Source: an uncultured bacterium (GTDB lineage: Bacteria; Zixibacteria; MSB-5A5; CAIYYT01). From it: a stretch of 64,000 bases of DNA. The stretch is from assembly GCA_963726455.1 (NCBI GenBank), contig CAVSCK010000005.1, forward strand, positions 192,001-256,000, in the 5' to 3' direction. Every line of letters begins with the position of its first letter. Position 1 is the stretch's first letter. Below are positions 1-64,000 of this stretch, piece after piece. The notes under the pieces were generated by a model. It worked only from the letters and a program-made list of their open reading frames with translations, did no database searches and was not told where the DNA came from. The translations under genes and the position numbers were made by a program.

Positions 1-238
1 TCAGTGAATCAGACAATATGGCCAGACTACGCTTCAGTTGAGGATATTCCTCAAAGGATGCTGGTGATAATTTGGGAAGGTCAAAGTTGGATTGAACTAC
101 TGCTTCAGACATTGGTGTCGAGTTTACGTTGTGTCTGAAGATTTTATACAAAGAGAAGAAAGTCCAACCGATAGACACAATCAGAACGACTGAAAGAAGG
201 ACATCCAAGACTCTGCGAAGTCCAACTGGCAATTCCAT
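1..238 (-). CDS. Membrane-anchored hypothetical protein, first cargo gene of cassette L4 (partial, runs off window)
   Basis: ATG at 238 with GGAGG RBS; reads MELPVGLRRVLDVLLSVVLIVSIGWTFFSLYK... with an N-terminal TM segment, open to position 1. An in-frame upstream ATG at 286 adds MAVARTGPFQFMSGGS. Confidence 0.65.
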   Translation of the reverse strand, partial: MELPVGLRRVLDVLLSVVLIVSIGWTFFSLYKIFRHNVNSTPMSEAVVQSNFDLPKLSPASFEEYPQLKRSLAILSDSL

Positions 239-380
239 ACTGCCTCCACTCATGAACTGGAAAGGCCCAGTTCTTGCCACAGCCATTTTGCATGCCGCCT
301 GCCACTGACAGGTTCTGTCAGTACCAAGTCAGATAACCTGGAAACATCGGCAGTAGAGTTCTGCCACTGCCAGAGTGTTA

Positions 381-396
381 TGCAAGCAGTGTGCCG
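381..396 (-). promoter_or_regulatory. sigma54 -24/-12 promoter (cassette L4)
   Basis: Minus strand CGGCAC-ACTGC-TTGCA matches TGGCAC-N5-TTGCW. Confidence 0.8.
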
Positions 397-484
397 GATC
401 AGAGTTTGAACAGTCAAAATCTGCTAAGTAAAGATATGTAAAGAAGATAACGAATCATTGTGAGAGTGTCCGCCTGCGGAAAAA

Positions 485-627
485 TTCGCGAATTATTCGC
501 GAATTCGCGAAAAGTTCGCGAAACATTACGAGGATTTGCGAGTCGATATTATAAGGTGCTGTCTTTCAATCAATTAGTCATTCGCAGTTTTCGCGAACTC
601 TTTACGAGGATTTGCGAGTCGATGTTC
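485..627. promoter_or_regulatory. Putative enhancer (UAS): tandem TTCGCGAA palindromes, two copies of the 26-bp box, IHF-like site
   Basis: TTCGCGAA at 485, 496, 504, 515 and about 590; TTACGAGGATTTGCGAGTCGAT at 526 and 602; TTTCAA-TCAA-TTA near 564; 90-230 bp upstream of the sigma54 promoter. Confidence 0.65.
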
Positions 628-660
628 CAGCCGACGGGATGTTACTCCCGTCGGCAGGAA
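625..660 (-). terminator. Conserved 3' stem-loop after dockerin gene (cassette L3 end)
   Basis: TTCCAGCCGACGGGA-tgttac-TCCCGTCGGCAGGAA; repeated at 1852 and 4932; no clear U-tract. Confidence 0.5.
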
Positions 661-674
661 TATATGCGATGCAG

Positions 675-953
675 TTATTGGCAAATGCCGCAGTGTGGTT
701 GCGCACCGCCGGCAAAGGCATATTGAACTATGTAGGCGACGTCGGATATGTCCCTTTGTGCATCGACCAAGATGGTACTAGGTGGAAAAATGTGAAGCAC
801 TCGGAAGTCCAAGCGTTCCATTAGAATCACCTTCGTGGTAAGTTCGTCGATCGATTCCGTACGAAATTCGAGGTAGTTCATCCGGGTGAAGGCGCCACAT
901 GTCGCTGTAGCAAAGAGAAAGCACGCGACAACGGCCAAAAATCTCCAATTCAT
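675..953 (-). pseudogene. Internally deleted paralog of the dockerin-tailed metalloprotease (signal peptide + short N-terminus + last half of dockerin)
   Basis: MNWRFLAVVAC signal; NYLEFRTESIDE...RVLHIFPPS resembles GYIELNVGSFSE...RPIHVFPPS of 1902..3980; joined to the identical tail DISDVAYIVQYAFAGGAQPHCGICQ. Confidence 0.75.
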
Positions 954-993
954 TTTGTCCTTCCCCTTGGGGAGGCGCGGGCATTCCTTTGCT

Positions 994-1377
994 CTACGGG
1001 TTGTCACGAACGAGCTGGAAATCAACACCCAGCATGGTGCCCGAAGTCGCTCCAAGCGTAGTGCTCTTTGTCTGGTAACCGCTCTTTCCGGCGTATACCT
1101 GCCGATTTATCCTGCCAAAGCTAACCCAGGAATATCTTCCGCTGCTGTCCGCGTACACTCGATTGAAATGAATCGTATCCGAGGCAGATTCACTGAACCA
1201 ACCACCGACCAGGGGGGTGCCTCCGAGACTATCCGTGATTGTGCCCGAAACATTGGTTCCACCATGATCGCCCTCGCTGCATGACTCAATTGTCAACAGA
1301 GACAGCGTCGCAGAAACCAACAGGATGACGAGAATGCCTGCGCCTGTTCCAATGCTTAAAAGGTGTTCCGTTTTCAT
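994..1377 (-). CDS. Exported/lipoprotein with carboxypeptidase-regulatory-like (prealbumin-like) domain
   Basis: ATG 1377 after GAGGGAGG; hydrophobic leader then VSGTITDS...YADSSGRY...AGKSGYQTK; paralog of 4002..4361. Confidence 0.7.
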   Translation of the reverse strand: MKTEHLLSIGTGAGILVILLVSATLSLLTIESCSEGDHGGTNVSGTITDSLGGTPLVGGWFSESASDTIHFNRVYADSSGRYSWVSFGRINRQVYAGKSGYQTKSTTLGATSGTMLGVDFQLVRDNP

Positions 1378-1509
1378 TGTTAACCTCCCTCTCAGAGTGT
1401 GAGACTTATGATCCTTCATCGCGCGGGGGCAAGGAGCGACCCTTGCGTTACGTTCTGCTTTTGGGCCCCTCCGCGATCACTGACGTTTGAATCCCTGATT
1501 TGTGCAACG

Positions 1510-1581
1510 TCAACGATCCCTGGCGCACAACGCCGGAGGGGCTCGTTGTATTCCGAATAAGTTTGTGAACAAGTCACTCAT
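1510..1581 (-). CDS. Leader peptide MSDLFTNLFGIQRAPPALCARDR (RAPP motif)
   Basis: ATG preceded by GAGGGGAAGG RBS; 23 codons plus TGA; homologs at 8101 and 4625. Confidence 0.6.
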   Translation of the reverse strand: MSDLFTNLFGIQRAPPALCARDR

Positions 1582-1684
1582 TTTGCCTTCCCCTCGTCAC
1601 TGACAGGATCTGACAGTGAACGCTGTTCGAGCGCTACCCTGGAAAAATTGGCTTTGGCGTTCAGCCACCATCAGCAGGATGTAG

Positions 1685-1700
1685 TGCAACAAGTGTGCCG
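1685..1700 (-). promoter_or_regulatory. sigma54 -24/-12 promoter (cassette L3)
   Basis: CGGCAC-ACTTG-TTGCA on minus strand. Confidence 0.8.
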
Positions 1701-1851
1701 AGTGGGAGTTTGAACTGTCAGATTTTGCTAAGTGCGAGTTTGCAAAGAGGCCCACCAGCGCATAGCTCCTCCGCTGTTCCAGACTCCAAGATATGCAAGT
1801 CGTGGAGTCGTCGTAACACTTTTTTACTGGAAAGCGTGCGGAGAGTCAACG

Positions 1852-1887
1852 TTCCTGCCGACGGGATGTTACTCCCGTCGGCAGGAA
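1852..1887 (-). terminator. Conserved 3' stem-loop (cassette L2 end)
   Basis: Perfect 15-bp stem TTCCTGCCGACGGGA/TCCCGTCGGCAGGAA just downstream of the stop at 1902. Confidence 0.55.
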
Positions 1888-1901
1888 TATATGCTAAGCA
1901 G

Positions 1902-3980
1902 TTACTGGCAAATGCCACAATGTGGCTGCGCACCGCCAGCAAAGGCATATTGAACTATGTAGGCGACGTCGGAAATATCAACCGTGCAGTCGCCATTGGC
2001 GTCGCCTAGCCCAGTTGGTATCTGACAATCGCCCGGTTCCGGCCCCCCGGCGAAGATGTACTGGACAAGATAGACGGCGTCGGAAATATCAACTGAACCG
2101 CTGCCGTCGGCATCCCCGCAATAGGTGCACTGATAGTTGAAAGTGTAATTGATCGTCTGGGACTTGCCGCCATCAGGTCGCCAGGCATAAAACCGAGCCG
2201 TGTAAGTTTGATCCTGCGGCAGGAACATCATCGGCAAGGACTGCGGATAGTTCGATGCGTACAGCTTGTCCCAGATCGGTCGAGCAACGAGGTTATTTTG
2301 AGAATCGTATATGAAGCAGCGCACGTACGCCCAACTCTCAGTGAGCTTCCAATTTAGGAAGCCGTTGGAGTAGCTGATGTCAGTGAACACTGGGGATATC
2401 GATGGATCGGAGGAATTCAACCTGATCGTAAACGGCGAGCCATTGTTGATAGTTACATAATAGATCTGACCTGTGACGCAGGTCTGGTCGTCGTAATTGT
2501 GACCGTCCCAAATCGCGAAACTTTGGGTCGGGCTCACTCGGAACATATTGTCATCGGTAACAGATATCAGATTGACGAAATCCATGTCCAGCGTGTAGAT
2601 ACGCACCAGGTCGCCAGGATTCACATTTTGAATCGACTGCCAGCCGCCGTTGTTGGGATCGATAGGATCGCAAACGCCGTCGCCGTCAGAATCTCGCCAG
2701 CCAAGGTGTGCCAACGTGCTCGGGCACGCCCCCGAATAGTCCGACGTCTTCATAACACAGTACAAACATGGCTCACAGCAGTGTTGGCAATTAGCGTTAG
2801 GAACTTGAAGATAGCCGAACCTGTCCTGGCAAGAGGAATTGCCGCTGCAGTCACCCCCTTGGCGTTCATATTCGTCTGGTGCACGAAACAGGTGCGAGAT
2901 CTCGTGAGACAGTCGTTCGTGCAACCGAACCGCGCTCGCGTCAGTCATGTATCCCGATACCATCAGGGGGCCCATATAGTCCCTGTGTTCGGTGCCCGAC
3001 ATGACACAGAAGCCAGAGGCCCCGGCAGGGAAACCGTCCAGAAAGTAACGGGGCGACGGTTGGTTGACGTTTCTGACAACGTACGCAATTATGCCCCAGT
3101 TGGCTTGCAAGTCCTTCCTTAAGGAATTGACCATGCCAAAGGCTCCGTCCCACTTATCAGCGTAGCCAAAATTCTCCTGAATCTGGCTTAACCAACCGAA
3201 GCAGTAGGACGCCAAGGGGTAACAAAGACTCAGAGGAGTCTGATTGTTAGGGTAGAGATAGGCATCGCAGGGTTCATTAATCATTATGGGCACTCCGTCT
3301 TGGATGTTGAACGAATGGATTCCCGCTGCCCGGCTTTCTCTATAGATCCAGCACAGGCGAGCGTTGTTTTCGGTCGCCAACTCCCACAGGAAGTGGCAAG
3401 CTTCCACAGTCTCGACCAGAACACTGTCTAGCTCATAACTTGTCCAGTCTTCATCATGACTTTCACTCTCCGGAGTGATGAGCCATACTGCCACCTTTCC
3501 CATCAGATAATTCGCTGTGAACATGTTGGCGGGAGAGGGCACGGGAAAACTTGCGACTGGCACCGGCAGAAGTAGCGAATCCGCGAGAGTCGGTGGAGAA
3601 CCTTCATCACGAAAATTAGACGATTTCGACAACGAAGGTTCATTACTGTCTCTGATACAAAGAAAACTTTCGTACGCACCGCGATTCGATGCCCTTTGGG
3701 TCATTTGCTTGCCGCCAACGAACACAGATATTTTGTCGAACTGCGACACTGCTGTTCGAGGATCAACGCTGAGAATCTCGACAATCGCAGCTCCAGCTGC
3801 TTCGGCCGAGGGTGGGAACACATGAATCGGTCGCAAACCCCCAATTTCGAGCTGCTCAAGAACGGAATCCATTTCGGAAAAGCTCCCCACATTTAATTCT
3901 ATATAGCCTAAGTTGCTGCCAATTGCGCAGGCCGCAATGAAACAGATGGACGCTGCCATGACTGCCATTGATCGCAACAT
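1902..3980 (-). CDS. Secreted zinc metalloprotease (HExxH...D metzincin-like) with FlgD-like Ig domain and C-terminal dockerin
   Basis: Signal peptide; RLSHEISHLFRAPDEY and CVM Met-turn; AIWDGHNYDDQ...GQIYY; CGDADGSGSVDISDAVYL / GDANGDCTVDISDVAY dockerin repeats. Confidence 0.85.
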   Translation of the reverse strand: MLRSMAVMAASICFIAACAIGSNLGYIELNVGSFSEMDSVLEQLEIGGLRPIHVFPPSAEAAGAAIVEILSVDPRTAVSQFDKISVFVGGKQMTQRASNRGAYESFLCIRDSNEPSLSKSSNFRDEGSPPTLADSLLLPVPVASFPVPSPANMFTANYLMGKVAVWLITPESESHDEDWTSYELDSVLVETVEACHFLWELATENNARLCWIYRESRAAGIHSFNIQDGVPIMINEPCDAYLYPNNQTPLSLCYPLASYCFGWLSQIQENFGYADKWDGAFGMVNSLRKDLQANWGIIAYVVRNVNQPSPRYFLDGFPAGASGFCVMSGTEHRDYMGPLMVSGYMTDASAVRLHERLSHEISHLFRAPDEYERQGGDCSGNSSCQDRFGYLQVPNANCQHCCEPCLYCVMKTSDYSGACPSTLAHLGWRDSDGDGVCDPIDPNNGGWQSIQNVNPGDLVRIYTLDMDFVNLISVTDDNMFRVSPTQSFAIWDGHNYDDQTCVTGQIYYVTINNGSPFTIRLNSSDPSISPVFTDISYSNGFLNWKLTESWAYVRCFIYDSQNNLVARPIWDKLYASNYPQSLPMMFLPQDQTYTARFYAWRPDGGKSQTINYTFNYQCTYCGDADGSGSVDISDAVYLVQYIFAGGPEPGDCQIPTGLGDANGDCTVDISDVAYIVQYAFAGGAQPHCGICQ

Positions 3981-4001
3981 GCCTCCTTTCGACTTCGCGC
4001 A

Positions 4002-4361
4002 TCATTCAACACGACACAAATAGAAATAGACGCGTGCATCGGCCGTGAGATCTCGGAAATACTCCCGCTTGGAGCGGTACCCGGTGGCCGATGCCCATAG
4101 ATAACGGTTGCGTCCAGGTGTCGTGTACAGATGGAAAGAACCCGAAGTGTTAGTGTATACGGGACTGAAATTTGTGTCCGGTTCACTCTCGTTTCCCCAC
4201 CGAACACAGGCATTTGACATAGGAGTGTCCGTCGCACTGTCTGTCACCACTCCGCTGACGAGTACACTCGGATCGCCAAGGTTCCTACTGTGGCAACCTA
4301 CGGCCAAGACAATGACGGCAAGCGCAAACGCGCTCAACGCAACGATCCTTGATACTTTCAC
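4002..4361 (-). CDS. Lipoprotein with carboxypeptidase-regulatory-like domain
   Basis: GTG at 4361 after GGAAGGAG; lipobox LAVGC; VSGVVTDSATDTP...TNTSGSF...ASATGYRS. Confidence 0.75.
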   Translation of the reverse strand: MKVSRIVALSAFALAVIVLAVGCHSRNLGDPSVLVSGVVTDSATDTPMSNACVRWGNESEPDTNFSPVYTNTSGSFHLYTTPGRNRYLWASATGYRSKREYFRDLTADARVYFYLCRVE

Positions 4362-4624
4362 GACTTTCTCCTTCCAAAAACGTTTCCAACGCACTGTCTT
4401 ATCTTCATCGAGACTTTCCCGGTTTCGACACTTGAGCAGGCATGGGTCCGAGGATGTTAATCCGTAGCGGTTGACTCGGAACCCCGACCCAACTATCCTG
4501 CCCCACTCATCTGGATCCACTATCCCGACGGATACTGGCCCAATGGAAACTAAGTCTCGCCATTGTTACTGACGTTCAATAACTCACTTTGTGGAGTGTC
4601 AGCAACATTTAATTGACACGGTCC

Positions 4625-4675
4625 TCACGGCGGAGCTTTGTTAATTCTGAAAGGAACGGTTATATGTTCAGTCAT
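4625..4675 (-). CDS. Leader peptide MTEHITVPFRINKAPP (KAPP-stop)
   Basis: Same RBS/ATG context as the 1581 and 8172 starts; DNA diverges after the ATG but the peptide keeps T6, F9, I11 and [RK]APP. Confidence 0.6.
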   Translation of the reverse strand: MTEHITVPFRINKAPP

Positions 4676-4930
4676 TTTGCCTTCCCCCCGTCACTGACAG
4701 GATCTGACAGTGGACGGTGTTCGTGCGCTACCCTGGAAAGATTGGCTTTGGCGTTCAGCCACCATCAGCAGGATGTAGTGCAACAAGTGTGCCGAGTCGG
4801 AGTTTGAACTGTCAGATTTTGCTAAGTGCGAGCTTGCAAAGATGTTAGCCAAGCATCGACATAATCGTCGTCATACCAATTTCTCGCGAAAAGTTCGCGA
4901 AACCTTACGAGGATTTGTGAGTCGATGTTC
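4672..4930 (-). repeat. UAS + promoter repeat, cassette L2 copy
   Basis: Near-identical to 8169..8445 (fewer TTCGCGAA units); identity stops at the leader-peptide ATG. Confidence 0.95.
4779..4794 (-). promoter_or_regulatory. sigma54 -24/-12 promoter (cassette L2)
   Basis: CGGCAC-ACTTG-TTGCA on minus strand. Confidence 0.8.
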
Positions 4931-4931
4931 C

Positions 4932-4959
4932 TGCCGACGGGATGTTAGTCCCGCCGGCA
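4932..4959 (-). terminator. Conserved 3' stem-loop (cassette L1 end)
   Basis: TGCCGACGGGA-tgttag-TCCCGCCGGCA, a variant of the 625/1852 hairpins. Confidence 0.5.
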
Positions 4960-4977
4960 TTAACATTGAGAATACGG

Positions 4978-6819
4978 CTACAAACAGCTCCCACAGTGTG
5001 GTCGTGCGCCACCGGCAAAGATGTACTGTATCAAGAAGACAGCGTCGGAGATGTCGACAGCGCAATCGCCGTTGGCATCGGCAAGGCCGGCCTGTACCTG
5101 GCAATCGCGTGGTGCGGCGCCACCAGCGAAAATGTATTGGATGATATACACAGCGTCCGCGATGTCGACGGTGAGATCGTCGTTGGCATCGCCACAGCTC
5201 TTGCAGGCGATCATCACCGCACGCTGCTCGTTGACACGTCCCCAGCCGACCTGGTCATTGACGCGGCGGTATTCATTATCGGGCACGCCGTAGTGCTGCC
5301 GTTCGCACGACTTGCGAAGGATGTCGTACATGACCTCCGCCGAATCCTGATAGTGCCACCCCATCAGCCAAGGATCACGCACCAGCAGTCGGGCAGCGAT
5401 CCCCGCCACCACCGGTGCCGCGAAGGAAGTGCCGGTCAGGTGGCAAGCGTAATTTTCGTTTTCGTCACATGTATTACCCGACGTGCTAGGATTCAAACCA
5501 CCATAGCCCATCAAGTCGAGCGACCACAGATCCTTGCCCGGCGCCAGCAGATCAAGTGTCGCGCCTGTTGCCGAGCCGTCAACGCGATCATCCTTGTTGT
5601 CGCTCATGCCGACCCCAAGTACGTACCGTGAACTCGCTGGATACTCCACCCAACCTTTGTTCCCCGCAGCGACAATTGTGATCTTGCCGTTGCGATACAT
5701 CTCCCCCAACCTCCGCTCAATTTCGGAACTGTAGTTGATGCTCCAGGTGATGCACACGATTTGTGCCGCACCCGGCTGATAGCACACCCAGTCGAGGGCG
5801 CGAAGCCACACCGAGTTACTCGTCATACCGTACCAGTCCACGATCTTCACCGGCATTATTCTGGGCCGCGACTCCGTCCCCGCAAGTCCCACGGCGTTGT
5901 TTGTGTAGGCTTCCAGGATTCCTAAAACTGCCGTGCCGTGCCAGCAAATAGGATTCGAGTAGGTGCATTCGGTCGACGGATCATCGTCCGGCGGTCCGCC
6001 TGCCGACCAGCCCGCAGCATCGTATGGATGCCACCAGCAGTTGGACCGGAAGTCCTCGTGTGTCATCTGGTAGCCGGCATCCAAGACGGCTACGATAGGA
6101 GGCGTTAAGTTCGGATCGGAATACGGTTGCGCCGCTTCCCAGTCGATATCGGCCCCGGGCGTGCCGCCATTCTGACCGGTGTTTTTGAATTGCCACTGCT
6201 CTCCAAAGTAGGGATCGTTGGTGTTGGCATGCGCAGGATAGGTCAGATTCGGCTCCGCAACAATGCACAGACCGGTGTTGTTGAGGTTGCGTGCCAACTG
6301 CGTTATGTCGTAGGAATATCTGCCATTGTAGCTCACAATATGTGTCACCGTCAGACTCTCTTGGAAAGTCTCGGTGACCGTAAGACTGTAGATATGTTCA
6401 GTGGAGACAATCTGTTCCGGCGTCGTGGTCGGTTTCCAAGTAATAATCAAAGAGTTGTCCAACTTGCCACGGTCATCATAGACGGTCCTGACCACGGGGT
6501 TGACCATCAAGATGGTATCATTCATTCTTAGCGAACTCATGACGTCCTGAAGATCATAGCCCGTCTCGATGCCGAATACGAAGAACTGATTCGGGGCCTC
6601 TTCAATGTCGAAGGTGTCACTGAGAAAGGGCTGGGCAATGGCAAACTCAGCCGCGTTCGGCCCGGGGATGTTTGGATCGAAGCGAATCTCCACGAGATTA
6701 GTATAAGTCTCAAAATAGAGCGGACTGCCGTCCAAATCGTAATACCAATAGTTGCCCTGAGCATGCAGAGGAGCCGCCAACAGGGCCAGCAGGAACATGA
6801 CTGCAATTATCTTTTTCAT
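4978..6819 (-). CDS. Secreted S8 subtilase with C-terminal dockerin
   Basis: MKKIIAVMFLLALLAAPLHA signal at 6819; catalytic motifs VAVLDAG, HGTAVLG, GTSFAAPVVAG; CGDANDDLTVDIADAVY / DANGDCAVDISDAVF dockerin. Confidence 0.92.
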   Translation of the reverse strand: MKKIIAVMFLLALLAAPLHAQGNYWYYDLDGSPLYFETYTNLVEIRFDPNIPGPNAAEFAIAQPFLSDTFDIEEAPNQFFVFGIETGYDLQDVMSSLRMNDTILMVNPVVRTVYDDRGKLDNSLIITWKPTTTPEQIVSTEHIYSLTVTETFQESLTVTHIVSYNGRYSYDITQLARNLNNTGLCIVAEPNLTYPAHANTNDPYFGEQWQFKNTGQNGGTPGADIDWEAAQPYSDPNLTPPIVAVLDAGYQMTHEDFRSNCWWHPYDAAGWSAGGPPDDDPSTECTYSNPICWHGTAVLGILEAYTNNAVGLAGTESRPRIMPVKIVDWYGMTSNSVWLRALDWVCYQPGAAQIVCITWSINYSSEIERRLGEMYRNGKITIVAAGNKGWVEYPASSRYVLGVGMSDNKDDRVDGSATGATLDLLAPGKDLWSLDLMGYGGLNPSTSGNTCDENENYACHLTGTSFAAPVVAGIAARLLVRDPWLMGWHYQDSAEVMYDILRKSCERQHYGVPDNEYRRVNDQVGWGRVNEQRAVMIACKSCGDANDDLTVDIADAVYIIQYIFAGGAAPRDCQVQAGLADANGDCAVDISDAVFLIQYIFAGGARPHCGSCL

Positions 6820-6889
6820 TTTGTTAGACTCCGATTCTAGATTTTCGGACCGATGCGCATCTGGTAAGGCAGACGCTGTAGGTCCGGGG

Positions 6890-7978
6890 TTATGACTTTT
6901 CGTTACTCTTCTTGAGATTGGTGTCAACCACCAGCACCGATCCGGGCATGCGACCAGCCATTCGGCCCGTGGCGACATAAGCTTTCTCACCTGTGGGTGA
7001 AAAAATGATGTCGGAACCGGCGAGCGGAACGAGTGGATTAGGACCGTAGCCGAAGAGCGAGATACCCTGGCGATAGGCGCCGCTGGCGGCATCGAAAACA
7101 TAGATCGTTCCCGAGTCCCAGTCCCAGCCGGGTATGCCAGGATCCGTCATCCAGACTTCGCTGCCGTCAGGCGATACAGCGATCCCGCCGAATCGGCCCA
7201 GCGTCGGATAAGCCCAGATTACGCTTCGGCTGTTGAGATCGTAGCCCATTACGAAGCTCCGTCCGAGATCGTTGAACCACCGAAGGCACTTGAAGTAGAG
7301 CCGGTTTCGAGTGAAATCAATGCACGACCCAATCGGCTGGATAGTGTCTCCGGGCACGAGGTGCATGGGCAGCAACTCCAGCTTGCGGTCAAGGTAATCG
7401 TAGCTGTAGTAATCGAAACCGAGACTACGGTCACCGTTGCCATAGAGTAAGTGGCGTGCTTCGTCCACCCACAGGCCGTAGAACCCGACGATCGTGTCGA
7501 TTCGCTCCACCGCAAAGGATGGCAGATTCATAATGTACAACTCCCCCTGCATACTATTGCCGAGCGCCAGTCCTCGTTGGTTGTCGATGACCGGCAAGAA
7601 ATAGCGGGGCAGTTCAGTCACAAACTGGAGTGTTTGCGCATCGTAGACACGAGTTCGGGCATTGGCAAAGTCGACTGGGTTATAATCGACGATCAGATAG
7701 CGACCATCACCTGTCACTTCCAACCCGGCTGCGTCCCCGAATGACTTGGCTTCCGTAATGCTGTCCACCACAGAGTCACTTTCCATGTCGATCTTGTAGA
7801 CGTTGGACAGAGCTATGTTGAACTCCGAATAGTACAACCACCCCTTGTAATGCTGCACGACTGGATCGGTCGGACAGGTGGGGCAGTCTTTGGAGCAGCC
7901 GGCGGCCATCAGGGCGACCAACAGCAACAGCGCCGTCAGTGAACCGCGGACGCTTCCGAGCAATAACACTTTCTTCAT
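6890..7978 (-). CDS. YVTN/YncE-type beta-propeller lipoprotein (3' end probably frameshifted; likely true end KVITPDLQRLPYQMRIGPKI, stop at 6837)
   Basis: Lipobox MAAGC; GIAVSPDGSEVWMTD, GTIYVFDA, IIFSPTGEKAYVA, GSVLVVDT propeller blades. Confidence 0.8.
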   Translation of the reverse strand: MKKVLLLGSVRGSLTALLLLVALMAAGCSKDCPTCPTDPVVQHYKGWLYYSEFNIALSNVYKIDMESDSVVDSITEAKSFGDAAGLEVTGDGRYLIVDYNPVDFANARTRVYDAQTLQFVTELPRYFLPVIDNQRGLALGNSMQGELYIMNLPSFAVERIDTIVGFYGLWVDEARHLLYGNGDRSLGFDYYSYDYLDRKLELLPMHLVPGDTIQPIGSCIDFTRNRLYFKCLRWFNDLGRSFVMGYDLNSRSVIWAYPTLGRFGGIAVSPDGSEVWMTDPGIPGWDWDSGTIYVFDAASGAYRQGISLFGYGPNPLVPLAGSDIIFSPTGEKAYVATGRMAGRMPGSVLVVDTNLKKSNEKS

Positions 7979-8100
7979 GACATTCTCCCTTCTTAGCTGT
8001 AACTTACCTGCGAATTGTCAGCAGAGCGCAAACTTGCGTTACGTTCTGCTTTTGGGCCCCTCCGCGATCACTGACGTTTGAATCCCTGATTTGTGCAACG

Positions 8101-8172
8101 TCAACGATCCCTGGCGGACAACGCCGGAGGGGCTCGTTGTATTCCGAATAAGTTTGTGAACAAGTCCTTCAT
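8101..8172 (-). CDS. Leader peptide MKDLFTNLFGIQRAPPALSARDR (RAPP motif)
   Basis: ATG after GGGGGAAGG RBS; RAPP codons overlap a GC-rich hairpin. Confidence 0.6.
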   Translation of the reverse strand: MKDLFTNLFGIQRAPPALSARDR

Positions 8173-8274
8173 TTTGCCTTCCCCCGTCACTGACAGGATC
8201 TGACAGTGGACGGTGTTCGTGCGCTACCCTGGAAAGATTGGCTTTGGCGTTCAGCCACCATCAGCAGGATGTAG

Positions 8275-8290
8275 TGCAACAAGTGTGCCG
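8275..8290 (-). promoter_or_regulatory. sigma54 -24/-12 promoter (cassette L1)
   Basis: CGGCAC-ACTTG-TTGCA on minus strand. Confidence 0.8.
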
Positions 8291-8560
8291 ACTGAGAGTT
8301 TGAACTCTCAGATTTTGCTAAGTGCGAGTTTGCAAAGATGTTAGCCAAGCATCGACATAATCGTCGTCATACTAATTTCTCGCGAAATATTCGCGAATTC
8401 GCGAAAAGTTCGCGAAACCTTACGAGGATTTGCGGCTCCATGTTCTTCTGACCGAGAGGCGGATTCACCGGTTTCGGTGAGGTGATTTCCAGGGGCGTCT
8501 TTGACGATATAAAATGCAGAGACGAAACTAAACAATTTGGAGCGTTATACGTTTTTTCTA

Positions 8561-8588
8561 TTGACAGCACGCTTCACAAGTTTATATT
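8561..8588 (+). promoter_or_regulatory. sigma70-type promoter of the peptide/activator operon
   Basis: TTGACA-N16-TATATT with AT-rich upstream tract, 50 bp before ATG 8639. Confidence 0.65.
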
Positions 8589-8638
8589 CGCATTTAGGAT
8601 AGCAAAAAAAGAGCAAGACTCAAACCCAGAGTTTAACT

Positions 8639-8992
8639 ATGATCAAAAGGTTGATGTTATTGGCGACCTTATCGGTCCTCCTCGGGGTGTTGGTACTTTC
8701 CGTGCCGCTCGTGGCCGCTGACAGTGCGAGACCGCTGAAGGGACAGACGACGGTGGTCAAGGCACAACCGGTCACAGCGGGACCCTCGGTTCAAGCAGTT
8801 CCAGCAGCAGGCGCATCATTCCTGCAATTCCTGAGATTCAATATTGCGCGCTGGCTGGGTATTCCCGGTCCGGTAGTCGCGCCAAAGCCGCCGGTCAAGG
8901 ATGGACCGCAGAAGAGCAGTGGCAACTGGATAATTGACCCAAGATATATTAGTGCACCAATGAGGGATAACGGGGGACATGAGCCAACTTAG
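8639..8992 (+). CDS. Small secreted protein (117 aa), candidate signalling pro-peptide
   Basis: Sec signal ending VAA/DS; Pro/Ala/Val-rich linker, amphipathic FLQFLRFNIARWLG, polar tail; 18 bp before the activator gene. Confidence 0.7.
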   Translation: MIKRLMLLATLSVLLGVLVLSVPLVAADSARPLKGQTTVVKAQPVTAGPSVQAVPAAGASFLQFLRFNIARWLGIPGPVVAPKPPVKDGPQKSSGNWIIDPRYISAPMRDNGGHEPT

Positions 8993-9010
8993 TGATAAGG
9001 TATCGCTCTA

Positions 9011-11241
9011 ATGATGATAAGTATTGAGCGTACATTTGCTCAAGTCCACGCTTTGATTGAAAGGGCGGACTATGCCGAGGCGGAGAAGCTTCTTGCACCG
9101 GTGAGAAGTGAGTGCAAAACTCGGAGGGACGCCACGTCGCTTTCCGAAATGTACTTCTGTTACGGAAGATGTTACTATTACACTGGCAGGTATACCAAGG
9201 CCCTAGCTCGTCTGAGAGCGGCTGTCCGCTTATGCCAGGATTCAGCAAATCACAGACTCTTTGCGCGAGAAAAGGTGCTTCTGGGCGTGATTATGCGATC
9301 CCAGGGTAGACAACGAGATGCCGTAGAAGCATTTACAGAAGCTTTTGCTGCGCGCAAGAGGGCGAGGGACTATGACGGACTCTTTGTCCCCCTTGTCCAT
9401 CTCGCACTTTCCCACTTTTTAGGCGGAGATTTGCATCAAGCGCGGTCCGTCATTGGCGAGGCGCTTTCATACACTCTGAAATACAACGGGGTCTCGGATC
9501 TGCGCCTCTGCCTTCTCAATCGTTTTCTTTTCGAGATGTTCTCTGGCGAGCTTGCCAAGTGCCAGGAGACGCTTGCCGAAGTACGTCTACAGGAGCTCGG
9601 CGTCGTGGATTCGGCGCATGTCAGCTTACACTCCGGCCAATTATTCCTCTTCAGAATGCAGAGTGCCGAAGCGAGCGCTCTGATCAAAGAGGCGATGAAT
9701 ACTTACGCTCGAAACCAGATTCGCAGAGACTACGTCGTCTGCCTTGAGTTCCTCGGCATGAACGAGTACTTCGCGGGCAACTACAAGAAAGCGAAAGCAT
9801 ACTACCAACAGGTTCTCGAGATGCCGGAGCCGACGGCCTCGGCGGTGGCGCAGACACTCAGAATGCTGGCGGATGTCTACATAGCGGAAGGCAATTGGCA
9901 GAAAGCGACCGAGACGGCCGCCAAAGCTGAACAGGCGATTACGAAGATCAACGAACGCATCGAACTGGGCGCTTTGTGGCGGGCACTGGCGCAGATTGCC
10001 GAACATGACGGTGATGCGGCTGCGGCGCGCGAGTCCTGATACAGAAGTCGCTGGAACTGTTGCAGCAGTGCGGTGCGCGCTACGAGTTGGCGCTCAGCCA
10101 TGTGGCCGCCGGAATGTCAGCCGCGTTCACAATGGAGGAACGCCGCAATCATCTGGAACTGGCCCGGACGCTGTTCACCGAAATGGGCGTGCCGAAACGC
10201 GTGGCGCAGGTCGAGAAAGCAATTGCCGGGCTGAATCGTGCGGATAAGAAAACGGCTCGCGACGGTAAAGCCAGGATTGAGGCGCCGACAATTATCACCC
10301 GCAGCCCCATGATGCTGTCAATCCTGGAGCAGATCGCGATGGCGCGTGAGTCCGATCTCACGGTGTTAATCACGGGTGAAACGGGAACCGGCAAGGACCT
10401 GATCGCGGAGTATATTCATTACACTTCCCGGCGCGCTGACAAACCGTTTCGTAATGAGAACACTGCCGCCATCACGGAGTCGCTGCTGGAGACGGAATTG
10501 TTTGGCCATTGTAAAGGCGCCTATTCCGGAGCCGACTATGACAAGCCGGGACTGATCGAGTCGAGCGACGGCGGGACGTTCTGCTTCAACGAGATCGCCG
10601 AAATTCCACCGGCGACGCAGGCGAAGCTTTTGCAGGTGCTGGAAAGCAAAAGTGTGCGCCGCCTGGGCGAGGTCGACAAGCGACCGATTGACGTACGCTT
10701 TGTGGCGATGACCAACCAGAATCTGCCGGCTCTGATTGCCCGCCATGAGTTCCGCGAAGACTTATATCACCGGCTGCAGCAGTTGACCTTCCAGTTGCCA
10801 CCGTTACGCGATCGCCGGGAAGATATCACGCCGCTGTTCGAGCATTTCCTGTTATTGGCTGGATTCAGAAAGGAAGGATTGCCGAGCGCGCAACATCCGC
10901 TGGTGGTGGATCGGCTGCGTGAACTGGACTGGCCGGGCAACGTGCGCGAATTGCGCAATTTCTCCGGACGGGTGGCGGCATTGGCTCCCGACGGCGACAC
11001 CAATAAGATCCTGCGCCTCATTGAGGATCAGGCCAGAGAACACGCGAAGAAAGCTGCATCCGACGACAACAACGGCAATGGCCGCCAGACTCCGTACCGC
11101 GAATCTGACGCCGAAGCGCTGGATACGGAAGAAATGGCGGAATGTCTGGAGCGTTGCCGGGGCAATCTCTCGGCCACCGCCCGCGAACTCAACATTCCCG
11201 AGTCCACCCTGCGCTATCGCCTCCGCAGGCAGGGCAAGTAG
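9011..11241 (+). CDS. TPR-domain sigma54-dependent activator (TPR-AAA+-Fis HTH), split by a one-base frameshift at about 10035
   Basis: 9011..10039 is TPR-like helical repeats; 10060..11241 has GETGTGKD, ETELFGHCKGAYSGA, FREDLYHRL, WPGNVREL and HTH LSATARELNIPESTLRYRL; the downstream frame is open across the junction (LIQKSLELLQQCG). Confidence 0.88.
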
Positions 11242-11488
11242 CCCGTCGCTGAATCAGACTTAATCAAATTCCACGCACGTCATCCTTCTTCGGACAAAGA
11301 GTCGTCCGGCAAGAGTCGCTGATCGCTGTCTCGCGAACGTGGAGCCGCAAATCCTCGTAAAGAATTCGCGAATTCGCGAACGTTTCGCTAATTTTTCGCG
11401 AATCTGCGAGTCGGGGTTTGCGAACAAACTTGCACTCCCGGTTTTGTCATTCAACGAGTTAGCAAATTAGTTCCATCACATCCTGAAT

Positions 11489-11504
11489 TGGCACGCCGGT
11501 TGCA
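11489..11504 (+). promoter_or_regulatory. sigma54 -24/-12 promoter (cassette R1)
   Basis: TGGCAC-GCCGG-TTGCA, perfect consensus; IHF-like ATTCAA-CGAG-TTA at 11449; TTCGCGAA array at 11365-11402. Confidence 0.88.
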
Positions 11505-11549
11505 TTACCGTACTGCAACTGGGCACGGAGTCCATGTCAGGAGAGGAAA

Positions 11550-11633
11550 GTGGCAGGAAGAAAGATTGATACACACGCTGAGGGTACGAACCTCAAAACC
11601 ACACAACTTGCTCTTTTCAGGCGACCCCCGTGA
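11550..11633 (+). CDS. Leader peptide MAGRKIDTHAEGTNLKTTQLALFRRPP (RRPP-stop)
   Basis: GTG after AGGAGAGG RBS; the PP-stop codons form the 5' arm of hairpin 11627-11663. Confidence 0.5.
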   Translation: MAGRKIDTHAEGTNLKTTQLALFRRPP

Positions 11634-11765
11634 TGCCCCGCTATCCAAACCTGGTGTCACGGGTAGCACAAGCGACCGGCAGCCACCAAAGCTGCCGGTT
11701 GCTGGAAATCAAAGTAAGTAAAGGTTGAATTTGATGGAATTGTTTACATTCATAGGAGGCAGAAA

Positions 11766-12497
11766 ATGAAGAAGATTATCAGCGGAATCATGATCGTCGT
11801 CTGGTTGGCGACGTTGGTGGGAGGTTGTCAAAGCGGCAATCAGGTTCCGAACAAGGTAGCCGAGCCGCAAAGTTCAGCAATTGAGTCAGGCAACAGCAAG
11901 ATCATGGTTGATCCAAGTCAGGAGAAACATTCCATACTCATGGCGAATCTGGCGTTGCCCGCAGTGGCGAACTTTACCGACACGCTGGAAGCACAGGGCT
12001 ACGGGTACCGGGAAAATAATTCAGTCATCCTGATCGAAAATCACTATGATGACGAGTGGCGAGACGCCGTGCAACCGGCAAACACAGATCAAAGTCTCAA
12101 GCGCTCTCCGAACAGGAGGATCATCGGCGCCGACACTTTAGTCTGGCAAGTTTTCGAGAATGCGGCACTCGATTCGAGCAAACATACGGCGATCATAACG
12201 GGTTACCATGAAGGCCAAGTCAAGAGTGTCTTCGTCGAAGCGAATGTGACTGTCGAGAACCACTCACTCATTCGGGGTATGGTCTTAGATGGAAATGGGT
12301 CCACAATGGATGATCCCCTTGTTTTCGGCTTTTGGACCAACTGGGGTACTTGTGTCGCGGTGGCCACGGCTCGCTGCCTCGTTACTTGTGGGTTATCGGG
12401 ACCACTATACCTACATTGTCTCGCGGGGTGCGAAGGTTGGGCCATCACCTTCTGCGCTATTGGGGCATACTTAACTTGCTTGATAACTAACAGATAG
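11766..12497 (+). CDS. Lipoprotein with hydrophobic Cys-rich C-terminal tail (bacteriocin-precursor-like)
   Basis: AGGAGG RBS; lipobox VGGC; tail C-x7-C-x3-C-x9-C-x3-C-x7-C-x7-C. Confidence 0.8.
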   Translation: MKKIISGIMIVVWLATLVGGCQSGNQVPNKVAEPQSSAIESGNSKIMVDPSQEKHSILMANLALPAVANFTDTLEAQGYGYRENNSVILIENHYDDEWRDAVQPANTDQSLKRSPNRRIIGADTLVWQVFENAALDSSKHTAIITGYHEGQVKSVFVEANVTVENHSLIRGMVLDGNGSTMDDPLVFGFWTNWGTCVAVATARCLVTCGLSGPLYLHCLAGCEGWAITFCAIGAYLTCLITNR

Positions 12498-12520
12498 TAG
12501 ATGAGAAGGAATCACATCTA

Positions 12521-12772
12521 ATGAATTGGCTCGCTTCAAAGAAGAACGGCATCAGGATTTCGACTGCTGTCTTTTGTCTCACGGGTGTGCTGTTGCTCGC
12601 CGTAGCTCGGCCCTGGCTGGCCTGGGGTATAGCCGGGCTCGCAGCAGGCCTTGTCAGCTTACCTTCTGCATGCGGGGGAAAGTTCACATTTTGGAAAGTT
12701 TTGGGAATCCTGTCAGCCGAGAGTATTGGGGCGGGTCTGCTTGCCCATTTAATCTATTTGGTAACCCGTTAG
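12521..12772 (+). CDS. Small 3-TM membrane protein (immunity-like)
   Basis: 83 aa, hydrophobic, AAGGA RBS, directly after the Cys-rich lipoprotein; paralog of 16188..16445. Confidence 0.7.
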   Translation: MNWLASKKNGIRISTAVFCLTGVLLLAVARPWLAWGIAGLAAGLVSLPSACGGKFTFWKVLGILSAESIGAGLLAHLIYLVTR

Positions 12773-12908
12773 AAGCGACAACATCGGATTTGCACCGCAG
12801 GATGTGTCACAGGGTCGGAGTGACGTTACTTCGACCCTATTGATCATAAACATGGCCGTCGCCGAAGCGCGGCTCGATTACCGAACTTAGATTTTCTGCT
12901 TAAGTTCA

Positions 12909-12969
12909 GTAGGTCGAAACCCCTGGTGGAATTAAGTGTTCTCTACAACTCCCTTTCCGGGGTTTCGAC
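12909..12969. repeat. REP-like inverted repeat
   Basis: GTAG-GTCGAAACCCC...GGGGTTTCGAC; similar at 24488..24548 and a half copy at 31859..31869. Confidence 0.5.
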
Positions 12970-13196
12970 ACTTTCGTAACTACACTCCTTACGATTATCC
13001 ATCCCACAACGAAAACTCGTAGTCTAAGCACAGTACCTCACCGAACGTGGACTCGCAAATCCTCGTAAAGAATTCGCGAATTCGCGAACGTTTCGCTAAT
13101 TTTTCGCGAATCTGCGAGTCGGGGTTTGCGAACAAACTTGCACTCCCGGTTTTGTCATTCAACGAGTTAGCAAATTAGTTCCATCACATCCTGAAT

Positions 13197-13212
13197 TGGC
13201 ACGCCGGTTGCA
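13197..13212 (+). promoter_or_regulatory. sigma54 -24/-12 promoter (cassette R2)
   Basis: TGGCAC-GCCGG-TTGCA. Confidence 0.88.
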
Positions 13213-13257
13213 TTACCGTACTGCAACTGGGCACGGAGTCCATGTCAGGAGAGGAAA

Positions 13258-13341
13258 GTGGCAGGAAGAAAGATTGATACACACGCTGAGGGTACGAACC
13301 TCAAAACCACACAACTTGCTCTTTTCAGGCGACCCCCGTGA
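13258..13341 (+). CDS. Leader peptide ending FRRPP-stop (copy 2)
   Basis: Identical to 11550..11633. Confidence 0.5.
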   Translation: MAGRKIDTHAEGTNLKTTQLALFRRPP

Positions 13342-13473
13342 TGCCCCGCTATCCAAACCTGGTGTCACGGGTAGCACAAGCGACCGGCAGCCACCAAAGC
13401 TGCCGGTCGCGGGAAATCAAAGTAAGTAAAGGTTGAATTTGATGGAATTGTTTACATTCATAGGAGGCAGAAA

Positions 13474-14350
13474 ATGAAGAAGATTATCAGTGGAATCATG
13501 ATCGTCGTCTGGTTGGCGACGTTGGTGGGAGGTTGCAACCAAACCAGTAGGCCCAGTTCGTCGCAAGAGACTGCCGTTGCTCAATTTGAACTCGAATCTG
13601 CGAAAGTTCGGGTCACTCATTTCGCTTACGATTCCCAACAAGGAAGCTTCCAAGTCAATATGCAGTTAGCTTGGTCTGGTGGCGAAGTTACGAAGAACGT
13701 CGCTGCCTTTACAGCGCAGCGGTTGAATGGTGCGTGGAACGGTGCCAGTGTGAGTCTTCGCGACGAGCGTGGGAAGCTTCTTTGGGAATACTTTATCGAT
13801 TGGGACATCAATGATACCACTTGGATAAGAATTCAGGAAAGAACCGACAGAGACGCGCTCTCGATCAAGGAGATTCAGACCCCAATTCGACCACCGAGGA
13901 ATACGTCTTCAATGGAGTGCGGAAGAATTTCACTTGTCCGAAGTATTTGTCGGAAAGTCTGTCAAACGCCAAGCCCGCGACGTTGTCCGAGGCCGATCAG
14001 AGTTTATTGGAGGAGCTGAAGAGTCAGTTTCTTTCGTTCTATAATCCGGACAACAGCCTGTCGTCCAATCGTTACGGCCTTTTGCTGAACGAGCTGCTTA
14101 GCAATGACGGCTTTAAGACCTGGATGAGGAGTTCTGTCGTAGGTGCCGGCACTGCTTCGCACCAGGAAGGCCTGGCGTTATTCACGGACAAGTCAGAGAA
14201 GACAAAGGACTGGAATTGCACTCTGGCCGACGCCTGTTCTACTTTTAGGTGCTCGGGAACAGGCTTAGCAATCCATTGTGTGTTCCCTGCATCGGGTTGA
14301 GTATTGCATGCCTCATTGCAGATATCGTAGGCCTAATTCAGGACAAATAA
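13474..14350 (+). CDS. Second lipoprotein with Cys-rich hydrophobic tail; two apparent frameshifts (about 13870 and 14255)
   Basis: Same signal peptide as 11766 but unrelated body; frames join to ...WNCTLADACSTFRC...SNPLCVPCIGLSIACLIADIVGLIQDK, stop at 14350. Confidence 0.65.
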
Positions 14351-14418
14351 CGGAAACAAGTGCAGTCCAAGAAGATGTTAACCGTATCTTCGGATACTAG
14401 ATTTTCAGGAGATTACAG

Positions 14419-14589
14419 ATGGGAATTGTGCTTTTTCTACTAGCTGCCTTGATCCTAATGATTGGCGGTGTATGGCTAATGTTTGAGTCGCTCAAGTACA
14501 AGAAGCCTGATTCACCTCGCTACCCAGTTCACATATCCGGCCTGGTTCACTCCGGTCTGGAAACAAAGAGATGGTTCACTCCCACTTGA
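14419..14589 (+). CDS. Small membrane protein (immunity-like, possibly frameshifted)
   Basis: AGGAG RBS; MGIVLFLLAALILMIGGVWLMFESLKYKKP... Confidence 0.5.
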   Translation: MGIVLFLLAALILMIGGVWLMFESLKYKKPDSPRYPVHISGLVHSGLETKRWFTPT

Positions 14590-14875
14590 TATCGAAGAAA
14601 TGCACTCGGGTGTTCGCTCACGGGATGTGGCGCGCTCCTCGGCCTCATCTATTCGACACTTAAGATATGTGTGTACCGCTGATCGTGCAACACCACGGAA
14701 CACGCAGGACCAAAAGTCTCGACGAAAGAAACTATCGCGGCGCAAATCGAATTGCGCCGCGAGTATTTCTCAGAATCGCACTGTTGCCCATCTTCTGCAA
14801 TGACCGCGCCCGCGGACCCGCACCTTCTAGCGGTGATGCCGGCCGACTAACCAGAGTCCGAATTAGGAGGACGAG

Positions 14876-16132
14876 ATGATTCAAATGAATCCGAGCAGAA
14901 ATACTTGCATCGGAATTGCTTGGCACTTTTCTCGTGGCCAAGGTAAACGCCGTACCCGGATAACACTTAGGCGAAATTCTCGGGAGGGAAACTGCCGATG
15001 GGCGTTAAGCCGGCGAGCGAAAACTCTTGGACGATCTGGTTGGGAAAGGATCGCGCACGCCGCAATGGACCCGATAGCTCAAGTGCCATCTACGATCGCA
15101 AAAGTGGCCTGGTACGTGCTTCGGGAGAAGTTCAGTTTACTGCAATTCACGGTCAACTGCAGGAGGTCACGATACGACGGTCGATCCTACTCGACCTTCG
15201 CCGACGGAGTCGCAGGATCACTGGCGCCGGCGACAGCGAAAGTGTCCAAAACGGACTCCCTGAAAACAATCGCCGGCCACCGCTGTCGGCTGTTTCTTGA
15301 GCACATCAAAACTCCCTCCGGTTCCGAAAGCACCGCCGGAGATCTGCAAGTTTGGGCGACCACTGATATCGCCTATGACAAGGACTATACAACACGATCG
15401 AGAACGTCCCTCCGCAAGGTCGCCCTTACAAACAGCAGGACACGGAGGAACTGAAGATCGAAGGAATCGCGGTCTTATCAAATAGTAATGCGCGGAACTG
15501 GCTGCCATTGACAATTTAGAATTCGAATCAATCGAGGAGCTGATCGAGTCCGGGAAAAGGATGCGCCTGCAGGGTGGTTTGCTATACCGTCGGATTACAA
15601 TGGTACAAGGGCGGGGAGTAACGCCGCATCGCAGGTTCGCAGTGCACTCGCCTTTGGAATGGTACTGCCAGCTACGAATGATATGACGATGTTTTGGCAC
15701 GGGACAAAAGATCTGGCCGGTGAGGCGAAGAGTTCGCCGCTAACCTTGGCGGTGTTCTTCTCATCGGGTACACGGTGTCCCTCAAGACTAATGGAGATCA
15801 AGGCCTATGAGCGGTTGCTGCCCGTGTTTCGGGAGCGCGGACAGCGCATAGTCGGGGTCGCCTGTCCCAAGGATTCGATTATGATTTGCGAACTACTGTC
15901 GGCGGAGTCACTTCACATTCCGCTCGTAATCTACGATCCGGAAGGATCGGATCTTGGGCTGACATTCGAGCAGATGGGAATCGCGCCGGATAATATGCCC
16001 TTCAAGATTGCGTATGATTCAACGTTTACGGCTATCTACATGCGCGGCGCCGACTACACGCCGGAAAGTCAGAAGGAGTTCGAGACGGCGATGCTTAGAC
16101 TCAGTGAGGCGGTAGCGTCAGGGTGTCTGTGA
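14876..16132 (+). pseudogene. DUF4412-like domain fused to thioredoxin/redoxin-like domain, multiple frameshifts
   Basis: AGGAGG RBS; KTDSLKTIAGHRCRLF...VWATTDI and EKDAPAGWFAIPSDY resemble 16577..17323; the latter is in frame with the 15659..16132 redoxin fold (LAVFFSSGTRCPSR...IVGVA). Confidence 0.6.
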
Positions 16133-16187
16133 CAAAACCCGGAGGAATGGTCGAATGAAAATAGCTGTAGATAGACAGGAGTAGCAG

Positions 16188-16445
16188 ATGTTCAAGAACT
16201 GGGGTCCCAATTCCACTTATGGCTACAAAATCGGCAGCATAATGGGTCTGATCGGAGGAATTGGATTAGCGGTCGTACCAGGCTGGATTGCCTTTGCCAT
16301 AGCGACCGGGGCTGCGGCTGTCGTGCCGATTCCGAACAGGCCGCGAACGTTCTGGCAAGTGGTGTTGTCTGTAGCAGCGATGGGCATAGTTGGCGGAGCC
16401 ATTGGCGAACTGGTTGCAAGACTGTTTCCTCATTTGACGAGTTGA
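16188..16445 (+). CDS. Small 3-TM membrane protein, paralog of 12521..12772
   Basis: Shared NW...G..I...LAV...W.A..IA..AA..V..P...TFW.V pattern; AGGAG RBS. Confidence 0.75.
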   Translation: MFKNWGPNSTYGYKIGSIMGLIGGIGLAVVPGWIAFAIATGAAAVVPIPNRPRTFWQVVLSVAAMGIVGGAIGELVARLFPHLTS

Positions 16446-16576
16446 GCCGCGCAGTCTGTAGATATTCAAACACCAGGTCGGAGCATAAATTCTCCGACCT
16501 TTTTAATCAAAGACACAGTTGCCGCAAGATTACGGCCTGAGTAGAAGAGACTAATTTCCGAATAGGAGTCAATTGT

Positions 16577-17323
16577 ATGTCCTCAAAATCTATTCTTCTT
16601 CTGACAGCAGCAATGATATTTGCCGCATCGCAATTATCAGCCGGAGAAGCGACGAAAAGCGTGCGGCTCAGATATGCGAACAGTATACCAGAGATGAATA
16701 TTGGCGGCATGACCATGCCGGCGCGAGTTGATACGATGACGTATTGGGTCACTACCGGGGCATCCAGAGTTGACATGGTCAATGGGACATCGACCATATA
16801 TAATGCCAAGACCGGACATTGCTACCGGCTCTACACCAAATTCAAGTTCTACCAGGACATGAACCCCGGAGGCGCAGCGAGTGATTCCTTCAATCTCTTC
16901 AGGGAAGGATTGCAGGAGATGCGACCCCAGTTGAAGTCGCAACTGACGCCCACGGATTCGTTCAAAGTCATCAAGGGTTATCGTTGCCGTATGTATCTGA
17001 TGGATTCTCGAGCGCCCGAGTTAATGATGACACAGTCGTCGGAGATCTGGGCCACCGAGGACATCAAAGTTGATACAACCGTGTGGCACGGAATCTTCAC
17101 CCGAGGCGTATCCTCAGATAATGGTTTCGCGAAATGGGGAAAGGAATTCGACAAGATTGACGGAGTGATTGTGCTACAAGTCAGCAAAGTTGCGGTAAAC
17201 AGCGAGGCGATCAAGTTGCCATCATCAACGAGTACCTTCGAGTTGATCGACGTCGCGGAACAGCAGGCGCCGGTGGGTTACTATGAACTTCCCAACGATT
17301 ACGAGGTCAAACCGGGAGAGTAG
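16577..17323 (+). CDS. Secreted DUF4412-like protein
   Basis: Signal peptide; TDSFKVIKGYRCRMY, EIWATEDI, APVGYYELPNDY. Confidence 0.75.
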   Translation: MSSKSILLLTAAMIFAASQLSAGEATKSVRLRYANSIPEMNIGGMTMPARVDTMTYWVTTGASRVDMVNGTSTIYNAKTGHCYRLYTKFKFYQDMNPGGAASDSFNLFREGLQEMRPQLKSQLTPTDSFKVIKGYRCRMYLMDSRAPELMMTQSSEIWATEDIKVDTTVWHGIFTRGVSSDNGFAKWGKEFDKIDGVIVLQVSKVAVNSEAIKLPSSTSTFELIDVAEQQAPVGYYELPNDYEVKPGE

Positions 17324-17326
17324 CCG

Positions 17327-18079
17327 TCAGAGTTTCGTGATTTCGCCGATGTTGTTGCAGATGCGGGTCGGGCGATAGGGATAGCGCTTGACCTCATCGG
17401 CTGAAGTAACGCCCGACAGAACCAGTATCGTCTCCATACCGGATTGGATGCCGGCGATGATGTCCGTCTCCATGTTGTCGCCGATCATGACGGTATTCTC
17501 GGAGTGAGCGCCGATCTGGCGCAACGCCGCGCGCATCATGTAGGGATTAGGTTTGCCGATGTAGAACGGATGGATTCCGGTGACACGTTCGATCGGCGCC
17601 GCCAGCGCGCCGCAGGACGGAAAGCCGGAGGGACCGGAGACATCGGGATTGGTAGCGATGAAACGGGCGCCGTGGCGAATCAGGTGAATGGCCTTCTCGA
17701 TCATTTCGAAATTGTAGGAGCGCGTCTCGCCGAGGACGACATAATCGGGATTCTGCTCCGTGACCATGAAACCCTCTTGATATAGAGCATGCGTCAATGC
17801 GCCTTCCCCGATGACAAAGACTTTATCGCCCGCAGCTTGAGACTTGAGGAAAGCCGCAGTCGCCAAGGCCGACGTATAGAAATGCTCGGCAGCAACATTG
17901 AGTCCTGCGAGTTTGACTCGATGCTGCAGGTCGCCGGGAGTCAGCGACGGGTAATTCGTGAGGAACAGGAACGGATTTCCTTCCCTCTCGAGCATATCAA
18001 CGAACTTCGTAGCGCCTTCGATCAGATTGTTATCCCAGATGATGACGCCATCCATATCGCATAATACTGACTTGATCAT
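17327..18079 (-). CDS. nagD: HAD-IIA hydrolase (NagD family)
   Basis: DMDGV, FLFLTN, ATNPD, GKP, MIGDNMETDI, LVLSGVT. Confidence 0.88.
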   Translation of the reverse strand: MIKSVLCDMDGVIIWDNNLIEGATKFVDMLEREGNPFLFLTNYPSLTPGDLQHRVKLAGLNVAAEHFYTSALATAAFLKSQAAGDKVFVIGEGALTHALYQEGFMVTEQNPDYVVLGETRSYNFEMIEKAIHLIRHGARFIATNPDVSGPSGFPSCGALAAPIERVTGIHPFYIGKPNPYMMRAALRQIGAHSENTVMIGDNMETDIIAGIQSGMETILVLSGVTSADEVKRYPYRPTRICNNIGEITKL

Positions 18080-18381
18080 CGCGTGATTCCTCGCAGTCAA
18101 ACGAGACTTATTCAACCAGGCATACGTCGTGGTGCAACGCGACGCGATGGTCATATTAGGGCAAAAGACCGTGAAGTCAATAAATACGTTGAACGTTCAC
18201 GGCACTTGTTCGTAAGATGAAGAAGAGCGAGAGGGCGGGCTATTACGAAGACGCTTTCGGTACGGTTTTGTCGGTACGTTAAGGAGCCCTCGCCATTAGT
18301 GACGTTGTTGCGAAGAAGACCAAGGTCCTCTTCAGTCCGAATATATTTCGAATCCCGGATCTGAAATCCGGAGACCTGCGG

Positions 18382-19959
18382 TTGTGGAATCGACACGGTC
18401 GCGTGCCGATCTATTTCTCCCTCCTGCTGATACACATTTTACTTGCAGTGGTCTTTCTACTGAATCGCGAACCGGGCACCAATGCAGCGGTAACCGGGTT
18501 TCCGCTGGACGATGCCTGGATCCATCTGGTGTATGGTCAGTCGATCGCGCATTCGGGTCTCCCCTATTACAATGCCGGCGAATTGGAAGCAGGATTTACG
18601 AGTCCCGTGTGGATCGGCGTGTTGGGAGTTGCGGAGTTTGTCGGAGGGGTGCTGCCCATTTCGGCGGTGATGCTGGTCAAAATGTTTGGCGTACTGTGCG
18701 GCTGGTTTATGAGCATCGGTATGTATGAATTGTGTCGGCGAATCATCAAGCAGCAGGCTGCGGCAATACTCGGAGGCGTGATGATAGCAGCATACCCGGC
18801 GTTTGCATTCGCGCAGTTGTCGGGGATGGAGGTCTGCCTCGCGACCGCTTTGACGTTGTGGGCAGTGGTACTGTGGTTGGATGGCAGATTCTGGCGCAGC
18901 GGAATTCTGTTGGCGCTGTCATATTTGACGCGACCGGAGACGATAATTCTGACGGCAGTCATCGCCGTTGCACAGACAGTGAGTCTATCTGGCGATGTGA
19001 TTGGAACCAGGGTGAGGAAGTTAGTGAAACTGGTGGCGCCCGTTGCCCTTGCGGGAGCATTGTGGTGCGTCTATTGCCTTATCGTGACTGGCCACCCGCT
19101 GCCGAACACATTCTATGCCAAATTCAACGCCGGAAACTTCGCAGTCTGGTTTGGAAATTTGCTCAGCAGCATTGTGATCCAGATGCCGACTATGTTTGTG
19201 TTCGCGGGAGTGCTGGCCTATGTGATCGGCCTGGTGGTTATGTGGCGTAAGAAAACGTGGAAGACACTTGTAGTGGTAGCGTATCCGTGGGTCTTCCTGG
19301 CGAGCATTGCGATGTCCAGAGAGATGCCTTCGATGTGTGGTAGCTATTTCTATTGGCTACGGTACGCATTACCGGCAATGCCGTTCATCTTGGCCATAAT
19401 GGTGACAGGAGTCAGCGCCATTTGGCAACCGGAACAGGCGGGGATTTCGATGAATTGGTGGCTGGGGCATGAACGTTGGTGGAAGATAGCTGCCGTCACG
19501 CTGGCCGTGTTGCTCTTTACGAAGTATCCGACCACGATGGCGCGTGAAAGATCGCAGTTTGCCTGGAATTGCCAGAACATCAATGAAGTGCAGGTCGAAT
19601 TCGGGAAATGGGTCAAGCGAACAGTGCCGAGGGAGGCAGCGGTGTTGGTTAATGACGCGGGAGCAATTCGGTATTTCGGCGAACACAAGACGATCGATTT
19701 AGGAGGACTGAACAATCAGCAGTTGCTGTTCGATCTTAGCTTGTGGAGAGATGTCTCTCAAAAACCGGAGTCGCTGGTGGAATATATGCGCAGACAAAAG
19801 GCCGATTATTTCGTTGCGATCCCGAGCTGGTTCCCGGTACTGTTAAACGACCAGGGATTTGGCCAGAGGTTTGTGCCGGTCAAGGAACTGGGGAGCAGCC
19901 GTTATACGATTACATCATTTCCTCAAAGTCAAATGATCGCATTCGGGCTGCACGGTTAA
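18382..19959 (+). CDS. Multi-pass GT-C-type membrane glycosyltransferase-like protein
   Basis: DDAWIH...GFTSPVW, SGME, TRPE, PLPNTFYAK, DAGAIRYF...IDLGGLN; many TM segments. Confidence 0.75.
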   Translation: MWNRHGRVPIYFSLLLIHILLAVVFLLNREPGTNAAVTGFPLDDAWIHLVYGQSIAHSGLPYYNAGELEAGFTSPVWIGVLGVAEFVGGVLPISAVMLVKMFGVLCGWFMSIGMYELCRRIIKQQAAAILGGVMIAAYPAFAFAQLSGMEVCLATALTLWAVVLWLDGRFWRSGILLALSYLTRPETIILTAVIAVAQTVSLSGDVIGTRVRKLVKLVAPVALAGALWCVYCLIVTGHPLPNTFYAKFNAGNFAVWFGNLLSSIVIQMPTMFVFAGVLAYVIGLVVMWRKKTWKTLVVVAYPWVFLASIAMSREMPSMCGSYFYWLRYALPAMPFILAIMVTGVSAIWQPEQAGISMNWWLGHERWWKIAAVTLAVLLFTKYPTTMARERSQFAWNCQNINEVQVEFGKWVKRTVPREAAVLVNDAGAIRYFGEHKTIDLGGLNNQQLLFDLSLWRDVSQKPESLVEYMRRQKADYFVAIPSWFPVLLNDQGFGQRFVPVKELGSSRYTITSFPQSQMIAFGLHG

Positions 19960-20649
19960 CAGTCCGTCCCCCCTTGCCGAATGAATTTACCAAATTAGCC
20001 GGCATTTTCTGAACCATCGCATTTTCAGGTCGACAGTTGCATTAGAAAGTGACTGATAACATGACTGCGAATGGATTAATGATGGAGCATGACCTGCTAT
20101 ATCGAAAGGCCTTCCGAGAATATCTGAACGATGATCTCGAGGCGGCAAGAAGTACCGCGACGCAGGCATTTCAAAAGGCGCTGGATTCACGACGATCGTG
20201 CGGTAAGTCCATGCCGACGCGGCGGTTCTGCTGTCGTGCGGGGATACTGCTGCAGGCGATAGAATGGCGATCACTATTGGCACAAGATAGGTGACACCAT
20301 ACGGAACGGGTCGGCAGGACCGCTCCCCCTTTCGGACTGCCGACCTGGTTCTGAGTTGCGAGGAGCGTATCGGACGGGTTACGGGCCGGAGCGGGACTGA
20401 CAAAACATGATGGGGTGCGCAGAATAAGGCGGGGAACTAACTACCAGCCGTCCTGGTTGGGGACAATTTCCACGAATAGTGGCAAATCTCAAACGCATAC
20501 TGTCTGGATTTCGTTTTGCTTTCATCGTCAGATGAGGAAGGCGGCAGCCGGCTGATTCTTTCGCTGAAGCATGCGTATGACCGGCAAGTCGATTCCGTTT
20601 ACTTCGGAGATTAACGCTGAGGAAAAAGTGAAAGGCGAGGAGACAAGAT

Positions 20650-21558
20650 ATGCCTAAGATCACGACACATTTGTGGTATGACAAAGAAGCCAAGGAAGCC
20701 GCCGAGTTCTACACATCAGTATTCAAAGACTCGAAGATCAAGAGCTCAACAACGCTGCATAACTCACACTCCGGCACGATAGACATTGTAAGCATCGAAG
20801 TGATGGGACAGGATTTCACTCTTCTGAGCGCCGGTCCGTTATTCAAATTCAATCCGTCCATATCATTTCTGGTCGCCTGTGAGACGAAGGACGAGGTGGA
20901 TACGCTGTGGAAGAAGCTTTCCCCGGGCGGTTCGCCACTCATGGAGCTTGGCGAGTATCCCTTCAGCGCCCGCTACGGATGGTTGCGGGACAAGTACGGC
21001 CTATCCTGGCAGTTGATTTTCATCGGCAACCTCAACATCAAGCAGCGCATCACACCGACGCTGATGTTTGTCGGCAATCAGTGCGGCAAAGTCGAAGAAG
21101 CGATCAACTTTTACGCGTCAGTGTTCCACAATTCGAAACTCGGCGACATCCTCCGCTATGGAGAGGGGCAGGGTCCCGACAAGCCAGGTACAGTCGCGCA
21201 CGCCGCATTTACGCTGGAAGGACAAGAGTTTGCGGCGATGGACAGCGCCCTTGAGCACAACTTTGCCTTCAACGAAGCCATCTCTTTAATGGTGCACTGT
21301 AAGACGCAGGAAGAAATCGATTACTACTGGGGAAAACTCTCGGCAGTTCCAAAGGCGGAACAGTGTGGCTGGCTCAAAGACAAATACGGCGTCTCCTGGC
21401 AGATCGTGCCTACCGTTATGAACGAGATGTTCAAGGAAAAAGACGGCAGGAAATTGGCGCGAGTGATGGAGGCGTTTCTCAAAATGAAGAAATTTGACAT
21501 CGCGGCCTTGGAGGACGCCTTCGAAGGTCGTGAAATGAAACGGCCAATACATCAGTAA
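20650..21558 (+). CDS. Two-domain VOC/PhnB-family protein (3-demethylubiquinone-9 3-methyltransferase-like)
   Basis: KITTHLWY..AKEAAEFY, YGWLRDKYGLSWQ, CGWLKDKYGVSWQIVP. Confidence 0.9.
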   Translation: MPKITTHLWYDKEAKEAAEFYTSVFKDSKIKSSTTLHNSHSGTIDIVSIEVMGQDFTLLSAGPLFKFNPSISFLVACETKDEVDTLWKKLSPGGSPLMELGEYPFSARYGWLRDKYGLSWQLIFIGNLNIKQRITPTLMFVGNQCGKVEEAINFYASVFHNSKLGDILRYGEGQGPDKPGTVAHAAFTLEGQEFAAMDSALEHNFAFNEAISLMVHCKTQEEIDYYWGKLSAVPKAEQCGWLKDKYGVSWQIVPTVMNEMFKEKDGRKLARVMEAFLKMKKFDIAALEDAFEGREMKRPIHQ

Positions 21559-21573
21559 CACACGGAGGAGAAA

Positions 21574-22044
21574 ATGACGAGACTAAACATCTACCTCAAT
21601 TTCGCGGGAAACACGGAAGAAGCGTTCAACTTCTACAAATCAGTTTTCGGCGGAAATTTCTCGCAGGTGGTTCGATTCAAAGACATGCCCATGCCGGGCA
21701 CGAACTTTCCCAAAGAGAGTGAAGACAAGATTATGTACATGGACCTGCCGATCAACAAGGACACGATTCTGATGGGTACCGATGCCTTGGAATCCCATGG
21801 GCATAAGATGACGCAGGGGAACAATGTTCACATATCGATACATCCCGACAGTAAAGAAGAAGCCGACAGAATATTCAGTGCGCTGTCCAAGAGCGGTGCT
21901 GTGGAGATGCCGATAGCCGATCAAGCCTGGGGTACCTACTGGGGTAACTTCACGGATAAGTTCGGCGTGCATTGGATGGTGAACTATGCCAAAGCAACCA
22001 ATGAGGTGAAGTCGGCGGAACGGCAGACGTCCAAAGTGCGATAA
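21574..22044 (+). CDS. VOC/PhnB family protein
   Basis: YLNFAGNTEEAFNFYKSVFGG, WGTYWGNFTDKFGVHWMVN. Confidence 0.9.
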   Translation: MTRLNIYLNFAGNTEEAFNFYKSVFGGNFSQVVRFKDMPMPGTNFPKESEDKIMYMDLPINKDTILMGTDALESHGHKMTQGNNVHISIHPDSKEEADRIFSALSKSGAVEMPIADQAWGTYWGNFTDKFGVHWMVNYAKATNEVKSAERQTSKVR

Positions 22045-22062
22045 GTTACGAGTTTGGGCGCA

Positions 22063-22292
22063 GTAGGTCAGGGAGCCCGACATCGAGTTCGTGATGTCTG
22101 ATTGCCGTACATAACTGCGTTCCGGCAAAGAAGCTATCGATCCTGTCTCGAAGGGCTCTTGACAATTCGGGCTTTCGCCTCACGAAGTCAAGTCGTCAGG
22201 AGCCCTATTTCGCAGGTCACTCTTATTACCGCAAATTTCGAAGTTGGCTTTGGAAGCAACTACCCAAAATTCCGCCGGGCTCGCTGACCTAC
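22063..22292. repeat. REP/MITE-like element between convergent genes
   Basis: 17-bp terminal inverted repeat with 1 mismatch, GTAGGTCAG(G/C)GAGCCCG; partial internal copy near 22195. Confidence 0.45.
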
Positions 22293-22357
22293 GACAATAC
22301 ATTAGTGATTGGTCGCGGACGCAGGAAGTCCTAATGTCTGCCACAACTTTGTATGAT

Positions 22358-23029
22358 CTATTCGAGTTGCGTGAGGCCTTCGCGGATGGCGTACTTGGTG
22401 AGTTCGGCGATCGTGTGCAAATCGAGTTTATCCATGATCTGTTTGCGGTGGGTCTCGATAGTCTTGACGCTGATATTAAGAGCCGCCGCGATCTCCTTGG
22501 TGTTTTTGCCCTCGGCGAGCAGTTGGAGCACTTCCCGTTCGCGTGAACTGAGTTGAGTGTAGACTGTAGTTTCAGCGCCTTTGGCGAGTTGAATATAATC
22601 CTCGACAACGATATTGGTGATTTTGCGGCTGAGATAGACCTGGTTGCCGGTCACGGCGACGATGGCGTCCATCAATTCCTCGACGGCAGAATCTTTTAGC
22701 AGATAGCCGCGCGCGCCGGCCTTAAGCGCCTCGATAACGAAACGGCGGTCGGCGTGCATCGACAGCACGATGATTCGAATCGGTGTTTCCTGTGCGAGAA
22801 TCTGGCGCGTGGCCTCGATGCCATTGAGTTTGGGCATAGTGACATCCATCAAGATAACATCGGGTTTAAGTTGCTGAGCCAATTGAACGGCTGAAGCGCC
22901 GTCCTCTGCTTCGCCCACAATTTCGATTCCGGGTTGTTTGCTCAAGAGCGAGTGCAAACCGTGACGGAAAAGGCCGTGATCATCGGCTAGCAGCAGGCGA
23001 GTGACAGCACTACCGGGACGCGAATTCAC
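22358..23029 (-). CDS. NarL/LuxR-family response regulator
   Basis: LLADDH, PDVILMDV, GYLLKD, LSSREREVLQLLAEG...KTIETHR. Confidence 0.95.
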   Translation of the reverse strand: MNSRPGSAVTRLLLADDHGLFRHGLHSLLSKQPGIEIVGEAEDGASAVQLAQQLKPDVILMDVTMPKLNGIEATRQILAQETPIRIIVLSMHADRRFVIEALKAGARGYLLKDSAVEELMDAIVAVTGNQVYLSRKITNIVVEDYIQLAKGAETTVYTQLSSREREVLQLLAEGKNTKEIAAALNISVKTIETHRKQIMDKLDLHTIAELTKYAIREGLTQLE

Positions 23030-24210
23030 ACCGGCACTCCAATCGTTACGGTCGTGCCCCGGCCTTTGCGCGATTCGATCTGGAATTTGCCATCGAGGAA
23101 ACGCATGCGTTCTTTGACACTGAACAATCCAAATGCCTTGCTGTCGTGAGCTCCGGTATCAAGATGCCGGGTGTCAAAGCCGATGCCGTTGTCGGCTACG
23201 GATACGGAGAAGTGTCCATCATTGCCCGACAAGCTGATTGTGACTTGATCGGCGCAGGCATGTTTGGCGACGTTGGTAAGCAGCTCGTGAATGCATTTGA
23301 ACAGGACGACCTGTACTTCCTCTGCCAACACGGTGCCGTTTGTATGAGATGCCACTTGGGCGGAAAAACCGTGCTTTTGTTCAAACTGCTCTGCCAGCCA
23401 CTCGATGGCGGCTTCCAGGCCGAGTTCGTAAAGAATCGGCGGGCTGATCTCGAAGGTCAGGTTGCGCGTGTACTGAATTGTTTTGTCCAGCAATGAAAGG
23501 ATTTCCTGAATGTTTTGTTCGTAGTCGGAGAATGCCTTGTCGGTTCGGAACTCGCTTACGCGCATACGGATGAAAGCCAGCGACTGGCCGATATGATCAT
23601 GCAGGTCGGCGGCGATAGCCCGGCGTTCGCGCTCCTCTGCCAACGACAGTTCGGAATTGAGTTGACGCAGTTGTTCCTGATAGGCGGTGATCTGACGCTG
23701 GGCGCGTTCCTGTTCGCGCAGTTGTTCCTGCAGGGCTTTGTTAGTGGCGCGCAAGTCGACGGTGCGGTCGCGCACCTGGCGCTCAAGTTCATCGTGCGCG
23801 TTGCGGAGGGCTTCATCAGCGAGCCGGTGCTGGAAGTACGAGCGCAACATCTCGGCAATTGATTCGATGAGTTCGCGTTCTTCGGCCAGAAATGGACCGT
23901 CGACTTCGGCAGGCCGGGCTTCCAGATAGCGGACCTCGATCATTCCCGTTTCGCCGGTCGGAATGGCAAATTCAGCCGTTTGAACCCAGGGTGAGTAGGC
24001 GTAATTGTTGGTCGCGCAATCAACGTGCAGGAAGCGAATGCGGACGGCGGTGATTTCCGGAAATTGCCAGGCGCTGCGCAGCGACGCAACCAGCTCGTTG
24101 ATGACCGTGGTTGCCGAGCGATGGTTGTCCTGCAGGAGGCGCGCGGTGCGATGCAGAGCGGTCAATTCCTTGACGCGTTCGCCGAGTTTGTGCAAAAGGT
24201 CGTCTCTCAC
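23026..24210 (-). CDS. Soluble HisKA_3 sensor histidine kinase
   Basis: EERERRAIAADLHDHIGQSL, ELLTNVAKHA, DNGIGF, FGLFSVKER; overlaps the regulator start. Confidence 0.92.
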   Translation of the reverse strand: MRDDLLHKLGERVKELTALHRTARLLQDNHRSATTVINELVASLRSAWQFPEITAVRIRFLHVDCATNNYAYSPWVQTAEFAIPTGETGMIEVRYLEARPAEVDGPFLAEERELIESIAEMLRSYFQHRLADEALRNAHDELERQVRDRTVDLRATNKALQEQLREQERAQRQITAYQEQLRQLNSELSLAEERERRAIAADLHDHIGQSLAFIRMRVSEFRTDKAFSDYEQNIQEILSLLDKTIQYTRNLTFEISPPILYELGLEAAIEWLAEQFEQKHGFSAQVASHTNGTVLAEEVQVVLFKCIHELLTNVAKHACADQVTISLSGNDGHFSVSVADNGIGFDTRHLDTGAHDSKAFGLFSVKERMRFLDGKFQIESRKGRGTTVTIGVPV

Positions 24211-24599
24211 ATACCCAGTATAGCAAACGGCGCGGTCACGGGCAACCAGTCAGATAAGGGATTGCGAAGTCCAAAATCAGGATTTCCCTGATTGCCCTGA
24301 GACGTTTTCCGATGGAAATTTGGGCAGTTTTTGGATCAGTGGTTGGTCCCGATCCAAAGATGGCGACTGGCAACCTGTGCCGGGAGGGTGAATGTGTAAA
24401 GAGTTAACTCGCATCAGAAACTTACACTTCATCCGTACCCTCTCCGGCACGCGGTTGTCGGTTTTTTTCAACTAGTTGCCGAGCTCTGTCGAAACCCCCG
24501 CGAATGTACTGCAACAAATAGGTTATTCAACCGCAAGGGGGTTTTGACTTTCCACCATACCAACAGGATAGAGAAAACGCCAGCGGGGGGCGCAGCGGG

Positions 24600-25457
24600 C
24601 TAGCGGTCGGGCAAGGTACCGTTGTCGGCGACGGCGAGTGGGTATGACCCGAGAATCTTCAGGTAGCTGGTTATCTCCTGCAAGTGATTGATGGCGTTGC
24701 GGGCGGCTTCATCGTCGACATGGCCGACGAAATCGAGATAGAAATAGTATTCCCAAACGCGTTTGCGCAACGGGCGCGATTCGATTTTTGTGAGGTCAAG
24801 ATCGCGCAGGGCAAATACTGAGAGGGCTTTGAAGAGCGCGCCGGGGACGTTCTTGAGTGAAAAGACAATCGAAGTCTTGCACGGGCGCGTTGGCGTAGCG
24901 GCTTGTTTCGAGAGAACCAGAAAACGGGTGAAGTTGTCCGGTTCGTCCTGAATGCCTTCGGCGATCAGATTCAGTCCGTAGTACTCGGCGGCAAATTTTC
25001 CGGCGATCGCAGCGGCGTTGGTAAGTACGCCTTCCTTGAGCATTTTGGCAGCCCCGGCAGTATCATAAGCAGCGACGGCTTTGTACTGTGGGTGTATGTC
25101 AAAGAAATGTTCGCATTGTTCGAGCGCCACCGGATGCGAATGGATGTTCTGCACGTCCGACAGCGCAACTCCGACAGGCGCCATGATGTAATGAACGATG
25201 CGCTGGCTCCTCTCCCCTATTACCAGCAGATCGTGCCTGAGCAGCAGATCGTAGTTTCGATGAATGCTCCCGACCAGCGAGTTTTCGATTGGCACTAATC
25301 CAAAGTCGGCCTTGCCCGCCTCGACCGACTCGAAGACATCCTCAAAGGCATGATACGGCAGCGGCTCGATATTGCCTTCGAAAAACGCCAGCGCCGCCTC
25401 ATGGGAGTAGGAACCGCATTCACCTTGAAACGATACTTTAGGCATAGTCTTAGTCAT
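24600..25457 (-). CDS. pheA: Prephenate dehydratase (PDT-ACT)
   Basis: VPIENS, SHPVALEQC, NFTRF, LTKIESRP. Confidence 0.95.
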   Translation of the reverse strand: MTKTMPKVSFQGECGSYSHEAALAFFEGNIEPLPYHAFEDVFESVEAGKADFGLVPIENSLVGSIHRNYDLLLRHDLLVIGERSQRIVHYIMAPVGVALSDVQNIHSHPVALEQCEHFFDIHPQYKAVAAYDTAGAAKMLKEGVLTNAAAIAGKFAAEYYGLNLIAEGIQDEPDNFTRFLVLSKQAATPTRPCKTSIVFSLKNVPGALFKALSVFALRDLDLTKIESRPLRKRVWEYYFYLDFVGHVDDEAARNAINHLQEITSYLKILGSYPLAVADNGTLPDR

Positions 25458-25547
25458 TCTTTCGGCAAGGATACGGGGTTAGGTTAGTTAAAAACAGTCG
25501 CAATCTCGGCAGCAAGCAGATCGCGCAAGACGCTGTTTGTGTTTCGG

Positions 25548-27299
25548 TCACCACCTTTGAAGACTCCGTGTGACGGTATAGGTACCGGCTTTAAAATGAT
25601 AGCTGCATGGACCGGGGCACCAATTGGTGGCGTCGAACTTGATCTCTTTGAAACCAACATCCCGACCAGAGAGGGATTGGGCCGCTCCCCTAACACCGAA
25701 AACTTCAATGCTCCACTCGGTCAATCGGGGCAGGTAGAATGCGATCTTGGCGTCTTTGCGACCCGGCCAGGTGAGCCAGTCGTTGGACGAAGTACTTATA
25801 AAGGGCGGAGGAATCGAGTCGGGGTACGTGTACAGGAGACTGCCATTGTTGTCGGACAGCTGTACTGCAACGAGTTTGGCGTTACCACCGATTGTGAGCA
25901 ATTTGTTATGGCCGGCAGGCAGGTAAATGTTACGGCACTCCGCTAGGCGCCCGGAGTCAGGCCCATCGGCATCGCAAACGCCAAGAACGCGCAGTTCTCT
26001 TGCGGTGGTGTCATAGAAGCTGGTAATGGGAAGGGCAGACTGTGATATCGCGGTGCAAACACTGTCGCAGTTGAACACGGCAATTACGCCTGCGACATTA
26101 GATCGGGACTCCACTGACAGATCGCCGTTAGCGAATGATATGAAAGCAGAATCGGAGGTGAACTCTGGCTTTCTGCCCCAAACTTCGTCCCCCACGATGA
26201 TCCTTCGCAAGAAGACGAGATCGGCAATGGTCATCGGCCTTCCATCACGGTTGACATCAGAACATTCCCAAGCCACCTCTGTCATGGCGTCGTGCTGAGG
26301 TTTGTGGTCCGAAATCCCCAAACTCCAATCTTGCATGGAATTGAGCTGAAAAGTGTCGCTCCAAATCGAGGACTCCGCTCCGCGCCGGAGAAGATCCGCC
26401 AGAAGTTTGGCATCCCCAATTTCGTTGTCGGTGCCGTTGAGATTGAGGTCCAGGAGACCGCGAATATCGACGTCGAGTCCGATTACGTCGACTCCGCCAT
26501 TCTCGAAGTCGACGAGATGCGCGACTTGCTGGCCCGCCCGGAGACTGTCACAGTCGCCGCAAATGCCGCCGAAATGAGGCCAGAACTGACAATCCGCTCC
26601 CGTAATTTCATCAAGCCTGAGTGAGTCTCTTCCATCTTGCCAACCCGGCATGTCGATCACGCGGCGCGACACGAACAGGCTGTCTCGTCGGGAGGAAATG
26701 AAAGCATTGTCGGTGCATTCCGTCCAGCAGAAACGAACGGGCGAATACGTTCCCTCGTATGTCCGGTCAGCAGTAACATACATCTTCAGTCGAACAAGCT
26801 CGCCCCCGTCAGGAACGCTCGTAGCTTTTCGACGTGAGTTCGTGGAAGAATCGACGGCGGCCTTGACTTGCAAGATTGTCAAAGGACAATCACCCGGGCT
26901 TGTGGCTGTTTGCACAATTTTATAGGTGAAATACTTCCAGTCACAGCCGGACTTATCGAGAGCTGAGCCTAACTCGGCGGATACGTCCTTGAATACGGTA
27001 GGATCGTAACCGATGTCGAAACCAAACCCGCTGAAATTTTGAGTGCCGCTGGACTTGATGATGGATATGCCCGGATCGTGGCACTGGATTGACCTTACCG
27101 GCCGGGTAATTTTGATGACGAGGTGAGGCGGCTGTATACTGTCGCCCGTGCCGAGAAATGCTGCCTGCAAGGCATCAGAAGTAAGAAGAAACAGGATCAG
27201 ACCCAAAACAATCGTAGCACCGAAGATGCTGCTGCAATCCCTGCCTATGTCTGAAAATCGTGATGTTGTGCTCGCGGCCTGGTTTTGCTTTAGGTTCAT
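25548..27299 (-). CDS. Secreted cohesin-like + dockerin-like + C-terminal sorting/Ig-like domain protein
   Basis: Signal; FSGFGFDIGYDP...CDWKYFTY beta-sandwich; DLNLNGTDNEIGD / SDVNRDGRPMTIADLVFL; paralog of 27313..28899. Confidence 0.65.
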   Translation of the reverse strand: MNLKQNQAASTTSRFSDIGRDCSSIFGATIVLGLILFLLTSDALQAAFLGTGDSIQPPHLVIKITRPVRSIQCHDPGISIIKSSGTQNFSGFGFDIGYDPTVFKDVSAELGSALDKSGCDWKYFTYKIVQTATSPGDCPLTILQVKAAVDSSTNSRRKATSVPDGGELVRLKMYVTADRTYEGTYSPVRFCWTECTDNAFISSRRDSLFVSRRVIDMPGWQDGRDSLRLDEITGADCQFWPHFGGICGDCDSLRAGQQVAHLVDFENGGVDVIGLDVDIRGLLDLNLNGTDNEIGDAKLLADLLRRGAESSIWSDTFQLNSMQDWSLGISDHKPQHDAMTEVAWECSDVNRDGRPMTIADLVFLRRIIVGDEVWGRKPEFTSDSAFISFANGDLSVESRSNVAGVIAVFNCDSVCTAISQSALPITSFYDTTARELRVLGVCDADGPDSGRLAECRNIYLPAGHNKLLTIGGNAKLVAVQLSDNNGSLLYTYPDSIPPPFISTSSNDWLTWPGRKDAKIAFYLPRLTEWSIEVFGVRGAAQSLSGRDVGFKEIKFDATNWCPGPCSYHFKAGTYTVTRSLQRW

Positions 27300-27312
27300 C
27301 GAAGTTCCCAGA

Positions 27313-28899
27313 CTACTTGGCTATTTGTCGAGCCAATGAAGATGCCCCAGCAATGGCTTTCACCGTGTACACTCCCGGCAGATAATCCGCCCAGATCCAG
27401 TCGAAGTACTTCGTCCCCGCGTCTGTTCCGGAATAAGTCTTCAGGATTTGTTGTCGCGCGTTTGAAATTTCAATGCGCCAATCAGTCTTCTCGGGAAGTC
27501 CGAGATTAATCCTAACGCGGTCACTTCTGAATGGATTGACCGAACATTCTAGGGCAAACGACAGAGGCACGTGTTGGTCGCCAAGAGATGCGATCAAAAG
27601 GTTGCCGTCATAATCAGAAAATTGGATCGACTTCAATGTCACTTGACCGAGTATCCTAAACAGTGAATTGTCTCCCGGACCAAGACAGCGCAGAAAGCAG
27701 CTTTTGTCCCGACCGACCAGACAGAACTGGAGAACTCGCAGTTCCCTCGTTGTTGAGTCGTAATAGGTCGACAAGGGAAGATTGCACTGCGACTCAACCT
27801 GGTAGTCCCGATCGCTTGCGAATGTGGCGAACACTCCGGCAATTTTGGCGAGCGACTTTGTACTCAGGACTTCGTTGGCGAAATTGACTGTCACGGCATC
27901 GCCCATCGAGTTGAGCCTCGCAATTGGCTTTGCATCGCCTGTGATTAGCCGTTGTAAATAGACGAGGTCAGCCACCGTGAGCGGCTGTCCGTCGTCGTTC
28001 ATGTCTGACATAGCCAGAGTCTCGTTCTTGGCCGAGTCGCTCAAAGTTGACAACCCCTGTAACAGGTAATTGGCAAGTAGGGACTCGTCGCTGATTTCGT
28101 TGGCGATACCGTTCAGATTGATGTCTCCAAGTGCCGTAGGATCACCACCGCAGACGAAGTCCAGGCCGCCGTTTCGAAAAGTGATTCCGGCGTGTGATTC
28201 AGGCGTTTTCTCCTTTTGCCGGCAGTTGCTGGGTATACCGCCGTAAGAAAAACAGAAGTTGGCGCCCTGTCCGGTCAGAAGAGTGCGATTGGCGGAATAC
28301 TTCAGATCGTAGTTCCAATCGAGGACACTGTCTGCGGCGAGCGGCTGCCGTTTGCGAACGGTAGTCAGAGTATTGTCCGAGCAACTGCCCCAGACGAATC
28401 TGATCGGCAGAAACTCGCAATCAGCCAAATTGCGAACCATGAATTCCACACTTGCCAATTCGCCGCCATCGGGAATTACATAACATCCCGCACTAGTCTC
28501 TTTACCAATCGAATCGGCGGCAGCCCGGATACGCACCAGTCCTCTCGGACACTGACCGGTGCAAGTATCGACCGTCTCAAGGCCGCAGGTGAAATATCGC
28601 CAGCGACACCCCTTGTCGGAAAGAGCGGCGCCGATCTTGCCAGAGACGAATTGCATTCTGCTGGTGTCATAATCGACCAGCAAATTGAACGTGCGAATCG
28701 GCTCGCTGCCGGCCGCCTTGGAAACGGAGACGTAAGCAGATTGTCCGGAGAGGGCACTGTGAACGCGCCCGATTTCGATGCGAAAAGGTTTGAACTCGAT
28801 CGCAGAAATCGAATCGGGCTTGGCACCATACGCCAAGCTCCAGGACAGTGAGAATACATGTATAAGAATGATGAATGTGCGGACAGTATTCACTGACAT
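27313..28899 (-). CDS. Secreted cohesin-like + dockerin-like + C-terminal sorting/Ig-like domain protein
   Basis: ATG 28899; FNLLVDYD...CRWRYFT...ELASVEF; GDINLNGIANEISD / SDMNDDGQPLTVADLVYL; NPF...INLGLP...PGVYTVK tail. Confidence 0.7.
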   Translation of the reverse strand: MSVNTVRTFIILIHVFSLSWSLAYGAKPDSISAIEFKPFRIEIGRVHSALSGQSAYVSVSKAAGSEPIRTFNLLVDYDTSRMQFVSGKIGAALSDKGCRWRYFTCGLETVDTCTGQCPRGLVRIRAAADSIGKETSAGCYVIPDGGELASVEFMVRNLADCEFLPIRFVWGSCSDNTLTTVRKRQPLAADSVLDWNYDLKYSANRTLLTGQGANFCFSYGGIPSNCRQKEKTPESHAGITFRNGGLDFVCGGDPTALGDINLNGIANEISDESLLANYLLQGLSTLSDSAKNETLAMSDMNDDGQPLTVADLVYLQRLITGDAKPIARLNSMGDAVTVNFANEVLSTKSLAKIAGVFATFASDRDYQVESQCNLPLSTYYDSTTRELRVLQFCLVGRDKSCFLRCLGPGDNSLFRILGQVTLKSIQFSDYDGNLLIASLGDQHVPLSFALECSVNPFRSDRVRINLGLPEKTDWRIEISNARQQILKTYSGTDAGTKYFDWIWADYLPGVYTVKAIAGASSLARQIAK

Positions 28900-28931
28900 G
28901 TAAAGCCGCGGAATGGGTGAGTAATTAGTAA

Positions 28932-29003
28932 CTGGGGTGCCAGGATTCGAACCTGGGAATGGCAGCTCCAAAGGCTGCTGACTTACCGCTTGTCGACACC
29001 CCA
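28932..29003 (-). tRNA. tRNA-Gln(TTG)
   Basis: TGGGGTG acceptor stem, GCAGC-CTTTGGA-GCTGC anticodon arm, GGTTCGAATCC T-loop; CCA not encoded. Confidence 0.95.
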
Positions 29004-29064
29004 ATCCGACCAATGATACGTTTTTGCGCGGGCAGAGTCAATGCCCCCGGCAAAAAAAGCGCGA

Positions 29065-29358
29065 TCAGCTTTCCCAGCTACCGGTGCCGACGACCGCCGA
29101 CGAGTCGTGGAGGGCTTCCTCGTAGGCCGCGAGAATTTTCTCCTCGATGAGCCGGCGCATTTCGCTGTTGATCGGATGGGCAATGTCCTGGTACTTGCCC
29201 TGCGGCATGCGGCGCGACGGCATACTGACGAAGTAGCCCGACTTACCGCTGATGATTTTGAGCCCGCGTACTACGAATTGGTTGTCGAAGGTGATGTTGA
29301 CAAAGGCCTTGAGCTTGTCCTCATTCCTGAGTGTCACCCTGATCTCTGTGATTTCCAC
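29065..29358 (-). CDS. spoVG: SpoVG family RNA/DNA-binding protein
   Basis: EITEIRV...LKAFVNITFD.FVVRGLKII...FVSMPSR...DIAHPIN. Confidence 0.95.
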   Translation of the reverse strand: MEITEIRVTLRNEDKLKAFVNITFDNQFVVRGLKIISGKSGYFVSMPSRRMPQGKYQDIAHPINSEMRRLIEEKILAAYEEALHDSSAVVGTGSWES

Positions 29359-29396
29359 GGCTCCCTCCCTCTGACAGGGTCCCGATGATATGTCGA

Positions 29397-30260
29397 TTAT
29401 TCCAGCTGAATCGGGTCAACAATGAATACCCGCCAGCCGAAACGCTCCGCTATGTTCGTCTCCAGCCCGGGATCTGGTGCGTGATCAAACAAGCCAAAAA
29501 ACGCGGAGCCGCTGCCGGACAGCGCCACAACATTCGCACCTGCCTCCCAGAGAGTTTTTGCGCACAAGGACACGGCCGGATGACTTTCAGTCACCAGTCG
29601 CTCGAAATCATTGCCTATACTCTTCAGCAATGGAAAAAGCTCTTCGCTTGGGATCGCCCGATTAAAGTTAAGGTTCGTGGAAATATCTGTCAAGTATTTT
29701 TTTACCTGGGCATAGGCCAGTGCGGTCGAAACGGCAAAATCGGGGGCGACAAGTATAATGTGGTAATCGCGGGGCAAATTGACATATTCTACAAGGTCGC
29801 CGCGCCCGGAAAGCAGCGCCGAGCCGCCCGAAAAGAAAAACGGCACGTCACTTCCGAGCCGGGCGCCCAATTCCCTTAGCCGCTCGTCAGGCAGATCGAG
29901 GCCCAACAGGCGGTTCACGCCCTTCAGAGCAGCAGCCGCATCTGAGCTTCCTCCCCCCAAACCCGAGCCAACCGGAATTCGCTTGGTAAGTTCGACGCGG
30001 ACACCGCGAGTGCAGCAGGTTTCCTGATGCAGAAGCTCGATCGCCTTCCAGATGATGTTGGAGCTGTCGAGCGGAACATTGGCCGCACCACCGGTAAGTT
30101 CGATGCCGCTTTCGATCCTTGAGAATTGGAGAGTATCGTAGAGACTGACTGCTTGTACCAGCGAGTAGATATCATGGAAACCGTCGGGGCGTTTGCGCAG
30201 GACTTTGAGGAAGAGATTGATCTTTGCCGGCGCCTGCAGTGTGAGACTGGCGTTCGGCAT
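29397..30260 (-). CDS. ispE: 4-diphosphocytidyl-2-C-methyl-D-erythritol kinase
   Basis: APAKINLFL, KRIPVGSGLGGGSSDAA, LGSDVPFF, LSGSGS. Confidence 0.96.
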   Translation of the reverse strand: MPNASLTLQAPAKINLFLKVLRKRPDGFHDIYSLVQAVSLYDTLQFSRIESGIELTGGAANVPLDSSNIIWKAIELLHQETCCTRGVRVELTKRIPVGSGLGGGSSDAAAALKGVNRLLGLDLPDERLRELGARLGSDVPFFFSGGSALLSGRGDLVEYVNLPRDYHIILVAPDFAVSTALAYAQVKKYLTDISTNLNFNRAIPSEELFPLLKSIGNDFERLVTESHPAVSLCAKTLWEAGANVVALSGSGSAFFGLFDHAPDPGLETNIAERFGWRVFIVDPIQLE

Positions 30261-31816
30261 CAGTCGATTAGCCCCTGGAGGTAATAGGATAGCAGCAAGT
30301 CAAGCCCAACACGATCGCGACTGACGCCGCATTGGTTCTGATAGTTGCTGAAATGGGCATAGGAAACCGCGAGATGACCTTGGACAGTCTGCGAATGAAA
30401 GAATTCTGCACCGGCACGAACCGAGGGAGACGTTTCGACGATGCCCGACGGGAATTTTACGTGTTTGGGAACGCCCGATGCGGCGAATTGCTGGATACGT
30501 CCCTCGCCGTGACGGTTGTACTGGAACTCCAGTTCCAGGTCGCAATTGACATTAAGGTGATAGCGAAGCAGCGCCAGCGTTCTATCGAGATCGTCGCCGC
30601 CGAAGTAGCCGATGGGTTGGCCATCGTTAAGATAGAGATTCTGCGGCTTGACCTGGCCGTACACTGTTGTGTTGACGCGGGTATAACTGAGTTTGCCGAA
30701 CAGCCGCTTGAATCCGAACGGCTCAAGCGCGTCGACACCGACTTTGTAGCCGACCTGGTGCGGCTCAGAAACGAAATCAATCTGGAAATCGTCAATCATG
30801 AGCTCCGCAAAGATTCGGGCTCGCCGGGGCCAGTAAACCGCGAGATCGAGGCCGAGGAACAGGTTGTCATCGGTGCGACGATTGTATTGCTCCCAGTAAT
30901 AGGGCAAGAAGGGATTGAGATAGTGCCACTCGATCGGGCGGTTGTAGCCACCATACAGGGCGATTTCCGAAATGCCCAACTCAAACACGCCCTGCTTACG
31001 AAACGACAGGCGATGAGCGGATAGATAGCGCACCAACGTCGAATCGTTGTGCTGGATATCATCGAGCCGGGCAATGAAGTAGTCGAAACGAAACGCTTTG
31101 TGTTCGTACCCAAGCCAGATGCGATCGAAGGCAGGTGAATTATCCGACAGCAGGAGTGCATCATGCTGCTCCGGTCCCCAGACCATGTACGATCGGCCGA
31201 CCGAACCGAAGATGCCTTTGCGATAGAAATAGAGGGCGGCATTATCAAGCCAGCCGGTAATCTTCTTCTTCCACTTGCGGCCATTGAACTGCGAACTGAG
31301 TTCACCGTGGTTTTCGACACGAGCGCGGATATGAACCTGCAGACTAGGATTAGGACTAACCCACGACTCGGCGGTAATGCCGACCCGATGCACCGGCACG
31401 GTGTCCTTTGCAGCAAGTTCCTGCACAAAGGGGATAAATCGCAAGTGCAGGGCAGGATATGTACCGCGAGGACGGTGAATTCCAGTCAGCGAATTGAGAT
31501 CGAACGTCCGTTCGCGATTATCGAACGGATATCGATCTTTGATTGCCATCGCAACGGTGGACGAATTTTGGTTAGTGCTGGTTTCCGGACGATAAGTCAG
31601 GTGAGGCAGAATGTTGGAATAAAGCCGGCTCAAGTTGTCGACGAGCAAGTACTCTTCCCAATATCCGTTGGCAATGTAGTCGGCGGACTCAAGCCGCGTT
31701 ACCAGGAGATTAGTGGAATCGCATGGCGCACAACATTGACTGAAGGATACATGGGTGCTGTCTGCCGAGGCCTGTACGAATGCCAGCAGCAGTAACAGCA
31801 TGACAAATCGGGGCAT
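30260..31816 (-). CDS. Capsule assembly Wzi-family outer-membrane protein
   Basis: Signal; GRSYMVWGP...LLSDNSPAFD, YLSAHRL, YLNP, YAE/FAELMIDD-type motif, PIGY. Confidence 0.75.
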   Translation of the reverse strand: MPRFVMLLLLLAFVQASADSTHVSFSQCCAPCDSTNLLVTRLESADYIANGYWEEYLLVDNLSRLYSNILPHLTYRPETSTNQNSSTVAMAIKDRYPFDNRERTFDLNSLTGIHRPRGTYPALHLRFIPFVQELAAKDTVPVHRVGITAESWVSPNPSLQVHIRARVENHGELSSQFNGRKWKKKITGWLDNAALYFYRKGIFGSVGRSYMVWGPEQHDALLLSDNSPAFDRIWLGYEHKAFRFDYFIARLDDIQHNDSTLVRYLSAHRLSFRKQGVFELGISEIALYGGYNRPIEWHYLNPFLPYYWEQYNRRTDDNLFLGLDLAVYWPRRARIFAELMIDDFQIDFVSEPHQVGYKVGVDALEPFGFKRLFGKLSYTRVNTTVYGQVKPQNLYLNDGQPIGYFGGDDLDRTLALLRYHLNVNCDLELEFQYNRHGEGRIQQFAASGVPKHVKFPSGIVETSPSVRAGAEFFHSQTVQGHLAVSYAHFSNYQNQCGVSRDRVGLDLLLSYYLQGLID

Positions 31817-31987
31817 GAGCTTATTTAATCCTTGCCGTAAAAAATGTCAACGGAAATCGGGGTTTCGACGTTAACAGAGACTATGACGCGGCCGAAGCGA
31901 ATTCGAGGAAAAAAGATTTTGCATTTTGCCTGCTGGCGCGTCAGATTAATGGTAATTGCGGAGTGGAACACTAATCGGAGCAACTGA

Positions 31988-34900
31988 TTGACTCATAAGC
32001 TATCGCTTGCATTAACATTGTCGTTCCTGTTGCTTACGTCGCTGAGCGCAGTTATGGCAACGCCCTTGAATTTGCGCTATCCGGCGCCATCCCCTGACGG
32101 ATCGAAAATCTGTTTCTCCTATCTGGGGGACTTGTGGGTGGTTTCTGCCAAGGGAGGCCAGGCGGATCGGCTGACGGTATCACCCAGTTATGATGCGTTC
32201 CCCAAATGGTCGCCGGACGGAATCTACATCGCATATTCGTCGCAGCGGAACGGCAACTACGATGTCTATATAATTCCCTCAACCGGTGGCAGCGAATCGC
32301 GGGTGACCTATCATTCGGCGGATGATATTGTGACCGGTTGGAGCGCCGACAGCCGCCGCGTGCTCTTCACATCACAACGCGACCACCAGTATCGGCAGGT
32401 TTGGGAGGCGCCGGCAGCCGGCGGCCGCGCCCGGCCGTTGACGAATATCGAATCCTTCTCGGGGCAACGCTCCCCTGATGCAAACAAATTGTTGTTCGTG
32501 CGCGGCGCGGTTCCATGGTGGCGCGCGGGTTACCGGGGGACGGCGGCGTGTGATTTGATGGTCAAGGATCTGACATCGGGAAGCATCGAACGCGTGACTT
32601 CATCTGCGTGCAACGAAATGGACGGTTACTGGGTTCCGGGAGGTGGCGCCGTCGTATTCGTGTCTGACTCCGGTGGCGTCTACAATCTGTATCAGAAAAA
32701 TCTGGTGAGCGGCGTAGTCACGCAATTGACAGACCACCGCACCAGCGCTTCGCATCTGTCGGTATCTCAGGATGCTTCACTGGCGGCGTATGAACTGGCC
32801 GGCGAAATATATCTATATGACTTCAAGACCGGCCAGGGACGGAAGCTGGAAGCCGACGTGCCGGCATTTCCGCCGGCGGGTGTTGTCGAAAAGAAAGTGT
32901 ACGATTCCGGTATTAGTGAATTCGCATTATCTCCTGACGGTAATCTGTTGGCCTACGTTGTTGGCGGACAGGTTTTCTGCCGCGACCTGGCAGGTGCGTA
33001 CCAACAGCAGCTTACGAGTACTATCGACGACGATCAGGGCCTTTCCTGGTCGCCCGACTCGAAGCAACTGGCGCTGGTATCAGACCGGGATCTGAGCTAC
33101 GACGTCTATCTGCTGCGTTCCACGGACCAGAGTCAGCCATCGCTGGCGCGTTCACACGATCGCGAAATAGCTCCGTTTGCTAAGTCGGATGCCTCCAAGC
33201 GGACGCCGCAGATTTCGCCGGATCAGACCAAACTTGCCTATGTCCGGGCCGAGACCGATTTGGTGGTGACGGACATCAAAAGGTTTACGGAACGCGTGTT
33301 GTCAGACAAGGACCCGGTGGGCTCATTTGGCTGGTCGCCGGACGGACGGTATGTCGTATTCACGCGCTTTGACGAGGACTGGGACAATCAACTCTTCATC
33401 GGCGACAGTGAGAGCGGTACCGTCTACAGGATCAACAAGGCATCGGGGAGCTACCTGAATCCACGGTTTTCGCCCGATGGACGATTGATCTATTTCGTCA
33501 ACGACAACGATATCTACTATCTGTACCTTGAGCGCCGACTGGCCGAGATGACGTTTACCCAACGGCGGGAATATGCTACCAAGAACAAACCCAAAAACGC
33601 GCTGGGATTGCCGACGGTCATGATCGATTTCGACGGAATTGCCGAACGAGCGACGCGATTAACAGATCAAGGTAACATCGAGATGGCAGTGATGTCGGCG
33701 AATTCCTCATCGGTAGTCTATATCACGTCCGCAGGCCACATTGAAAGAATCAATCTTGACGGCAGCGAACATAAGTTGATCAGTTGGGCGCTGGACACGC
33801 CGTCACAACCGCAGTTGACGCCGACTGGAGATGCCCTTTATGTCAGGGACCGCAACGGAAAATTATACGAGTTGGATCCCAACGGCGGAGCGCCAATGCC
33901 GGTGCCGTTCAGTGCGGAAGTCCAGATCGATCACCGGCAGGAAATGCTGCATGTGTTCGATCAGGCGTGGGAACTGCTGAAGGAACGTTATTTCGACGCC
34001 ACCTTCAACGGTCTGAACTGGAACAGCGTGCGCGAGACCTTTCTTCCCCGCGTGCAAGCAGCGACGGAAGTAAATGATGTCTACGATATCATCCGGGAAA
34101 TGGCGGGCGAACTGAACTGCTCGCACATAAATATCTGGCATGGCGACCTGCTGGATGACGAAACGGGCCTCCTTGGTATCGTGCCGGATTACGACGACAA
34201 CTCTGCGGGACTGAAAATCAAGTACGTGATCGCTGGATCGCCGGCGGCAAAGTCGCTTTCGCGGCTGCGCCTCGACGACAAGATCACCGCGGTTGAAGGT
34301 CGCAAGCTGGTGACCAACGTTGACTATTACACGGTCTTCGAGAATACGGTAGGCAAGGAAATCAAGCTCGACATTTTCAGCCGCGATGGCATTTCGCGCA
34401 GTGTCCTGATCACGCCGTTTTCATCGGAAGAATACTACAATGCCGAATTCGCGGATCGCGCCGGCAAGGCGCGTGAGACGGTAGATAAACTGTCCGGCAA
34501 GAAGTTCGCCTATGTGCAGCTCAGGCACATGGATCACGATGGGATGGATGGTTTCACGGGTGAGTTGGACGCAGAGCTGACCGGTAAGAAGGGATTGATT
34601 CTGGACATACGCGGAAATGTCGGCGGCGCAAACCACGATCGTCTCCTGGAGTACCTGTCGCGCCGCAATTATATTACTCATAAGCCACGCTATGGAACGC
34701 CGGGACAGGATTCCCCCGGAGCCGTTGATATTCCGATCGTGCTCTTGATCGACGAGTACACAACCTCAGATGCCGAAATTTTCGCGCAGGGATTTCGGGA
34801 ACTGGGGCTGGGAACAGTTTTGGGTACAACGACCTACGGAGCCGTGCTCGGCACGGAACATCACAAACTCCTGGACGGCTCGACACTCACGCTGCCGGCG

Positions 34901-35050
34901 GTCGGCTGGTATACGCTTAAGGGGGCCTCACTGGAAAATAGTGGCGTGGCGCCGGATGTGGAAATTCCGAGTAATCTCACACGCCTGGAGAAGGGCGACG
35001 ACAACCAACTCGAAGAAGCCGTCAAGTTCCTGCAACAGAAGATCAAGTAA
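31988..35050 (+). CDS. Tricorn-like S41 protease (PD40 propellers, PDZ, S41)
   Basis: PAPSPDG/WSPDG repeats; GELNCSH; ILDIRGNVGG; TTSDAEIF; LENSGVAPD. Confidence 0.92.
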   Translation: MTHKLSLALTLSFLLLTSLSAVMATPLNLRYPAPSPDGSKICFSYLGDLWVVSAKGGQADRLTVSPSYDAFPKWSPDGIYIAYSSQRNGNYDVYIIPSTGGSESRVTYHSADDIVTGWSADSRRVLFTSQRDHQYRQVWEAPAAGGRARPLTNIESFSGQRSPDANKLLFVRGAVPWWRAGYRGTAACDLMVKDLTSGSIERVTSSACNEMDGYWVPGGGAVVFVSDSGGVYNLYQKNLVSGVVTQLTDHRTSASHLSVSQDASLAAYELAGEIYLYDFKTGQGRKLEADVPAFPPAGVVEKKVYDSGISEFALSPDGNLLAYVVGGQVFCRDLAGAYQQQLTSTIDDDQGLSWSPDSKQLALVSDRDLSYDVYLLRSTDQSQPSLARSHDREIAPFAKSDASKRTPQISPDQTKLAYVRAETDLVVTDIKRFTERVLSDKDPVGSFGWSPDGRYVVFTRFDEDWDNQLFIGDSESGTVYRINKASGSYLNPRFSPDGRLIYFVNDNDIYYLYLERRLAEMTFTQRREYATKNKPKNALGLPTVMIDFDGIAERATRLTDQGNIEMAVMSANSSSVVYITSAGHIERINLDGSEHKLISWALDTPSQPQLTPTGDALYVRDRNGKLYELDPNGGAPMPVPFSAEVQIDHRQEMLHVFDQAWELLKERYFDATFNGLNWNSVRETFLPRVQAATEVNDVYDIIREMAGELNCSHINIWHGDLLDDETGLLGIVPDYDDNSAGLKIKYVIAGSPAAKSLSRLRLDDKITAVEGRKLVTNVDYYTVFENTVGKEIKLDIFSRDGISRSVLITPFSSEEYYNAEFADRAGKARETVDKLSGKKFAYVQLRHMDHDGMDGFTGELDAELTGKKGLILDIRGNVGGANHDRLLEYLSRRNYITHKPRYGTPGQDSPGAVDIPIVLLIDEYTTSDAEIFAQGFRELGLGTVLGTTTYGAVLGTEHHKLLDGSTLTLPAVGWYTLKGASLENSGVAPDVEIPSNLTRLEKGDDNQLEEAVKFLQQKIK

Positions 35051-35090
35051 GTTCACCGAAAGTCGCTACGATCCGACTAGCGATTCCCCC

Positions 35091-35118
35091 TTGACAAACG
35101 TGAACTTTCGAATAGATT
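35091..35118 (+). promoter_or_regulatory. sigma70-type promoter
   Basis: TTGACA-N16-TAGATT; context shared with 37150. Confidence 0.55.
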
Positions 35119-35213
35119 AACAGAACAGTTCTAAACAAAATTGACCGGGACAGTAAGCGAGCCACGAGGCCATGTGACGCTCGACTGGGTTCTTGTGCAC
35201 AGGAGGTAAAGCA

Positions 35214-36470
35214 ATGAAACAGGCAGTTATTCTGATTGTGGGAATGTTGATGTTGACTTTGCCGACGAACGCGGCGGTAATTCAAGTCCCATTTGATCAG
35301 CCCACCATTCAATCAGGTATCAATGCGGCGACCAACGGCGACACAGTCCTGGTTGCCACTGGAACTTATTTGGGCGCGGGAAATCGTGATCTCGATTTCA
35401 GCGGCAAATTGATTACGGTAAAATCGGTGGCCGGCGCGGCTAACTCGATTATTGATTGCCAGGCCGACTCACTCAATCAGCACTGGGCGTTTTATTTTCA
35501 TTCCGGGGAAGATTCCACGGCAGTCATTGACGGGTTTACGATCAAAAACGCCTATCATTTCGAGGGGGCGGTTCGCTGTTCGTCTGCAGCGGCAACGCTT
35601 CGCAATTGCGTACTGCGGGAGAACGGAGTGAGTGCGCTCTGGGTTCGCGCCGTCATAGGAGTAGTAGCAGAAAACTGCGCCATCACGAAGAATCGCTGGA
35701 CAGGAATCATGCTCAATTACAGCCGGATATGGCTCAACGATTGCGTGATCGACAGCAACAGCAACGACGGTATCTCGGCGTACAACAGCCCGGTCTTCAT
35801 CATTTCGCATTGCCTGTTCAGGGACAACGGCGGCTACGGCATCTCGGCATACATTATGTTTCCAAGATTCCATATCAATAACTGCACTTTCGTAGGCAAT
35901 CAGACAGGATTCATATATCAAGGTGATTGGCCGAAGGCGGCAGAAGCTACCGAATTCCAACTCGATTCCGGCACTGTAAGCAACTGCATCTTTGCCTTCA
36001 ATCGCTCGCGAGGATTTATGACCGATCCTTACGCCGGTTCGTTCTATGCCACCTGCAACGACTGGTACGGAAACCCGGCGGGTGATTTCTACCCGCAGTC
36101 GCCGGTCCCGTATGACACCTCCGGAGATTTCTCGCTCGATCCATTATTCTGCCAGACACAAGGGAACTACTACGGGATATCCAATCTCTCTCCCTGCGCC
36201 CCCACCCAGAACTCATGCCAGACGCTGATCGGCGCTTATCCTGTGTCGTGTTCAGGGACTTATGTCTGCGGCGACGCTAATCGCGACGGGGCGGTTGATG
36301 TATCGGATGCAGTCTATCTGGTGCAGTATATCTTTGCAGGCGGGCCGGCGCCCGTACCGGTCGCTGCCGGCGATGTCAATTGCGACGGCTCGATTGACAT
36401 ATCCGACGCGGTCTACTTGATCGGTTACATCTTCAGCAGTGGGCCGGCGCCGTGCGCGCAGTGTAAGTGA
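35214..36470 (+). CDS. Secreted right-handed beta-helix protein with C-terminal dockerin
   Basis: AGGAGG RBS; VPFDQPTIQSGINAATNGDTVLVATGTY; DPLFC; CGDANRDGAVDVSDAVYL. Confidence 0.9.
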   Translation: MKQAVILIVGMLMLTLPTNAAVIQVPFDQPTIQSGINAATNGDTVLVATGTYLGAGNRDLDFSGKLITVKSVAGAANSIIDCQADSLNQHWAFYFHSGEDSTAVIDGFTIKNAYHFEGAVRCSSAAATLRNCVLRENGVSALWVRAVIGVVAENCAITKNRWTGIMLNYSRIWLNDCVIDSNSNDGISAYNSPVFIISHCLFRDNGGYGISAYIMFPRFHINNCTFVGNQTGFIYQGDWPKAAEATEFQLDSGTVSNCIFAFNRSRGFMTDPYAGSFYATCNDWYGNPAGDFYPQSPVPYDTSGDFSLDPLFCQTQGNYYGISNLSPCAPTQNSCQTLIGAYPVSCSGTYVCGDANRDGAVDVSDAVYLVQYIFAGGPAPVPVAAGDVNCDGSIDISDAVYLIGYIFSSGPAPCAQCK

Positions 36471-36489
36471 TACGCTTCAGTCTGCTTTG

Positions 36490-36524
36490 CCCCCACGCCT
36501 AACCCCTCCCCACACGGAGAGGGG
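36490..36524. repeat. C-rich/G-rich intergenic hairpin repeat
   Basis: CCCCACGCCTAACCCCTCCC-cacac-GGAGAGGGG between convergent genes. Confidence 0.35.
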
Positions 36525-36548
36525 TATGATTACGAATGTGTAGGGCGA

Positions 36549-36938
36549 TTATAGTTCTCGATCGTCGGAAGTACAATTTAGCAGGCCGGTATTGTCGATC
36601 ACCCAGGTATCGGGAGCGGGATCGCTGTCCAATCCGGGAGCCGGCGCGTCAGCGGTCGCGACGAATGTCGCCGGCGTAATCACAACGCTGTAGTTGTAAC
36701 GCCGATTAGCGGTCAGATCAACACCCAACAGCGTCAGATCGTTACAATACTGGCTGTGTTCCTGGAAGTAGCCGTTTTCGAGCGTGTATATCTGCTTCAA
36801 TATCCCCTGTGCTTCTGCCTGCTTTGCTTTGATCGATGTGCTCATGAATCTTGGTATGGCCAGCGTGGCAAGAACGCCAACGACTATGACTACGATCGCC
36901 AGTTCGAGCAGCGTAAAACCTTTGCTGTCATTCTTCAC
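36549..36938 (-). CDS. Type IV pilin (N-methylation motif)
   Basis: GTG 36938 after GGAGGAG; KGFTLLELAIVVIVVGVLATLAIP. Confidence 0.92.
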   Translation of the reverse strand: MKNDSKGFTLLELAIVVIVVGVLATLAIPRFMSTSIKAKQAEAQGILKQIYTLENGYFQEHSQYCNDLTLLGVDLTANRRYNYSVVITPATFVATADAPAPGLDSDPAPDTWVIDNTGLLNCTSDDREL

Positions 36939-36976
36939 GGTATCTCCTCCATTCCAGTGTTGTTGGCAGTCGATCA

Positions 36977-36992
36977 GGCAAACGGTGTGCCG
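36977..36992 (-). promoter_or_regulatory. sigma54 promoter of the pilin gene
   Basis: CGGCAC-ACCGT-TTGCC, 39 bp before the start. Confidence 0.7.
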
Positions 36993-37149
36993 AGTGCGGT
37001 TCGCAAGGATAAGCATGTGTGGCGGAGTCACTTGACAGTTCGGTTATGCCAGTCTTGGGCGCTGCGCTGACGGCAAGTACTTGCAGTACTTTGCGTACAA
37101 ATCCTCTCGACAAATCGGCTGAGTACACGGGCTCGCAGCAATTTCTGCC

Positions 37150-37235
37150 TTGACAAACGTCGACAATAGGCTACATTCGGAGAACAGTCAAACAACGACG
37201 AGAAGTCGCAAGGTCACTGACAGATTCTGTCAGTG
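37150..37235 (+). promoter_or_regulatory. sigma70-type promoter plus downstream palindrome
   Basis: TTGACA-N16-TACATT; CACTGACAG-ATT-CTGTCAGTG at 37215..37235. Confidence 0.55.
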
Positions 37236-37307
37236 GGAGGCATTATTGTGCACTAAGGGCGTGAAGTGGATTTACGCCCGGACGTGGAATTGACTACTGG
37301 AGGCATC

Positions 37308-40300
37308 ATGAAGAGACAGTTAACGATTCTAATGTTGGGGCTGGTGATAGCAATTGCCGCAATTGGAAACAGTGCAACCATTCGTGTACCCGCGGACCAG
37401 CCGTCAATACAGGCCGGTATCGACGCAGCGGCCGATGGAGATACGGTACTGGTAGCGGCGGGAACGTACGATGAGAACCTGGTAATCTCCGGCACGACAA
37501 CTTTGCTCTCCGAAGCAGGTTACGCTGCGACTTATATACAACCTCAAGTTAGCACTAGCAGACTTGTGCAGGGAAGTGGAAGTCTCACGATAAAAGGATT
37601 TACGTTCCGAAACTGTAATTCGGATTACGGCCTCTACTTTTCCCAGTGCCTTCTCCGTTTCCAGGACAACCTAGTGTCCAATATGCGCACTACCTGGGCT
37701 CCGATGCTGGTCTGGCAGGATTCCTACGCAGATTCAAATTGCTTGGTGGAACGCTGCAAGTTCTATAACAATGCGGCAGGCGGTTCGAGTAACACGGCCG
37801 CACTTTGTCTGATGGATATGAACAAGCCAAGTCTGATTTCAGAATGCGACTTTCATTCTAATTCCGGACAGTATGGTGGAGGAGTCACCCTCTGGAACGC
37901 AAAACAGGCGACAATCGTAAGATGCCTGTTTTACGATAATACTGTGAGCAGAAATGGTAGTGCAGTAAGTGGGGGCGGTTCGGGCGACGTAGTAAATTGC
38001 ACTGTATACAAGAATCGCGCCACTGGTGACGGCGTGGCACTCCATAATCTCGGACTGGTCAAGAATAGCATAATTGCGTCTAATCTTGGTTGGGGCATAA
38101 CCGCACAGATAGCCGATTACAACGATGTATGGGACAACACCATTCTGGACTACGGTTGGGACATGACGCCCGGGGCCCACGACATATCCGCCGACCCTCA
38201 GTTCCTAGATACCGCCGCCCACGATTTTCGCATATCGTCAGTTTCGCCATGTCGCAATGCCGGCGACCCTGCGCTTCAATACAACGACCCCGATGGGACG
38301 AGAAATGATATGGGAGCCCTCTGGAACGATCCGCAGCAGCCGTATGTCTCCAATATGGGTTTTGGGCCTTCCGGCAACGGTGACGAGCTTAACAGTCAGC
38401 CGCCCGTGATATTCTGGCACCTAAATGACTCGCTGTCGGCCCAATCGACGCAATACCATGTTGAAGTCGGAATCGACGAGGACTGGACAACACCTGAAAT
38501 GTGGGATAGCGGCGAGTTAGTTTCCTCTGACTCAAGTGCGCTCTACGCAGGCATTTCGTTCGAAGATCATCGTTATTACTTCTTGCGGATCAGAGTAAGC
38601 AACGGGTCGTCATGGGGAGATTGGGTTAGTTTCAGGTTCCACACGCGCTTCAAGTCGATTGTGCATGTCCCTGCTGATCTGCCGACAATTCAGCAGGGAA
38701 TTGATGCGACAGAGGATGGCGACACGGTGTTGGTTGGGCCGGGAATATATAATGAAAACATCGATCTGCGTGAAAAGAGAGTCACGGTCTTATCCTCCGG
38801 AGGGCGTGACAGCACAGTCATCCGGGCATTCGACGGATATCGGCCGATAATCACGATTCAGTCGGGACAGGACACCACATGCGTTGTTGATGGGTTTACC
38901 GTCCAGAATACAATTAATGCCTCTGGAATATGGATCTATCTAGCCAGTCCCGTCATCCGAAACTGTGACGTCAATAGCTGCGTATTCCCCAGCGATGGGG
39001 GCGGAATCGATGTCTTGTATTCCAGCGGCATCGTCGAAAACAATCGTATACATCACAACCAAGGGGGAAATACTGGCGGTGGAATTCGTGCTCATGGCGG
39101 GAACCCGGATCCCTTGCGAATCAGGGGAAACGAAATCTACCTGAACAACGCCGCCAATGGTCCGGGAATCGGGTGTCCCGACGGCAGTAATCTTCTTATT
39201 GAACGAAACGTCCTTTATCAAAATATGTCAGCCGGAAGCGTGGGAGCGGCTATCTACGCTAACGGGACTGACAACCGGATAATCAACAACACGGTGGTGG
39301 GGAATTCCAACGGCATCATGTTGCTCAATGGAGCGAGGAGTGACGTCAGAAACAATATCATCGTGCTCAATTTTGGTGCGGGGCTAGCAACCGATTTGGC
39401 CACTTTCGATTACAATGACGTCTGGAGCAACGGATGGTCCAACACGCAAAGTCCTCACGCGATTTCAAGCGATCCGCAGTTTGTAAATCAAGCGTTGTGC
39501 GATTACAGGCTGCTCTCGACTTCTCCCTGCATTGATGCCGGTGATCCCGCCACACAATACAGTGATCCTGACGGTTCGAGAAACGACCTGGGGGCCCTTT
39601 GTTACATTCTGAAATATCCGCTTGCTCTAAATCGGGGATTCACTCAGGGTGACACATCTCATCTTATCGACCATGTTCCCACGTTCCGATGGTCATACCG
39701 CAGTACTTCGCCGGGAGGGCAACAGGCGTACCGGATCAGAGTCGGAACAAACTGGACCAGTAGCGATGTTTGGGATGGTGACATGGTGTCGAGTGCTGAC
39801 TCGTCGGCGGTCTACGCTGGAAATCCGCTTGTTGACGGCCACAGGTATTTTGCGGGGATTCGGGTGTACGACGGAGTCACTTGGGGTGACTGGAGCCCGC
39901 TCACTTTTCGCATGAACAGTAAACCGGAGGTACCTGTACTCATTACCCCAATGACCGGAGCGCCTGTTACGAGTCAGCAGCCTACTTTGACTATCGTCAA
40001 TACCAGCGATGCCGAGCAGGACAGTCAGTTGTGCACCTTCGAAGTCTCGCCGGACAGCTTTACCGCGGTCGTCTATACATTCCCCAGGAAACCGAGTGGA
40101 AGCTCAACCACTTCCATTGTTGTGGACTCGTCTCTTACCGAAAACGCCAAATACTGGTGGCGCGTGAAGGCAAGCGACTATTATGAAGAGTCGGCGTACT
40201 CGGAAATCAGAACGTTCTATGTCAATACGGTCAACACTCCGCCGGCGGCGTTTGCGCTGAGCAACCCACCGGACACGGTCGCCGAGCCGTTGGTAACACT

Positions 40301-40748
40301 CCTGCCTCAGTTTACCTGGGCGGCAGCGGCAGACCCTGATCCTTATGATACAGTTTCGTATACCCTCTACCTCGCCACCGATCCACATTTCAACTTTGTA
40401 AAGCCGACGGCCGGGCTCAGGTCGACTTCATACGATTTGGCAGATTCTTTGACCTGGGGCACCCGTTACTGGTGGAAGGTCAGAGCCAATGATCGATCCG
40501 GTGATTCTACTTGGTCGACTCGGGTGTTTTCGTGCCGGACGACTACTCTGGGAGATGCAGACGGGGATGGCTTCGTCACGTTATCCGATGTGGTGTTCTT
40601 GATAAACTACATATTCGCAAATGGAGTCCCTCCCGATCCGATGTCTGCGGGCGATTCGAATTGCGACGGGCTGGTAAACTTGTCCGATGCGGTATATCTG
40701 ATCAACTACATCTTCCGGGAGGGGGCGGCTCCTTGCGCAGTTTTCTAG
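37308..40748 (+). CDS. Large secreted protein: two beta-helix modules, FN3/Ig-like domains, C-terminal dockerin
   Basis: Duplicated VPAD.P(S/T)IQ.GIDA..DGDTVLV and SPC..AGDP...DPDG.RND.GA; YWW(R/K)V(K/R)A; GDADGDGFVTLSDVVFL. Confidence 0.9.
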   Translation: MKRQLTILMLGLVIAIAAIGNSATIRVPADQPSIQAGIDAAADGDTVLVAAGTYDENLVISGTTTLLSEAGYAATYIQPQVSTSRLVQGSGSLTIKGFTFRNCNSDYGLYFSQCLLRFQDNLVSNMRTTWAPMLVWQDSYADSNCLVERCKFYNNAAGGSSNTAALCLMDMNKPSLISECDFHSNSGQYGGGVTLWNAKQATIVRCLFYDNTVSRNGSAVSGGGSGDVVNCTVYKNRATGDGVALHNLGLVKNSIIASNLGWGITAQIADYNDVWDNTILDYGWDMTPGAHDISADPQFLDTAAHDFRISSVSPCRNAGDPALQYNDPDGTRNDMGALWNDPQQPYVSNMGFGPSGNGDELNSQPPVIFWHLNDSLSAQSTQYHVEVGIDEDWTTPEMWDSGELVSSDSSALYAGISFEDHRYYFLRIRVSNGSSWGDWVSFRFHTRFKSIVHVPADLPTIQQGIDATEDGDTVLVGPGIYNENIDLREKRVTVLSSGGRDSTVIRAFDGYRPIITIQSGQDTTCVVDGFTVQNTINASGIWIYLASPVIRNCDVNSCVFPSDGGGIDVLYSSGIVENNRIHHNQGGNTGGGIRAHGGNPDPLRIRGNEIYLNNAANGPGIGCPDGSNLLIERNVLYQNMSAGSVGAAIYANGTDNRIINNTVVGNSNGIMLLNGARSDVRNNIIVLNFGAGLATDLATFDYNDVWSNGWSNTQSPHAISSDPQFVNQALCDYRLLSTSPCIDAGDPATQYSDPDGSRNDLGALCYILKYPLALNRGFTQGDTSHLIDHVPTFRWSYRSTSPGGQQAYRIRVGTNWTSSDVWDGDMVSSADSSAVYAGNPLVDGHRYFAGIRVYDGVTWGDWSPLTFRMNSKPEVPVLITPMTGAPVTSQQPTLTIVNTSDAEQDSQLCTFEVSPDSFTAVVYTFPRKPSGSSTTSIVVDSSLTENAKYWWRVKASDYYEESAYSEIRTFYVNTVNTPPAAFALSNPPDTVAEPLVTLLPQFTWAAAADPDPYDTVSYTLYLATDPHFNFVKPTAGLRSTSYDLADSLTWGTRYWWKVRANDRSGDSTWSTRVFSCRTTTLGDADGDGFVTLSDVVFLINYIFANGVPPDPMSAGDSNCDGLVNLSDAVYLINYIFREGAAPCAVF

Positions 40749-40855
40749 CGCGTCGTATTTGGCCGGATGATGAACACACTCGCCGATGCGGACGCGTGCT
40801 CTGGCAAGGCGTGAGGAGAATTTCTGAGGAATTGTCGGGGAGGAAATAGCTAAGA

Positions 40856-42518
40856 ATGCTAATTGCGAGGAAGGGGCAGATCAAGGGGATAGTCTTTGCG
40901 CTGGGGTTCATCCTGTGCTTATCGGCGCTGGCAGTGGCGGACAATGGCGTGCTGCAATTCAGCAGCTACTTCGGCGGTAATGCGAATGACAATATCACTG
41001 ATGTTGTAATCAATCAGCCGGGTGATATCTACCTCACCGGCTTTACCTATTCAGATAACTTTCCCTTGGTGAGACCGATGCAGGACTGGCGCCGGGCCGA
41101 GTGTGATATCATTATTGCCAGGCGAGCTGCAAACGGGGACACGTTGATCTTCAGCACTTATTTTGGTGGCAACGGCAACGACCAGGCATCAGCAATGGCA
41201 CTTGATGATTTCGGAAATATCTGGATTACCGGAACCACCGCGTCCAGTGACTTCCCCACCACTGCACCGCTGCAAGAACATCTACGTGGTACCAGCGATG
41301 CGTTCGTGCTTTGCATCAGCAGCGATGGAGACTCAGTGCTGTTTGCCAGCTACCTGGGTGGCAGCGAAAACGAAAGCGGAATTGATATCGCAATTGACCG
41401 GAATGGTTACGTGTATGTACTCGGCAACACTAACTCGCGGGATCTGCCGGTGTCGAACGCGTTAGTCGACACGCTTGCCGGCGCCGCCAACGACGTCTTT
41501 GTCCTCAAAATGCGTATGTCCGACAGAGCGATACGATACGTGACCTACTTCGGCGGCAGCGGCTCAGAATACGCTGCGGCCCTGACCGTCGACGAAGCGG
41601 GCTCGGTGTACTTCACCGGCAATACAGTCTCGCTGGACCTGTCGCTCGTTAATCAATATGACGACACCTTGAGCGGTGGAATCGACATCTTCCTCGCCGG
41701 CATCGATTCCACCGGAAGCCAGTTGCTTTTGTCAACGTATCTGGGAGGCGCATTCGATGATTTTCCGCAGGCGCTGACGGTTTCCCCTGACGGCAAATTG
41801 CTGGTCGCCGGGAGGATCCTTCTCGGCTGATTTTCCGACTATGACAGAGTTGTCAGATTCGTGCGCCTCATGCCCGATGCAGTCGGATGGTTATGTGACG
41901 GCGCTAGAAAAAACAACCGGAGTGTTGCAGTTCAGCACCTACTTCGGCGGGCAAGGCGAAGACGTCGTGCGCGCGGTTGCTGCCACTACGTCCCAAGGTG
42001 TAGTCCTGATTTCGGGATGGACTACGTCGACGGATTTTCCGTTGGCTTCGCCTTTGACGTATGGTCCGGCGGGCATGGCTGACGCGTTTGTTGCGATAAT
42101 CGATGCCGCAGGAAGCACCGTCCGATTCTCAACTTTGTTCGGCGGCGAGAATAATGATGAAGCGGTCGCCTTATCGGTTGTCGGTAGTGCGATTGTCATA
42201 GCGGGCAAGACGCGCTCGAACGATTTACCCATTCAGAATCCTTTGCAGCAACATTTCGGAGGCGGCCCCTGGGATGGCTTTGTGACTCGCATTGACATTG
42301 ATGACAACTCGCTGTGCGGTGATTTTGACCGTTCGCAGGATATCGATATTGCGGACGTAGTCTATATGGTGCGCTACATTTTTGCCGACGGGAATCCTCC
42401 ACTGGACAGCCGGAAGGGCGACGTCGACTGTGACGGCGCGCCAACGCTATCGGACGCGGTGTATCTCATTACCTACATTTTCGGCGATGGCATGGCACCT
42501 TGTGCAAACTGTCAATAA
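40856..42518 (+). CDS. SBBP beta-propeller repeat protein with dockerin, split by a frameshift at about 41815
   Basis: Repeats FSTYFGG...G.T.S.DFP in both ORFs (40856..41830, 41841..42518); CGDFDRSQDIDIADVVY dockerin. Confidence 0.85.
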
Positions 42519-42520
42519 AC

Positions 42521-42578
42521 AGATTGCTTCGTCGCTCCCCTCAACCACGCCTTTCCCCACCTCGCTCCTCGCAATGAC
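42521..42578. repeat. Small intergenic palindromic repeat (GTCATTGCGAG...GAAGCAATC type)
   Basis: AGATTGCTTCGTCGC...GCTCCTCGCAATGAC between convergent genes. Confidence 0.5.
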
Positions 42579-42640
42579 GATGCGAGAGAGATGGATTTAT
42601 ATAAGTACAATTGAGATGCGATCGGCTGTCTGGCTACTTG

Positions 42641-44815
42641 TTACTGGCGGACGGGACGGAGCTTGGCGTACTTCGCGAGGAGCTTCTTGGTCCCGGCAAA
42701 TATGAAGCGGACTTCAACCTCGGTGCCGTCGCCGGATCCGGAGCGCCCTACAACCGAACCCTCGCCCCAGCGGGGATGATATACTATTGAGCCGACGCGC
42801 AGGAATGTGTAAGGATCGTCAGCATCGGCGAAATCTGACAGCGTGTATGCGGCGTTGATGTTGCCGTGAGCATCGACGACTGTATAGCGCACCGTATCGA
42901 GAACCTCGTCAGGGATTTCGTCGAGGAAACGCGAGCGGAAAGTCTGCTTGTTGCCAAAGCGCGCACGATGCATCGCATAGGTTATAGTCAGCCGTGATTT
43001 GGCGCGCGTCATGCCGACGTAGAAGAGCCGGCGTTCTTCTTCGAGTTTGGCGTCGTCGTCCAGACTGCGCGAAATGGGAAACAAACCGTCCTCCAGGCCG
43101 GTGATAAAGACGGAATCGAACTCCAGCCCTTTGGCGCCATGCAGCGTCATCAACGTAACCGCGTCGCTCTGGCGATCATAGTCATCAAGGTCAGTGTAAA
43201 GTGAGATTTCCTGCAGAAAAGTCGAGACGGATGCCTCGGCGTTTTCCTGCGCATACTCGGTACCGGAACCAATCAACTCTTCAACGTTTTCCAGCCGGGC
43301 TTCACTTTCGACCGGATCGAGCGACTTGAGCTCTGCGGTGATGCCGCTTTTGTCGGCGACGAGTTGCATTAGCTGTCCGAGCGGCAACTTTCCGGCGACT
43401 TTGGTGAAATAGTCAATCACTTGCGCGAATTTGGCAAGTTTACCGGCCGCGCCCGCCGGGATAAAGTCGAGTTGTTCGGGACGCGAGATCAGCTCGAGCA
43501 GCGAACGGGACAGTTCATTGGCTTTCGCTTCCAACTGCGCCAGGGTTGCCTCACCCAGCCCACGCTTGGGGTAGTTGACGACCCGTCGGAAACTGACGTC
43601 ATCGTTGGGATTATCGATCAGCTTCAGGTAAGCGAGCAAGTCTTTGATCTCTTTGCGCTGATAGAAACGGATACCGCCGACGATCTTGTATGGGATAAAG
43701 CGCCGTTTGAGCGATTCTTCCAGCGCGCGCGACTGGGCATTGGTGCGATATAGAATCGCGATTTCGCTACGGGGAATGTTGCAGCGAATCTGATCCTCGA
43801 GTCGCTGCGCCACGCGTTCGGCCTCATCTGCGTCGCTTTCGGTTATCAACAGCACCAGCGATTCACCTTTGTCACCGACCGAGAACAAGGTCTTGCCCTT
43901 GCGCATCCGGTTATTGGCGACCACAGTGGAGGCGGCCTTGAGAATGGTCTGCGTAGACCGATAGTTCTGCTCCAGCCGGATGATCTTGCAGTCGGGAAAA
44001 TCGTGCTCGAAGTTCAGGATGTTGTTAATGTTGGCGCCGCGCCAGCCGTAAATCGATTGATCCTCATCACCGACGGCAAAGATGTTTTTGTGCGCCTGAG
44101 ATAGAATCTTGGCAATCAAGTATTGCGGCTTGTTGGTGTCCTGATACTCGTCGATCAAGAGGTAACGATACTTCTGCTGCAAGCGCGACCTGATCTCGGA
44201 ATCCTGTTGCAGCAATTTGACGGAATTGACAAGCAAGTCGTCGAAATCGAGAGCTCCGGCGGCTTTGAGTTTCTTCTCGTAGCGCGCATATACCTCGGCG
44301 ATCTTCTTGAAGTCGGAACTATAAGCGGTCTTGGCAAACTCTTCCGGACCGACCAGCTCGGTTTTGGCATCGGAAATTCGGTCACGCACGAGTCCGGCAG
44401 TAATCTTCTTGCTGTCGATTTTCAATTCGGTCAGACAGGCCTTGGCAGCGCTCTGGGCGTCGTCCTCGTCGTAAATGGTATAGTTGTGCGGCAGTCCGAT
44501 ACGGTCGCCATACATGCGTAACAGGAGGGCCGAAAAGGAATGGAAGGTCGACACTTGCATGCGCGAGCCGCTGACATCGACCATGCGTTCGATGCGCGCC
44601 TTCATTTCACCGGCGGCTTTGTTCGTGAAGGTCACCGCCAGGATCTGTTCGGGAGCGGCACGGCCGGTGTCGATCAGGTAGGCAACGCGGCTGGTGAGCA
44701 CGCGCGTTTTGCCGCTGCCGGCGCCCGCCAGCACCAACAATGGCCCATCGCCATAGGTAACTGCCTCGAGTTGCGGTGGATTAAGTCCCGCGAGGATTTT
44801 GTCTTGACCGGTCAT
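42641..44815 (-). CDS. pcrA: ATP-dependent DNA helicase PcrA/UvrD
   Basis: AGAGSGKT, TFTNKAA, DEYQDTN, LEQNYRS, TLHGAKGLEF, EERRLFYVGMTRA. Confidence 0.96.
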   Translation of the reverse strand: MTGQDKILAGLNPPQLEAVTYGDGPLLVLAGAGSGKTRVLTSRVAYLIDTGRAAPEQILAVTFTNKAAGEMKARIERMVDVSGSRMQVSTFHSFSALLLRMYGDRIGLPHNYTIYDEDDAQSAAKACLTELKIDSKKITAGLVRDRISDAKTELVGPEEFAKTAYSSDFKKIAEVYARYEKKLKAAGALDFDDLLVNSVKLLQQDSEIRSRLQQKYRYLLIDEYQDTNKPQYLIAKILSQAHKNIFAVGDEDQSIYGWRGANINNILNFEHDFPDCKIIRLEQNYRSTQTILKAASTVVANNRMRKGKTLFSVGDKGESLVLLITESDADEAERVAQRLEDQIRCNIPRSEIAILYRTNAQSRALEESLKRRFIPYKIVGGIRFYQRKEIKDLLAYLKLIDNPNDDVSFRRVVNYPKRGLGEATLAQLEAKANELSRSLLELISRPEQLDFIPAGAAGKLAKFAQVIDYFTKVAGKLPLGQLMQLVADKSGITAELKSLDPVESEARLENVEELIGSGTEYAQENAEASVSTFLQEISLYTDLDDYDRQSDAVTLMTLHGAKGLEFDSVFITGLEDGLFPISRSLDDDAKLEEERRLFYVGMTRAKSRLTITYAMHRARFGNKQTFRSRFLDEIPDEVLDTVRYTVVDAHGNINAAYTLSDFADADDPYTFLRVGSIVYHPRWGEGSVVGRSGSGDGTEVEVRFIFAGTKKLLAKYAKLRPVRQ

Positions 44816-44883
44816 GGGCTGCCCAATATACTTCGCGGCAGTCGCTTAACAAGCGAAACTTGAGGCCACGAAGTGATAACGTC

Positions 44884-45654
44884 ATGAAGATTACTCACGG
44901 TAAACGTCCAAACGATTTCTACGAACAGTTAGCGCCATTGTATCATCTCAAAGTCGATTGGGAGAAACGACTGCCGAAAGAGACGCCACTGTTTGATTTC
45001 CTGTTTTCGAAGGGCGATATCGCGGCCGTTTGCGATCTCGGTTGCGGCGATGGCGGACATGCAGGCGAAATTGCCGGTCGCGGCGCAATGTATTTTGGCA
45101 TCGACAATTCCGCGGAAATGATCAAGACAGCCAAGCGCCATTACCAGAAAATGAAGGGAATTCAATTCCTCAAAAGCGACATGCTGCAAGTCCCGGCGAT
45201 ATACAATCGCATGTTTGATGTTGTCCTGCTTCTGGGAAACACCTTGCCGCACATGCTGACTGACGCGGATATGAAGAAGCTGTTCGCGGCTGCGCACAGA
45301 TTGCTTGGGCCACATGGACGGTTCATTATTCAGTCGGTCAATCCGGGCAAACTGAAATCGGAGCCGGTACATTTCCTGCCGCCGAAGCTGGCGGAGAAAC
45401 GTGTCCTGTTCACGCCGTTGTATGTAAGGCAGCGCGAAGCGTGGGACTTCCTCATGCCCATTTATGTCCTCGAGGAAGGGCGGCTGAAATCGCATTCGGT
45501 GCTGAGAACAAGACTGAGATTCTGGACGCGGTCGGAAGTGGTCAACTTCGCGGGGACCAAATTCCGGTTAAGGCAGACTTTCGGCGACGCGCAATTGTCG
45601 CCGTACCACAGTAAACGTTCGGAGAATATGATCTTGACTCTGGAGCGAATCTGA
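44884..45654 (+). CDS. Class I SAM-dependent methyltransferase
   Basis: VCDLGCGDG, GIDNSAEM, LGNTLPH. Confidence 0.85.
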   Translation: MKITHGKRPNDFYEQLAPLYHLKVDWEKRLPKETPLFDFLFSKGDIAAVCDLGCGDGGHAGEIAGRGAMYFGIDNSAEMIKTAKRHYQKMKGIQFLKSDMLQVPAIYNRMFDVVLLLGNTLPHMLTDADMKKLFAAAHRLLGPHGRFIIQSVNPGKLKSEPVHFLPPKLAEKRVLFTPLYVRQREAWDFLMPIYVLEEGRLKSHSVLRTRLRFWTRSEVVNFAGTKFRLRQTFGDAQLSPYHSKRSENMILTLERI

Positions 45655-45655
45655 G

Positions 45656-46480
45656 ATGCCGGAACTCCCCGAAGTCGAAACGATTGTCCGCGGACTTAAC
45701 CGCACGATCGCTGGTTGCACCGTTGAACAAATTCGTTACGCCGCACCGCACCTGTTGAAACGCGAACCGAAGCTGCGTAGCTTGGCGGGCGATACTTTCG
45801 AGACATTCACAAGAAGAGGAAAATATATCGTCTCCAACTTGAAGTCGGGACGGCGGCTGATGATTCATCTTCGGATGAGTGGGCGGATTCTGATCGGAGA
45901 CGATCGCCACCGGCAGGACAAGCACGATCATTTAGAACTCAAGTTTCGTGGAGGACCAGAGACGCTGGTGTTTCGGGACGTGCGCAAATTTGGTGTGATT
46001 CAGTTCGTGGGCAAGGAGCAGCAGCGCACCCTTGACTCGCTGGGAATTGAGGCACCCGGAATCAAAGCGGATCAACTTGAAGCCCTGCTCGCCAAACGCA
46101 AACGGCCGATCAAATCGTTGCTGCTCGACCAGAACGTGATCGCCGGACTGGGAAATATTTACGTTGATGAATCGTTGTATCGCAGCCATATACATCCTTT
46201 GCGGCCGGCAGCATCACTGACGCCCGGCGAAATCGGGAAACTGGCGGAAGCGATTCGCTTTATAATGAAGCTTGCGATCAAGCACATGGGAACGACGTTT
46301 AACAGTTATTCTGGCGTAAATGGAGATACCGGACGGTTCCTCCGATACCTTAAAGTGTATCATCAAGAGGGAAGCCGGTGCGGGGTTTGCGGTACAACCA
46401 TAGAGAAGATCAAGGTCGGCGGACGAGGAACGCACTTCTGCCCTCGATGCCAGCGGGCTCCCCGACGCAGAAGACAATAA
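45656..46480 (+). CDS. mutM: Formamidopyrimidine-DNA glycosylase
   Basis: MPELPEVE, RRGKY, HLRMSG, GLGNIYVDE, C-terminal CxxC...CxxC zinc finger. Confidence 0.96.
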   Translation: MPELPEVETIVRGLNRTIAGCTVEQIRYAAPHLLKREPKLRSLAGDTFETFTRRGKYIVSNLKSGRRLMIHLRMSGRILIGDDRHRQDKHDHLELKFRGGPETLVFRDVRKFGVIQFVGKEQQRTLDSLGIEAPGIKADQLEALLAKRKRPIKSLLLDQNVIAGLGNIYVDESLYRSHIHPLRPAASLTPGEIGKLAEAIRFIMKLAIKHMGTTFNSYSGVNGDTGRFLRYLKVYHQEGSRCGVCGTTIEKIKVGGRGTHFCPRCQRAPRRRRQ

Positions 46481-46489
46481 GGAGTTGAC

Positions 46490-47392
46490 ATGCGCACACT
46501 GCTTTTCGCGCTAATAGTTTTGACAGCCACTGCATCAGCACAGTCGGTGGCGCCACAGGCATTGAACGAAACGATCAATCTGGCGCCAAGGTATCAGCGA
46601 GGGAATTCTCAGAAGTATAGTCTCGATATCGGTATATTCTTCCTGGATGATCAGGGTAGCCCGCGTGCCGTTAAGCACAATCGGATTGACTATACGCAGA
46701 TCTGCATGGCAAATAATGCCGACAGCGGACTGGTTTACGAAGTAACTATTGACTCGTTTTCGATCGGCAGCAAGGAACCTGCTGAGAAGCCTGATTACCA
46801 CGCCCGGTCGGTGGTGGACACGCTGATGGGACGGCACTTTCGGACACAATTCCGTTCCAAAATTCCGGTCGTCGGCAACTGCTATGACCTGGCTCTGCCG
46901 TTCACCCGGGGGTTTGCATTCGCCGAGGCCTACGAGTTAGTCGACGATTTCCTGTATGCAAAGCTGATCGAGCAGTTGCGCTATACCGTCGGCAGGCAAC
47001 TCAGTAAAGTCGGAGACACGGTGACAATAACCTGGCCGAAACCGATCTGTTACTCGATACCGAAAGTCATCAACGAGTCACGGATCGACCTAAAGCCGCT
47101 GAAACTTCAGCTTACCGGTCTGACAACTTTTCGTAACGAGCCGTGCGCGACCATTTCAATCGGCAGCACGATATCGCCCTACTCGGTAAAGATCTATTCC
47201 ACCGATACAAGTTCGGTCGATGCCGAAGGAACCTCGGAGCTACGAGGCGAATTCCTGGTATCGCTAGGCCGTGGAGAAATTGTCAATTTCAAGCTGAACA
47301 ACCGAGCTGAAACCAAGATTACGTTGCCTGACGGATCGACCAAGGATAACCGGGTTGTAATGAAATTCGAGCTCGCGCCGCGATACTGGTAA
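46490..47392 (+). CDS. Secreted hypothetical protein
   Basis: AAGGAG RBS, signal peptide, 300 aa. Confidence 0.75.
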   Translation: MRTLLFALIVLTATASAQSVAPQALNETINLAPRYQRGNSQKYSLDIGIFFLDDQGSPRAVKHNRIDYTQICMANNADSGLVYEVTIDSFSIGSKEPAEKPDYHARSVVDTLMGRHFRTQFRSKIPVVGNCYDLALPFTRGFAFAEAYELVDDFLYAKLIEQLRYTVGRQLSKVGDTVTITWPKPICYSIPKVINESRIDLKPLKLQLTGLTTFRNEPCATISIGSTISPYSVKIYSTDTSSVDAEGTSELRGEFLVSLGRGEIVNFKLNNRAETKITLPDGSTKDNRVVMKFELAPRYW

Positions 47393-47436
47393 CGTCGCCC
47401 CCGCGCTTGCAGAATAAGAAATTGGACCCGACAACT

Positions 47437-50424
47437 TTATGCTGCCAGGCGGGCGAGGCGAGACTTAGCGTCTTTGATCGGAGAAATTTCGATGTCCGGA
47501 TTGCTCCAATAACGTAACATCTCGCGATAGTATTTTACCGCCGCCTGCTTGTCCCCCAATGCTTCGTTGGCAATTCCCATCAGATAATTGTCGAGTGGAT
47601 AGTAGTAGCCGGAAACGGTCTGATCGCTCCCCTCGACGAATCGTGTCAGCACTCCCTTGCCCTTCTCGTACCGGCGGGCGAAGATACAGATTTCGCCGAA
47701 TTCGCGTTGGCCGTCGTCGGACATTACAGCGCTTTTCTGAAGCGCTTCCATTGCGTCCAGAATCTTGCCGGTGTCGGCAGCAGCGTATCCATCGAAGAGG
47801 TCGCGCAGCAGAAGGCCAACCGGCGCCAACTCGGCCGGCACGCGGGCTCGAAAATCGTTCAACGCCCGCTCCAACATGGGCCGAACTTCGTTCGCGTACT
47901 TACGGTCGATAGTAACTATATCCACCGGATAATTGATCTTCTGAAACTGAGTGGCGTACGGCAGCGCCTTCTTGAAGGTGTAGTAGGCGCTGTCTTTGAA
48001 TCCGAAATAGTCCTGGAATCGCGAGAGATATTGATAGCCGAGTACTATCCGTAATGAATCCTTGGTGAGAAGAGCATTTCTCACGGCATCATAGCGATAG
48101 GCCAGACTCTGGCGGAATTTGCCTGACCACATTGCCAGATTTGCTTTCAAGCGATAGTACTGATCCAGTTGATAAGGGTTCGACTCATAGGCCTTTCGGA
48201 AATCCTCGGCGTACGAATCGGCTTTGGCGAAATCGCGCTGCAGAATGGCACAGTTGCTCAAAGACATAAGTGCTTCACCGTCGCCTGGGTACTTCTTCAG
48301 AACGCCATCGTAAGTGGCAATTGCCGAAGGGATATCGCCTTTCAGCAGGTAGAGTTGCGCCAGTTTTCGATACGATGCCGGTGAATCGGGGTGATATTGC
48401 TGCAACTGTTTGCCGTACTCGATCGCCTTGTCATATTGTTTGAGACCCTGATAGTACTGAACGACGAAGCTGAGCGCCAATTGGTACTTCGGATCCTGCT
48501 GTAACACTTCTTCATAAAGCTGTCTGGCGCCGGCAGTGTCCTTGAGAAGATCGGAGCGAAGCAACGCATAGACCGTTTTTGATTCCTCGTCGTCCGGATA
48601 CTCGTCAACTAGCGTCTTCATTTTGGCCATCGCCAGATCGAAATTCTGCTTCTGCCAGATTTCGGCGTATACGTCGAGCAGCCCGCGCTCCTTGTTGGGC
48701 AACCGCGATTCGTAGCGCTGTGCCTCGGTAAAATAAGGAACGGCGTCTTGTATTCGCCCGGCTCCAAAAACATAGGACATGCCGATGCGCATGTAAGCCA
48801 GTGCAAAGGAGCTGTCTATGGCGACCGCCTTCTGGAATTCGATTTCGGCTTCGTCATAGAGCTCGTCGAGGAATTTCTGCATGCCGAGATGATAGTACTT
48901 GTAGGCCTCGGTCGACGCTGTCGTCACCTGTGCCACACTTTGATCGGCGCTCGCCAGGCGACGCATGTTGAGGGCGGTGGCCATCCGCACCGCCAGCGAA
49001 TCCACCAGCGTCATTGGATCCTCGCTGACTACTTTCTCTCCCAAAACGATTTTGCCGCTCGTGACATCCTCAAGGCGGGCGTCGATTCTGATTTTGTTTC
49101 CAAGCTTGAAGATTGTCCCCGAGAGCACGTTTACGGCGCCCAGCTTGCGGGAAGCCCTGACTTGGTCTTCGTAAGTGAATTTTGCCAGGTCGTCTCCCTG
49201 CCCACCAAGTTCCTCCACAATGCGCCTGGGACTGATGAGATTAACCGACTGATCTTGCGCCAGGTCAGTGAGCAGAATCTCAGGCAGTCCAGTCTTGAGC
49301 CAGTCAAGTTCGGCATCGCCTGTCTTATTCTCAAAGCCGAGAATCGCGAGCCCGTTGGGGCCGGCCTGAGCAGCGGGCGTAATGTCTACTTGACCGCGAA
49401 AGAGCAAGAGAAATATCATTCCGATGATCGAGAAGAGGACGACGCCGAGAATGGTTTTCGTCGGCATTCCCCGTTTGTCACGATCGCCGCGCGCCAGCTT
49501 GGCGCGAACGCCGACAGACGAGACGCTGCTGGAAATCCCGCTGTCGTATTGGCGGCGCAGATTTCGGAGATCGACGACGAGATCCCGCGTGTCCTGGTAT
49601 CGGTCGTTGGCATTCTTCTGCAGACACTTGTCAATAATGCGTTCAATTTCGGGATCAATGTTGGCGTTCTTCGTGCGCGGCGCCGGGTGTTGGGCTTCCA
49701 GAATCTTCGCCAGGATCGAAACCTGAGTCGAGCCGGCAAACGGCAATTCGCCGGTGAACATTTTGAAAAGCAAAATACCGAACGAAAAGATATCTGACCG
49801 ATTATCGACCGGCTCTCCCCTCACCTGCTCGGGTGACATATACGACACGGTTCCGACAACGGTTCCAGTGGTGGTCAGTTGTCTCTTGATAGTATCGTCA
49901 GTGGGCGCTGCTCCATCCGTCTGCAACGGCTCGATCGCTTTTGCCAGTCCGAAATCGAGAATCTTGGGCTCGCCATGCTCGTCGACAAGGATGTTCTCTG
50001 CCTTGATGTCGCGGTGGACGATGTTCAGGCGGTGTGCGGCAGCCAGCCCGGAGGCAATCTTCTCTGCCAATCGCAACAGCGCCCCGATGTCGGACAAGGA
50101 CGACTTGCCAACCTCTGACAGGGAACGCCCTTGAATGTATTCCATGACGATATAGCCGATGCTCTTGCCCGTCTGTGGATCGACGGCAGTGCCGATGTCG
50201 TAAATTGCCATGACATTGGCATGCGAAATCTGCGCCGCGGTTTTTGCTTCACGCTCGAAACGGTCGCGCCGCTCCTGATTGTCGAAATAGTCGTCTCGCA
50301 GCGTCTTAAGTGCCACGCGGCGGTTGAGTTTGAGGTCTTCAGCCAGATAGACCTCGCCCATACCCCCCTCACCCAGTTTCTGGATGATTTTGAAATGCGC
50401 GAAGTTCTGATCCGGAGTCAACAT
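47437..50424 (-). CDS. Membrane Ser/Thr protein kinase with TolB-like and TPR extracytoplasmic region
   Basis: LGEGGMGEVY, VALK, HRDIKAEN, DFGLAK, GTVSYMSPEQ; TM segment; TPRs. Confidence 0.93.
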   Translation of the reverse strand: MLTPDQNFAHFKIIQKLGEGGMGEVYLAEDLKLNRRVALKTLRDDYFDNQERRDRFEREAKTAAQISHANVMAIYDIGTAVDPQTGKSIGYIVMEYIQGRSLSEVGKSSLSDIGALLRLAEKIASGLAAAHRLNIVHRDIKAENILVDEHGEPKILDFGLAKAIEPLQTDGAAPTDDTIKRQLTTTGTVVGTVSYMSPEQVRGEPVDNRSDIFSFGILLFKMFTGELPFAGSTQVSILAKILEAQHPAPRTKNANIDPEIERIIDKCLQKNANDRYQDTRDLVVDLRNLRRQYDSGISSSVSSVGVRAKLARGDRDKRGMPTKTILGVVLFSIIGMIFLLLFRGQVDITPAAQAGPNGLAILGFENKTGDAELDWLKTGLPEILLTDLAQDQSVNLISPRRIVEELGGQGDDLAKFTYEDQVRASRKLGAVNVLSGTIFKLGNKIRIDARLEDVTSGKIVLGEKVVSEDPMTLVDSLAVRMATALNMRRLASADQSVAQVTTASTEAYKYYHLGMQKFLDELYDEAEIEFQKAVAIDSSFALAYMRIGMSYVFGAGRIQDAVPYFTEAQRYESRLPNKERGLLDVYAEIWQKQNFDLAMAKMKTLVDEYPDDEESKTVYALLRSDLLKDTAGARQLYEEVLQQDPKYQLALSFVVQYYQGLKQYDKAIEYGKQLQQYHPDSPASYRKLAQLYLLKGDIPSAIATYDGVLKKYPGDGEALMSLSNCAILQRDFAKADSYAEDFRKAYESNPYQLDQYYRLKANLAMWSGKFRQSLAYRYDAVRNALLTKDSLRIVLGYQYLSRFQDYFGFKDSAYYTFKKALPYATQFQKINYPVDIVTIDRKYANEVRPMLERALNDFRARVPAELAPVGLLLRDLFDGYAAADTGKILDAMEALQKSAVMSDDGQREFGEICIFARRYEKGKGVLTRFVEGSDQTVSGYYYPLDNYLMGIANEALGDKQAAVKYYREMLRYWSNPDIEISPIKDAKSRLARLAA

Positions 50425-50628
50425 CAAGGTTCCCTTATCTCTAAACGCCTAGTATTGCCAATGTTGTTGCGGATTTCAACAATTATTGGTGGCATTGAGA
50501 CTGATTTGCCTCCTCAACACCGAGACAATGCGCTTCGGACAGATTCTGCCCAACATCGATCCGGAACCGCTACGTACCTTGAATGTTGTAGTATTACTGC
50601 CGGAGTGTGGTCGGGCAGGGAAATTGAT

Positions 50629-51021
50629 ATGGAGAACAGCGTGGAAAAGATATCAAGCGAAGATCAGGGTACGACAGAGGCCAAACCCGACATGAACGTT
50701 TACTTGACGCCGGCGGCAGTCACCGAGGTTAAACGCCGACTGCAATCCGATCCGGAGGGCAACCGCAAAATGCTGAGACTGCGGGTGCAAGCAGGCGGAT
50801 GTTCGGGTCTGTCGTATGACATGGATTTCGTGTCGGAACGCAGCCAAACGGACCGCGAGTTCGAATTTGACGGCCTGAAAGTGGTTGTGGACGCTCGATC
50901 GCTTCTTTATATCGCGGGCATGACCCTGGACTATTCCGAGCGGCTGGTAAACGGCGGGTTTGTGTTCACTAATCCGCGCGCCAAGCGCTCCTGCGGCTGC
51001 GGAACTTCATTTTCGGTGTAG
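50629..51021 (+). CDS. iscA: IscA/HesB Fe-S carrier
   Basis: GGCSGLSY, NP.AKRSCGCGTSF. Confidence 0.9.
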   Translation: MENSVEKISSEDQGTTEAKPDMNVYLTPAAVTEVKRRLQSDPEGNRKMLRLRVQAGGCSGLSYDMDFVSERSQTDREFEFDGLKVVVDARSLLYIAGMTLDYSERLVNGGFVFTNPRAKRSCGCGTSFSV

Positions 51022-51024
51022 CGG

Positions 51025-51303
51025 ATGGAAGTTCTGGAATTAAAGGATTTCGCCGTCGACGGAGCGTTCTTTGAGGATGAATTTGACGTTCGGTTTCGCT
51101 CATACAACTGGCAGCGTTTCGACGATGAGGCGGTACGAGTATCCAATTGCGGCTTGACCGATGTTCCCGGCTGGGTATATTTGGCGATCGGCATCGAATT
51201 ATCCCGGCGCGCGCGCAAAATCTTTTTTGGTGACGTACACAATCCGCGCAAATTGTTTTCCCGGGAAAAGGACACTTCCAGACGGGTAAATGATGAAACA
51301 TAA
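51025..51303 (+). CDS. Small hypothetical protein (DUF2480-like)
   Basis: Operonic; YNWQRFDDEAVRVSNC...VPGWVYL...KIFFG. Confidence 0.6.
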   Translation: MEVLELKDFAVDGAFFEDEFDVRFRSYNWQRFDDEAVRVSNCGLTDVPGWVYLAIGIELSRRARKIFFGDVHNPRKLFSREKDTSRRVNDET

Positions 51304-51652
51304 AGTCACGTTTCTGCCGCAAAATGTTACTGTCGAAGTAGACAGCGACGAAACGATCCTGGAGGCCGCCACGCGGGGTAACATCGAACTGGAGCATAAT
51401 TGCGGGGGGAATTGCTGTTGCACAACCTGCCATGTCATTGTGCGCGAGGGTGAGGCCCATCTTTCGGCGATGGAAGAAGAAGAGGCGGACCGGCTGGAGG
51501 AGTGCGCCGAACTGACGGCGACTTCACGGCTCGGCTGCCAGGTTAAGATCCACGGCGATGTGATGATCGAGATTCCCGAGCGCAATCCATTTCGCCTCGA
51601 CGGACTTCTGGAACTGGAGAATTTCGGCGAGGAGCTTTTAAATTCGGAATGA
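51290..51652 (+). CDS. fdx: [2Fe-2S] ferredoxin (adrenodoxin/Fdx type)
   Basis: HNCGGNCCCTTCHV...SRLGCQ. Confidence 0.9.
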   Translation: MMKHKVTFLPQNVTVEVDSDETILEAATRGNIELEHNCGGNCCCTTCHVIVREGEAHLSAMEEEEADRLEECAELTATSRLGCQVKIHGDVMIEIPERNPFRLDGLLELENFGEELLNSE

Positions 51653-51685
51653 TCGGGGGACAATGCAACGGGGGCGACTCTTCCC

Positions 51686-52633
51686 ATGTCTGACAGCTAC
51701 GATGTCGTTGTGATCGGTGCGGGGCCGGTCGGCTTGTATGCCGGTTTTTTTGCCGCGCAGAACGGACTTCGCGCGGCCATCGTCGATGCTCAGCCGGAAG
51801 TCGGCGGGCAGCTAACGTCACTCTATCCGCAGAAATTCATATTTGATGTTGCCGGTTATCCTCAGGTGCATGCGACCGAATTAGTGGACGAATTGAAACG
51901 ACAGACGCTGCAGTACAATGTGCCGACCTTTCTGAATTTCAAGGTAGCTGCGTTGACTTCTGATAGCCGCGGTTGTGCAGTTAAAGCCGAAGATGGCCGC
52001 GAAGTGCACGGCAGATTCACCCTGGTGGCGGCCGGTTCGGGAATGATTGTGCCGCGCAAGTTGGAGCTGGCTGACGCAGAGAAGTATCTTGGCCGAGGGC
52101 TCGAATATGTGGTACAGAACATAGAGGACTATCGCGGCAGGAAGGTACTTATCATCGGGGGCGGAGATACGGCGCTCGATTGGGCGAATTATCTCGTTGA
52201 TGTAGCCACACATGTGACTTTGATTCATCGGTCCGAAAGATTTGTCGGTTTCGAGGGCTCCCTGCAACGATTACAGCAGACCTCATGCGATATCTTCACC
52301 AATACGCGACTGATTTCCGTCTCGGGCGCGGACGTCGTACGGGGGGTCGTTATCGCGAACGAAACAGAACATTGGAGCAAAGAACTGGAAATTAATCGGA
52401 TATTGGGCTGTATCGGTTTCACACCAAAGCTCGGATTCATCAAAGCTGCCGGATTCGAGGTGGCGGAAGGTTCGATTCGCGCCGACGCCAGCATGCGCAC
52501 CAATATCGATAACGTTTATGCCGTCGGTGATATCGCCAATCATCCGGGGCGAATCAAGCTGATCTCGACCGGCTTCGGCAACGTGCAGATCGCCGTGCAC
52601 GATATTCTCAGGCGAATCCATCCGACCGACTAA
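51686..52633 (+). CDS. TrxB-fold ferredoxin-NADP+ reductase (YumC-like)
   Basis: GAGPVG, GGQLTSLYPQKFIFDVAG, GGGDTALDWA; no CxxC. Confidence 0.88.
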   Translation: MSDSYDVVVIGAGPVGLYAGFFAAQNGLRAAIVDAQPEVGGQLTSLYPQKFIFDVAGYPQVHATELVDELKRQTLQYNVPTFLNFKVAALTSDSRGCAVKAEDGREVHGRFTLVAAGSGMIVPRKLELADAEKYLGRGLEYVVQNIEDYRGRKVLIIGGGDTALDWANYLVDVATHVTLIHRSERFVGFEGSLQRLQQTSCDIFTNTRLISVSGADVVRGVVIANETEHWSKELEINRILGCIGFTPKLGFIKAAGFEVAEGSIRADASMRTNIDNVYAVGDIANHPGRIKLISTGFGNVQIAVHDILRRIHPTD

Positions 52634-52812
52634 ACAACTTCGCATTCTGCGTTGGATCCACACAGCCCGCAATCACCCGACATCGTCGGCTATTATCTGC
52701 ATTTAATATTTGTCAAACTGGCGCGTCTTCTGTATCATAATGCCATTCGAAAGACGGACGAGCGTATTGTTCAGAAAGCCAGAATATTCCCATTTCATGA
52801 GCGGAGGTCAAA

Positions 52813-53829
52813 ATGCAGCGTAAGCTTCTAGCAGCAGTATTATTGTTGGCATTGGTAGTGGTTATGTTTGCAGGTTGCAGCAAGAACTGTGCGACTTGCC
52901 CGGGTAAACCGGCGGTATTGTATCTCAACAAGCATAAGATCGACTTCGGCGCCAGCGGTTTGACATCATCGTTTACGATCAGCAACAAAGGCGAACAGGC
53001 ACTCAATTGGACGGTAACAGTCAACGGCGGTAATTGGCTGAGTGTTTCCGACGCGTCCGGCTCCAACAATGCGACGATAACCTGTACGGCAGCACGCGCT
53101 TCGGTAACGGCACTCGGCATATCGCATGCGTCGATTGTAGTCAGTGCTCCGGGTGCCGCCAATACTACAACCGACAGTATCGAGGTTTACCTTCTCAACT
53201 CCGGCGCCTGGGTGATCCTCGATTCGGGTACGTTCGACAGTTGCGCGGTGCCAACGGCTGACGATTATTATTGGGTCAAACAGTTCGAGCTTCCTGCGGG
53301 AGCAGATGCCATCATGATTGATTCGATCAGCTTCAACTTCTGCGGTGGCGGCGAGGATATTCAGTTGCTCGCCTATGATTTCACGACGAGCCCGCCCCCC
53401 AACCCCGTGCAGTACCCAGGTAGTCTGCTGTACGTCTCGACACCGCCTTACTTCACGACTGAAGCCGGCTGGAATACTTACGCGGTCAACTGGCATATTG
53501 AAAGCAATCCCTTCTATCTTGGCTTCTTCCAAATGGGAATGAATCAGCCGAGTATTCAGATCGACCTTTCTCCGCTCGATACCGACACCACCGGGTGCTG
53601 GACGGCGCGAGATCAGAATCCCAACCCGGATTCCGTATCATTGGCGTGGTATGAGGAAGGTGTCTCCAAGACGTTCGCCGTCAGGGCACACATCTCCCCG
53701 GTATTCCAGTACCTGGTCAAACAGGCCGCGGGTGCATCGGATATGGAAATTCGGACGGCTCTGGAGGCGAGCTACCGTCTGAAAGGAAGTCAGCTACAGA
53801 GCATCGGGCCGTTGCCGCTGCAACAGTAG
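52813..53829 (+). CDS. BACON-domain lipoprotein
   Basis: Lipobox FAGC; FTISNKG..LNWTV...WLSVSDASG. Confidence 0.75.
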   Translation: MQRKLLAAVLLLALVVVMFAGCSKNCATCPGKPAVLYLNKHKIDFGASGLTSSFTISNKGEQALNWTVTVNGGNWLSVSDASGSNNATITCTAARASVTALGISHASIVVSAPGAANTTTDSIEVYLLNSGAWVILDSGTFDSCAVPTADDYYWVKQFELPAGADAIMIDSISFNFCGGGEDIQLLAYDFTTSPPPNPVQYPGSLLYVSTPPYFTTEAGWNTYAVNWHIESNPFYLGFFQMGMNQPSIQIDLSPLDTDTTGCWTARDQNPNPDSVSLAWYEEGVSKTFAVRAHISPVFQYLVKQAAGASDMEIRTALEASYRLKGSQLQSIGPLPLQQ

Positions 53830-53888
53830 TTTGATCTTACACCTGTGACGGTGTTCCGATTGAGAAGATTGTCGCAGAAATAGAATAA

Positions 53889-54078
53889 GCGCCGTCAGGA
53901 AGTGGTTCCTGGCGGCGCCTTTTTGCAGCATTCACGATGTTGCGCCGGTACCTGATTTCGCGCTGCTCTTTCGCAAGCCATTGATACAACTGATCCCCCA
54001 GCGCGAAATTGTGAACCGGCGCCATCTCAAGAGTGAGTGTAAGGAACTCTTGGGACAACCTCGAGGTTCCTGACGGCG
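53889..54078. repeat. REP/MITE-like element
   Basis: Hairpin GCGCCGTCAGGAA-gtgg-TTCCTGGCGGCGC plus an inverted copy TTCCTGACGGCG at 54067. Confidence 0.4.
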
Positions 54079-54178
54079 TCTGGTTGCTGCACCGGTTGAA
54101 TCTTCCATACTCAAGTCGGGACCTATTGCGGTAACGATTTCACTTGCCAGTCGTGACCAAGAGGGCTAAGCTTAGGCC

Positions 54179-55534
54179 GTGCGGATTCTCTGGCGCTATG
54201 TGCTCAAGGAACATCTCGGACCGTTCCTCTTTGCCTTCTTCGTTGTAATTTTTGTCCTGATCCTCGACTTCATCCCCCAGATGCTCGATATGATCATCGG
54301 CAAGAACATCGCCACGTGGACGGTGGTAAAACTCGTCGTCTTCAACCTCGCCTGGATGCTGGCCTTGGCGGTACCGATGGCGGTGCTGGTCGGGACGCTG
54401 ATGGCGTTCGGACGACTGACCGGCGATCGCGAGATTCTGGCAATCAAGAGTCTGGGAATCGACATGGTGTCGCTGATGCTGCCGGTGATAATTGCGGCCA
54501 CTATGTTGGGCGCCGGATTGATCTGGTTCAACAACAATGTGCTGCCGGACGCCAACCACGCCGCCGCCAATTTGCGTTCGGACATCGGGCGATTGCGGCC
54601 AACCTTTCAATTGCGGCCGGGAGTATTTGTTAATGACATTCCGGGCTATGTCATTCTGGTAGATCAAGTGAATTACACGCGCTCAACAATCAAGGGCGTG
54701 GTGATTTATGACCGCACGAATCCAATGGTGAACCGAACGATCACCGCGGACAGCGGCGTAGTCGAGTATTCGCCGCAGGGGGAATCGGTCACGTTCAATT
54801 TGATGGACGGTCAAGTGCACGAACAGGACCTGGGAAAGAAGGACACCTACCGTCTGTCCGAATTCCATTCGCAAACCTTCAAAGTGATGGGACTGGACAC
54901 CCAGCTCAAGGAGACCAAGCAGGACTACCGTGGTGATCGGGAGATGTCGGCCACTGACTTACTTGACAGAGTGCACGGTTTCAAGCGTGAACTGGCGGAT
55001 TACGAAGGAGCGGTCATTCATGACACCGATTCATTGTTCGCCAATGTTCTGAGTGCGCCGACGAAAATAACGGAGAGGCAGGGACGTACCCCGGAGCAGT
55101 TTGAACGGGCGGCGGTGGGACAAGTGTATACTGAAAACATGCAGTTAAGCCGCCTGATGAAAACACGTAAATCGCAATTCTACACCAGCGTCAAGTCGAT
55201 CAATAAATACGACGTTGAAATTCACAAGAAGTACTCGTTGCCGGCGGCCTGCCTGGCGTTCATTCTGATCGGCGCGCCTCTGGGAGTGGCGAGCCGGCGC
55301 GGCAGTATGGCTATGTCGGTCGGAATTTCAATCGGCTTGTTCACGATCTATTGGGCATTTCTGATCGGCGGCGAACAGCTTGCCGACCGGTTGATTATTG
55401 CACCCTGGGTGGCGATGTGGGGCGCAAATATCCTGATGGTCATTGTCGGGCTGGTTCTGCTCTATTGGGTCAAGAGCGAACAGAGTTTTGCGGCGACGAT
55501 GCGTTCGATCTTCTGGCGGAGTAAGAGCGCGTGA
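54179..55534 (+). CDS. lptF: LPS export permease LptF
   Basis: RILWRYVLKE, LAVPMAVL, EILAIKSLG, EIHKKYSLP, WGANIL. Confidence 0.85.
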   Translation: MRILWRYVLKEHLGPFLFAFFVVIFVLILDFIPQMLDMIIGKNIATWTVVKLVVFNLAWMLALAVPMAVLVGTLMAFGRLTGDREILAIKSLGIDMVSLMLPVIIAATMLGAGLIWFNNNVLPDANHAAANLRSDIGRLRPTFQLRPGVFVNDIPGYVILVDQVNYTRSTIKGVVIYDRTNPMVNRTITADSGVVEYSPQGESVTFNLMDGQVHEQDLGKKDTYRLSEFHSQTFKVMGLDTQLKETKQDYRGDREMSATDLLDRVHGFKRELADYEGAVIHDTDSLFANVLSAPTKITERQGRTPEQFERAAVGQVYTENMQLSRLMKTRKSQFYTSVKSINKYDVEIHKKYSLPAACLAFILIGAPLGVASRRGSMAMSVGISIGLFTIYWAFLIGGEQLADRLIIAPWVAMWGANILMVIVGLVLLYWVKSEQSFAATMRSIFWRSKSA

Positions 55535-56628
55535 ATATTCTTGACCGCTATCTTCTGAAGAGATTCTTCATCACGTTCATCGTGTCGATTTTCTGCTTTA
55601 TCCTGATTTTCGATCTGGTCAACCTGGTCGAGCGGCTCGGTGACTTCTTGGAAGTTGGCGCGTCGTTTACCGACGTGTTCATGTACTATTTCTATTTCAC
55701 GCCGTTCATCGTGGTGCTCACCTGCCCGATTGCAACGCTGTTGGCCTCGATATTTTCCATCGGTTTGCTGGCGCGCGGCAACGAGCTCCTGGCGATGAAG
55801 GCGGCCGGTGTGTCGTTGTATCACATCGTGGCGACGCTGGTATTCGCTGGCATTCTGATAACCGGCGGCCTGTGGGTATTCGGCGAGATGATCCTGCCGG
55901 AGTCGAATAACCGCAAGAACGTCATCGAAACGCAGGAACTGCAGAAGCGTCCTTCCGAAAATGCAGCAGTCTATCATAACCAGATGTTTCAGGGATTGCA
56001 CGGACGCATATTCCAGTTCTCGAACTATATCACGCGATCGGCAACGGGCGAGGATGTTATTATTCAGAGCTTCAACGGTAACAAACTTAGACAGGTTGTA
56101 ACGGCCAAGCGTTTCGTCTGGAAGGATACGGTTTGGGAAGGAAGCGATGTGACGGTCAGGGACTTCGGCGATTTTGAAGCCGATCCGGAGCCGATCAAAA
56201 CGGAAACGCATGCCACGCTGTCCTTTCCTGATTTCCGAGAACGGCCGAGCTACTTCGAGGACTGGTTCAGCAGGCAGGATCCGTTGTCGATGGACTACTT
56301 CAAGTTGAAAAAGTTCATATCCGTCAGTCGGGCGCTCGGGAAGGACGTTTCTTCGCAAATGGTAGATTTGTATAACAAGGTCGCGTTCCCGTTTATCAAC
56401 ATCATCATCATAATCATCGGCGTGTCGCTGGCCTCCAATCCGAGGCGCAGCGGTCTGGGTATCAGTTTCGGTGTCTCGATGGCGATATCATTCGTGTTCT
56501 ACACGTGCGTGAAAATAGCGATTGAGTTTGGCCATGAAGGCACAATTTCTCCGATCCTGGCGGCCTGGGGCACCAACGGAGTCTTCATGCTGATTGGCCT
56601 GATACTCCTGATCAAGACACCGAAATAA
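55531..56628 (+). CDS. lptG: LPS export permease LptG
   Basis: NILDRYLL, NELLAMKAAGVS, KVAFPF, LAAWGTN; overlaps the lptF stop. Confidence 0.85.
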   Translation: MNILDRYLLKRFFITFIVSIFCFILIFDLVNLVERLGDFLEVGASFTDVFMYYFYFTPFIVVLTCPIATLLASIFSIGLLARGNELLAMKAAGVSLYHIVATLVFAGILITGGLWVFGEMILPESNNRKNVIETQELQKRPSENAAVYHNQMFQGLHGRIFQFSNYITRSATGEDVIIQSFNGNKLRQVVTAKRFVWKDTVWEGSDVTVRDFGDFEADPEPIKTETHATLSFPDFRERPSYFEDWFSRQDPLSMDYFKLKKFISVSRALGKDVSSQMVDLYNKVAFPFINIIIIIIGVSLASNPRRSGLGISFGVSMAISFVFYTCVKIAIEFGHEGTISPILAAWGTNGVFMLIGLILLIKTPK

Positions 56629-56699
56629 TACAGCTCTGTCACTTCCCAATCGATTCCCTGCTCGCGTCACTCCTCCTAATGACACATTCCTGCCTGTAC

Positions 56700-58001
56700 C
56701 TATCTAACAATGTGCGTGCGAAACGGCGTCGCGCTGTTGCTATCGAAAGTAAACACCGCCGCGCCTGTGAAAGTGCTCTCTCCAGTATCAGCGTGTGCTT
56801 GCGACAGCCATCCGCCGGTGTTGTAGACAGTCACGGGTTGGCCGGCTCCCAATTGAAGTCTCGGAGCGTTGTTGTCACCCCATGATGTCGGCTGATGCGT
56901 GTGGCCCAGGATTATGTATTGCGGCGTCGGGATGTTGAGCGCCAGTTGCTGATTAATTTTGACAATCTCCCGCAAGCTCGCCTGATAGAATCGCGCCAGT
57001 CGTTCGAGAGTTCCCTTGTCGCCCAGAAATTCGGCATTGTACCGCGAAACCGGCAACTCACGCAATTTCCGCAGCAGCCAGTGTTTGCCATACGCCGAGG
57101 CGGCATCACGGATCGCTTCCTCGGGATCGATAATCGAGCGTGCCGGAGTCAGTCGGTCGATCGTGTTGTCCAGGTTGTCGAGATAGCGTTCAACTCGTCC
57201 CAGACGGCCATGCTGAACCTCCTGAACCAGAGTCTGGATTGCTTTTGACAGCAGTCCCGACTGTCCGACACCGGAACAGGCAAGCTGTCCGAGTGGGAAG
57301 TTTAGTGCCACCAGATCGGCAAGATCGAGCGCGTCGCGGTCCGGCAAATCCCCGCCGGCGATCTGGGGCGCCCACTCGCTTGCGAGTGACCAGTACGAAT
57401 CAAGATAATGGCCATGAGTCAGAAGCACGCTGAACTCGTCGGTCACCAGATATGCGTTGGGATATGCCAACACGAACGGCGTGTCGAAGCCGCTGCCATC
57501 CTCGTTTCGGGTGAGCTTGTCGATAAACATGCCACCGTAACCGGTCGGTAGCGAGGGATCGCGATTGATGCCGAGCAAATGCAGAAACTCTCCTGACCGC
57601 TCTTTGCGCGCGTTGATAATGGCTGGAACGGAGAAGCGAAAAGGTCGCGGCGGACGTCCGTTGTTGATGCGGCGGACGATATTGACATCATATTCATAGA
57701 AGTGCCAGATATCGAAATCATGGTTGCCGGGTATATACAGAATCTGCCGCGCGATCTTGTCCTGCTGAATCTGTCGGAAGAACGCTTTGCCGACAGCCAA
57801 TGCCTCAGCATAGGACGCCATCGAAAAATCGAAAATGTCGCCGAGCAGAATCAGAAGATCGTTGTCCTGGCCGGCCGCCTCACGAAAGGCGTCGTAACAA
57901 GGACCGAGAGTCGACTGCTTATCGGCCTTAGTCACAGCAAGGGCGGCCAGTTGACTCAGAGGGTCGCCGAAATGGGTGTCGGAAATTATGGCAAGTCGCA
58001 T
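56700..58001 (-). CDS. Metallophosphoesterase
   Basis: ISDTHFG, LGDIFD, PGNHD, THGH, GHTH, NTGGW. Confidence 0.88.
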   Translation of the reverse strand: MRLAIISDTHFGDPLSQLAALAVTKADKQSTLGPCYDAFREAAGQDNDLLILLGDIFDFSMASYAEALAVGKAFFRQIQQDKIARQILYIPGNHDFDIWHFYEYDVNIVRRINNGRPPRPFRFSVPAIINARKERSGEFLHLLGINRDPSLPTGYGGMFIDKLTRNEDGSGFDTPFVLAYPNAYLVTDEFSVLLTHGHYLDSYWSLASEWAPQIAGGDLPDRDALDLADLVALNFPLGQLACSGVGQSGLLSKAIQTLVQEVQHGRLGRVERYLDNLDNTIDRLTPARSIIDPEEAIRDAASAYGKHWLLRKLRELPVSRYNAEFLGDKGTLERLARFYQASLREIVKINQQLALNIPTPQYIILGHTHQPTSWGDNNAPRLQLGAGQPVTVYNTGGWLSQAHADTGESTFTGAAVFTFDSNSATPFRTHIVR

Positions 58002-58128
58002 TTGGAGTGAATCCTCCCTTCTCTACTTATACCAGCCATCGAAACGTATACTCAGATGGCTTCGTTTAAAATCGGGGGTATAACGAGATTCGGCTTGTAG
58101 CAATTGATATACCATCTATATTTGCCGC

Positions 58129-58696
58129 ATGGTGGCAATCTTTGCAAAGAAGGAGGCACAACCTGCGACCGAAACGCAACTTGCAGAACTTTACGTGAGT
58201 GGCGAAAAGACGGTCTACAAGCAGGTCGACCGCTGGATCAGCCAGGTGACCAACCTTTCTGTCTGGCATTTTATCGATGACGTCGAGGATGTCAACTGCG
58301 TGGTGCATCTCAAGCTGTTTTCAGGACTTAGGACCGGGCGCTTTCGCGGGGAATCGACGTTTCGCACCTATGTTCAGCGGATTACGCGATACACCTGCAT
58401 CGATCAGGTTAGAAGCCAACGGGTTGAGCGCGAGGTCGATCCCGGCGATCTGCCTATGCCGTCAGAAGAGCTGGCGACCGGATGAGATTCAGGAGCAGGC
58501 CGAGGAACGAAAGATTTTCCTGAGAATTTTCCGTGCGATCGGTCCGGAATGCCAGAAAATATGGCGGTTAGTGTTCTCCGAGTCGTTGAACTACAAGGAG
58601 ATAGGCGAGAAACTGCGACTGCCTGAGGGTACCGTCAAACGCAAGGTACATGAGTGCAAGAAGATGGCGATAGAGTTGAAAGAGAAGCTGATTTAG
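58129..58696 (+). CDS. ECF sigma factor, split by a frameshift at about 58475
   Basis: Region 2 FRGESTFRTYVQRITRYTCID; region 4 LNYKEIGEKLRLPEGTVKRK in the next frame. Confidence 0.85.
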
Positions 58697-58748
58697 TTGA
58701 ACCGTCGGTATCCTGAAGCGACAGTATGGTCGAAAGGAGACCTCTGCC

Positions 58749-59631
58749 ATGAGCCAGAATGAGAATGTAAGCGACCTGATTCCGCTCCTTGTTCAGGGCA
58801 AACTCGCCGAGTCGGAACAGAAGGCGGTTCTTGATCAAATCAGCCGATCGCCCGAATTGCAGCAGGAGTATGAGCTCTGGCAAGGAATCTATAGTATTCG
58901 CCGGGAGCTCGTGCGGTTTGATGCATCCGAGCATCCGTTGCCGGAGACTCTTGACCGATTCGCACAGGAAAAGATCAACAAACTCAGCGGGGAATATTCC
59001 GAAATCGCCGCGCATCTGCAAAGTTGTCCGTCGTGCACAGAGGATGTTGAGCTTATTGCGTCAGGCAATCAAACAAATCCCCGAGGAAGCGTTGAAGACA
59101 GCGCCACAATCCAGCGGCGCCTGGTTGCAGTCGATATTCGGAATGCGTGCGCCACGAATGAGAGCGCTGGCTCCGGTGCTGTCGTTCCTGGTGATCGTGA
59201 TCGGACTCTTCCTGATCTTCCAAAGAACCGGCGAACAGGGCGACATCGCGACGATCCTGCTCAAACCGCAGTTCGAGAAACGTAGCGTGACCGATACTCG
59301 CCACGTCCCGGAGATGCAGGTATTTCTAAAGCAGAGCACCAGCAAAGTGATATTCGAATTCTCGACCGACCGCCTTGAGGTTCCGGAGTACAAGTACGTT
59401 ATCGATCTGACCCCGCGCGCCGGAAGCTCGATGGCGCTGAGCACATCCGATGTTGCCTGCACTACGACGCAATTGACGAACCAGTGCGAATTGACAGTGA
59501 CTGACGCTGGTGTGTTGAATCAACTCAAGCAGGGTGGTAGTTTTTCGCTGTCGATTAAAGAGCAGTTCCCGACGGGTGTACAGCTGGAACCGGCGGAATA
59601 CGAATACTATTTCCGAGTTACGTTGAAATAG
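58749..59631 (+). CDS. zf-HC2 transmembrane anti-sigma factor, frameshift at about 59057
   Basis: AAHLQSCPSC; TM LAPVLSFLVIVIGLFLIF in the second frame; follows the ECF gene. Confidence 0.8.
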
Positions 59632-59787
59632 ACTCGCTACTTACTCAGTCCTATTCTTGACCAGCCAAGAGCATTCCCTCACAGTTGACGTGAAACCGCG
59701 ATCGCTTTTACGGCGCCGCTCCAGATCATGATCTTGCGAATCGGTTTGCAGGTTAGTTAGGATGGAAGCAGTAAGCACTCGAATTAG

Positions 59788-60660
59788 CTACTGCCGCTCG
59801 CTGTAGAATTTCCGCAGGATAGCCAGGTTCTTCTTGTCGGAATCGTAGTTCTCCCCCTCCTTCGGGGTTTCGAGGAGCTTGGGGATATTGTCCAGCCGTT
59901 CGTCCTGCATGATGAACTTAAACGCATCTTTGCCGATTTCGCCATTGCCAATGTGGGTATGGCGATCGACGCGCGAGCCGAGGGGTTTGATCGAGTCGTT
60001 GAGATGGATGACCCTGAGATATTTGAAACCGATTGTCTTCTTGAAAGCAGCCAGCGTGGCTTCATAGGTGTCCTGCGTGCGAATGTCGTATCCGGCGGCG
60101 AAAATATGGCAGGTATCGACACACACGCTGATGCGATTCTTGTTCTCGACGCCGTCAATCATAGCCGCGATCTGCTCGAATTTGAATCCCAAATGCGAAC
60201 CCTGGCCGGCAGTACATTCGAGGGCGATGCGGGTCTTGGCATCAGGTGTCTTGTCGGTGCAGTGGTTGAGCGATGCGATAATCTTCTTCATCCCGTATTC
60301 TTCGCCCTGATCGAGCGGCGAGCCGGGGTGCAGCACGAGATCGGCAATCTTAAGTTTATCCGCACGCTCTATTTCCTCGATCAACCCCGCAAGCGAACGC
60401 TGATAGATGCCGTCATCCGGCGCGGCGATGTTGATGAGATATCCGGTATGCGCGACCACAGGTGAGATACCGGATTCCTTTTGCGCCGCGAGAAACGTCT
60501 CGGCGTCCTCGTCGGAAATATGCTTGGCTTTCCACTGGTTGGAATTCCGCGTGAATATTTGCAGCGCCGTGCAGCCGGTATTGACGCCATGCTCGATGGC
60601 ATTCTGCAGGCCGCCCGATATTGACATGTGCGCCCCCAGCAGGAGTCTACCTTTAGCCAT
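59788..60660 (-). CDS. nfo: Endonuclease IV
   Basis: LGAHMSISGG, HTGYLIN, LHPGS, ECTAGQG, DTCH, HLNDS, DRHTHIG, LETP. Confidence 0.95.
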   Translation of the reverse strand: MAKGRLLLGAHMSISGGLQNAIEHGVNTGCTALQIFTRNSNQWKAKHISDEDAETFLAAQKESGISPVVAHTGYLINIAAPDDGIYQRSLAGLIEEIERADKLKIADLVLHPGSPLDQGEEYGMKKIIASLNHCTDKTPDAKTRIALECTAGQGSHLGFKFEQIAAMIDGVENKNRISVCVDTCHIFAAGYDIRTQDTYEATLAAFKKTIGFKYLRVIHLNDSIKPLGSRVDRHTHIGNGEIGKDAFKFIMQDERLDNIPKLLETPKEGENYDSDKKNLAILRKFYSERQ

Positions 60661-60748
60661 TATTTGCGTCCCTCTTTCACTCTTATCAAGACTCTTCACC
60701 GCCATGATATTGGTACGTCGAATCCGCGCAGTTCGCAGCCCGGATGAA

Positions 60749-62218
60749 TCACTTCTTGGCGGAAGGATCCTTGAGGTCTTCCTCGATTCCGGCCAACCGT
60801 TTGGCGACGGCGACGGATTTTTCCATTTCGGACGACAACCGGATAAACATCTTGGCGCCATCCGGTGAACCACCGCCATGCATGCAGCCGGGCACGCCGG
60901 CGCCCATCGTCGTCCATTCAACCAATCGCGCAGCACGAGCGCGCGTCTCGGCGGAGGCCGCGGCCTTCATGTATTTCCTGATCAGGTGACCGTAGGTCTC
61001 GTCGTTGAAGTCAACGTAAGACGGCATACAGCCGGTCTCGGCTATTCCACCGGCAATATCCTGCGCGATAATCGAGGTTTCATAAGGTAGCTTGGCCACA
61101 TGCACCTTGTTCACATTCGATAGCAGCATGTCGGGCATCCAGACTCCGGACGGATGTTTCTTGCCCAGCGCCGCCGCGGCAATGCCAACACCATAAGTGG
61201 TTTCATTGTTGACGACCATTTGGGTCAGGCGGTCGGCGAACACCTTCGATGACAGTCCGTTGGCACGCGCGGTCAGAACGGCGGCGCCAAGTTTAATGTC
61301 ACCCTGTCCGGCCACGCAACCGCCGATGGCGGCGCGATACGGCAGAATGAAATTGACAACGGCCTCGCCCGTGAACGCAAATTCACCCGCCATAAATACT
61401 CTCTCATTTGGAATAAAGACGTTCTCGAAGAACAGATATGCCTGTGTGATGCCACCGCTCTTGACGGGAACGTCGAACGATTCCGGAGCTTCTTCCTCGC
61501 GGGTATCGTTCGGGTGGCGGGCCTCGACGATTGTCAGGCCGTCGATGTCACGCGGGATCACGCACGAGACAGACCAGTCGGTATCCTCTTCCTTGTAGCT
61601 GCTGCCCGGCAGAATGAATATCTCATTGGCGGCGGCAATACCGCAAATCATCACTTTGGCGCCTCGCACGACTATACCATCCATGCGGCTCTCGACAATG
61701 CGCAGATTCATGTCGGGATCATCCTGCTGCGACGGTTTGCGCATACGGTCGCCTTTGGGATCGGTCAGCGCACCGGCAATAGTGATGTCGCGTTCCTGCG
61801 CAGATATAAGCCACTTCTTCATGCGGTCATGGTAACTCGTTCCCAGTTTTTGATCCATGTCATAGGTTGTCGCCCAGAGTGAATTGATCGCCGCCCAACC
61901 CGCGCAACGACCGCCGGTGCAGGTGCCGCTCCGATGGAACATCATTCGCTTCATTTTCGAGTTGGCAATCTGTTCTTCCAGAGAAGTGATAATCGACAGA
62001 TAACGGGAAATCGGCTCACCGGTCAGATGAGACTTGGTCGTCACCATGTCCTTCACTTCGGGGTCGTGCTGGGCGCTGTAGATTTGCGCATGCCCCTCGA
62101 CTGTCCAGCGCGTCGCCGGATGTGTGGTAACATCGGCAATCAGTTTACCGAACTTGTGGATGTTAGGGCGCATTGCGCGCAGACTCTGTTTGTATTCATC
62201 AGCGGTCTTTAGTGACAT
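60749..62218 (-). CDS. 4-hydroxybutyryl-CoA dehydratase (AbfD)/HpaB-family flavoprotein, atypical variant
   Basis: GTCTGGRC, GALTDPKGDR, GIVVRGAK, FENVFIPNERVFMAGE, QDIAGG, MHGGGSP. Confidence 0.85.
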   Translation of the reverse strand: MSLKTADEYKQSLRAMRPNIHKFGKLIADVTTHPATRWTVEGHAQIYSAQHDPEVKDMVTTKSHLTGEPISRYLSIITSLEEQIANSKMKRMMFHRSGTCTGGRCAGWAAINSLWATTYDMDQKLGTSYHDRMKKWLISAQERDITIAGALTDPKGDRMRKPSQQDDPDMNLRIVESRMDGIVVRGAKVMICGIAAANEIFILPGSSYKEEDTDWSVSCVIPRDIDGLTIVEARHPNDTREEEAPESFDVPVKSGGITQAYLFFENVFIPNERVFMAGEFAFTGEAVVNFILPYRAAIGGCVAGQGDIKLGAAVLTARANGLSSKVFADRLTQMVVNNETTYGVGIAAAALGKKHPSGVWMPDMLLSNVNKVHVAKLPYETSIIAQDIAGGIAETGCMPSYVDFNDETYGHLIRKYMKAAASAETRARAARLVEWTTMGAGVPGCMHGGGSPDGAKMFIRLSSEMEKSVAVAKRLAGIEEDLKDPSAKK

Positions 62219-62437
62219 GGGATCCTCCGGGCCAGAGCGGTAGTCATCGACAGATAATATACTAAACTTGTACCCGTAGGGGGGCGGCTTTTTTCCGGCT
62301 TACGATGCCGGGCATCCTACACAAACTACGTCAAACACGGCTCAATCGGGACTTCAATTCCCTTGCCAAGCGGACGGTTCGGGCTTACCTTATTGTGACA
62401 TCCGTCACAAGCGGGGCAACGACTGGAGACGAACGAA

Positions 62438-63850
62438 ATGAAGTTGGAACAAATTCAAAAGCTGGCAAAAGATAAAGGGGTTGAGTTCCTCGACCTGAAG
62501 TTTTGCGATCTGGTCGGGTCATGGCACCACGTGACCTTGCCGATTGATTCGCTGGAACCGAAGTTGTTTGAATCGGGCGTGGGCGTTGACGGCTCGTCAC
62601 TTTCGGGGTTTGCCTCGATCAAGCGCGGAGACATGATCATGATTCCGGATGCCACGACCGCGTTTATCGATCCGTTCTTTGAACGTCCGACGATTTCACT
62701 GCTTGGCAATATCATGGATGTCGACGAAATCGCCGAGCCATTCACTCGCGATCCACGGAGGGTTGCTGCGGCGGCTGAAAGCTTTGTCGGCAAGAACGTC
62801 AAGGGTTCGGTGCCAATTTTCGGGCCGGAGTTCGAGTTCTATCTGTTCGACCGCGTTGTTTACGACCAGCAGCCACAGAGTTCATATTACCAGATCGTCT
62901 CCGAAGAAGGCGGCTGGGTCGAGCCGGGCGAGGCCGACCAACTGGGTTACAAGATCGGCCATAAGCGGGGCTATCACGCGGCGCCACCGTACGACCGCAC
63001 CTATAATCTCCGCAATCAGATCGCGTCAATGTTGGCTGAAGCCGGCGTGGCGGTGAAATATCATCATCACGAGGTCGGAGGCGCCGGGCAGTATGAGTTC
63101 GAGGTTCGGTTTGCACCGCTTCTGAAAATGGCCGACCAGAGCATGCTGGTGAAATATATTGTCAAGAACGCCTGCTTCCGTGACGGGAAGACCGTGACGT
63201 TCATGCCCAAACCGCTGTATAACGAACCGGGTTCCGGCTTGCACGTGCATCACTATCTGACTTCCGCGACCGGCTCGCTGTTTTACGAAAAGAACGGTGC
63301 GCATCGTTTCTCGAAAGAAGGCCTGTATTACATGGGCGGACTGCTCAAGCACGTCGATTCGATTCTGGCATTCACCAATCCATCGTCGAATTCTTACAAG
63401 CGGCTGGTGCCCGGATTTGAGGCGCCGGTAGCAGGTACATTCTCGGTCGGCAACCGCACTGCCTGTATTCGGATACCGGGATATCAGCGCGACCCGAAAA
63501 CCATGCGTTTTGAATTCAGGCCTCCGGATGCCACAATGAATCCGTACCTGGCATTCGCGGCAATTGTCATGGCGGGAGTTGACGGCATCAAGCACAAGAT
63601 CGACCCCGGACCGGCGCTTGACAAGAATCTGGATCAGCTTTCAGAATCCGAGCTGGCAAAGCTGCACCAACTTCCGACATCTTTGGATGCCGCACTGAAT
63701 GGGCTCGAGAAAGACAACAAATACCTGCTGGAATCGGGTGTATTTACAGAAGACTTGCTCGAAAACTGGCTGATTCAGAAGCGCCGCGAGCTTGATACAC
63801 TCCGCCGCCAGCCGACTCCCGGCGAGTACGAGTTGTACTACGGCTGCTAG
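62438..63850 (+). CDS. glnA: Glutamine synthetase type I
   Basis: DGSS, GPEFEFY, HHHEVG, TFMPKP, SYKRLVPGFEAP, NRTACIRIP, RFEFRPPD, NPYLAFAA. Confidence 0.97.
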   Translation: MKLEQIQKLAKDKGVEFLDLKFCDLVGSWHHVTLPIDSLEPKLFESGVGVDGSSLSGFASIKRGDMIMIPDATTAFIDPFFERPTISLLGNIMDVDEIAEPFTRDPRRVAAAAESFVGKNVKGSVPIFGPEFEFYLFDRVVYDQQPQSSYYQIVSEEGGWVEPGEADQLGYKIGHKRGYHAAPPYDRTYNLRNQIASMLAEAGVAVKYHHHEVGGAGQYEFEVRFAPLLKMADQSMLVKYIVKNACFRDGKTVTFMPKPLYNEPGSGLHVHHYLTSATGSLFYEKNGAHRFSKEGLYYMGGLLKHVDSILAFTNPSSNSYKRLVPGFEAPVAGTFSVGNRTACIRIPGYQRDPKTMRFEFRPPDATMNPYLAFAAIVMAGVDGIKHKIDPGPALDKNLDQLSESELAKLHQLPTSLDAALNGLEKDNKYLLESGVFTEDLLENWLIQKRRELDTLRRQPTPGEYELYYGC

Positions 63851-64000
63851 CGGCATTGCTTCCTTGCTTATCCACCGGCTACCCGACCACCTTGCGCTCT
63901 TCTCACGGATGCCAGTTGGCCTATTATGCGTTCTAAGGAAATAATCTGGTACGAAGTAGGACGGGAATTGCATAGATTGATGTTTGACTATGCCGGAAGA

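Follow-up and report, generated by a model that had tools for sequence, protein, structure and literature searches.

In a soil Zixibacteria MAG (3.64 Mb, completeness rating 100%), six GGCAC-N5-TTGC promoters surround an operon of two genes, one for a 117-aa protein with a signal peptide and one for a sigma54 activator of TPR-AAA+-HTH_8 architecture; all coordinates refer to the window, the whole 64,000-nucleotide stretch analyzed. This layout had been proposed in a preliminary description made from the sequence alone and was borne out here, as was the diderm character of the host (lptF and lptG at 54194-56613). The locus is a compact, self-contained sigma54 regulon, and a search of the same genome also identified rpoN. 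The operon is preceded by a sigma70-like promoter (TTGACA-16-TATATT, 8561-8588, plus strand) matching at 11 of 12 positions. Its first gene (8639-8992, plus strand) codes for the exported small protein, comprising a signal peptide, an amphipathic helix in which a W is conserved, the element D-G-P-x-K-S, and a C-terminal RDNGG-HEPT, with no match in Pfam or NCBIfam. The activator ATG lies at 9011, confirming the reported spacing of 18 nt past the small-gene stop.

The activator is encoded in two frames. The N-terminal TPR sensor part (342 aa, 9011-10039, plus strand; TPR_12 E 2.7e-19) ends at a frame break near 10037, and the second frame (10039-11241, plus strand) carries the last TPR, a linker, the AAA+ sigma54-interaction domain (Sigma54_activat, E 2.8e-57), the lid (AAA_lid_14), and HTH_8, the last three domains falling within the ORF at 10060-11241. 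Intact orthologues read through the position of the break, and activators look interrupted in loci L049, L051, and L054 as well. The window activator has the Walker A motif GETGTGK, an L1 loop reading GAYSGA, and NE at Walker B; the GAFTGA loop is unusually variable across the family and Walker B NE was found in 8/17 members including that of the window.

The pattern GGCAC-N5-TTGC matched seven times in the window against 0.64 expected, a number reached by 0/100 shuffles; the seventh match (36978, minus strand) was unrelated to the locus. Pattern search placed P1 (GGCACACTGCTTGC) at 382-395 and P4 at 8276-8289 on the minus strand and P6 at 13198-13211 on the plus strand. The other sigma54 promoters were P2 (1686-1699, minus strand), P3 (4780-4793, minus strand), and P5 (11490-11503, plus strand), the last 249 nt past the activator stop. 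A -24/-12 promoter occupied the same relative place as P5, 210-275 nt past the activator stop, in 15/20 orthologous loci. Long repeats at the locus corresponded to promoter blocks, with three copies of 226 nt and two copies of 300 nt (99% identity).

Alignment of the six promoter regions revealed a common block of GACTCGCAAATCCTCGTAA followed by a TTCGCGAA array. The octamer TTCGCGAA occurred 16 times in the window (2.75 expected) in clusters at 485-522 plus 590, 4894, 8390-8416, 11365-11402, and 13073-13110, approximately 88-127 nt upstream of the -24 GG. Five of the six promoters thus have the upstream motif array attributed to them earlier, P2 being the sole one without it and P3 having a reduced enhancer at ~4880-4901 with only two sites kept. 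Array 1 (485-597) holds four copies of TTCGCGAA at 485-522 and one at 590-597. The array at 8380-8416, located by motif search and alignment, is common to P4 and the divergent regulator operon. The P5 array (11335-11402) consists of GAGCCGCAAATCCTCGTAA and three copies of TTCGCGAA, and the P6 array (13043-13110) forms part of the 300-nt repeat, which matches the P5 block at 99% identity. A scan of all 3.64 Mb of the genome turned up four arrays of at least three perfect octamers, all at this locus. Between the P5 array and its promoter lies CAACGAGTTAGCAAA (11452-11466, plus strand), resembling the IHF consensus; this element precedes the -24 box in the window as well as in 13 of the 15 orthologue regions listed (absent in L044 and L060), and HU/IHF-family genes are present in the genome. 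The HTH recognition helix ESTLRYRLR pairs with the enhancer word TCGCGAA in the window and L061, while in orthologues RTTLxSQLKK pairs with GTGACGAA and VTTLKSRLKK with TCGACGAA. The TTCGCGAA arrays are therefore most probably read by the HTH of the activator, and this co-variation supports the proposal of a local sigma54 regulon under TPR-bEBP control.

All of the cargo bears export signals as read from the ORFs. On the minus strand, the cassette-1 gene starts within 2-286 and continues beyond the window start; its full 173-aa ORF has an N-terminal hydrophobic segment, matched nothing in Pfam, and is followed in the genome by a 496-aa signal-peptide protein. Next are a 126-aa remnant (675-1055), an internally deleted copy in which an N-terminus is joined to a dockerin-like C-terminus, both resembling the 692-aa protein described below, and a 141-aa exported protein (994-1419) with a weak CarboxypepD_reg match (E 3.4e-4, below the curated cut-off). 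The 692-aa exported protein (1902-3980) combines an HEISH (HExxH) motif with a dockerin-type repeat at its C-terminus (Dockerin_1 E 4.8e-4, below cut-off) and is a probable metalloprotease, and a 172-aa protein (4002-4520) has a CarboxypepD_reg-like domain (E 2.3e-6, below cut-off). A 362-aa lipoprotein of no known family (6890-7978) opens the operon whose last gene codes for a subtilisin-family protease (4978-6819; Peptidase_S8 E 9.5e-32) with a dockerin C-terminus (Dockerin_1 E 4.4e-7); translation of the protease probably begins with MKKIIAV at 6819, and its longest ORF extends to 7101. These two genes are kept together in relatives, and orthologues of the protease adjoin the small-protein/activator pair in L050, L052, L056, and L047. 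On the plus strand, a 243-aa lipoprotein (11766-12497) whose hydrophobic C-terminus is rich in Cys and which matches no known family has homologues beside the pair in L056, L046, L052, and L061, and a second lipoprotein (13474-14300) is split into two frames (181 aa and 159 aa), its orthologues being single proteins of ~300 aa. The Peptidase_S8 and HExxH proteins with their dockerins agree with the secreted proteases of the preliminary description; its term "bacteriocin-like" for the lipoproteins found no support, as these match no family.

The test suggested there, whether a small signal-peptide gene stands directly upstream of homologous activators, gave a positive result in 23/23 assessable type-A loci, made up of 19/20 loci (the 20th cut by a contig end) and 4/4 further loci with the small ORF on the same strand. 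Signal peptides were called by eye and with a crude script rather than a dedicated predictor. Such a gene was also upstream in 20/20 loci of type B and 19/20 of type C, two paralogous TPR-activator types. In reverse, starting with 20 small-protein hits from other families of the phylum, a 955-982-aa bEBP was immediately downstream of 20/20. Within the window genome, a small signal-peptide gene lay upstream of 3/3 TPR-bEBPs vs 0/17 other (non-TPR) bEBPs. The genes for the small protein and the TPR-activator are obligately paired in this lineage, as they are in the two paralogous types.

The small protein belongs to a real but narrow family: a search of 1.84 billion proteins gave 42 representatives, of which almost all were full length. 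Type-A proteins end in D-x-G-G and a hypervariable tail of 3-5 residues, with DPWEE in deep branches; D-x-G-[GWSY] or an acidic W fell within the last 14 residues of 54/56, and two extra elements, the W helix and D-G-P-x-K-S, are conserved. Types B and C have the acidic motif HPW(D/Q)DD near a free end (17/20 type-B and 19/19 type-C small ORFs), its P-W being the only invariant non-initiator columns, and in many type-C proteins it comes immediately after the predicted signal-peptidase site. An acidic motif near a free end is the sole element common to all types. In L052, three tandem small genes precede one receptor gene and are identical over nt 1-271, differing at 9-18 positions that all fall in nt 272-356. 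In 20 protein pairs whose mature bodies were 70% or more identical, mean tail identity was ~0.25 and tails were identical in only one pair. The type-A C-terminal tail thus shows pherotype-like diversification.

Profile matches of the TPR domain included Pins/LGN (7.8e-14), kinesin light chain (KLC; 3.6e-10), and Rap receptors (2.2e-8), placing it by sequence nearest to Pins/LGN and kinesin-light-chain TPRs and closer to these than to Rap. The KLC TPR groove binds W-acidic peptides, according to the available text of PMC6214655. A search of the genome, rated 100% complete, for an Opp/Dpp-type binding protein (PF00496), POT, and SbmA found none of them. The canonical RRNPP import route is missing for want of the Opp/Dpp-type protein; an OPT-family oligopeptide transporter is present.

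The best explanation of the whole, held tentatively and at somewhat less than an even chance, is a sigma54 regulon in which the small-protein motif serves as peptide ligand of the TPR activator. The near-consensus sigma70 promoter drives the two-gene operon, yielding a Sec-type signal-peptide protein and then the cytoplasmic TPR-AAA+-HTH_8 enhancer-binding protein. The acidic motif would lie in the TPR groove as a short linear peptide, as W-acidic motifs do in kinesin light chain. Since export takes the small protein out of the cytoplasm, a processed fragment with the motif would have to re-enter it, possibly after cleavage by the regulon's own S8 protease and via the OPT-family transporter, and on return would switch the ATPase. 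We infer a circuit RRNPP-like in logic, with sigma54 output, that evolved independently. The pair may represent a peptide-signaling circuit of a kind not described in two-membrane bacteria, and a literature search on TPR-activator/exported small-protein pairs found no paper. Several observations count against the ligand reading: the canonical RRNPP import route is missing; a diderm host requires the peptide either to pass the outer membrane as well or to stay inside it; the type-A W helix and D-G-P-x-K-S exceed the needs of a simple pro-peptide; three small genes with differing tails per receptor in L052 fit poorly with one-to-one specificity; and the GAFTGA loop is variable, Walker B is NE, and the activator and one cargo gene are frame-broken.

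The small protein could instead be merely a co-expressed exported component of the same regulon, for example an accessory in the periplasm or at the surface, an inhibitor, or something on which the secreted machinery acts, with the TPR sensing something else, such as a cytoplasmic protein or metabolite. The several conserved type-A elements besides the tail, the Opp system not found in the genome, the triplicated small genes of L052, and the separate compartments of exported protein and cytoplasmic receptor argue for this, as do TPR-profile matches to MalT and AfsR, whose TPR domains are not known to be peptide-pheromone receptors. However, the pairing tracks the TPR-activator rather than the cargo (three paralogous types vs 0/17 non-TPR bEBPs), KLC-like TPRs bind W-acidic motifs such as the one that is the sole invariant feature of types B and C, and tail differences beside 271 identical nt in L052 are hard to explain if the tail is functionless. 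We consider an accessory role rather unlikely. It is improbable that the TPR binds the acidic motif while the precursor is still in the cytoplasm awaiting export, much as type III secretion TPR chaperones hold their substrates, with Sec export then removing the precursor and the activator thereby gauging export capacity ahead of more exported cargo. Re-import would then be unneeded and the missing-Opp problem would disappear; the shared operon with genes 18 nt apart means that the two proteins are made together, the cargo all bears export signals, and the type-C motif often directly follows the predicted signal-peptidase site, a position comparable to that of chaperone-binding regions in type III substrates. 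Yet the type-A motif sits at the opposite, C-terminal end, Sec export would make a poor switch, being constitutive and fast, paralogous pairs with pherotype-like tails suit separate channels better than a shared export-load signal, and we know of no precedent for such a checkpoint with Sec substrates.

Whatever the family does, the locus in the window genome may be a decayed pseudogene cluster regulating nothing, a real possibility that we nevertheless doubt on balance; with the activator frame-broken in the assembly, in this strain the circuit may be inactive or dead. A split is also seen in the lipoprotein at 13474-14300, the remnant at 675-1055 is truncated, Walker B is NE, and activators look interrupted in three other loci; the remaining 19 bEBP reading frames of the genome are normal in length, so the assembly is not generally prone to frame errors. 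Single-base errors are nonetheless possible in a repeat-rich MAG region, the promoters, enhancers, and small gene are intact with repeats 95-99% identical, and Walker B NE occurs in intact orthologues. The 393-aa second frame also holds the AAA+ and HTH domains and could be active in the absence of the sensor part, like bEBPs that lack their N-terminus. That the small ORF is no gene and the promoter-like sites are functionless repeats is scarcely credible and already contradicted: the promoter regions are copies of one another, so their number overstates the independent evidence, but the ORF is conserved as a full-length protein family and relatives keep the promoter position and enhancer logic despite differing sequences.

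Regarding known systems, the preliminary description had seen an RRNPP-like circuit; the locus is an analogue at most and not a member, since its domains are arranged in another order, its effector is a different one, and its TPR profile stands nearer to Pins/LGN and kinesin light chain than to Rap. As in Rap/Phr, NprR/NprX, PlcR/PapR, and AimR/AimP, a cytoplasmic TPR receptor adjoins a small signal-peptide gene, the candidate signal is at the extreme C-terminus as in Phr, and tails diverge fast between close copies. The regulon also includes an S8 protease, a family that matures Phr peptides in Bacillus, and Rap structures are detectable with its TPR profile. In contrast, the activator has an N-terminal TPR with a AAA+ sigma54 ATPase and Fis-type HTH as output, the pro-protein is ~110 aa with further conserved motifs, and no Opp was found in the genome. 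The host is from a diderm phylum and not from Bacillota, and RRNPP_detector work is framed, in its available text, on Firmicutes and their mobile elements (PMC10075063). The central Sigma54_activat, lid, C-terminal HTH_8, and N-terminal sensor, together with upstream enhancer arrays and -24/-12 promoters, are shared with classical bEBPs (NtrC, NorR, PspF, and XylR classes). The sensor here is instead a ~400-aa TPR array with a small exported protein encoded alongside; the L1 loop, GAYSGA in the window, is variable across the family, and Walker B is NE in about half of the members.

In the type III TPR chaperone/co-activator circuits IpgC-MxiE and SicA-InvF, a TPR module ties secreted-protein fate to secretion-gene transcription; the chaperone is separate from an AraC-type activator and substrates leave via type III secretion rather than Sec. 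This comparison bears only on the secretion-coupled alternative. The likeness to kinesin light chain, a eukaryotic motor adaptor, lies in the TPR_12-type domain by sequence and a partner motif of W flanked by acidic residues (HPWDD, DPWEE), with homology claimed only at the TPR repeat class; the acidic C-terminal tail also resembles the C-terminal Y-acidic motif of JIP1 as given in the accessible part of PMC6214655. The PEP-CTERM/PrsK-PrsR regulon, as presented in the available sections of Haft et al. (2006; PMC1569441), comprises short exported-protein cassettes with their own sigma54 promoters and a common upstream activator motif, an arrangement much like the many exported-protein cassettes here, each with a sigma54 promoter and shared activator motif. 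In the same sections (PMC1569441), activation is by a response regulator that forms a two-component pair with a histidine kinase, and PrsT, the TPR protein, is a lipoprotein of its own, whereas the locus has no kinase and its TPR is fused to the activator.

The central operon, preceded by a sigma70-like promoter (TTGACA-16-TATATT), comprises a 117-amino acid (aa) open reading frame (ORF; 8639-8992, forward strand) followed after 18 nucleotides (nt) by the gene for a TPR-AAA+-HTH_8 activator (9011-11241, forward strand). A preliminary description had presented the activator as one protein of ~740 aa; its TPR/AAA+/HTH domain set was retained, with the TPR repeats in a first forward frame (9011-10039) and Sigma54_activat, AAA_lid_14, and HTH_8 in a second (10060-11241), and the continuous reading frame was not, since alignment with intact orthologues (719-778 aa) revealed a single gene interrupted near 10037 in the assembly. 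The AAA+ domain matched PF00158 (E 2.8e-57), the C-terminal HTH_8 was recognized at E 7.2e-10, and inspection by eye revealed no membrane segment in the activator. Among the 17 aligned type A activators (the window's protein and its orthologues; window region 10360-10620), the Walker A motif GETGTGK was unchanged throughout, Walker B carried N-E in place of D-E in eight including that of the window, and the L1 loop was GAYSGA in the window and GAFTGA, GSHSRA, GVHSGA, GTYTGA, and other variants elsewhere; by this alignment, the type A GAFTGA loop is unusually variable. Judged by domain content, promoters, and rpoN, the latter encoded in the 3.64 Mb genome (five contigs, rated 100% complete), the system is a sigma54 enhancer-binding protein (bEBP) regulon, and the proposed sigma54 activator identity was supported by the presence of the AAA+ domain, Fis-type HTH, arrays, -24/-12 promoters, and rpoN; lptF and lptG were likewise present, as expected of a diderm host. 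The type A activator also seems interrupted or shortened in three of 20 related loci from other genomes (L049, L051, and L054), with ~1.2 kb separating the N-terminal TPR fragment from the remaining activator in L049.

A pattern search of the window for GGCAC-N5-TTGC returned seven occurrences against 0.64 expected, six of which coincide with the sigma54 promoters previously proposed and are named here by window position (P382, P1686, P4780, and P8276 on the minus strand; P11490 and P13198 on the plus strand). The octamer TTCGCGAA occurs in 16 copies against 2.75 expected in the window and clusters upstream of five of the six promoters at distances of 88-127 nt, in line with the shared motif array reported for five of them. 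Alignment of the promoter regions found P1686 without an array and P4780 with two sites left, a short deletion having removed the others. In a genome-wide scan (3.64 Mb), arrays of at least three perfect octamers were restricted to this locus. The promoter blocks are long repeats with 78-99% mutual identity and therefore the six promoter sites do not represent six independent events. In 15 of 20 orthologous loci, TGGCA[CT]-N5-TTGC was present 210-275 nt past the activator stop codon, two of the five remaining loci being cut by a contig edge. The repeated word between stop codon and promoter varied by clade and followed the HTH recognition helix: ESTLRYRLR is accompanied by TCGCGAA (window and L061), RTTLxSQLKK by GTGACGAA (most of genus g2), VTTLKSRLKK by TCGACGAA (L047 and L049), and a helix of another kind by CTGCGTAA (L060). 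Because word and helix co-vary across clades, the TTCGCGAA-type arrays are candidate enhancers of the TPR-activator, for which the comparative evidence is good. Most of the orthologous loci compared also contain a CAACGAGTTAGCAAA-like element between array and promoter, which we take to resemble an IHF site, and the genome encodes two HU/IHF-family genes. The seventh GGCAC-N5-TTGC match (36978-36991, minus strand), situated ahead of a type IV pilin-like gene (36549-37031, minus strand; N-terminus GFTLLELAIVV), probably belongs to a separate class of classical sigma54 pilin promoters, since it has no TTCGCGAA array.

Cassettes of a promoter and one or more exported-protein genes flank the central operon, including four on the minus side that all face outward. 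P8276 precedes a 362-aa lipoprotein without family assignment and a dockerin-tailed S8 protease; P4780 a CarboxypepD_reg-like protein and a dockerin-tailed 692-aa HExxH protein; P1686 a second CarboxypepD_reg-like protein and a shortened remnant; and P382 a 173-aa protein and a 496-aa signal-peptide protein located outside the window. The plus-side promoters P11490 and P13198 each precede one lipoprotein of no known family, that of P13198 being frame-broken. The lipoprotein/S8 operon and a Cys-rich lipoprotein recur next to the pair in several relatives. Secreted proteases had been predicted among the outputs and are represented by the dockerin-tailed S8 enzyme; the term "bacteriocin-like" for the lipoproteins was dropped, as domain searches gave no family match for them. 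An NprX_fam match of the lipoprotein starting at 13474 (E 0.0042) was rejected, being below the cut-off and covering the signal peptide only. Further large exported proteins at 35193-36470 and 37266-40748 carry at their C-terminus the dockerin-type double repeat of the regulon proteases (GDANRDG...DISDAVYLI.YIF), and this repeat looks like a common C-terminal tag of the organism.

The pairing of small protein and TPR-activator is obligate. Twenty type A loci were gathered around homologues of the TPR part, and in 19 an ORF of 100-137 aa, signal-like at its N-terminus, lies directly upstream on the same strand; in the twentieth the activator begins 72 nt from the contig end. Four additional type A loci from named MAGs all contained the small gene, so that the proposed search for a small signal-peptide gene ahead of homologous activators was answered positively in 23 of 23 assessable loci. 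The genome holds ~20 bEBPs, of which three have an N-terminal TPR region: that of the window, a 734-aa type B protein (C5:320347-322551), and a 973-aa type C protein on contig C4. Both paralogs are preceded at 2-13 nt by a signal-peptide ORF of 112-113 aa, and a crude script identified such an upstream neighbor for none of the 17 non-TPR bEBPs. In relatives, the upstream ORF was present at 20/20 type B-like and 19/20 type C-like loci. Type C is the most widespread, its small-protein profile matching in 64 of 151 sampled phylum genomes and 41 of 88 genera, and a reverse test of 20 such matches in other families identified a 955-982-aa bEBP immediately downstream in every case; as this test starts from the small protein, it removes the bias of activator-first searching. 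In total, ~80 loci in the phylum, belonging to three paralog types, show the pairing.

Both paralogous loci lie outside the window in the same genome. At the type B locus (G000:C5:320004-322551), the bEBP directly follows a 113-aa ORF containing DHPWQDD, and TCGCGA-rich repeats occur 3' of the pair with TTGGCAGAGCGGTTGC ~255 nt past the stop codon, then ~150 nt without a clear ORF and a terminator-like hairpin; this stretch may encode a small RNA under sigma54 control; alternatively, the hairpin may act as a bidirectional terminator serving a convergent metalloprotease gene. At the type C locus (G000:C4:1447220-1450492), the 973-aa bEBP follows a 112-aa ORF with the predicted mature N-terminus VDHPWDD.

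The start of the 117-aa ORF is rich in K/R, with a hydrophobic stretch and a junction of V-A-A/D, and its signal peptide was assigned from sequence features alone; given the positive N-terminus, hydrophobic core, and small residues at -3/-1, the body of the small protein should lie outside the cytoplasm. The protein was detected by sequence in 14 of 41 relatives, all of one family, with diverged versions at remoter loci. A 22-member profile searched against 1.84 billion representatives matched just 42 proteins at E <= 1e-3, 39 of them spanning 100-134 aa and three (93, 39, and 101 aa) being partial matches; such few and nearly all full-length matches indicate a real, narrow, full-length family. 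Three elements are conserved in type A proteins: an amphipathic helix containing W, D-G-P-x-K-S, and a motif at the C-terminus. Two interpretations of the terminal D-x-G-G, a double-glycine leader and a sortase-type signal, were rejected upon inspection, as no hydrophobic or basic segment follows and a leader would be expected at the opposite end, and a second transmembrane helix placing the tail in the cytoplasm was rejected by eye, the mid-helix containing K, R, and Q and being too short.

Alignments of the type B and C small proteins retained only the P-W of HPW(D/Q)DD as invariant non-initiator columns, the motif being present in 17/20 type B and 19/19 type C ORFs; it often starts 1-3 residues past the predicted signal-peptidase site in type C and lies ~12-20 residues past it in type B. 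In the last 14 residues of type A proteins, D-x-G-[GWSY] occurs in 48 of 56 and an acidic W (DEDPWEEQK, DDHDWEEKKN) in six of 56, and the window protein ends in RDNGG-HEPT. From their positions and sequences, an acidic D-H-[PG]-[WG]-D/E-like element near a free end is common to all three types. Many type C proteins (L113-L123, L128, L130, L135, and others) have His at position 3 of the predicted mature N-terminus (VDH, LDH, GEH, DEH), the pattern of an amino-terminal Cu/Ni-binding site; it is not family-wide and may be coincidental. The 3-5 residues past the type A G-G are hypervariable. At L052 (G012:C5), three tandem small genes precede one activator and are identical over nt 1-271, with all 9-18 differences between copies falling within nt 272-356 and tails of DPIV, DEK, and QNVD; additional small-gene copies occur at L054 and L057. 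In 20 protein pairs whose mature bodies are at least 70% identical, mean tail identity was ~0.25 and the tail was shared in one pair only. That the body shows zero changes at its silent sites while the tail is rewritten excludes simple relaxation, and judged by these comparisons something keeps the tails different.

A profile of 18 TPR parts searched against PDB sequences matched Pins/LGN best (7.8e-14 to 2.8e-12), then kinesin light chains (KLC; 3.6e-10 and weaker), with Rap receptors ranking below both (6t3h 2.2e-8, RapH 3.5e-5); a bacterial KLC-like protein, AfsR, and MalT were also matched. KLC TPR domains hold W-acidic motifs such as TNLEWDDSAI, and likewise C-terminal Y-acidic motifs, in their concave groove (PMC6214655). 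The HPW(D/Q)DD of types B and C is similarly a W flanked by acidic residues, a functional analogy drawn from sequence class alone; deep type A branches carry DPWEE or DGWDE, whereas the DNGG-HEPT of the window's protein is a motif without W.

We infer that the acidic motif may be the TPR ligand, which could be sensed directly by two candidate routes, through return of a processed fragment or through recognition of the precursor before export. The return of a fragment is favored, at best with somewhat less than even confidence, because the variable tails and the paralogous pairs suggest channels insulated from one another and because the regulon includes S8 proteases. In the most far-reaching version of this reading, proteins of ~110 aa would be exported by Sec and release short acidic peptides, either HPWDD-type or D-x-G-G plus variable tail, that would re-enter the cell and be read by KLC-like TPR domains fused to sigma54 ATPases; hypervariable tails and paralogous pairs would form separate "pherotype" channels with secreted proteases among the outputs. 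Circumstantially, the regulon S8 protease and the position of the motif 3-5 residues short of the C-terminus provide a context for putative extracellular maturation to a short peptide. No Opp/Dpp-type binding protein (PF00496), POT, or SbmA was identified in the genome rated 100% complete, and an OPT-family transporter and CstA are possible alternative uptake routes. A receptor that senses the precursor as an export checkpoint is considered improbable, and a role of the small protein as an accessory protein is rather unlikely, though clearly less so than the checkpoint. That Zixibacteria communicate by genetically encoded peptides via TPR-sigma54 activators, of an origin independent of the RRNPP (Rap/NprR/PlcR/AimR-type) systems, is itself a doubtful proposition.

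Independently of these readings, the locus may be dead in the window strain. The activator is broken, the lipoprotein gene at 13474-14300 occupies two frames, and a 126-aa ORF (675-1055) resembles the 692-aa protein with an internal deletion; together these suggest that the repeat-rich locus is decaying or was assembled with errors. The other 19 bEBP frames of the genome are, however, normal. A search of sequencing runs gave two soil-metagenome runs (each with a 0.07 share of words) and no RNA run; short contigs from the two were identical at 8770-8920, 9002-9152, and 10938-11159, stretches that lie outside the frame break.

Known sensory inputs of sigma54 activators are phosphorylation, small ligands, and partner proteins, and an obligate pairing across an uncultured diderm phylum points to an unrecognized signal-input module. 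Cytoplasmic TPR receptors that recognize ribosomally made peptides are considered a hallmark of Bacillota and of the mobile elements they carry; if the communication reading is true, a quorum-type peptide/TPR circuit would be known for the first time from a diderm phylum, and for the first time with sigma54 output. If the motif is the ligand, it would offer directly testable peptide signaling in Gram-negative-type cells, a bacterial counterpart to W-acidic motif recognition, and a compact orthogonal switch (peptide, receptor, enhancer word, and sigma54 promoter) whose DNA and peptide specificities are both naturally diversified. Should the motif prove not to be the ligand, the locus would still cleanly illustrate a sigma54 regulon built from cassettes, in which HTH and enhancer words evolve together.

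A search of the open-access literature found no report of a TPR-sigma54 activator with an exported or secreted partner; the preliminary description likewise knew of no described system with this layout. In RRNPP receptors, the effector (HTH or phosphatase) is N-terminal and the TPR domain C-terminal. The proposed RRNPP likeness holds for the small gene of a predicted exported protein adjoining the TPR-receptor gene; the TPR domain, whose profile reached Rap structures at 2.2e-8, is a putative peptide-binding domain. Membership in RRNPP was not upheld: the system comes from a different phylum, its domains run in the opposite order (TPR, AAA+, HTH_8), the effector differs, and the Opp re-import route was not found (no PF00496 match in the genome rated 100% complete). 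It may still function in an RRNPP-like way. The cassette layout is similar to that of the PEP-CTERM/PrsR regulon (PMC1569441).

Follow-up and report, generated by a model that had tools for sequence, protein, structure and literature searches.

Results

Organization of the locus

The window, by which we mean the entire 64,000-nucleotide stretch of DNA that was analysed, carries two groups of cassettes, L on the minus strand and R on the plus strand, each cassette with a match to the -24/-12 (sigma-54 type) promoter. These matches lie at 381-395 (L0), 1685-1699 (L1), 4779-4793 (L2) and 8275-8289 (L3) on the minus strand and at 11490-11504 (R1) and 13198-13212 (R2) on the plus strand; the window thus holds six versus 0.40 expected, a number that none of 100 shuffles reaches. 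Between the L and R cassettes sits a gene for a sigma-54 enhancer-binding protein with an AAA+ domain and a Fis-type HTH (10060-11241, plus strand; Pfam Sigma54_activat 2.8e-57, HTH_8 7.2e-10), and a TPR protein is encoded just upstream of it (9011-10039; Pfam TPR families). The genome encodes all three of rpoN, efp and rho. The main genes specify a small secreted CarboxypepD_reg-like protein in L1 (994-1377, minus strand) and lipoproteins in R1 (11766-12497, plus strand) and R2 (13474-14019, plus strand), and those of L2 and L3 occupy 4002-4364 and 6890-7978 on the minus strand.

Each of five cassettes has a short upstream ORF (uORF) downstream of its promoter match, and all five read and translate as the original prediction had claimed. 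The L1 uORF (1510-1581, minus strand) has 23 codons plus a stop, with RAPP at codons 13-16 followed by seven more codons. L3 (8101-8172, minus strand) shares this length and layout, its peptide differing at two residues, and these two are the window mini-genes that carry RAPP. L2 (4625-4675, minus strand) has 16 codons and a C-terminal KAPP-stop, whereas R1 (11550-11633, plus strand) starts with GTG and ends after 27 codons in RRPP-stop. R2 (13258-13341, plus strand), likewise with a GTG start, 27 codons and an RRPP-stop end, has a translation identical to that of R1, both lying within a 300-nt repeat that is 99% identical. A purine-rich Shine-Dalgarno-like stretch stands 5-10 nt 5' of each of the five, and the gap from uORF to main start is about 120-260 nt, co-oriented and free of terminator-like sites. 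None of the five peptides has a secretion signal, as predicted, and at a stall the whole 16-27-residue window peptide would remain inside the exit tunnel.

The count of five cassettes is correct for uORFs with the motif, but alignment and the ORF list reveal a sixth, L0 (236-286, minus strand, start at 286), which shares its ribosome-binding site and ATG with L1-L3 but has no x-Pro-Pro in its 16 codons. A second Shine-Dalgarno-preceded ATG (236-238), the start of a membrane-protein gene, lies further along in the L0 frame. The cassette copies share 78-99% identity in their promoter and 5'UTR parts, which indicates recent copying or gene conversion. The DNA identity of L2 with L1 and L3 had been said to stop at the ATG; it does fall sharply there, to about half of 48 positions, but homology continues, since a single covariance model detects the hairpins of all three. 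Nor is the R leader wholly unrelated to the L leaders, as had been proposed, because both have the same short pyrimidine-rich motif immediately 5' of the basic-x-Pro-Pro codons.

For comparison we took small ORFs, 10-70 codons in length and preceded by a Shine-Dalgarno sequence, that do not lie in long ORFs: 1281 outside the locus and 17 inside. The pattern [RK]xPP occurs in 21 of the 1281 (1.6%) versus 7 of the 17, five of these seven being the uORFs under study. For [RK]xPP-stop the counts are 0/1281 versus three inside, and for R[AGSDP]PP they are 1/1281 versus two. The motif-bearing uORFs of the locus are not a chance occurrence.

Hairpins over the motif codons

The x-Pro-Pro codons had been placed on a hairpin arm in L1, L3, R1 and R2, and folds and shuffles bear this out for these four and for L2 as well; in the consensus folds the codons form the 5' arm. 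The L1 hairpin (1457-1545, minus strand) folds at -41.5 kcal/mol (z -4.3, 0/200 shuffles as good), with a basal helix whose 5' arm is the Ala-Pro-Pro codons and whose 3' arm is a GGAGG-like stretch, and with an inner hairpin that has a conserved loop. L3 has a hairpin of the same design (8048-8136, minus strand; covariance model E 1.2e-15), and L2 a diverged copy of it (4551-4639, minus strand; E 1.5e-13, -24.9 kcal/mol, z -2.6, 3/200 shuffles). In R1 (11623-11703, plus strand; -45.1 kcal/mol, z -5.0, 0/200 shuffles as good) the Pro-Pro-stop codons make up the 5' arm of hairpin 1, and hairpin 2 has a GC-rich stem with compensatory changes; R2 (13331-13411, plus strand) is alike by the consensus fold and the R-type model. 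A remnant L-type copy with no short uORF (1757-1850, minus strand), recognised by alignment and a weak covariance-model match (E 0.021), lies upstream of the L1 promoter.

In the L-type helix, 88.7% of cells pair versus 36-60% with the partner slid, and double changes occur at eight pairs, a score reached by none of 500 shuffles. Where the Ala/Gly and first Pro codons change at their third position, the opposite arm carries a compensating change; hence RNA and peptide constraints are superimposed, and the conservation is partly RNA-level. Sequence conservation extends to the apical loop, which lies outside the class-B uORFs. Codons 7-11 are pyrimidine-rich and conserved at the nucleotide level even in neighbouring-genus leaders without a start in that frame, so that the retention of T6, F9 and I11 is not the clean sign of peptide selection that it had been taken for. 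This pyrimidine stretch is complementary to the ribosome-binding site of the main gene in 3 of 12 leaders, and the uORF-to-RBS duplex in the 12 is clearly better than shuffles in one and weakly better in two.

Conservation in relatives

We searched 21 family genomes, only four of them of the genus, with covariance models of the L-type and R-type hairpins. The L-type model yields eight strong matches, in three of the 21 (the window's genome G000 and the sister species G002 and G003), and the R-type model five. Homologous hairpins without the frame had been named as evidence against the peptides: all eight L-type matches have a Shine-Dalgarno-preceded ORF with [RK][AG]PP on the 5' arm and all five R-type matches keep the RRPP-stop end, but two hairpin copies, one in G002 (C59b) and the window's 1757-1850, lack a short uORF. 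The models found neither leader type in G001, a genome of the same genus that is 84% complete.

The two sister species retain uORF frame, length and motif with mostly silent changes. RGPP is carried by three relatives' uORFs, among them the G002 orthologue of L1 (codons 13-16). L2 has orthologues on contig C113 of G002 and contig C120 of G003, both of 16 codons with KAPP-stop; their Lys, Ala and last Pro codons differ silently, and one stop codon replaces another. Between R1 and its three orthologues from these species the last eight residues are identical and the two Arg codons vary silently; the R-type uORF of G000 uses another start codon than its orthologues and reaches the same frame. The G002 and G003 R-type peptides contain a 9-residue hydrophobic run, yet total only 26-28 residues. 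In five L-type uORFs from three genomes, at about 50% DNA identity, exactly 12 codons precede the motif. Both sisters further have, after a sigma-70-like promoter, a uORF of unrelated N-terminus that carries RGPP on the same hairpin. RDPP occurs in four uORFs of a neighbouring genus, where one more ends RAPP-stop; some leaders there combine the pyrimidine motif with a C-arm/G-arm hairpin, yet offer no ATG, GTG or TTG in the x-Pro-Pro frame. Where closed, the uORFs have 15-37 codons (16-27 in the window). Conservation is confined to the last 4-10 residues; the N-termini differ wholly between classes, and after the motif the sequence is free to vary or absent. The one thing that otherwise unrelated peptides have in common is basic-x-Pro-Pro: RAPP, RGPP in the sisters, KAPP-stop, RRPP-stop and, in the neighbouring genus, RDPP.

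The codon-level analysis of homologous leaders, proposed earlier as a check, supports the assigned frame: pN/pS is 0.23-0.74 there and mostly above 1 in the other two. It is 0.42 for the KAPP-stop class (2.56 in +1, 1.11 in +2), 0.52 for RRPP-stop (1.52 and 3.08), 0.23 for RDPP (2.06 and 2.31), in which all eight third positions vary, and 0.65 for the pooled L-type (1.26 and 1.31). Across unrelated uORFs, Arg or Lys invariably stands two positions ahead of Pro-Pro, encoded by three Arg and two Lys codons such that both first two bases change and the residue remains basic; Ala, Gly, Arg or Asp fills the position between.

Avoidance of the arrest core in the proteome

Tetrapeptides were counted in a crude set of 2931 long ORFs of G000 and compared with expectation. 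RAPP and RGPP are depleted 10-fold or more from the genome's proteins, with 1 observed versus 11.3 expected (0.09) and 0 versus 9.9 (0.0), and RAGP (2 versus 19; 0.11), RSPP (1 versus 8.9) and RDPP (1 versus 7.5; 0.13) are similarly rare. The depletion of RAPP and RGPP fits the published arrest peptides with these cores. KAPP (6 versus 8.9; 0.68) and RRPP (8 versus 7.6; 1.06) are not depleted and lie outside the known cores, which leaves arrest at L2, R1 and R2 less certain than at L1 and L3.

Discussion

Five of the six sigma-54-driven operons of this locus open with a conserved basic-x-Pro-Pro mini-gene of 16-27 codons, and this arrangement is real: the ORFs and hairpins, the conservation of the ORFs, their codon-type pattern of substitution and the avoidance in the proteome are direct observations. 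The peptides are not uniform in their likely arrest potential. The two strongest and most robust published arrest cores are RAPP and RGPP, at which arrest is refractory to EF-P; partial permissiveness is described for RDPP and RSPP (PMC12992588). In the mutagenesis of that study, every one of the 19 Arg substitutions, including Lys, raised reporter activity, and Ala-to-Arg does not figure in its list of permissive substitutions (PMC12992588). L1 and L3 have such a core, whereas L2 (KAPP) and R1 and R2 (RRPP) have neither it nor one of the accepted variants RAGP, RAPG, HAPP and QAPP. Judged by sequence, KAPP-stop and RRPP-stop, although conserved, are not among the known arrest cores, which leaves three of the five window uORFs without one.

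Like the RAPP/RGPP arrest peptides described in PMC10987492 and PMC12992588 (ApdA, ApdP, the RQH family and seven Streptomyces lividans peptides), the RAPP and RGPP leaders studied here have R-[AG]-P-P close to the C-terminus of an ORF that immediately precedes a co-oriented gene, keep the motif while the rest diverges, avoid it in the proteome and precede diverse genes beyond sec/yidC, as do the published peptides (PMC12992588). The uORFs here differ in having 15-37 codons, whereas those peptides are mostly about 100-200 residues long, and in lacking a sensor domain, signal peptide or membrane segment, the latter two being usual but not universal in the described cases (one tested Streptomyces peptide has no localisation signal; PMC12992588). 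Moreover, the stall codons here are one arm of a covarying hairpin, the uORFs stand behind sigma-54 promoters next to their activator, and the conserved KAPP-stop and RRPP-stop variants are outside the permissive set tested in these reports.

In CruR of Bordetella pertussis (Bp2923, DUF2946), a RAPP stall controls Rho termination (PMC9426467). Its RAPP is near the C-terminus, there is no intrinsic terminator, and the leader ribosome allows read-through into the next gene (PMC9426467); L1 and L3 similarly have a RAPP uORF and no intrinsic terminator, and rho is present. However, CruR as described is exported, is 145 residues long and bears a CxxC copper sensor that lies 45 residues ahead of RAPP (PMC9426467), whereas only 12 residues precede the motif in L-type uORFs, which leaves no room for such a sensor, and no CxxC or Cys pair occurs in the uORF peptides. 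The conserved part of L1 and L3 ends G-I-Q-R-A-P-P, recalling the G-I-R-A-G-P end of SecM (F-x4-WI-x4-GIRAGP; PMC12992588), with the core Arg likewise three positions before the A-site Pro, but there is one residue more between Ile and Arg, and neither a secretion signal nor a secA context. This resemblance is short and may be due to chance.

In erm leader-peptide attenuation a ribosome stalls inside a short leader ORF, with the involvement of a drug. The leaders here share with these systems (PMC11264731) a short ORF and hairpins between leader and main ribosome-binding site, but no drug is involved and that site is freed in only 3 of 12 modelled leaders. Unlike trp-type terminator-antiterminator attenuators, they have no intrinsic terminator between leader ORF and gene. 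They may belong with polyproline leader ORFs, in which consecutive Pro codons overlap a stem and the response is to EF-P or proline, as Pro-Pro lies on a stem arm here and the genome encodes efp.

We lean, by a modest degree, towards the reading that the leader ORFs are genuine and translated, and that RAPP/RGPP arrest or slow Pro-Pro passage or termination sets the expression of transcripts driven by sigma-54 and the enhancer-binding protein. A ribosome that halts on the Pro-Pro codons would keep the conserved hairpin open, since these codons supply its C-rich 5' arm. In the RAPP and RGPP copies the published type of arrest is the most likely event: the ribosome would stop with the first Pro in the P site and Pro-tRNA in the A site, unable to form the next peptide bond. 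At KAPP-stop and RRPP-stop, a ribosome that passes Pro-Pro slowly or terminates slowly would be more likely. The parked ribosome might remodel or protect the leader and thus set expression by unmasking the main ribosome-binding site (hinted at in the KAPP-stop class), by blocking Rho, or by stabilising the mRNA. An attenuator terminator finds no support: positions 1-14200 contain 12 terminator-like sites, but not one of them falls within a leader on the right strand, and no U run follows the leader hairpins. A masking ribosome footprint opens the main SD/AUG in only 3 of 12 modelled leaders, and modelling gave no consistent RNA switch across them.

A generic polyproline pause dependent on EF-P or prolyl-tRNA, or slow termination at KAPP-stop and RRPP-stop, could take the place of RAPP-type arrest, the leader then serving as a gauge of translation capacity or of proline supply. 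A model for such sensing is the leader ORF with proline codons in the Salmonella mgtCBR operon. Pro codons on a hairpin arm, the presence of efp, three uORFs with a stop directly after Pro-Pro and no known arrest core, and the lack of KAPP and RRPP avoidance all agree with a pause of this kind. We nevertheless regard this as unlikely, because the invariant Arg/Lys and the Ala, Gly, Arg or Asp before Pro-Pro would be superfluous for a plain pause, the strong avoidance of RAPP, RGPP and RDPP suggests something worse than ordinary Pro-Pro, and RAPP/RGPP arrest is refractory to EF-P in the systems tested in PMC12992588. It is also conceivable that the hairpin with its C-rich and GGAGG-like arms acts purely as RNA, with the short ORF and Pro-Pro as by-products of a CC-rich arm. 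Helix covariation, compensated third positions in motif codons, conservation of the apical loop outside class-B uORFs, the two copies without a short uORF and the neighbouring-genus leaders without a start in frame would all be expected of such an element. That account appears quite improbable in view of a Shine-Dalgarno sequence and start at a fixed 12-codon distance in five diverged leaders, frame-specific substitution in four classes (including RDPP, with all eight third positions varying), and an Arg/Lys codon that stays basic when both first two bases are altered. Further against it are a stop after Pro-Pro that survives a stop-to-stop change, the same motif in N-terminally unrelated uORFs, and 0/1281 background ORFs with [RK]xPP-stop.

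The equivalent start in L0 opens a real gene and the promoter/5'UTR copies are 78-99% identical, as would be found if the short ORFs were decaying 5' ends of an ancestral gene copied along with the promoter cassette. This is very doubtful, however, given that the orthologues of two further species retain frame, length and motif, that pN/pS is lowest in the assigned frame, and that the part after the motif is variable or absent, contrary to what a decaying N-terminus predicts. We give hardly any credence to the idea that the products are small trans-acting peptides: coding-type conservation would suit it, but the last 4-10 residues alone are conserved, N-termini differ completely between classes, nothing constrains the sequence after the motif, and the uORF is always a leader directly upstream of a gene.

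Returning to ribosome stalling or slowing in the leaders, we infer uORF translation, stalling and a regulatory output from these comparative patterns. A second control layer under sigma-54, as originally envisaged, draws support from the conserved uORFs and the avoidance of RAPP and RGPP, although not in the form of an attenuator terminator or a consistently modelled RNA switch. Hence, the secreted-protein genes of this locus are probably subject to a second, translational layer of control.

Results

Motif-bearing upstream ORFs in sigma-54 leaders

Six matches to the −24/−12 promoter pattern occur in the first 14 kb of the window, against 0.40 expected, and none of 100 shuffles reaches six. 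The four on the minus strand belong to leader cassettes L0 to L3, and the plus-strand pair to R1 and R2. Genes for a TPR protein (9011–10039) and a sigma-54 enhancer-binding protein (10060–11241; Sigma54_activat, 2.8e-57, and HTH_8) are located between the L and R cassettes, and rpoN is encoded elsewhere in the source genome, G000 (3.64 Mb in 5 contigs). The genes behind the promoters specify small secreted CarboxypepD_reg-like proteins, a dockerin-bearing subtilase and lipoproteins. Segments of promoter plus 5′ UTR are repeated among the cassettes at 78–99% identity, and by blastn the cassettes are confined to this locus within the genome.

All five of the short upstream ORFs (uORFs) proposed in the original prediction are found at the positions it assigned, each with a purine-rich ribosome-binding site. 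The uORFs of L1 (1510–1581, minus strand) and L3 (8101–8172, minus strand) carry RAPP as codons 13–16, followed by seven more codons; that of L2 (4625–4675, minus strand) has 16 codons and ends in KAPP-stop; and those of R1 (11550–11633) and R2 (13258–13341), both on the plus strand, have 27 codons and end in RRPP-stop. The sixth cassette, L0, has a ribosome-binding site and ATG as in L1–L3, followed by 16 codons without the motif, and its frame continues into a gene for a membrane protein, which opens at codon 17 with an SD and ATG of its own.

The motif-bearing uORFs are real and not products of chance. In a background of 1281 SD-preceded small ORFs from the same genome outside the locus, [RK]xPP is present in 21 (1.6%), compared with five uORFs in the locus; [RK]xPP-stop is present in none, compared with three; and R[AGSDP]PP is present in one, compared with two. 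Elsewhere in the genome, a small ORF on contig C3 (16960–17100, plus strand; 661–801 of locus L193) has RAPP 11 residues before its end and is followed, after about 60 nt, by the gene for a large secreted protein; it may be a further candidate arrest leader.

Leaders in related genomes

A DNA search with the L3 leader against 40 relatives and the source genome matched one of the 41, the source genome itself; activator homologues were found in 34 of the 41 at E ≤ 1e-60. Leaders were read behind −24/−12 promoters in 20 activator-homologue regions, and both leader types are present in two sister species of the same genus (G002 and G003). Covariance models built from alignments of each leader type were run over 21 family genomes. 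The L-type model gave eight strong matches (E ≤ 1.5e-9) in G000, G002 and G003, plus two weak ones; the R-type model gave five strong matches in the same three genomes and eight further weak ones (E 0.004–0.07), which are left out of the R-type counts. Among the 21 genomes, no strong match of either type was obtained in the congener G001 (84% complete) or in the other four genera.

Every one of the eight strong L-type matches has an SD-preceded ORF with the motif on the 5′ arm of the hairpin. The motif is RAPP in two, both from the source genome, RGPP in three (two in G002, one in G003), and KAPP-stop in three (G000, G002 and G003), each exactly 16 codons long. Two of the three RGPP uORFs have a sigma-70-like promoter and a wholly different N-terminus. 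For the R-type, LALFRRPP followed by a stop is found in all five strong matches, with differing N-terminal halves, and the source-genome uORF begins at a different start codon yet reaches the identical frame. The weak L-type matches, G002 C59b and 1757–1850 of the window, are both hairpins that lack a short uORF.

In a neighbouring genus the layout of the leaders differs from that in the window. Four leaders, of which two belong to G017 and the others to G004 and G012, have an SD-preceded uORF with the core DSARDPP or a close variant; the G019 copy is degenerate and lacks Pro-Pro, and one leader in G010 has a 14-codon ORF ending in RAPP-stop. A blastn search with the RDPP-class uORF over the 21 family genomes revealed no new member; the seven matches read beyond the query locus were the two known G017 copies and five unrelated sequences. 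The RDPP uORFs directly follow a GC-rich hairpin, and the main leader RNA of this genus is conserved and structured, without a match to the Rfam families searched in the window's own leaders. These leaders (loci L027, L029, L018, L023 and L030) lie behind sigma-54 promoters and adjoin TPR-activator fusion genes.

A second small ORF 3′ of the GGAGG-like hairpin arm, present in G002 and G003 but not in G000, was dropped, as its peptide is not conserved. A hairpin-loop pattern had two matches in metagenomes, both unrelated when read, and an Rfam search with the window leaders gave nothing relevant, with one chance microRNA match (E 0.95). A scan of genome contigs with an activator alignment, relying on generic AAA+ patterns, recovered 80 loci in many phyla, of which L100 alone belongs to the family; the other 79 were not used. 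A search for sequencing runs over window positions 7900–14100 returned none.

Constraint on peptide and RNA

Both peptide and RNA constraints are visible in the leaders. The codon-level analysis called for in the original prediction favors the proposed reading frames, with pN/pS lowest in the uORF frame in every class: 0.42 versus 2.56 and 1.11 in the other two frames for the KAPP-stop class (three sequences), 0.52 versus 1.52 and 3.08 for the RRPP-stop class (four sequences, omitting R2 because its peptide is identical to that of R1), 0.23 versus 2.06 and 2.31 for the RDPP class (five sequences, in which all eight third positions are variable), and 0.65 versus 1.26 and 1.31 for the pooled L-type (five sequences, omitting L3, which is near-identical to L1). 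The signal is weak for L1, L3 and one G002 orthologue alone (0.74 versus 0.86 and 1.93). The basic residue of the motif is encoded by three kinds of Arg codon and two kinds of Lys codon, and the stop codon after KAPP is replaced by another stop.

At the RNA level, 88.7% of cells pair in the L-type structure versus 36–60% with slid partners, eight pairs are changed on both sides, and the covariation score is reached by none of 500 shuffles. Two of the compensated pairs involve the third base of the Ala/Gly codon and that of the first Pro codon. The R-type hairpin containing Pro-Pro-stop has no double change; five are found in the second R-type hairpin. Retention of T6, F9 and I11 had also been put forward as evidence of selection on the peptide, but this argument is weakened because codons 7–11 form a pyrimidine-rich stretch that is conserved as nucleotides, even in neighbouring-genus leaders without a start codon in frame.

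A crude proteome of the source genome (2931 long ORFs, 1.08 million residues) contains RAPP once against 11.3 expected and RGPP not at all against 9.9, and RAGP (2 versus 19), RSPP (1 versus 8.9) and RDPP (1 versus 7.5) are similarly scarce; AAPP (19 versus 16.8) and AGPP (13 versus 14.7) are as expected. No avoidance is seen in this proteome for KAPP (6 versus 8.9) or RRPP (8 versus 7.6). Avoidance of such motifs in proteomes is described by Fujiwara et al. 2025 (PMC12992588), and the counts here suggest that the avoided motifs impede the ribosomes of this organism too.

Other repeated elements of the locus

The TPR protein and activator (9011–11241) are in separate frames here, and the relatives' match is one open frame of about 730–757 residues; the gene may be split or frameshifted in the source genome. 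Runs of an 8-base palindrome-rich repeat (486–550, 4865–4929, 8380–8444, 11334–11400 and 13042–13110) lie 100–200 nt upstream of the sigma-54 promoters of L0, L2, L3, R1 and R2 and are probably binding sites of the neighbouring activator; in L1 a remnant leader hairpin occupies this position. A 23-nt element with two heptamer copies one helical turn apart (minus strand, 1596–1619, 4690–4713 and 8186–8208) lies between promoter and uORF ribosome-binding site in L1–L3, and L0 has a diverged version. Exact copies are present at two unrelated intergenic sites (contig C4, near 687378 and 1464912), and the element also precedes the KAPP-stop leaders of G002 and G003, where its orientation is reversed. 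Its character suggests a DNA site for a protein more than a feature of the RNA. Finally, a 137-nt repeat (616–752, 1843–1979 and 4919–5055) spans the 3′ ends of dockerin-bearing genes and a perfect hairpin just downstream, which suggests that C-terminal modules and terminators are common to the operons.

Discussion

The nearest known counterparts of these leaders are the RAPP/RGPP arrest peptides. According to PMC12992588, reporter activity in ApcA, ApdA and ApdP rose with each of the 19 replacements of the Arg in the R-A-P core. Exchange of the Ala for Gly is fully permissive or better, exchange for Ser, Asp or Pro is permissive in part, and RAPP and RGPP arrest is refractory to EF-P. The same paper places small RAPP/RGPP proteins upstream of diverse genes and reports arrest for all seven S. 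lividans peptides tested, one of which has no localisation signal. L1, L3 and the RGPP orthologues have every sequence-level feature of these peptides bar the usual localisation signal. L2, R1 and R2 lack the core motif and, provided that they stall at all, are more aptly said to function in a similar way. HAPP and QAPP are further natural cores according to PMC10987492, which adds that most RAPP-like motifs within ordinary proteins do not stall, so upstream residues matter; earlier work quoted in the discussion of PMC10951233 holds that a minimal RxPP motif can suffice.

The published peptides were found among annotated proteins, mostly have 100–200 residues, and mostly carry a membrane segment or secretion signal through which the stall is released. 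In contrast, the window leaders are much shorter, sensor-less, fused with a hairpin arm and situated in sigma-54 leaders. The survey in PMC12992588 drew on annotated proteins and so probably misses ORFs of this length. A literature search, with survey supplements outside its range, returned no paper on signal-less RAPP uORFs of fewer than 30 codons, and none on sigma-54 leaders that contain uORFs of this kind.

Attenuation, one of the control layers originally proposed, is not supported in its intrinsic-terminator form, as no leader contains a terminator-like site. The leader hairpins are stable (z −4.3 for L1, −2.6 for L2 and −5.0 for R1), and a ribosome positioned with its P site on the first Pro codon would occupy the 5′ arm in full, leaving the GGAGG-like 3′ arm free. 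Under a narrow ribosome mask (−12 to +16 nt) the accessibility of the main SD did not change consistently, and wider masks are predicted to alter that of the main SD or AUG in three of 12 leaders (G000 L2, G002 C113 and G002 C273). Codons 7–11 show strong complementarity to the main ribosome-binding site in a single leader (G002 C273, −23.2 kcal/mol, z −4.6) and weak complementarity in two others (z −1.8 and −1.7); the remaining nine of the 12 show none, and such complementarity is not general. Both rho and efp are encoded in the genome. We therefore favor a mechanism in which a ribosome held at Pro-Pro would keep the leader hairpin open. The output would then most likely be one of three, among which the data offer no choice: unmasking of the ribosome-binding site in the KAPP-stop class, protection of the mRNA, or blocking of Rho, as in CruR, where RAPP is required for read-through of a Rho-dependent stop (PMC9426467).

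A far bolder reading, which we hold only tentatively and consider rather unlikely as a whole, is that the family possesses a kit of minimal, sensor-less R-x-P-P stall cassettes of 14–28 codons, whose stall codons form one arm of a covarying helix, behind promoters of secreted-protein operons that are of the sigma-54 type or, in at least one case, sigma-70-like. On this reading the conserved KAPP-stop and RRPP-stop members would form a new subclass, stalling at termination although they lack the Arg-Ala context that is supposed to be irreplaceable. Regulation would act on the ribosome itself instead of a sensor domain, with EF-P, an ABCF factor or an exit-tunnel small molecule as examples of the means.

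These leaders have nothing to pull on the chain, and any stall in them would have to be either constitutive or released within the ribosome itself. If they do stall, the minimum sequence for RAPP arrest and an alternative means of release become testable on a natural case. With KAPP-stop and RRPP-stop both conserved, the indispensability of Arg and Ala can likewise be tested on natural variants. Surveys of annotated genes are likely to miss this size class. Sigma-54 regulons are usually regarded as purely transcriptional; the leaders described here indicate that they can probably carry a candidate translational layer as well.
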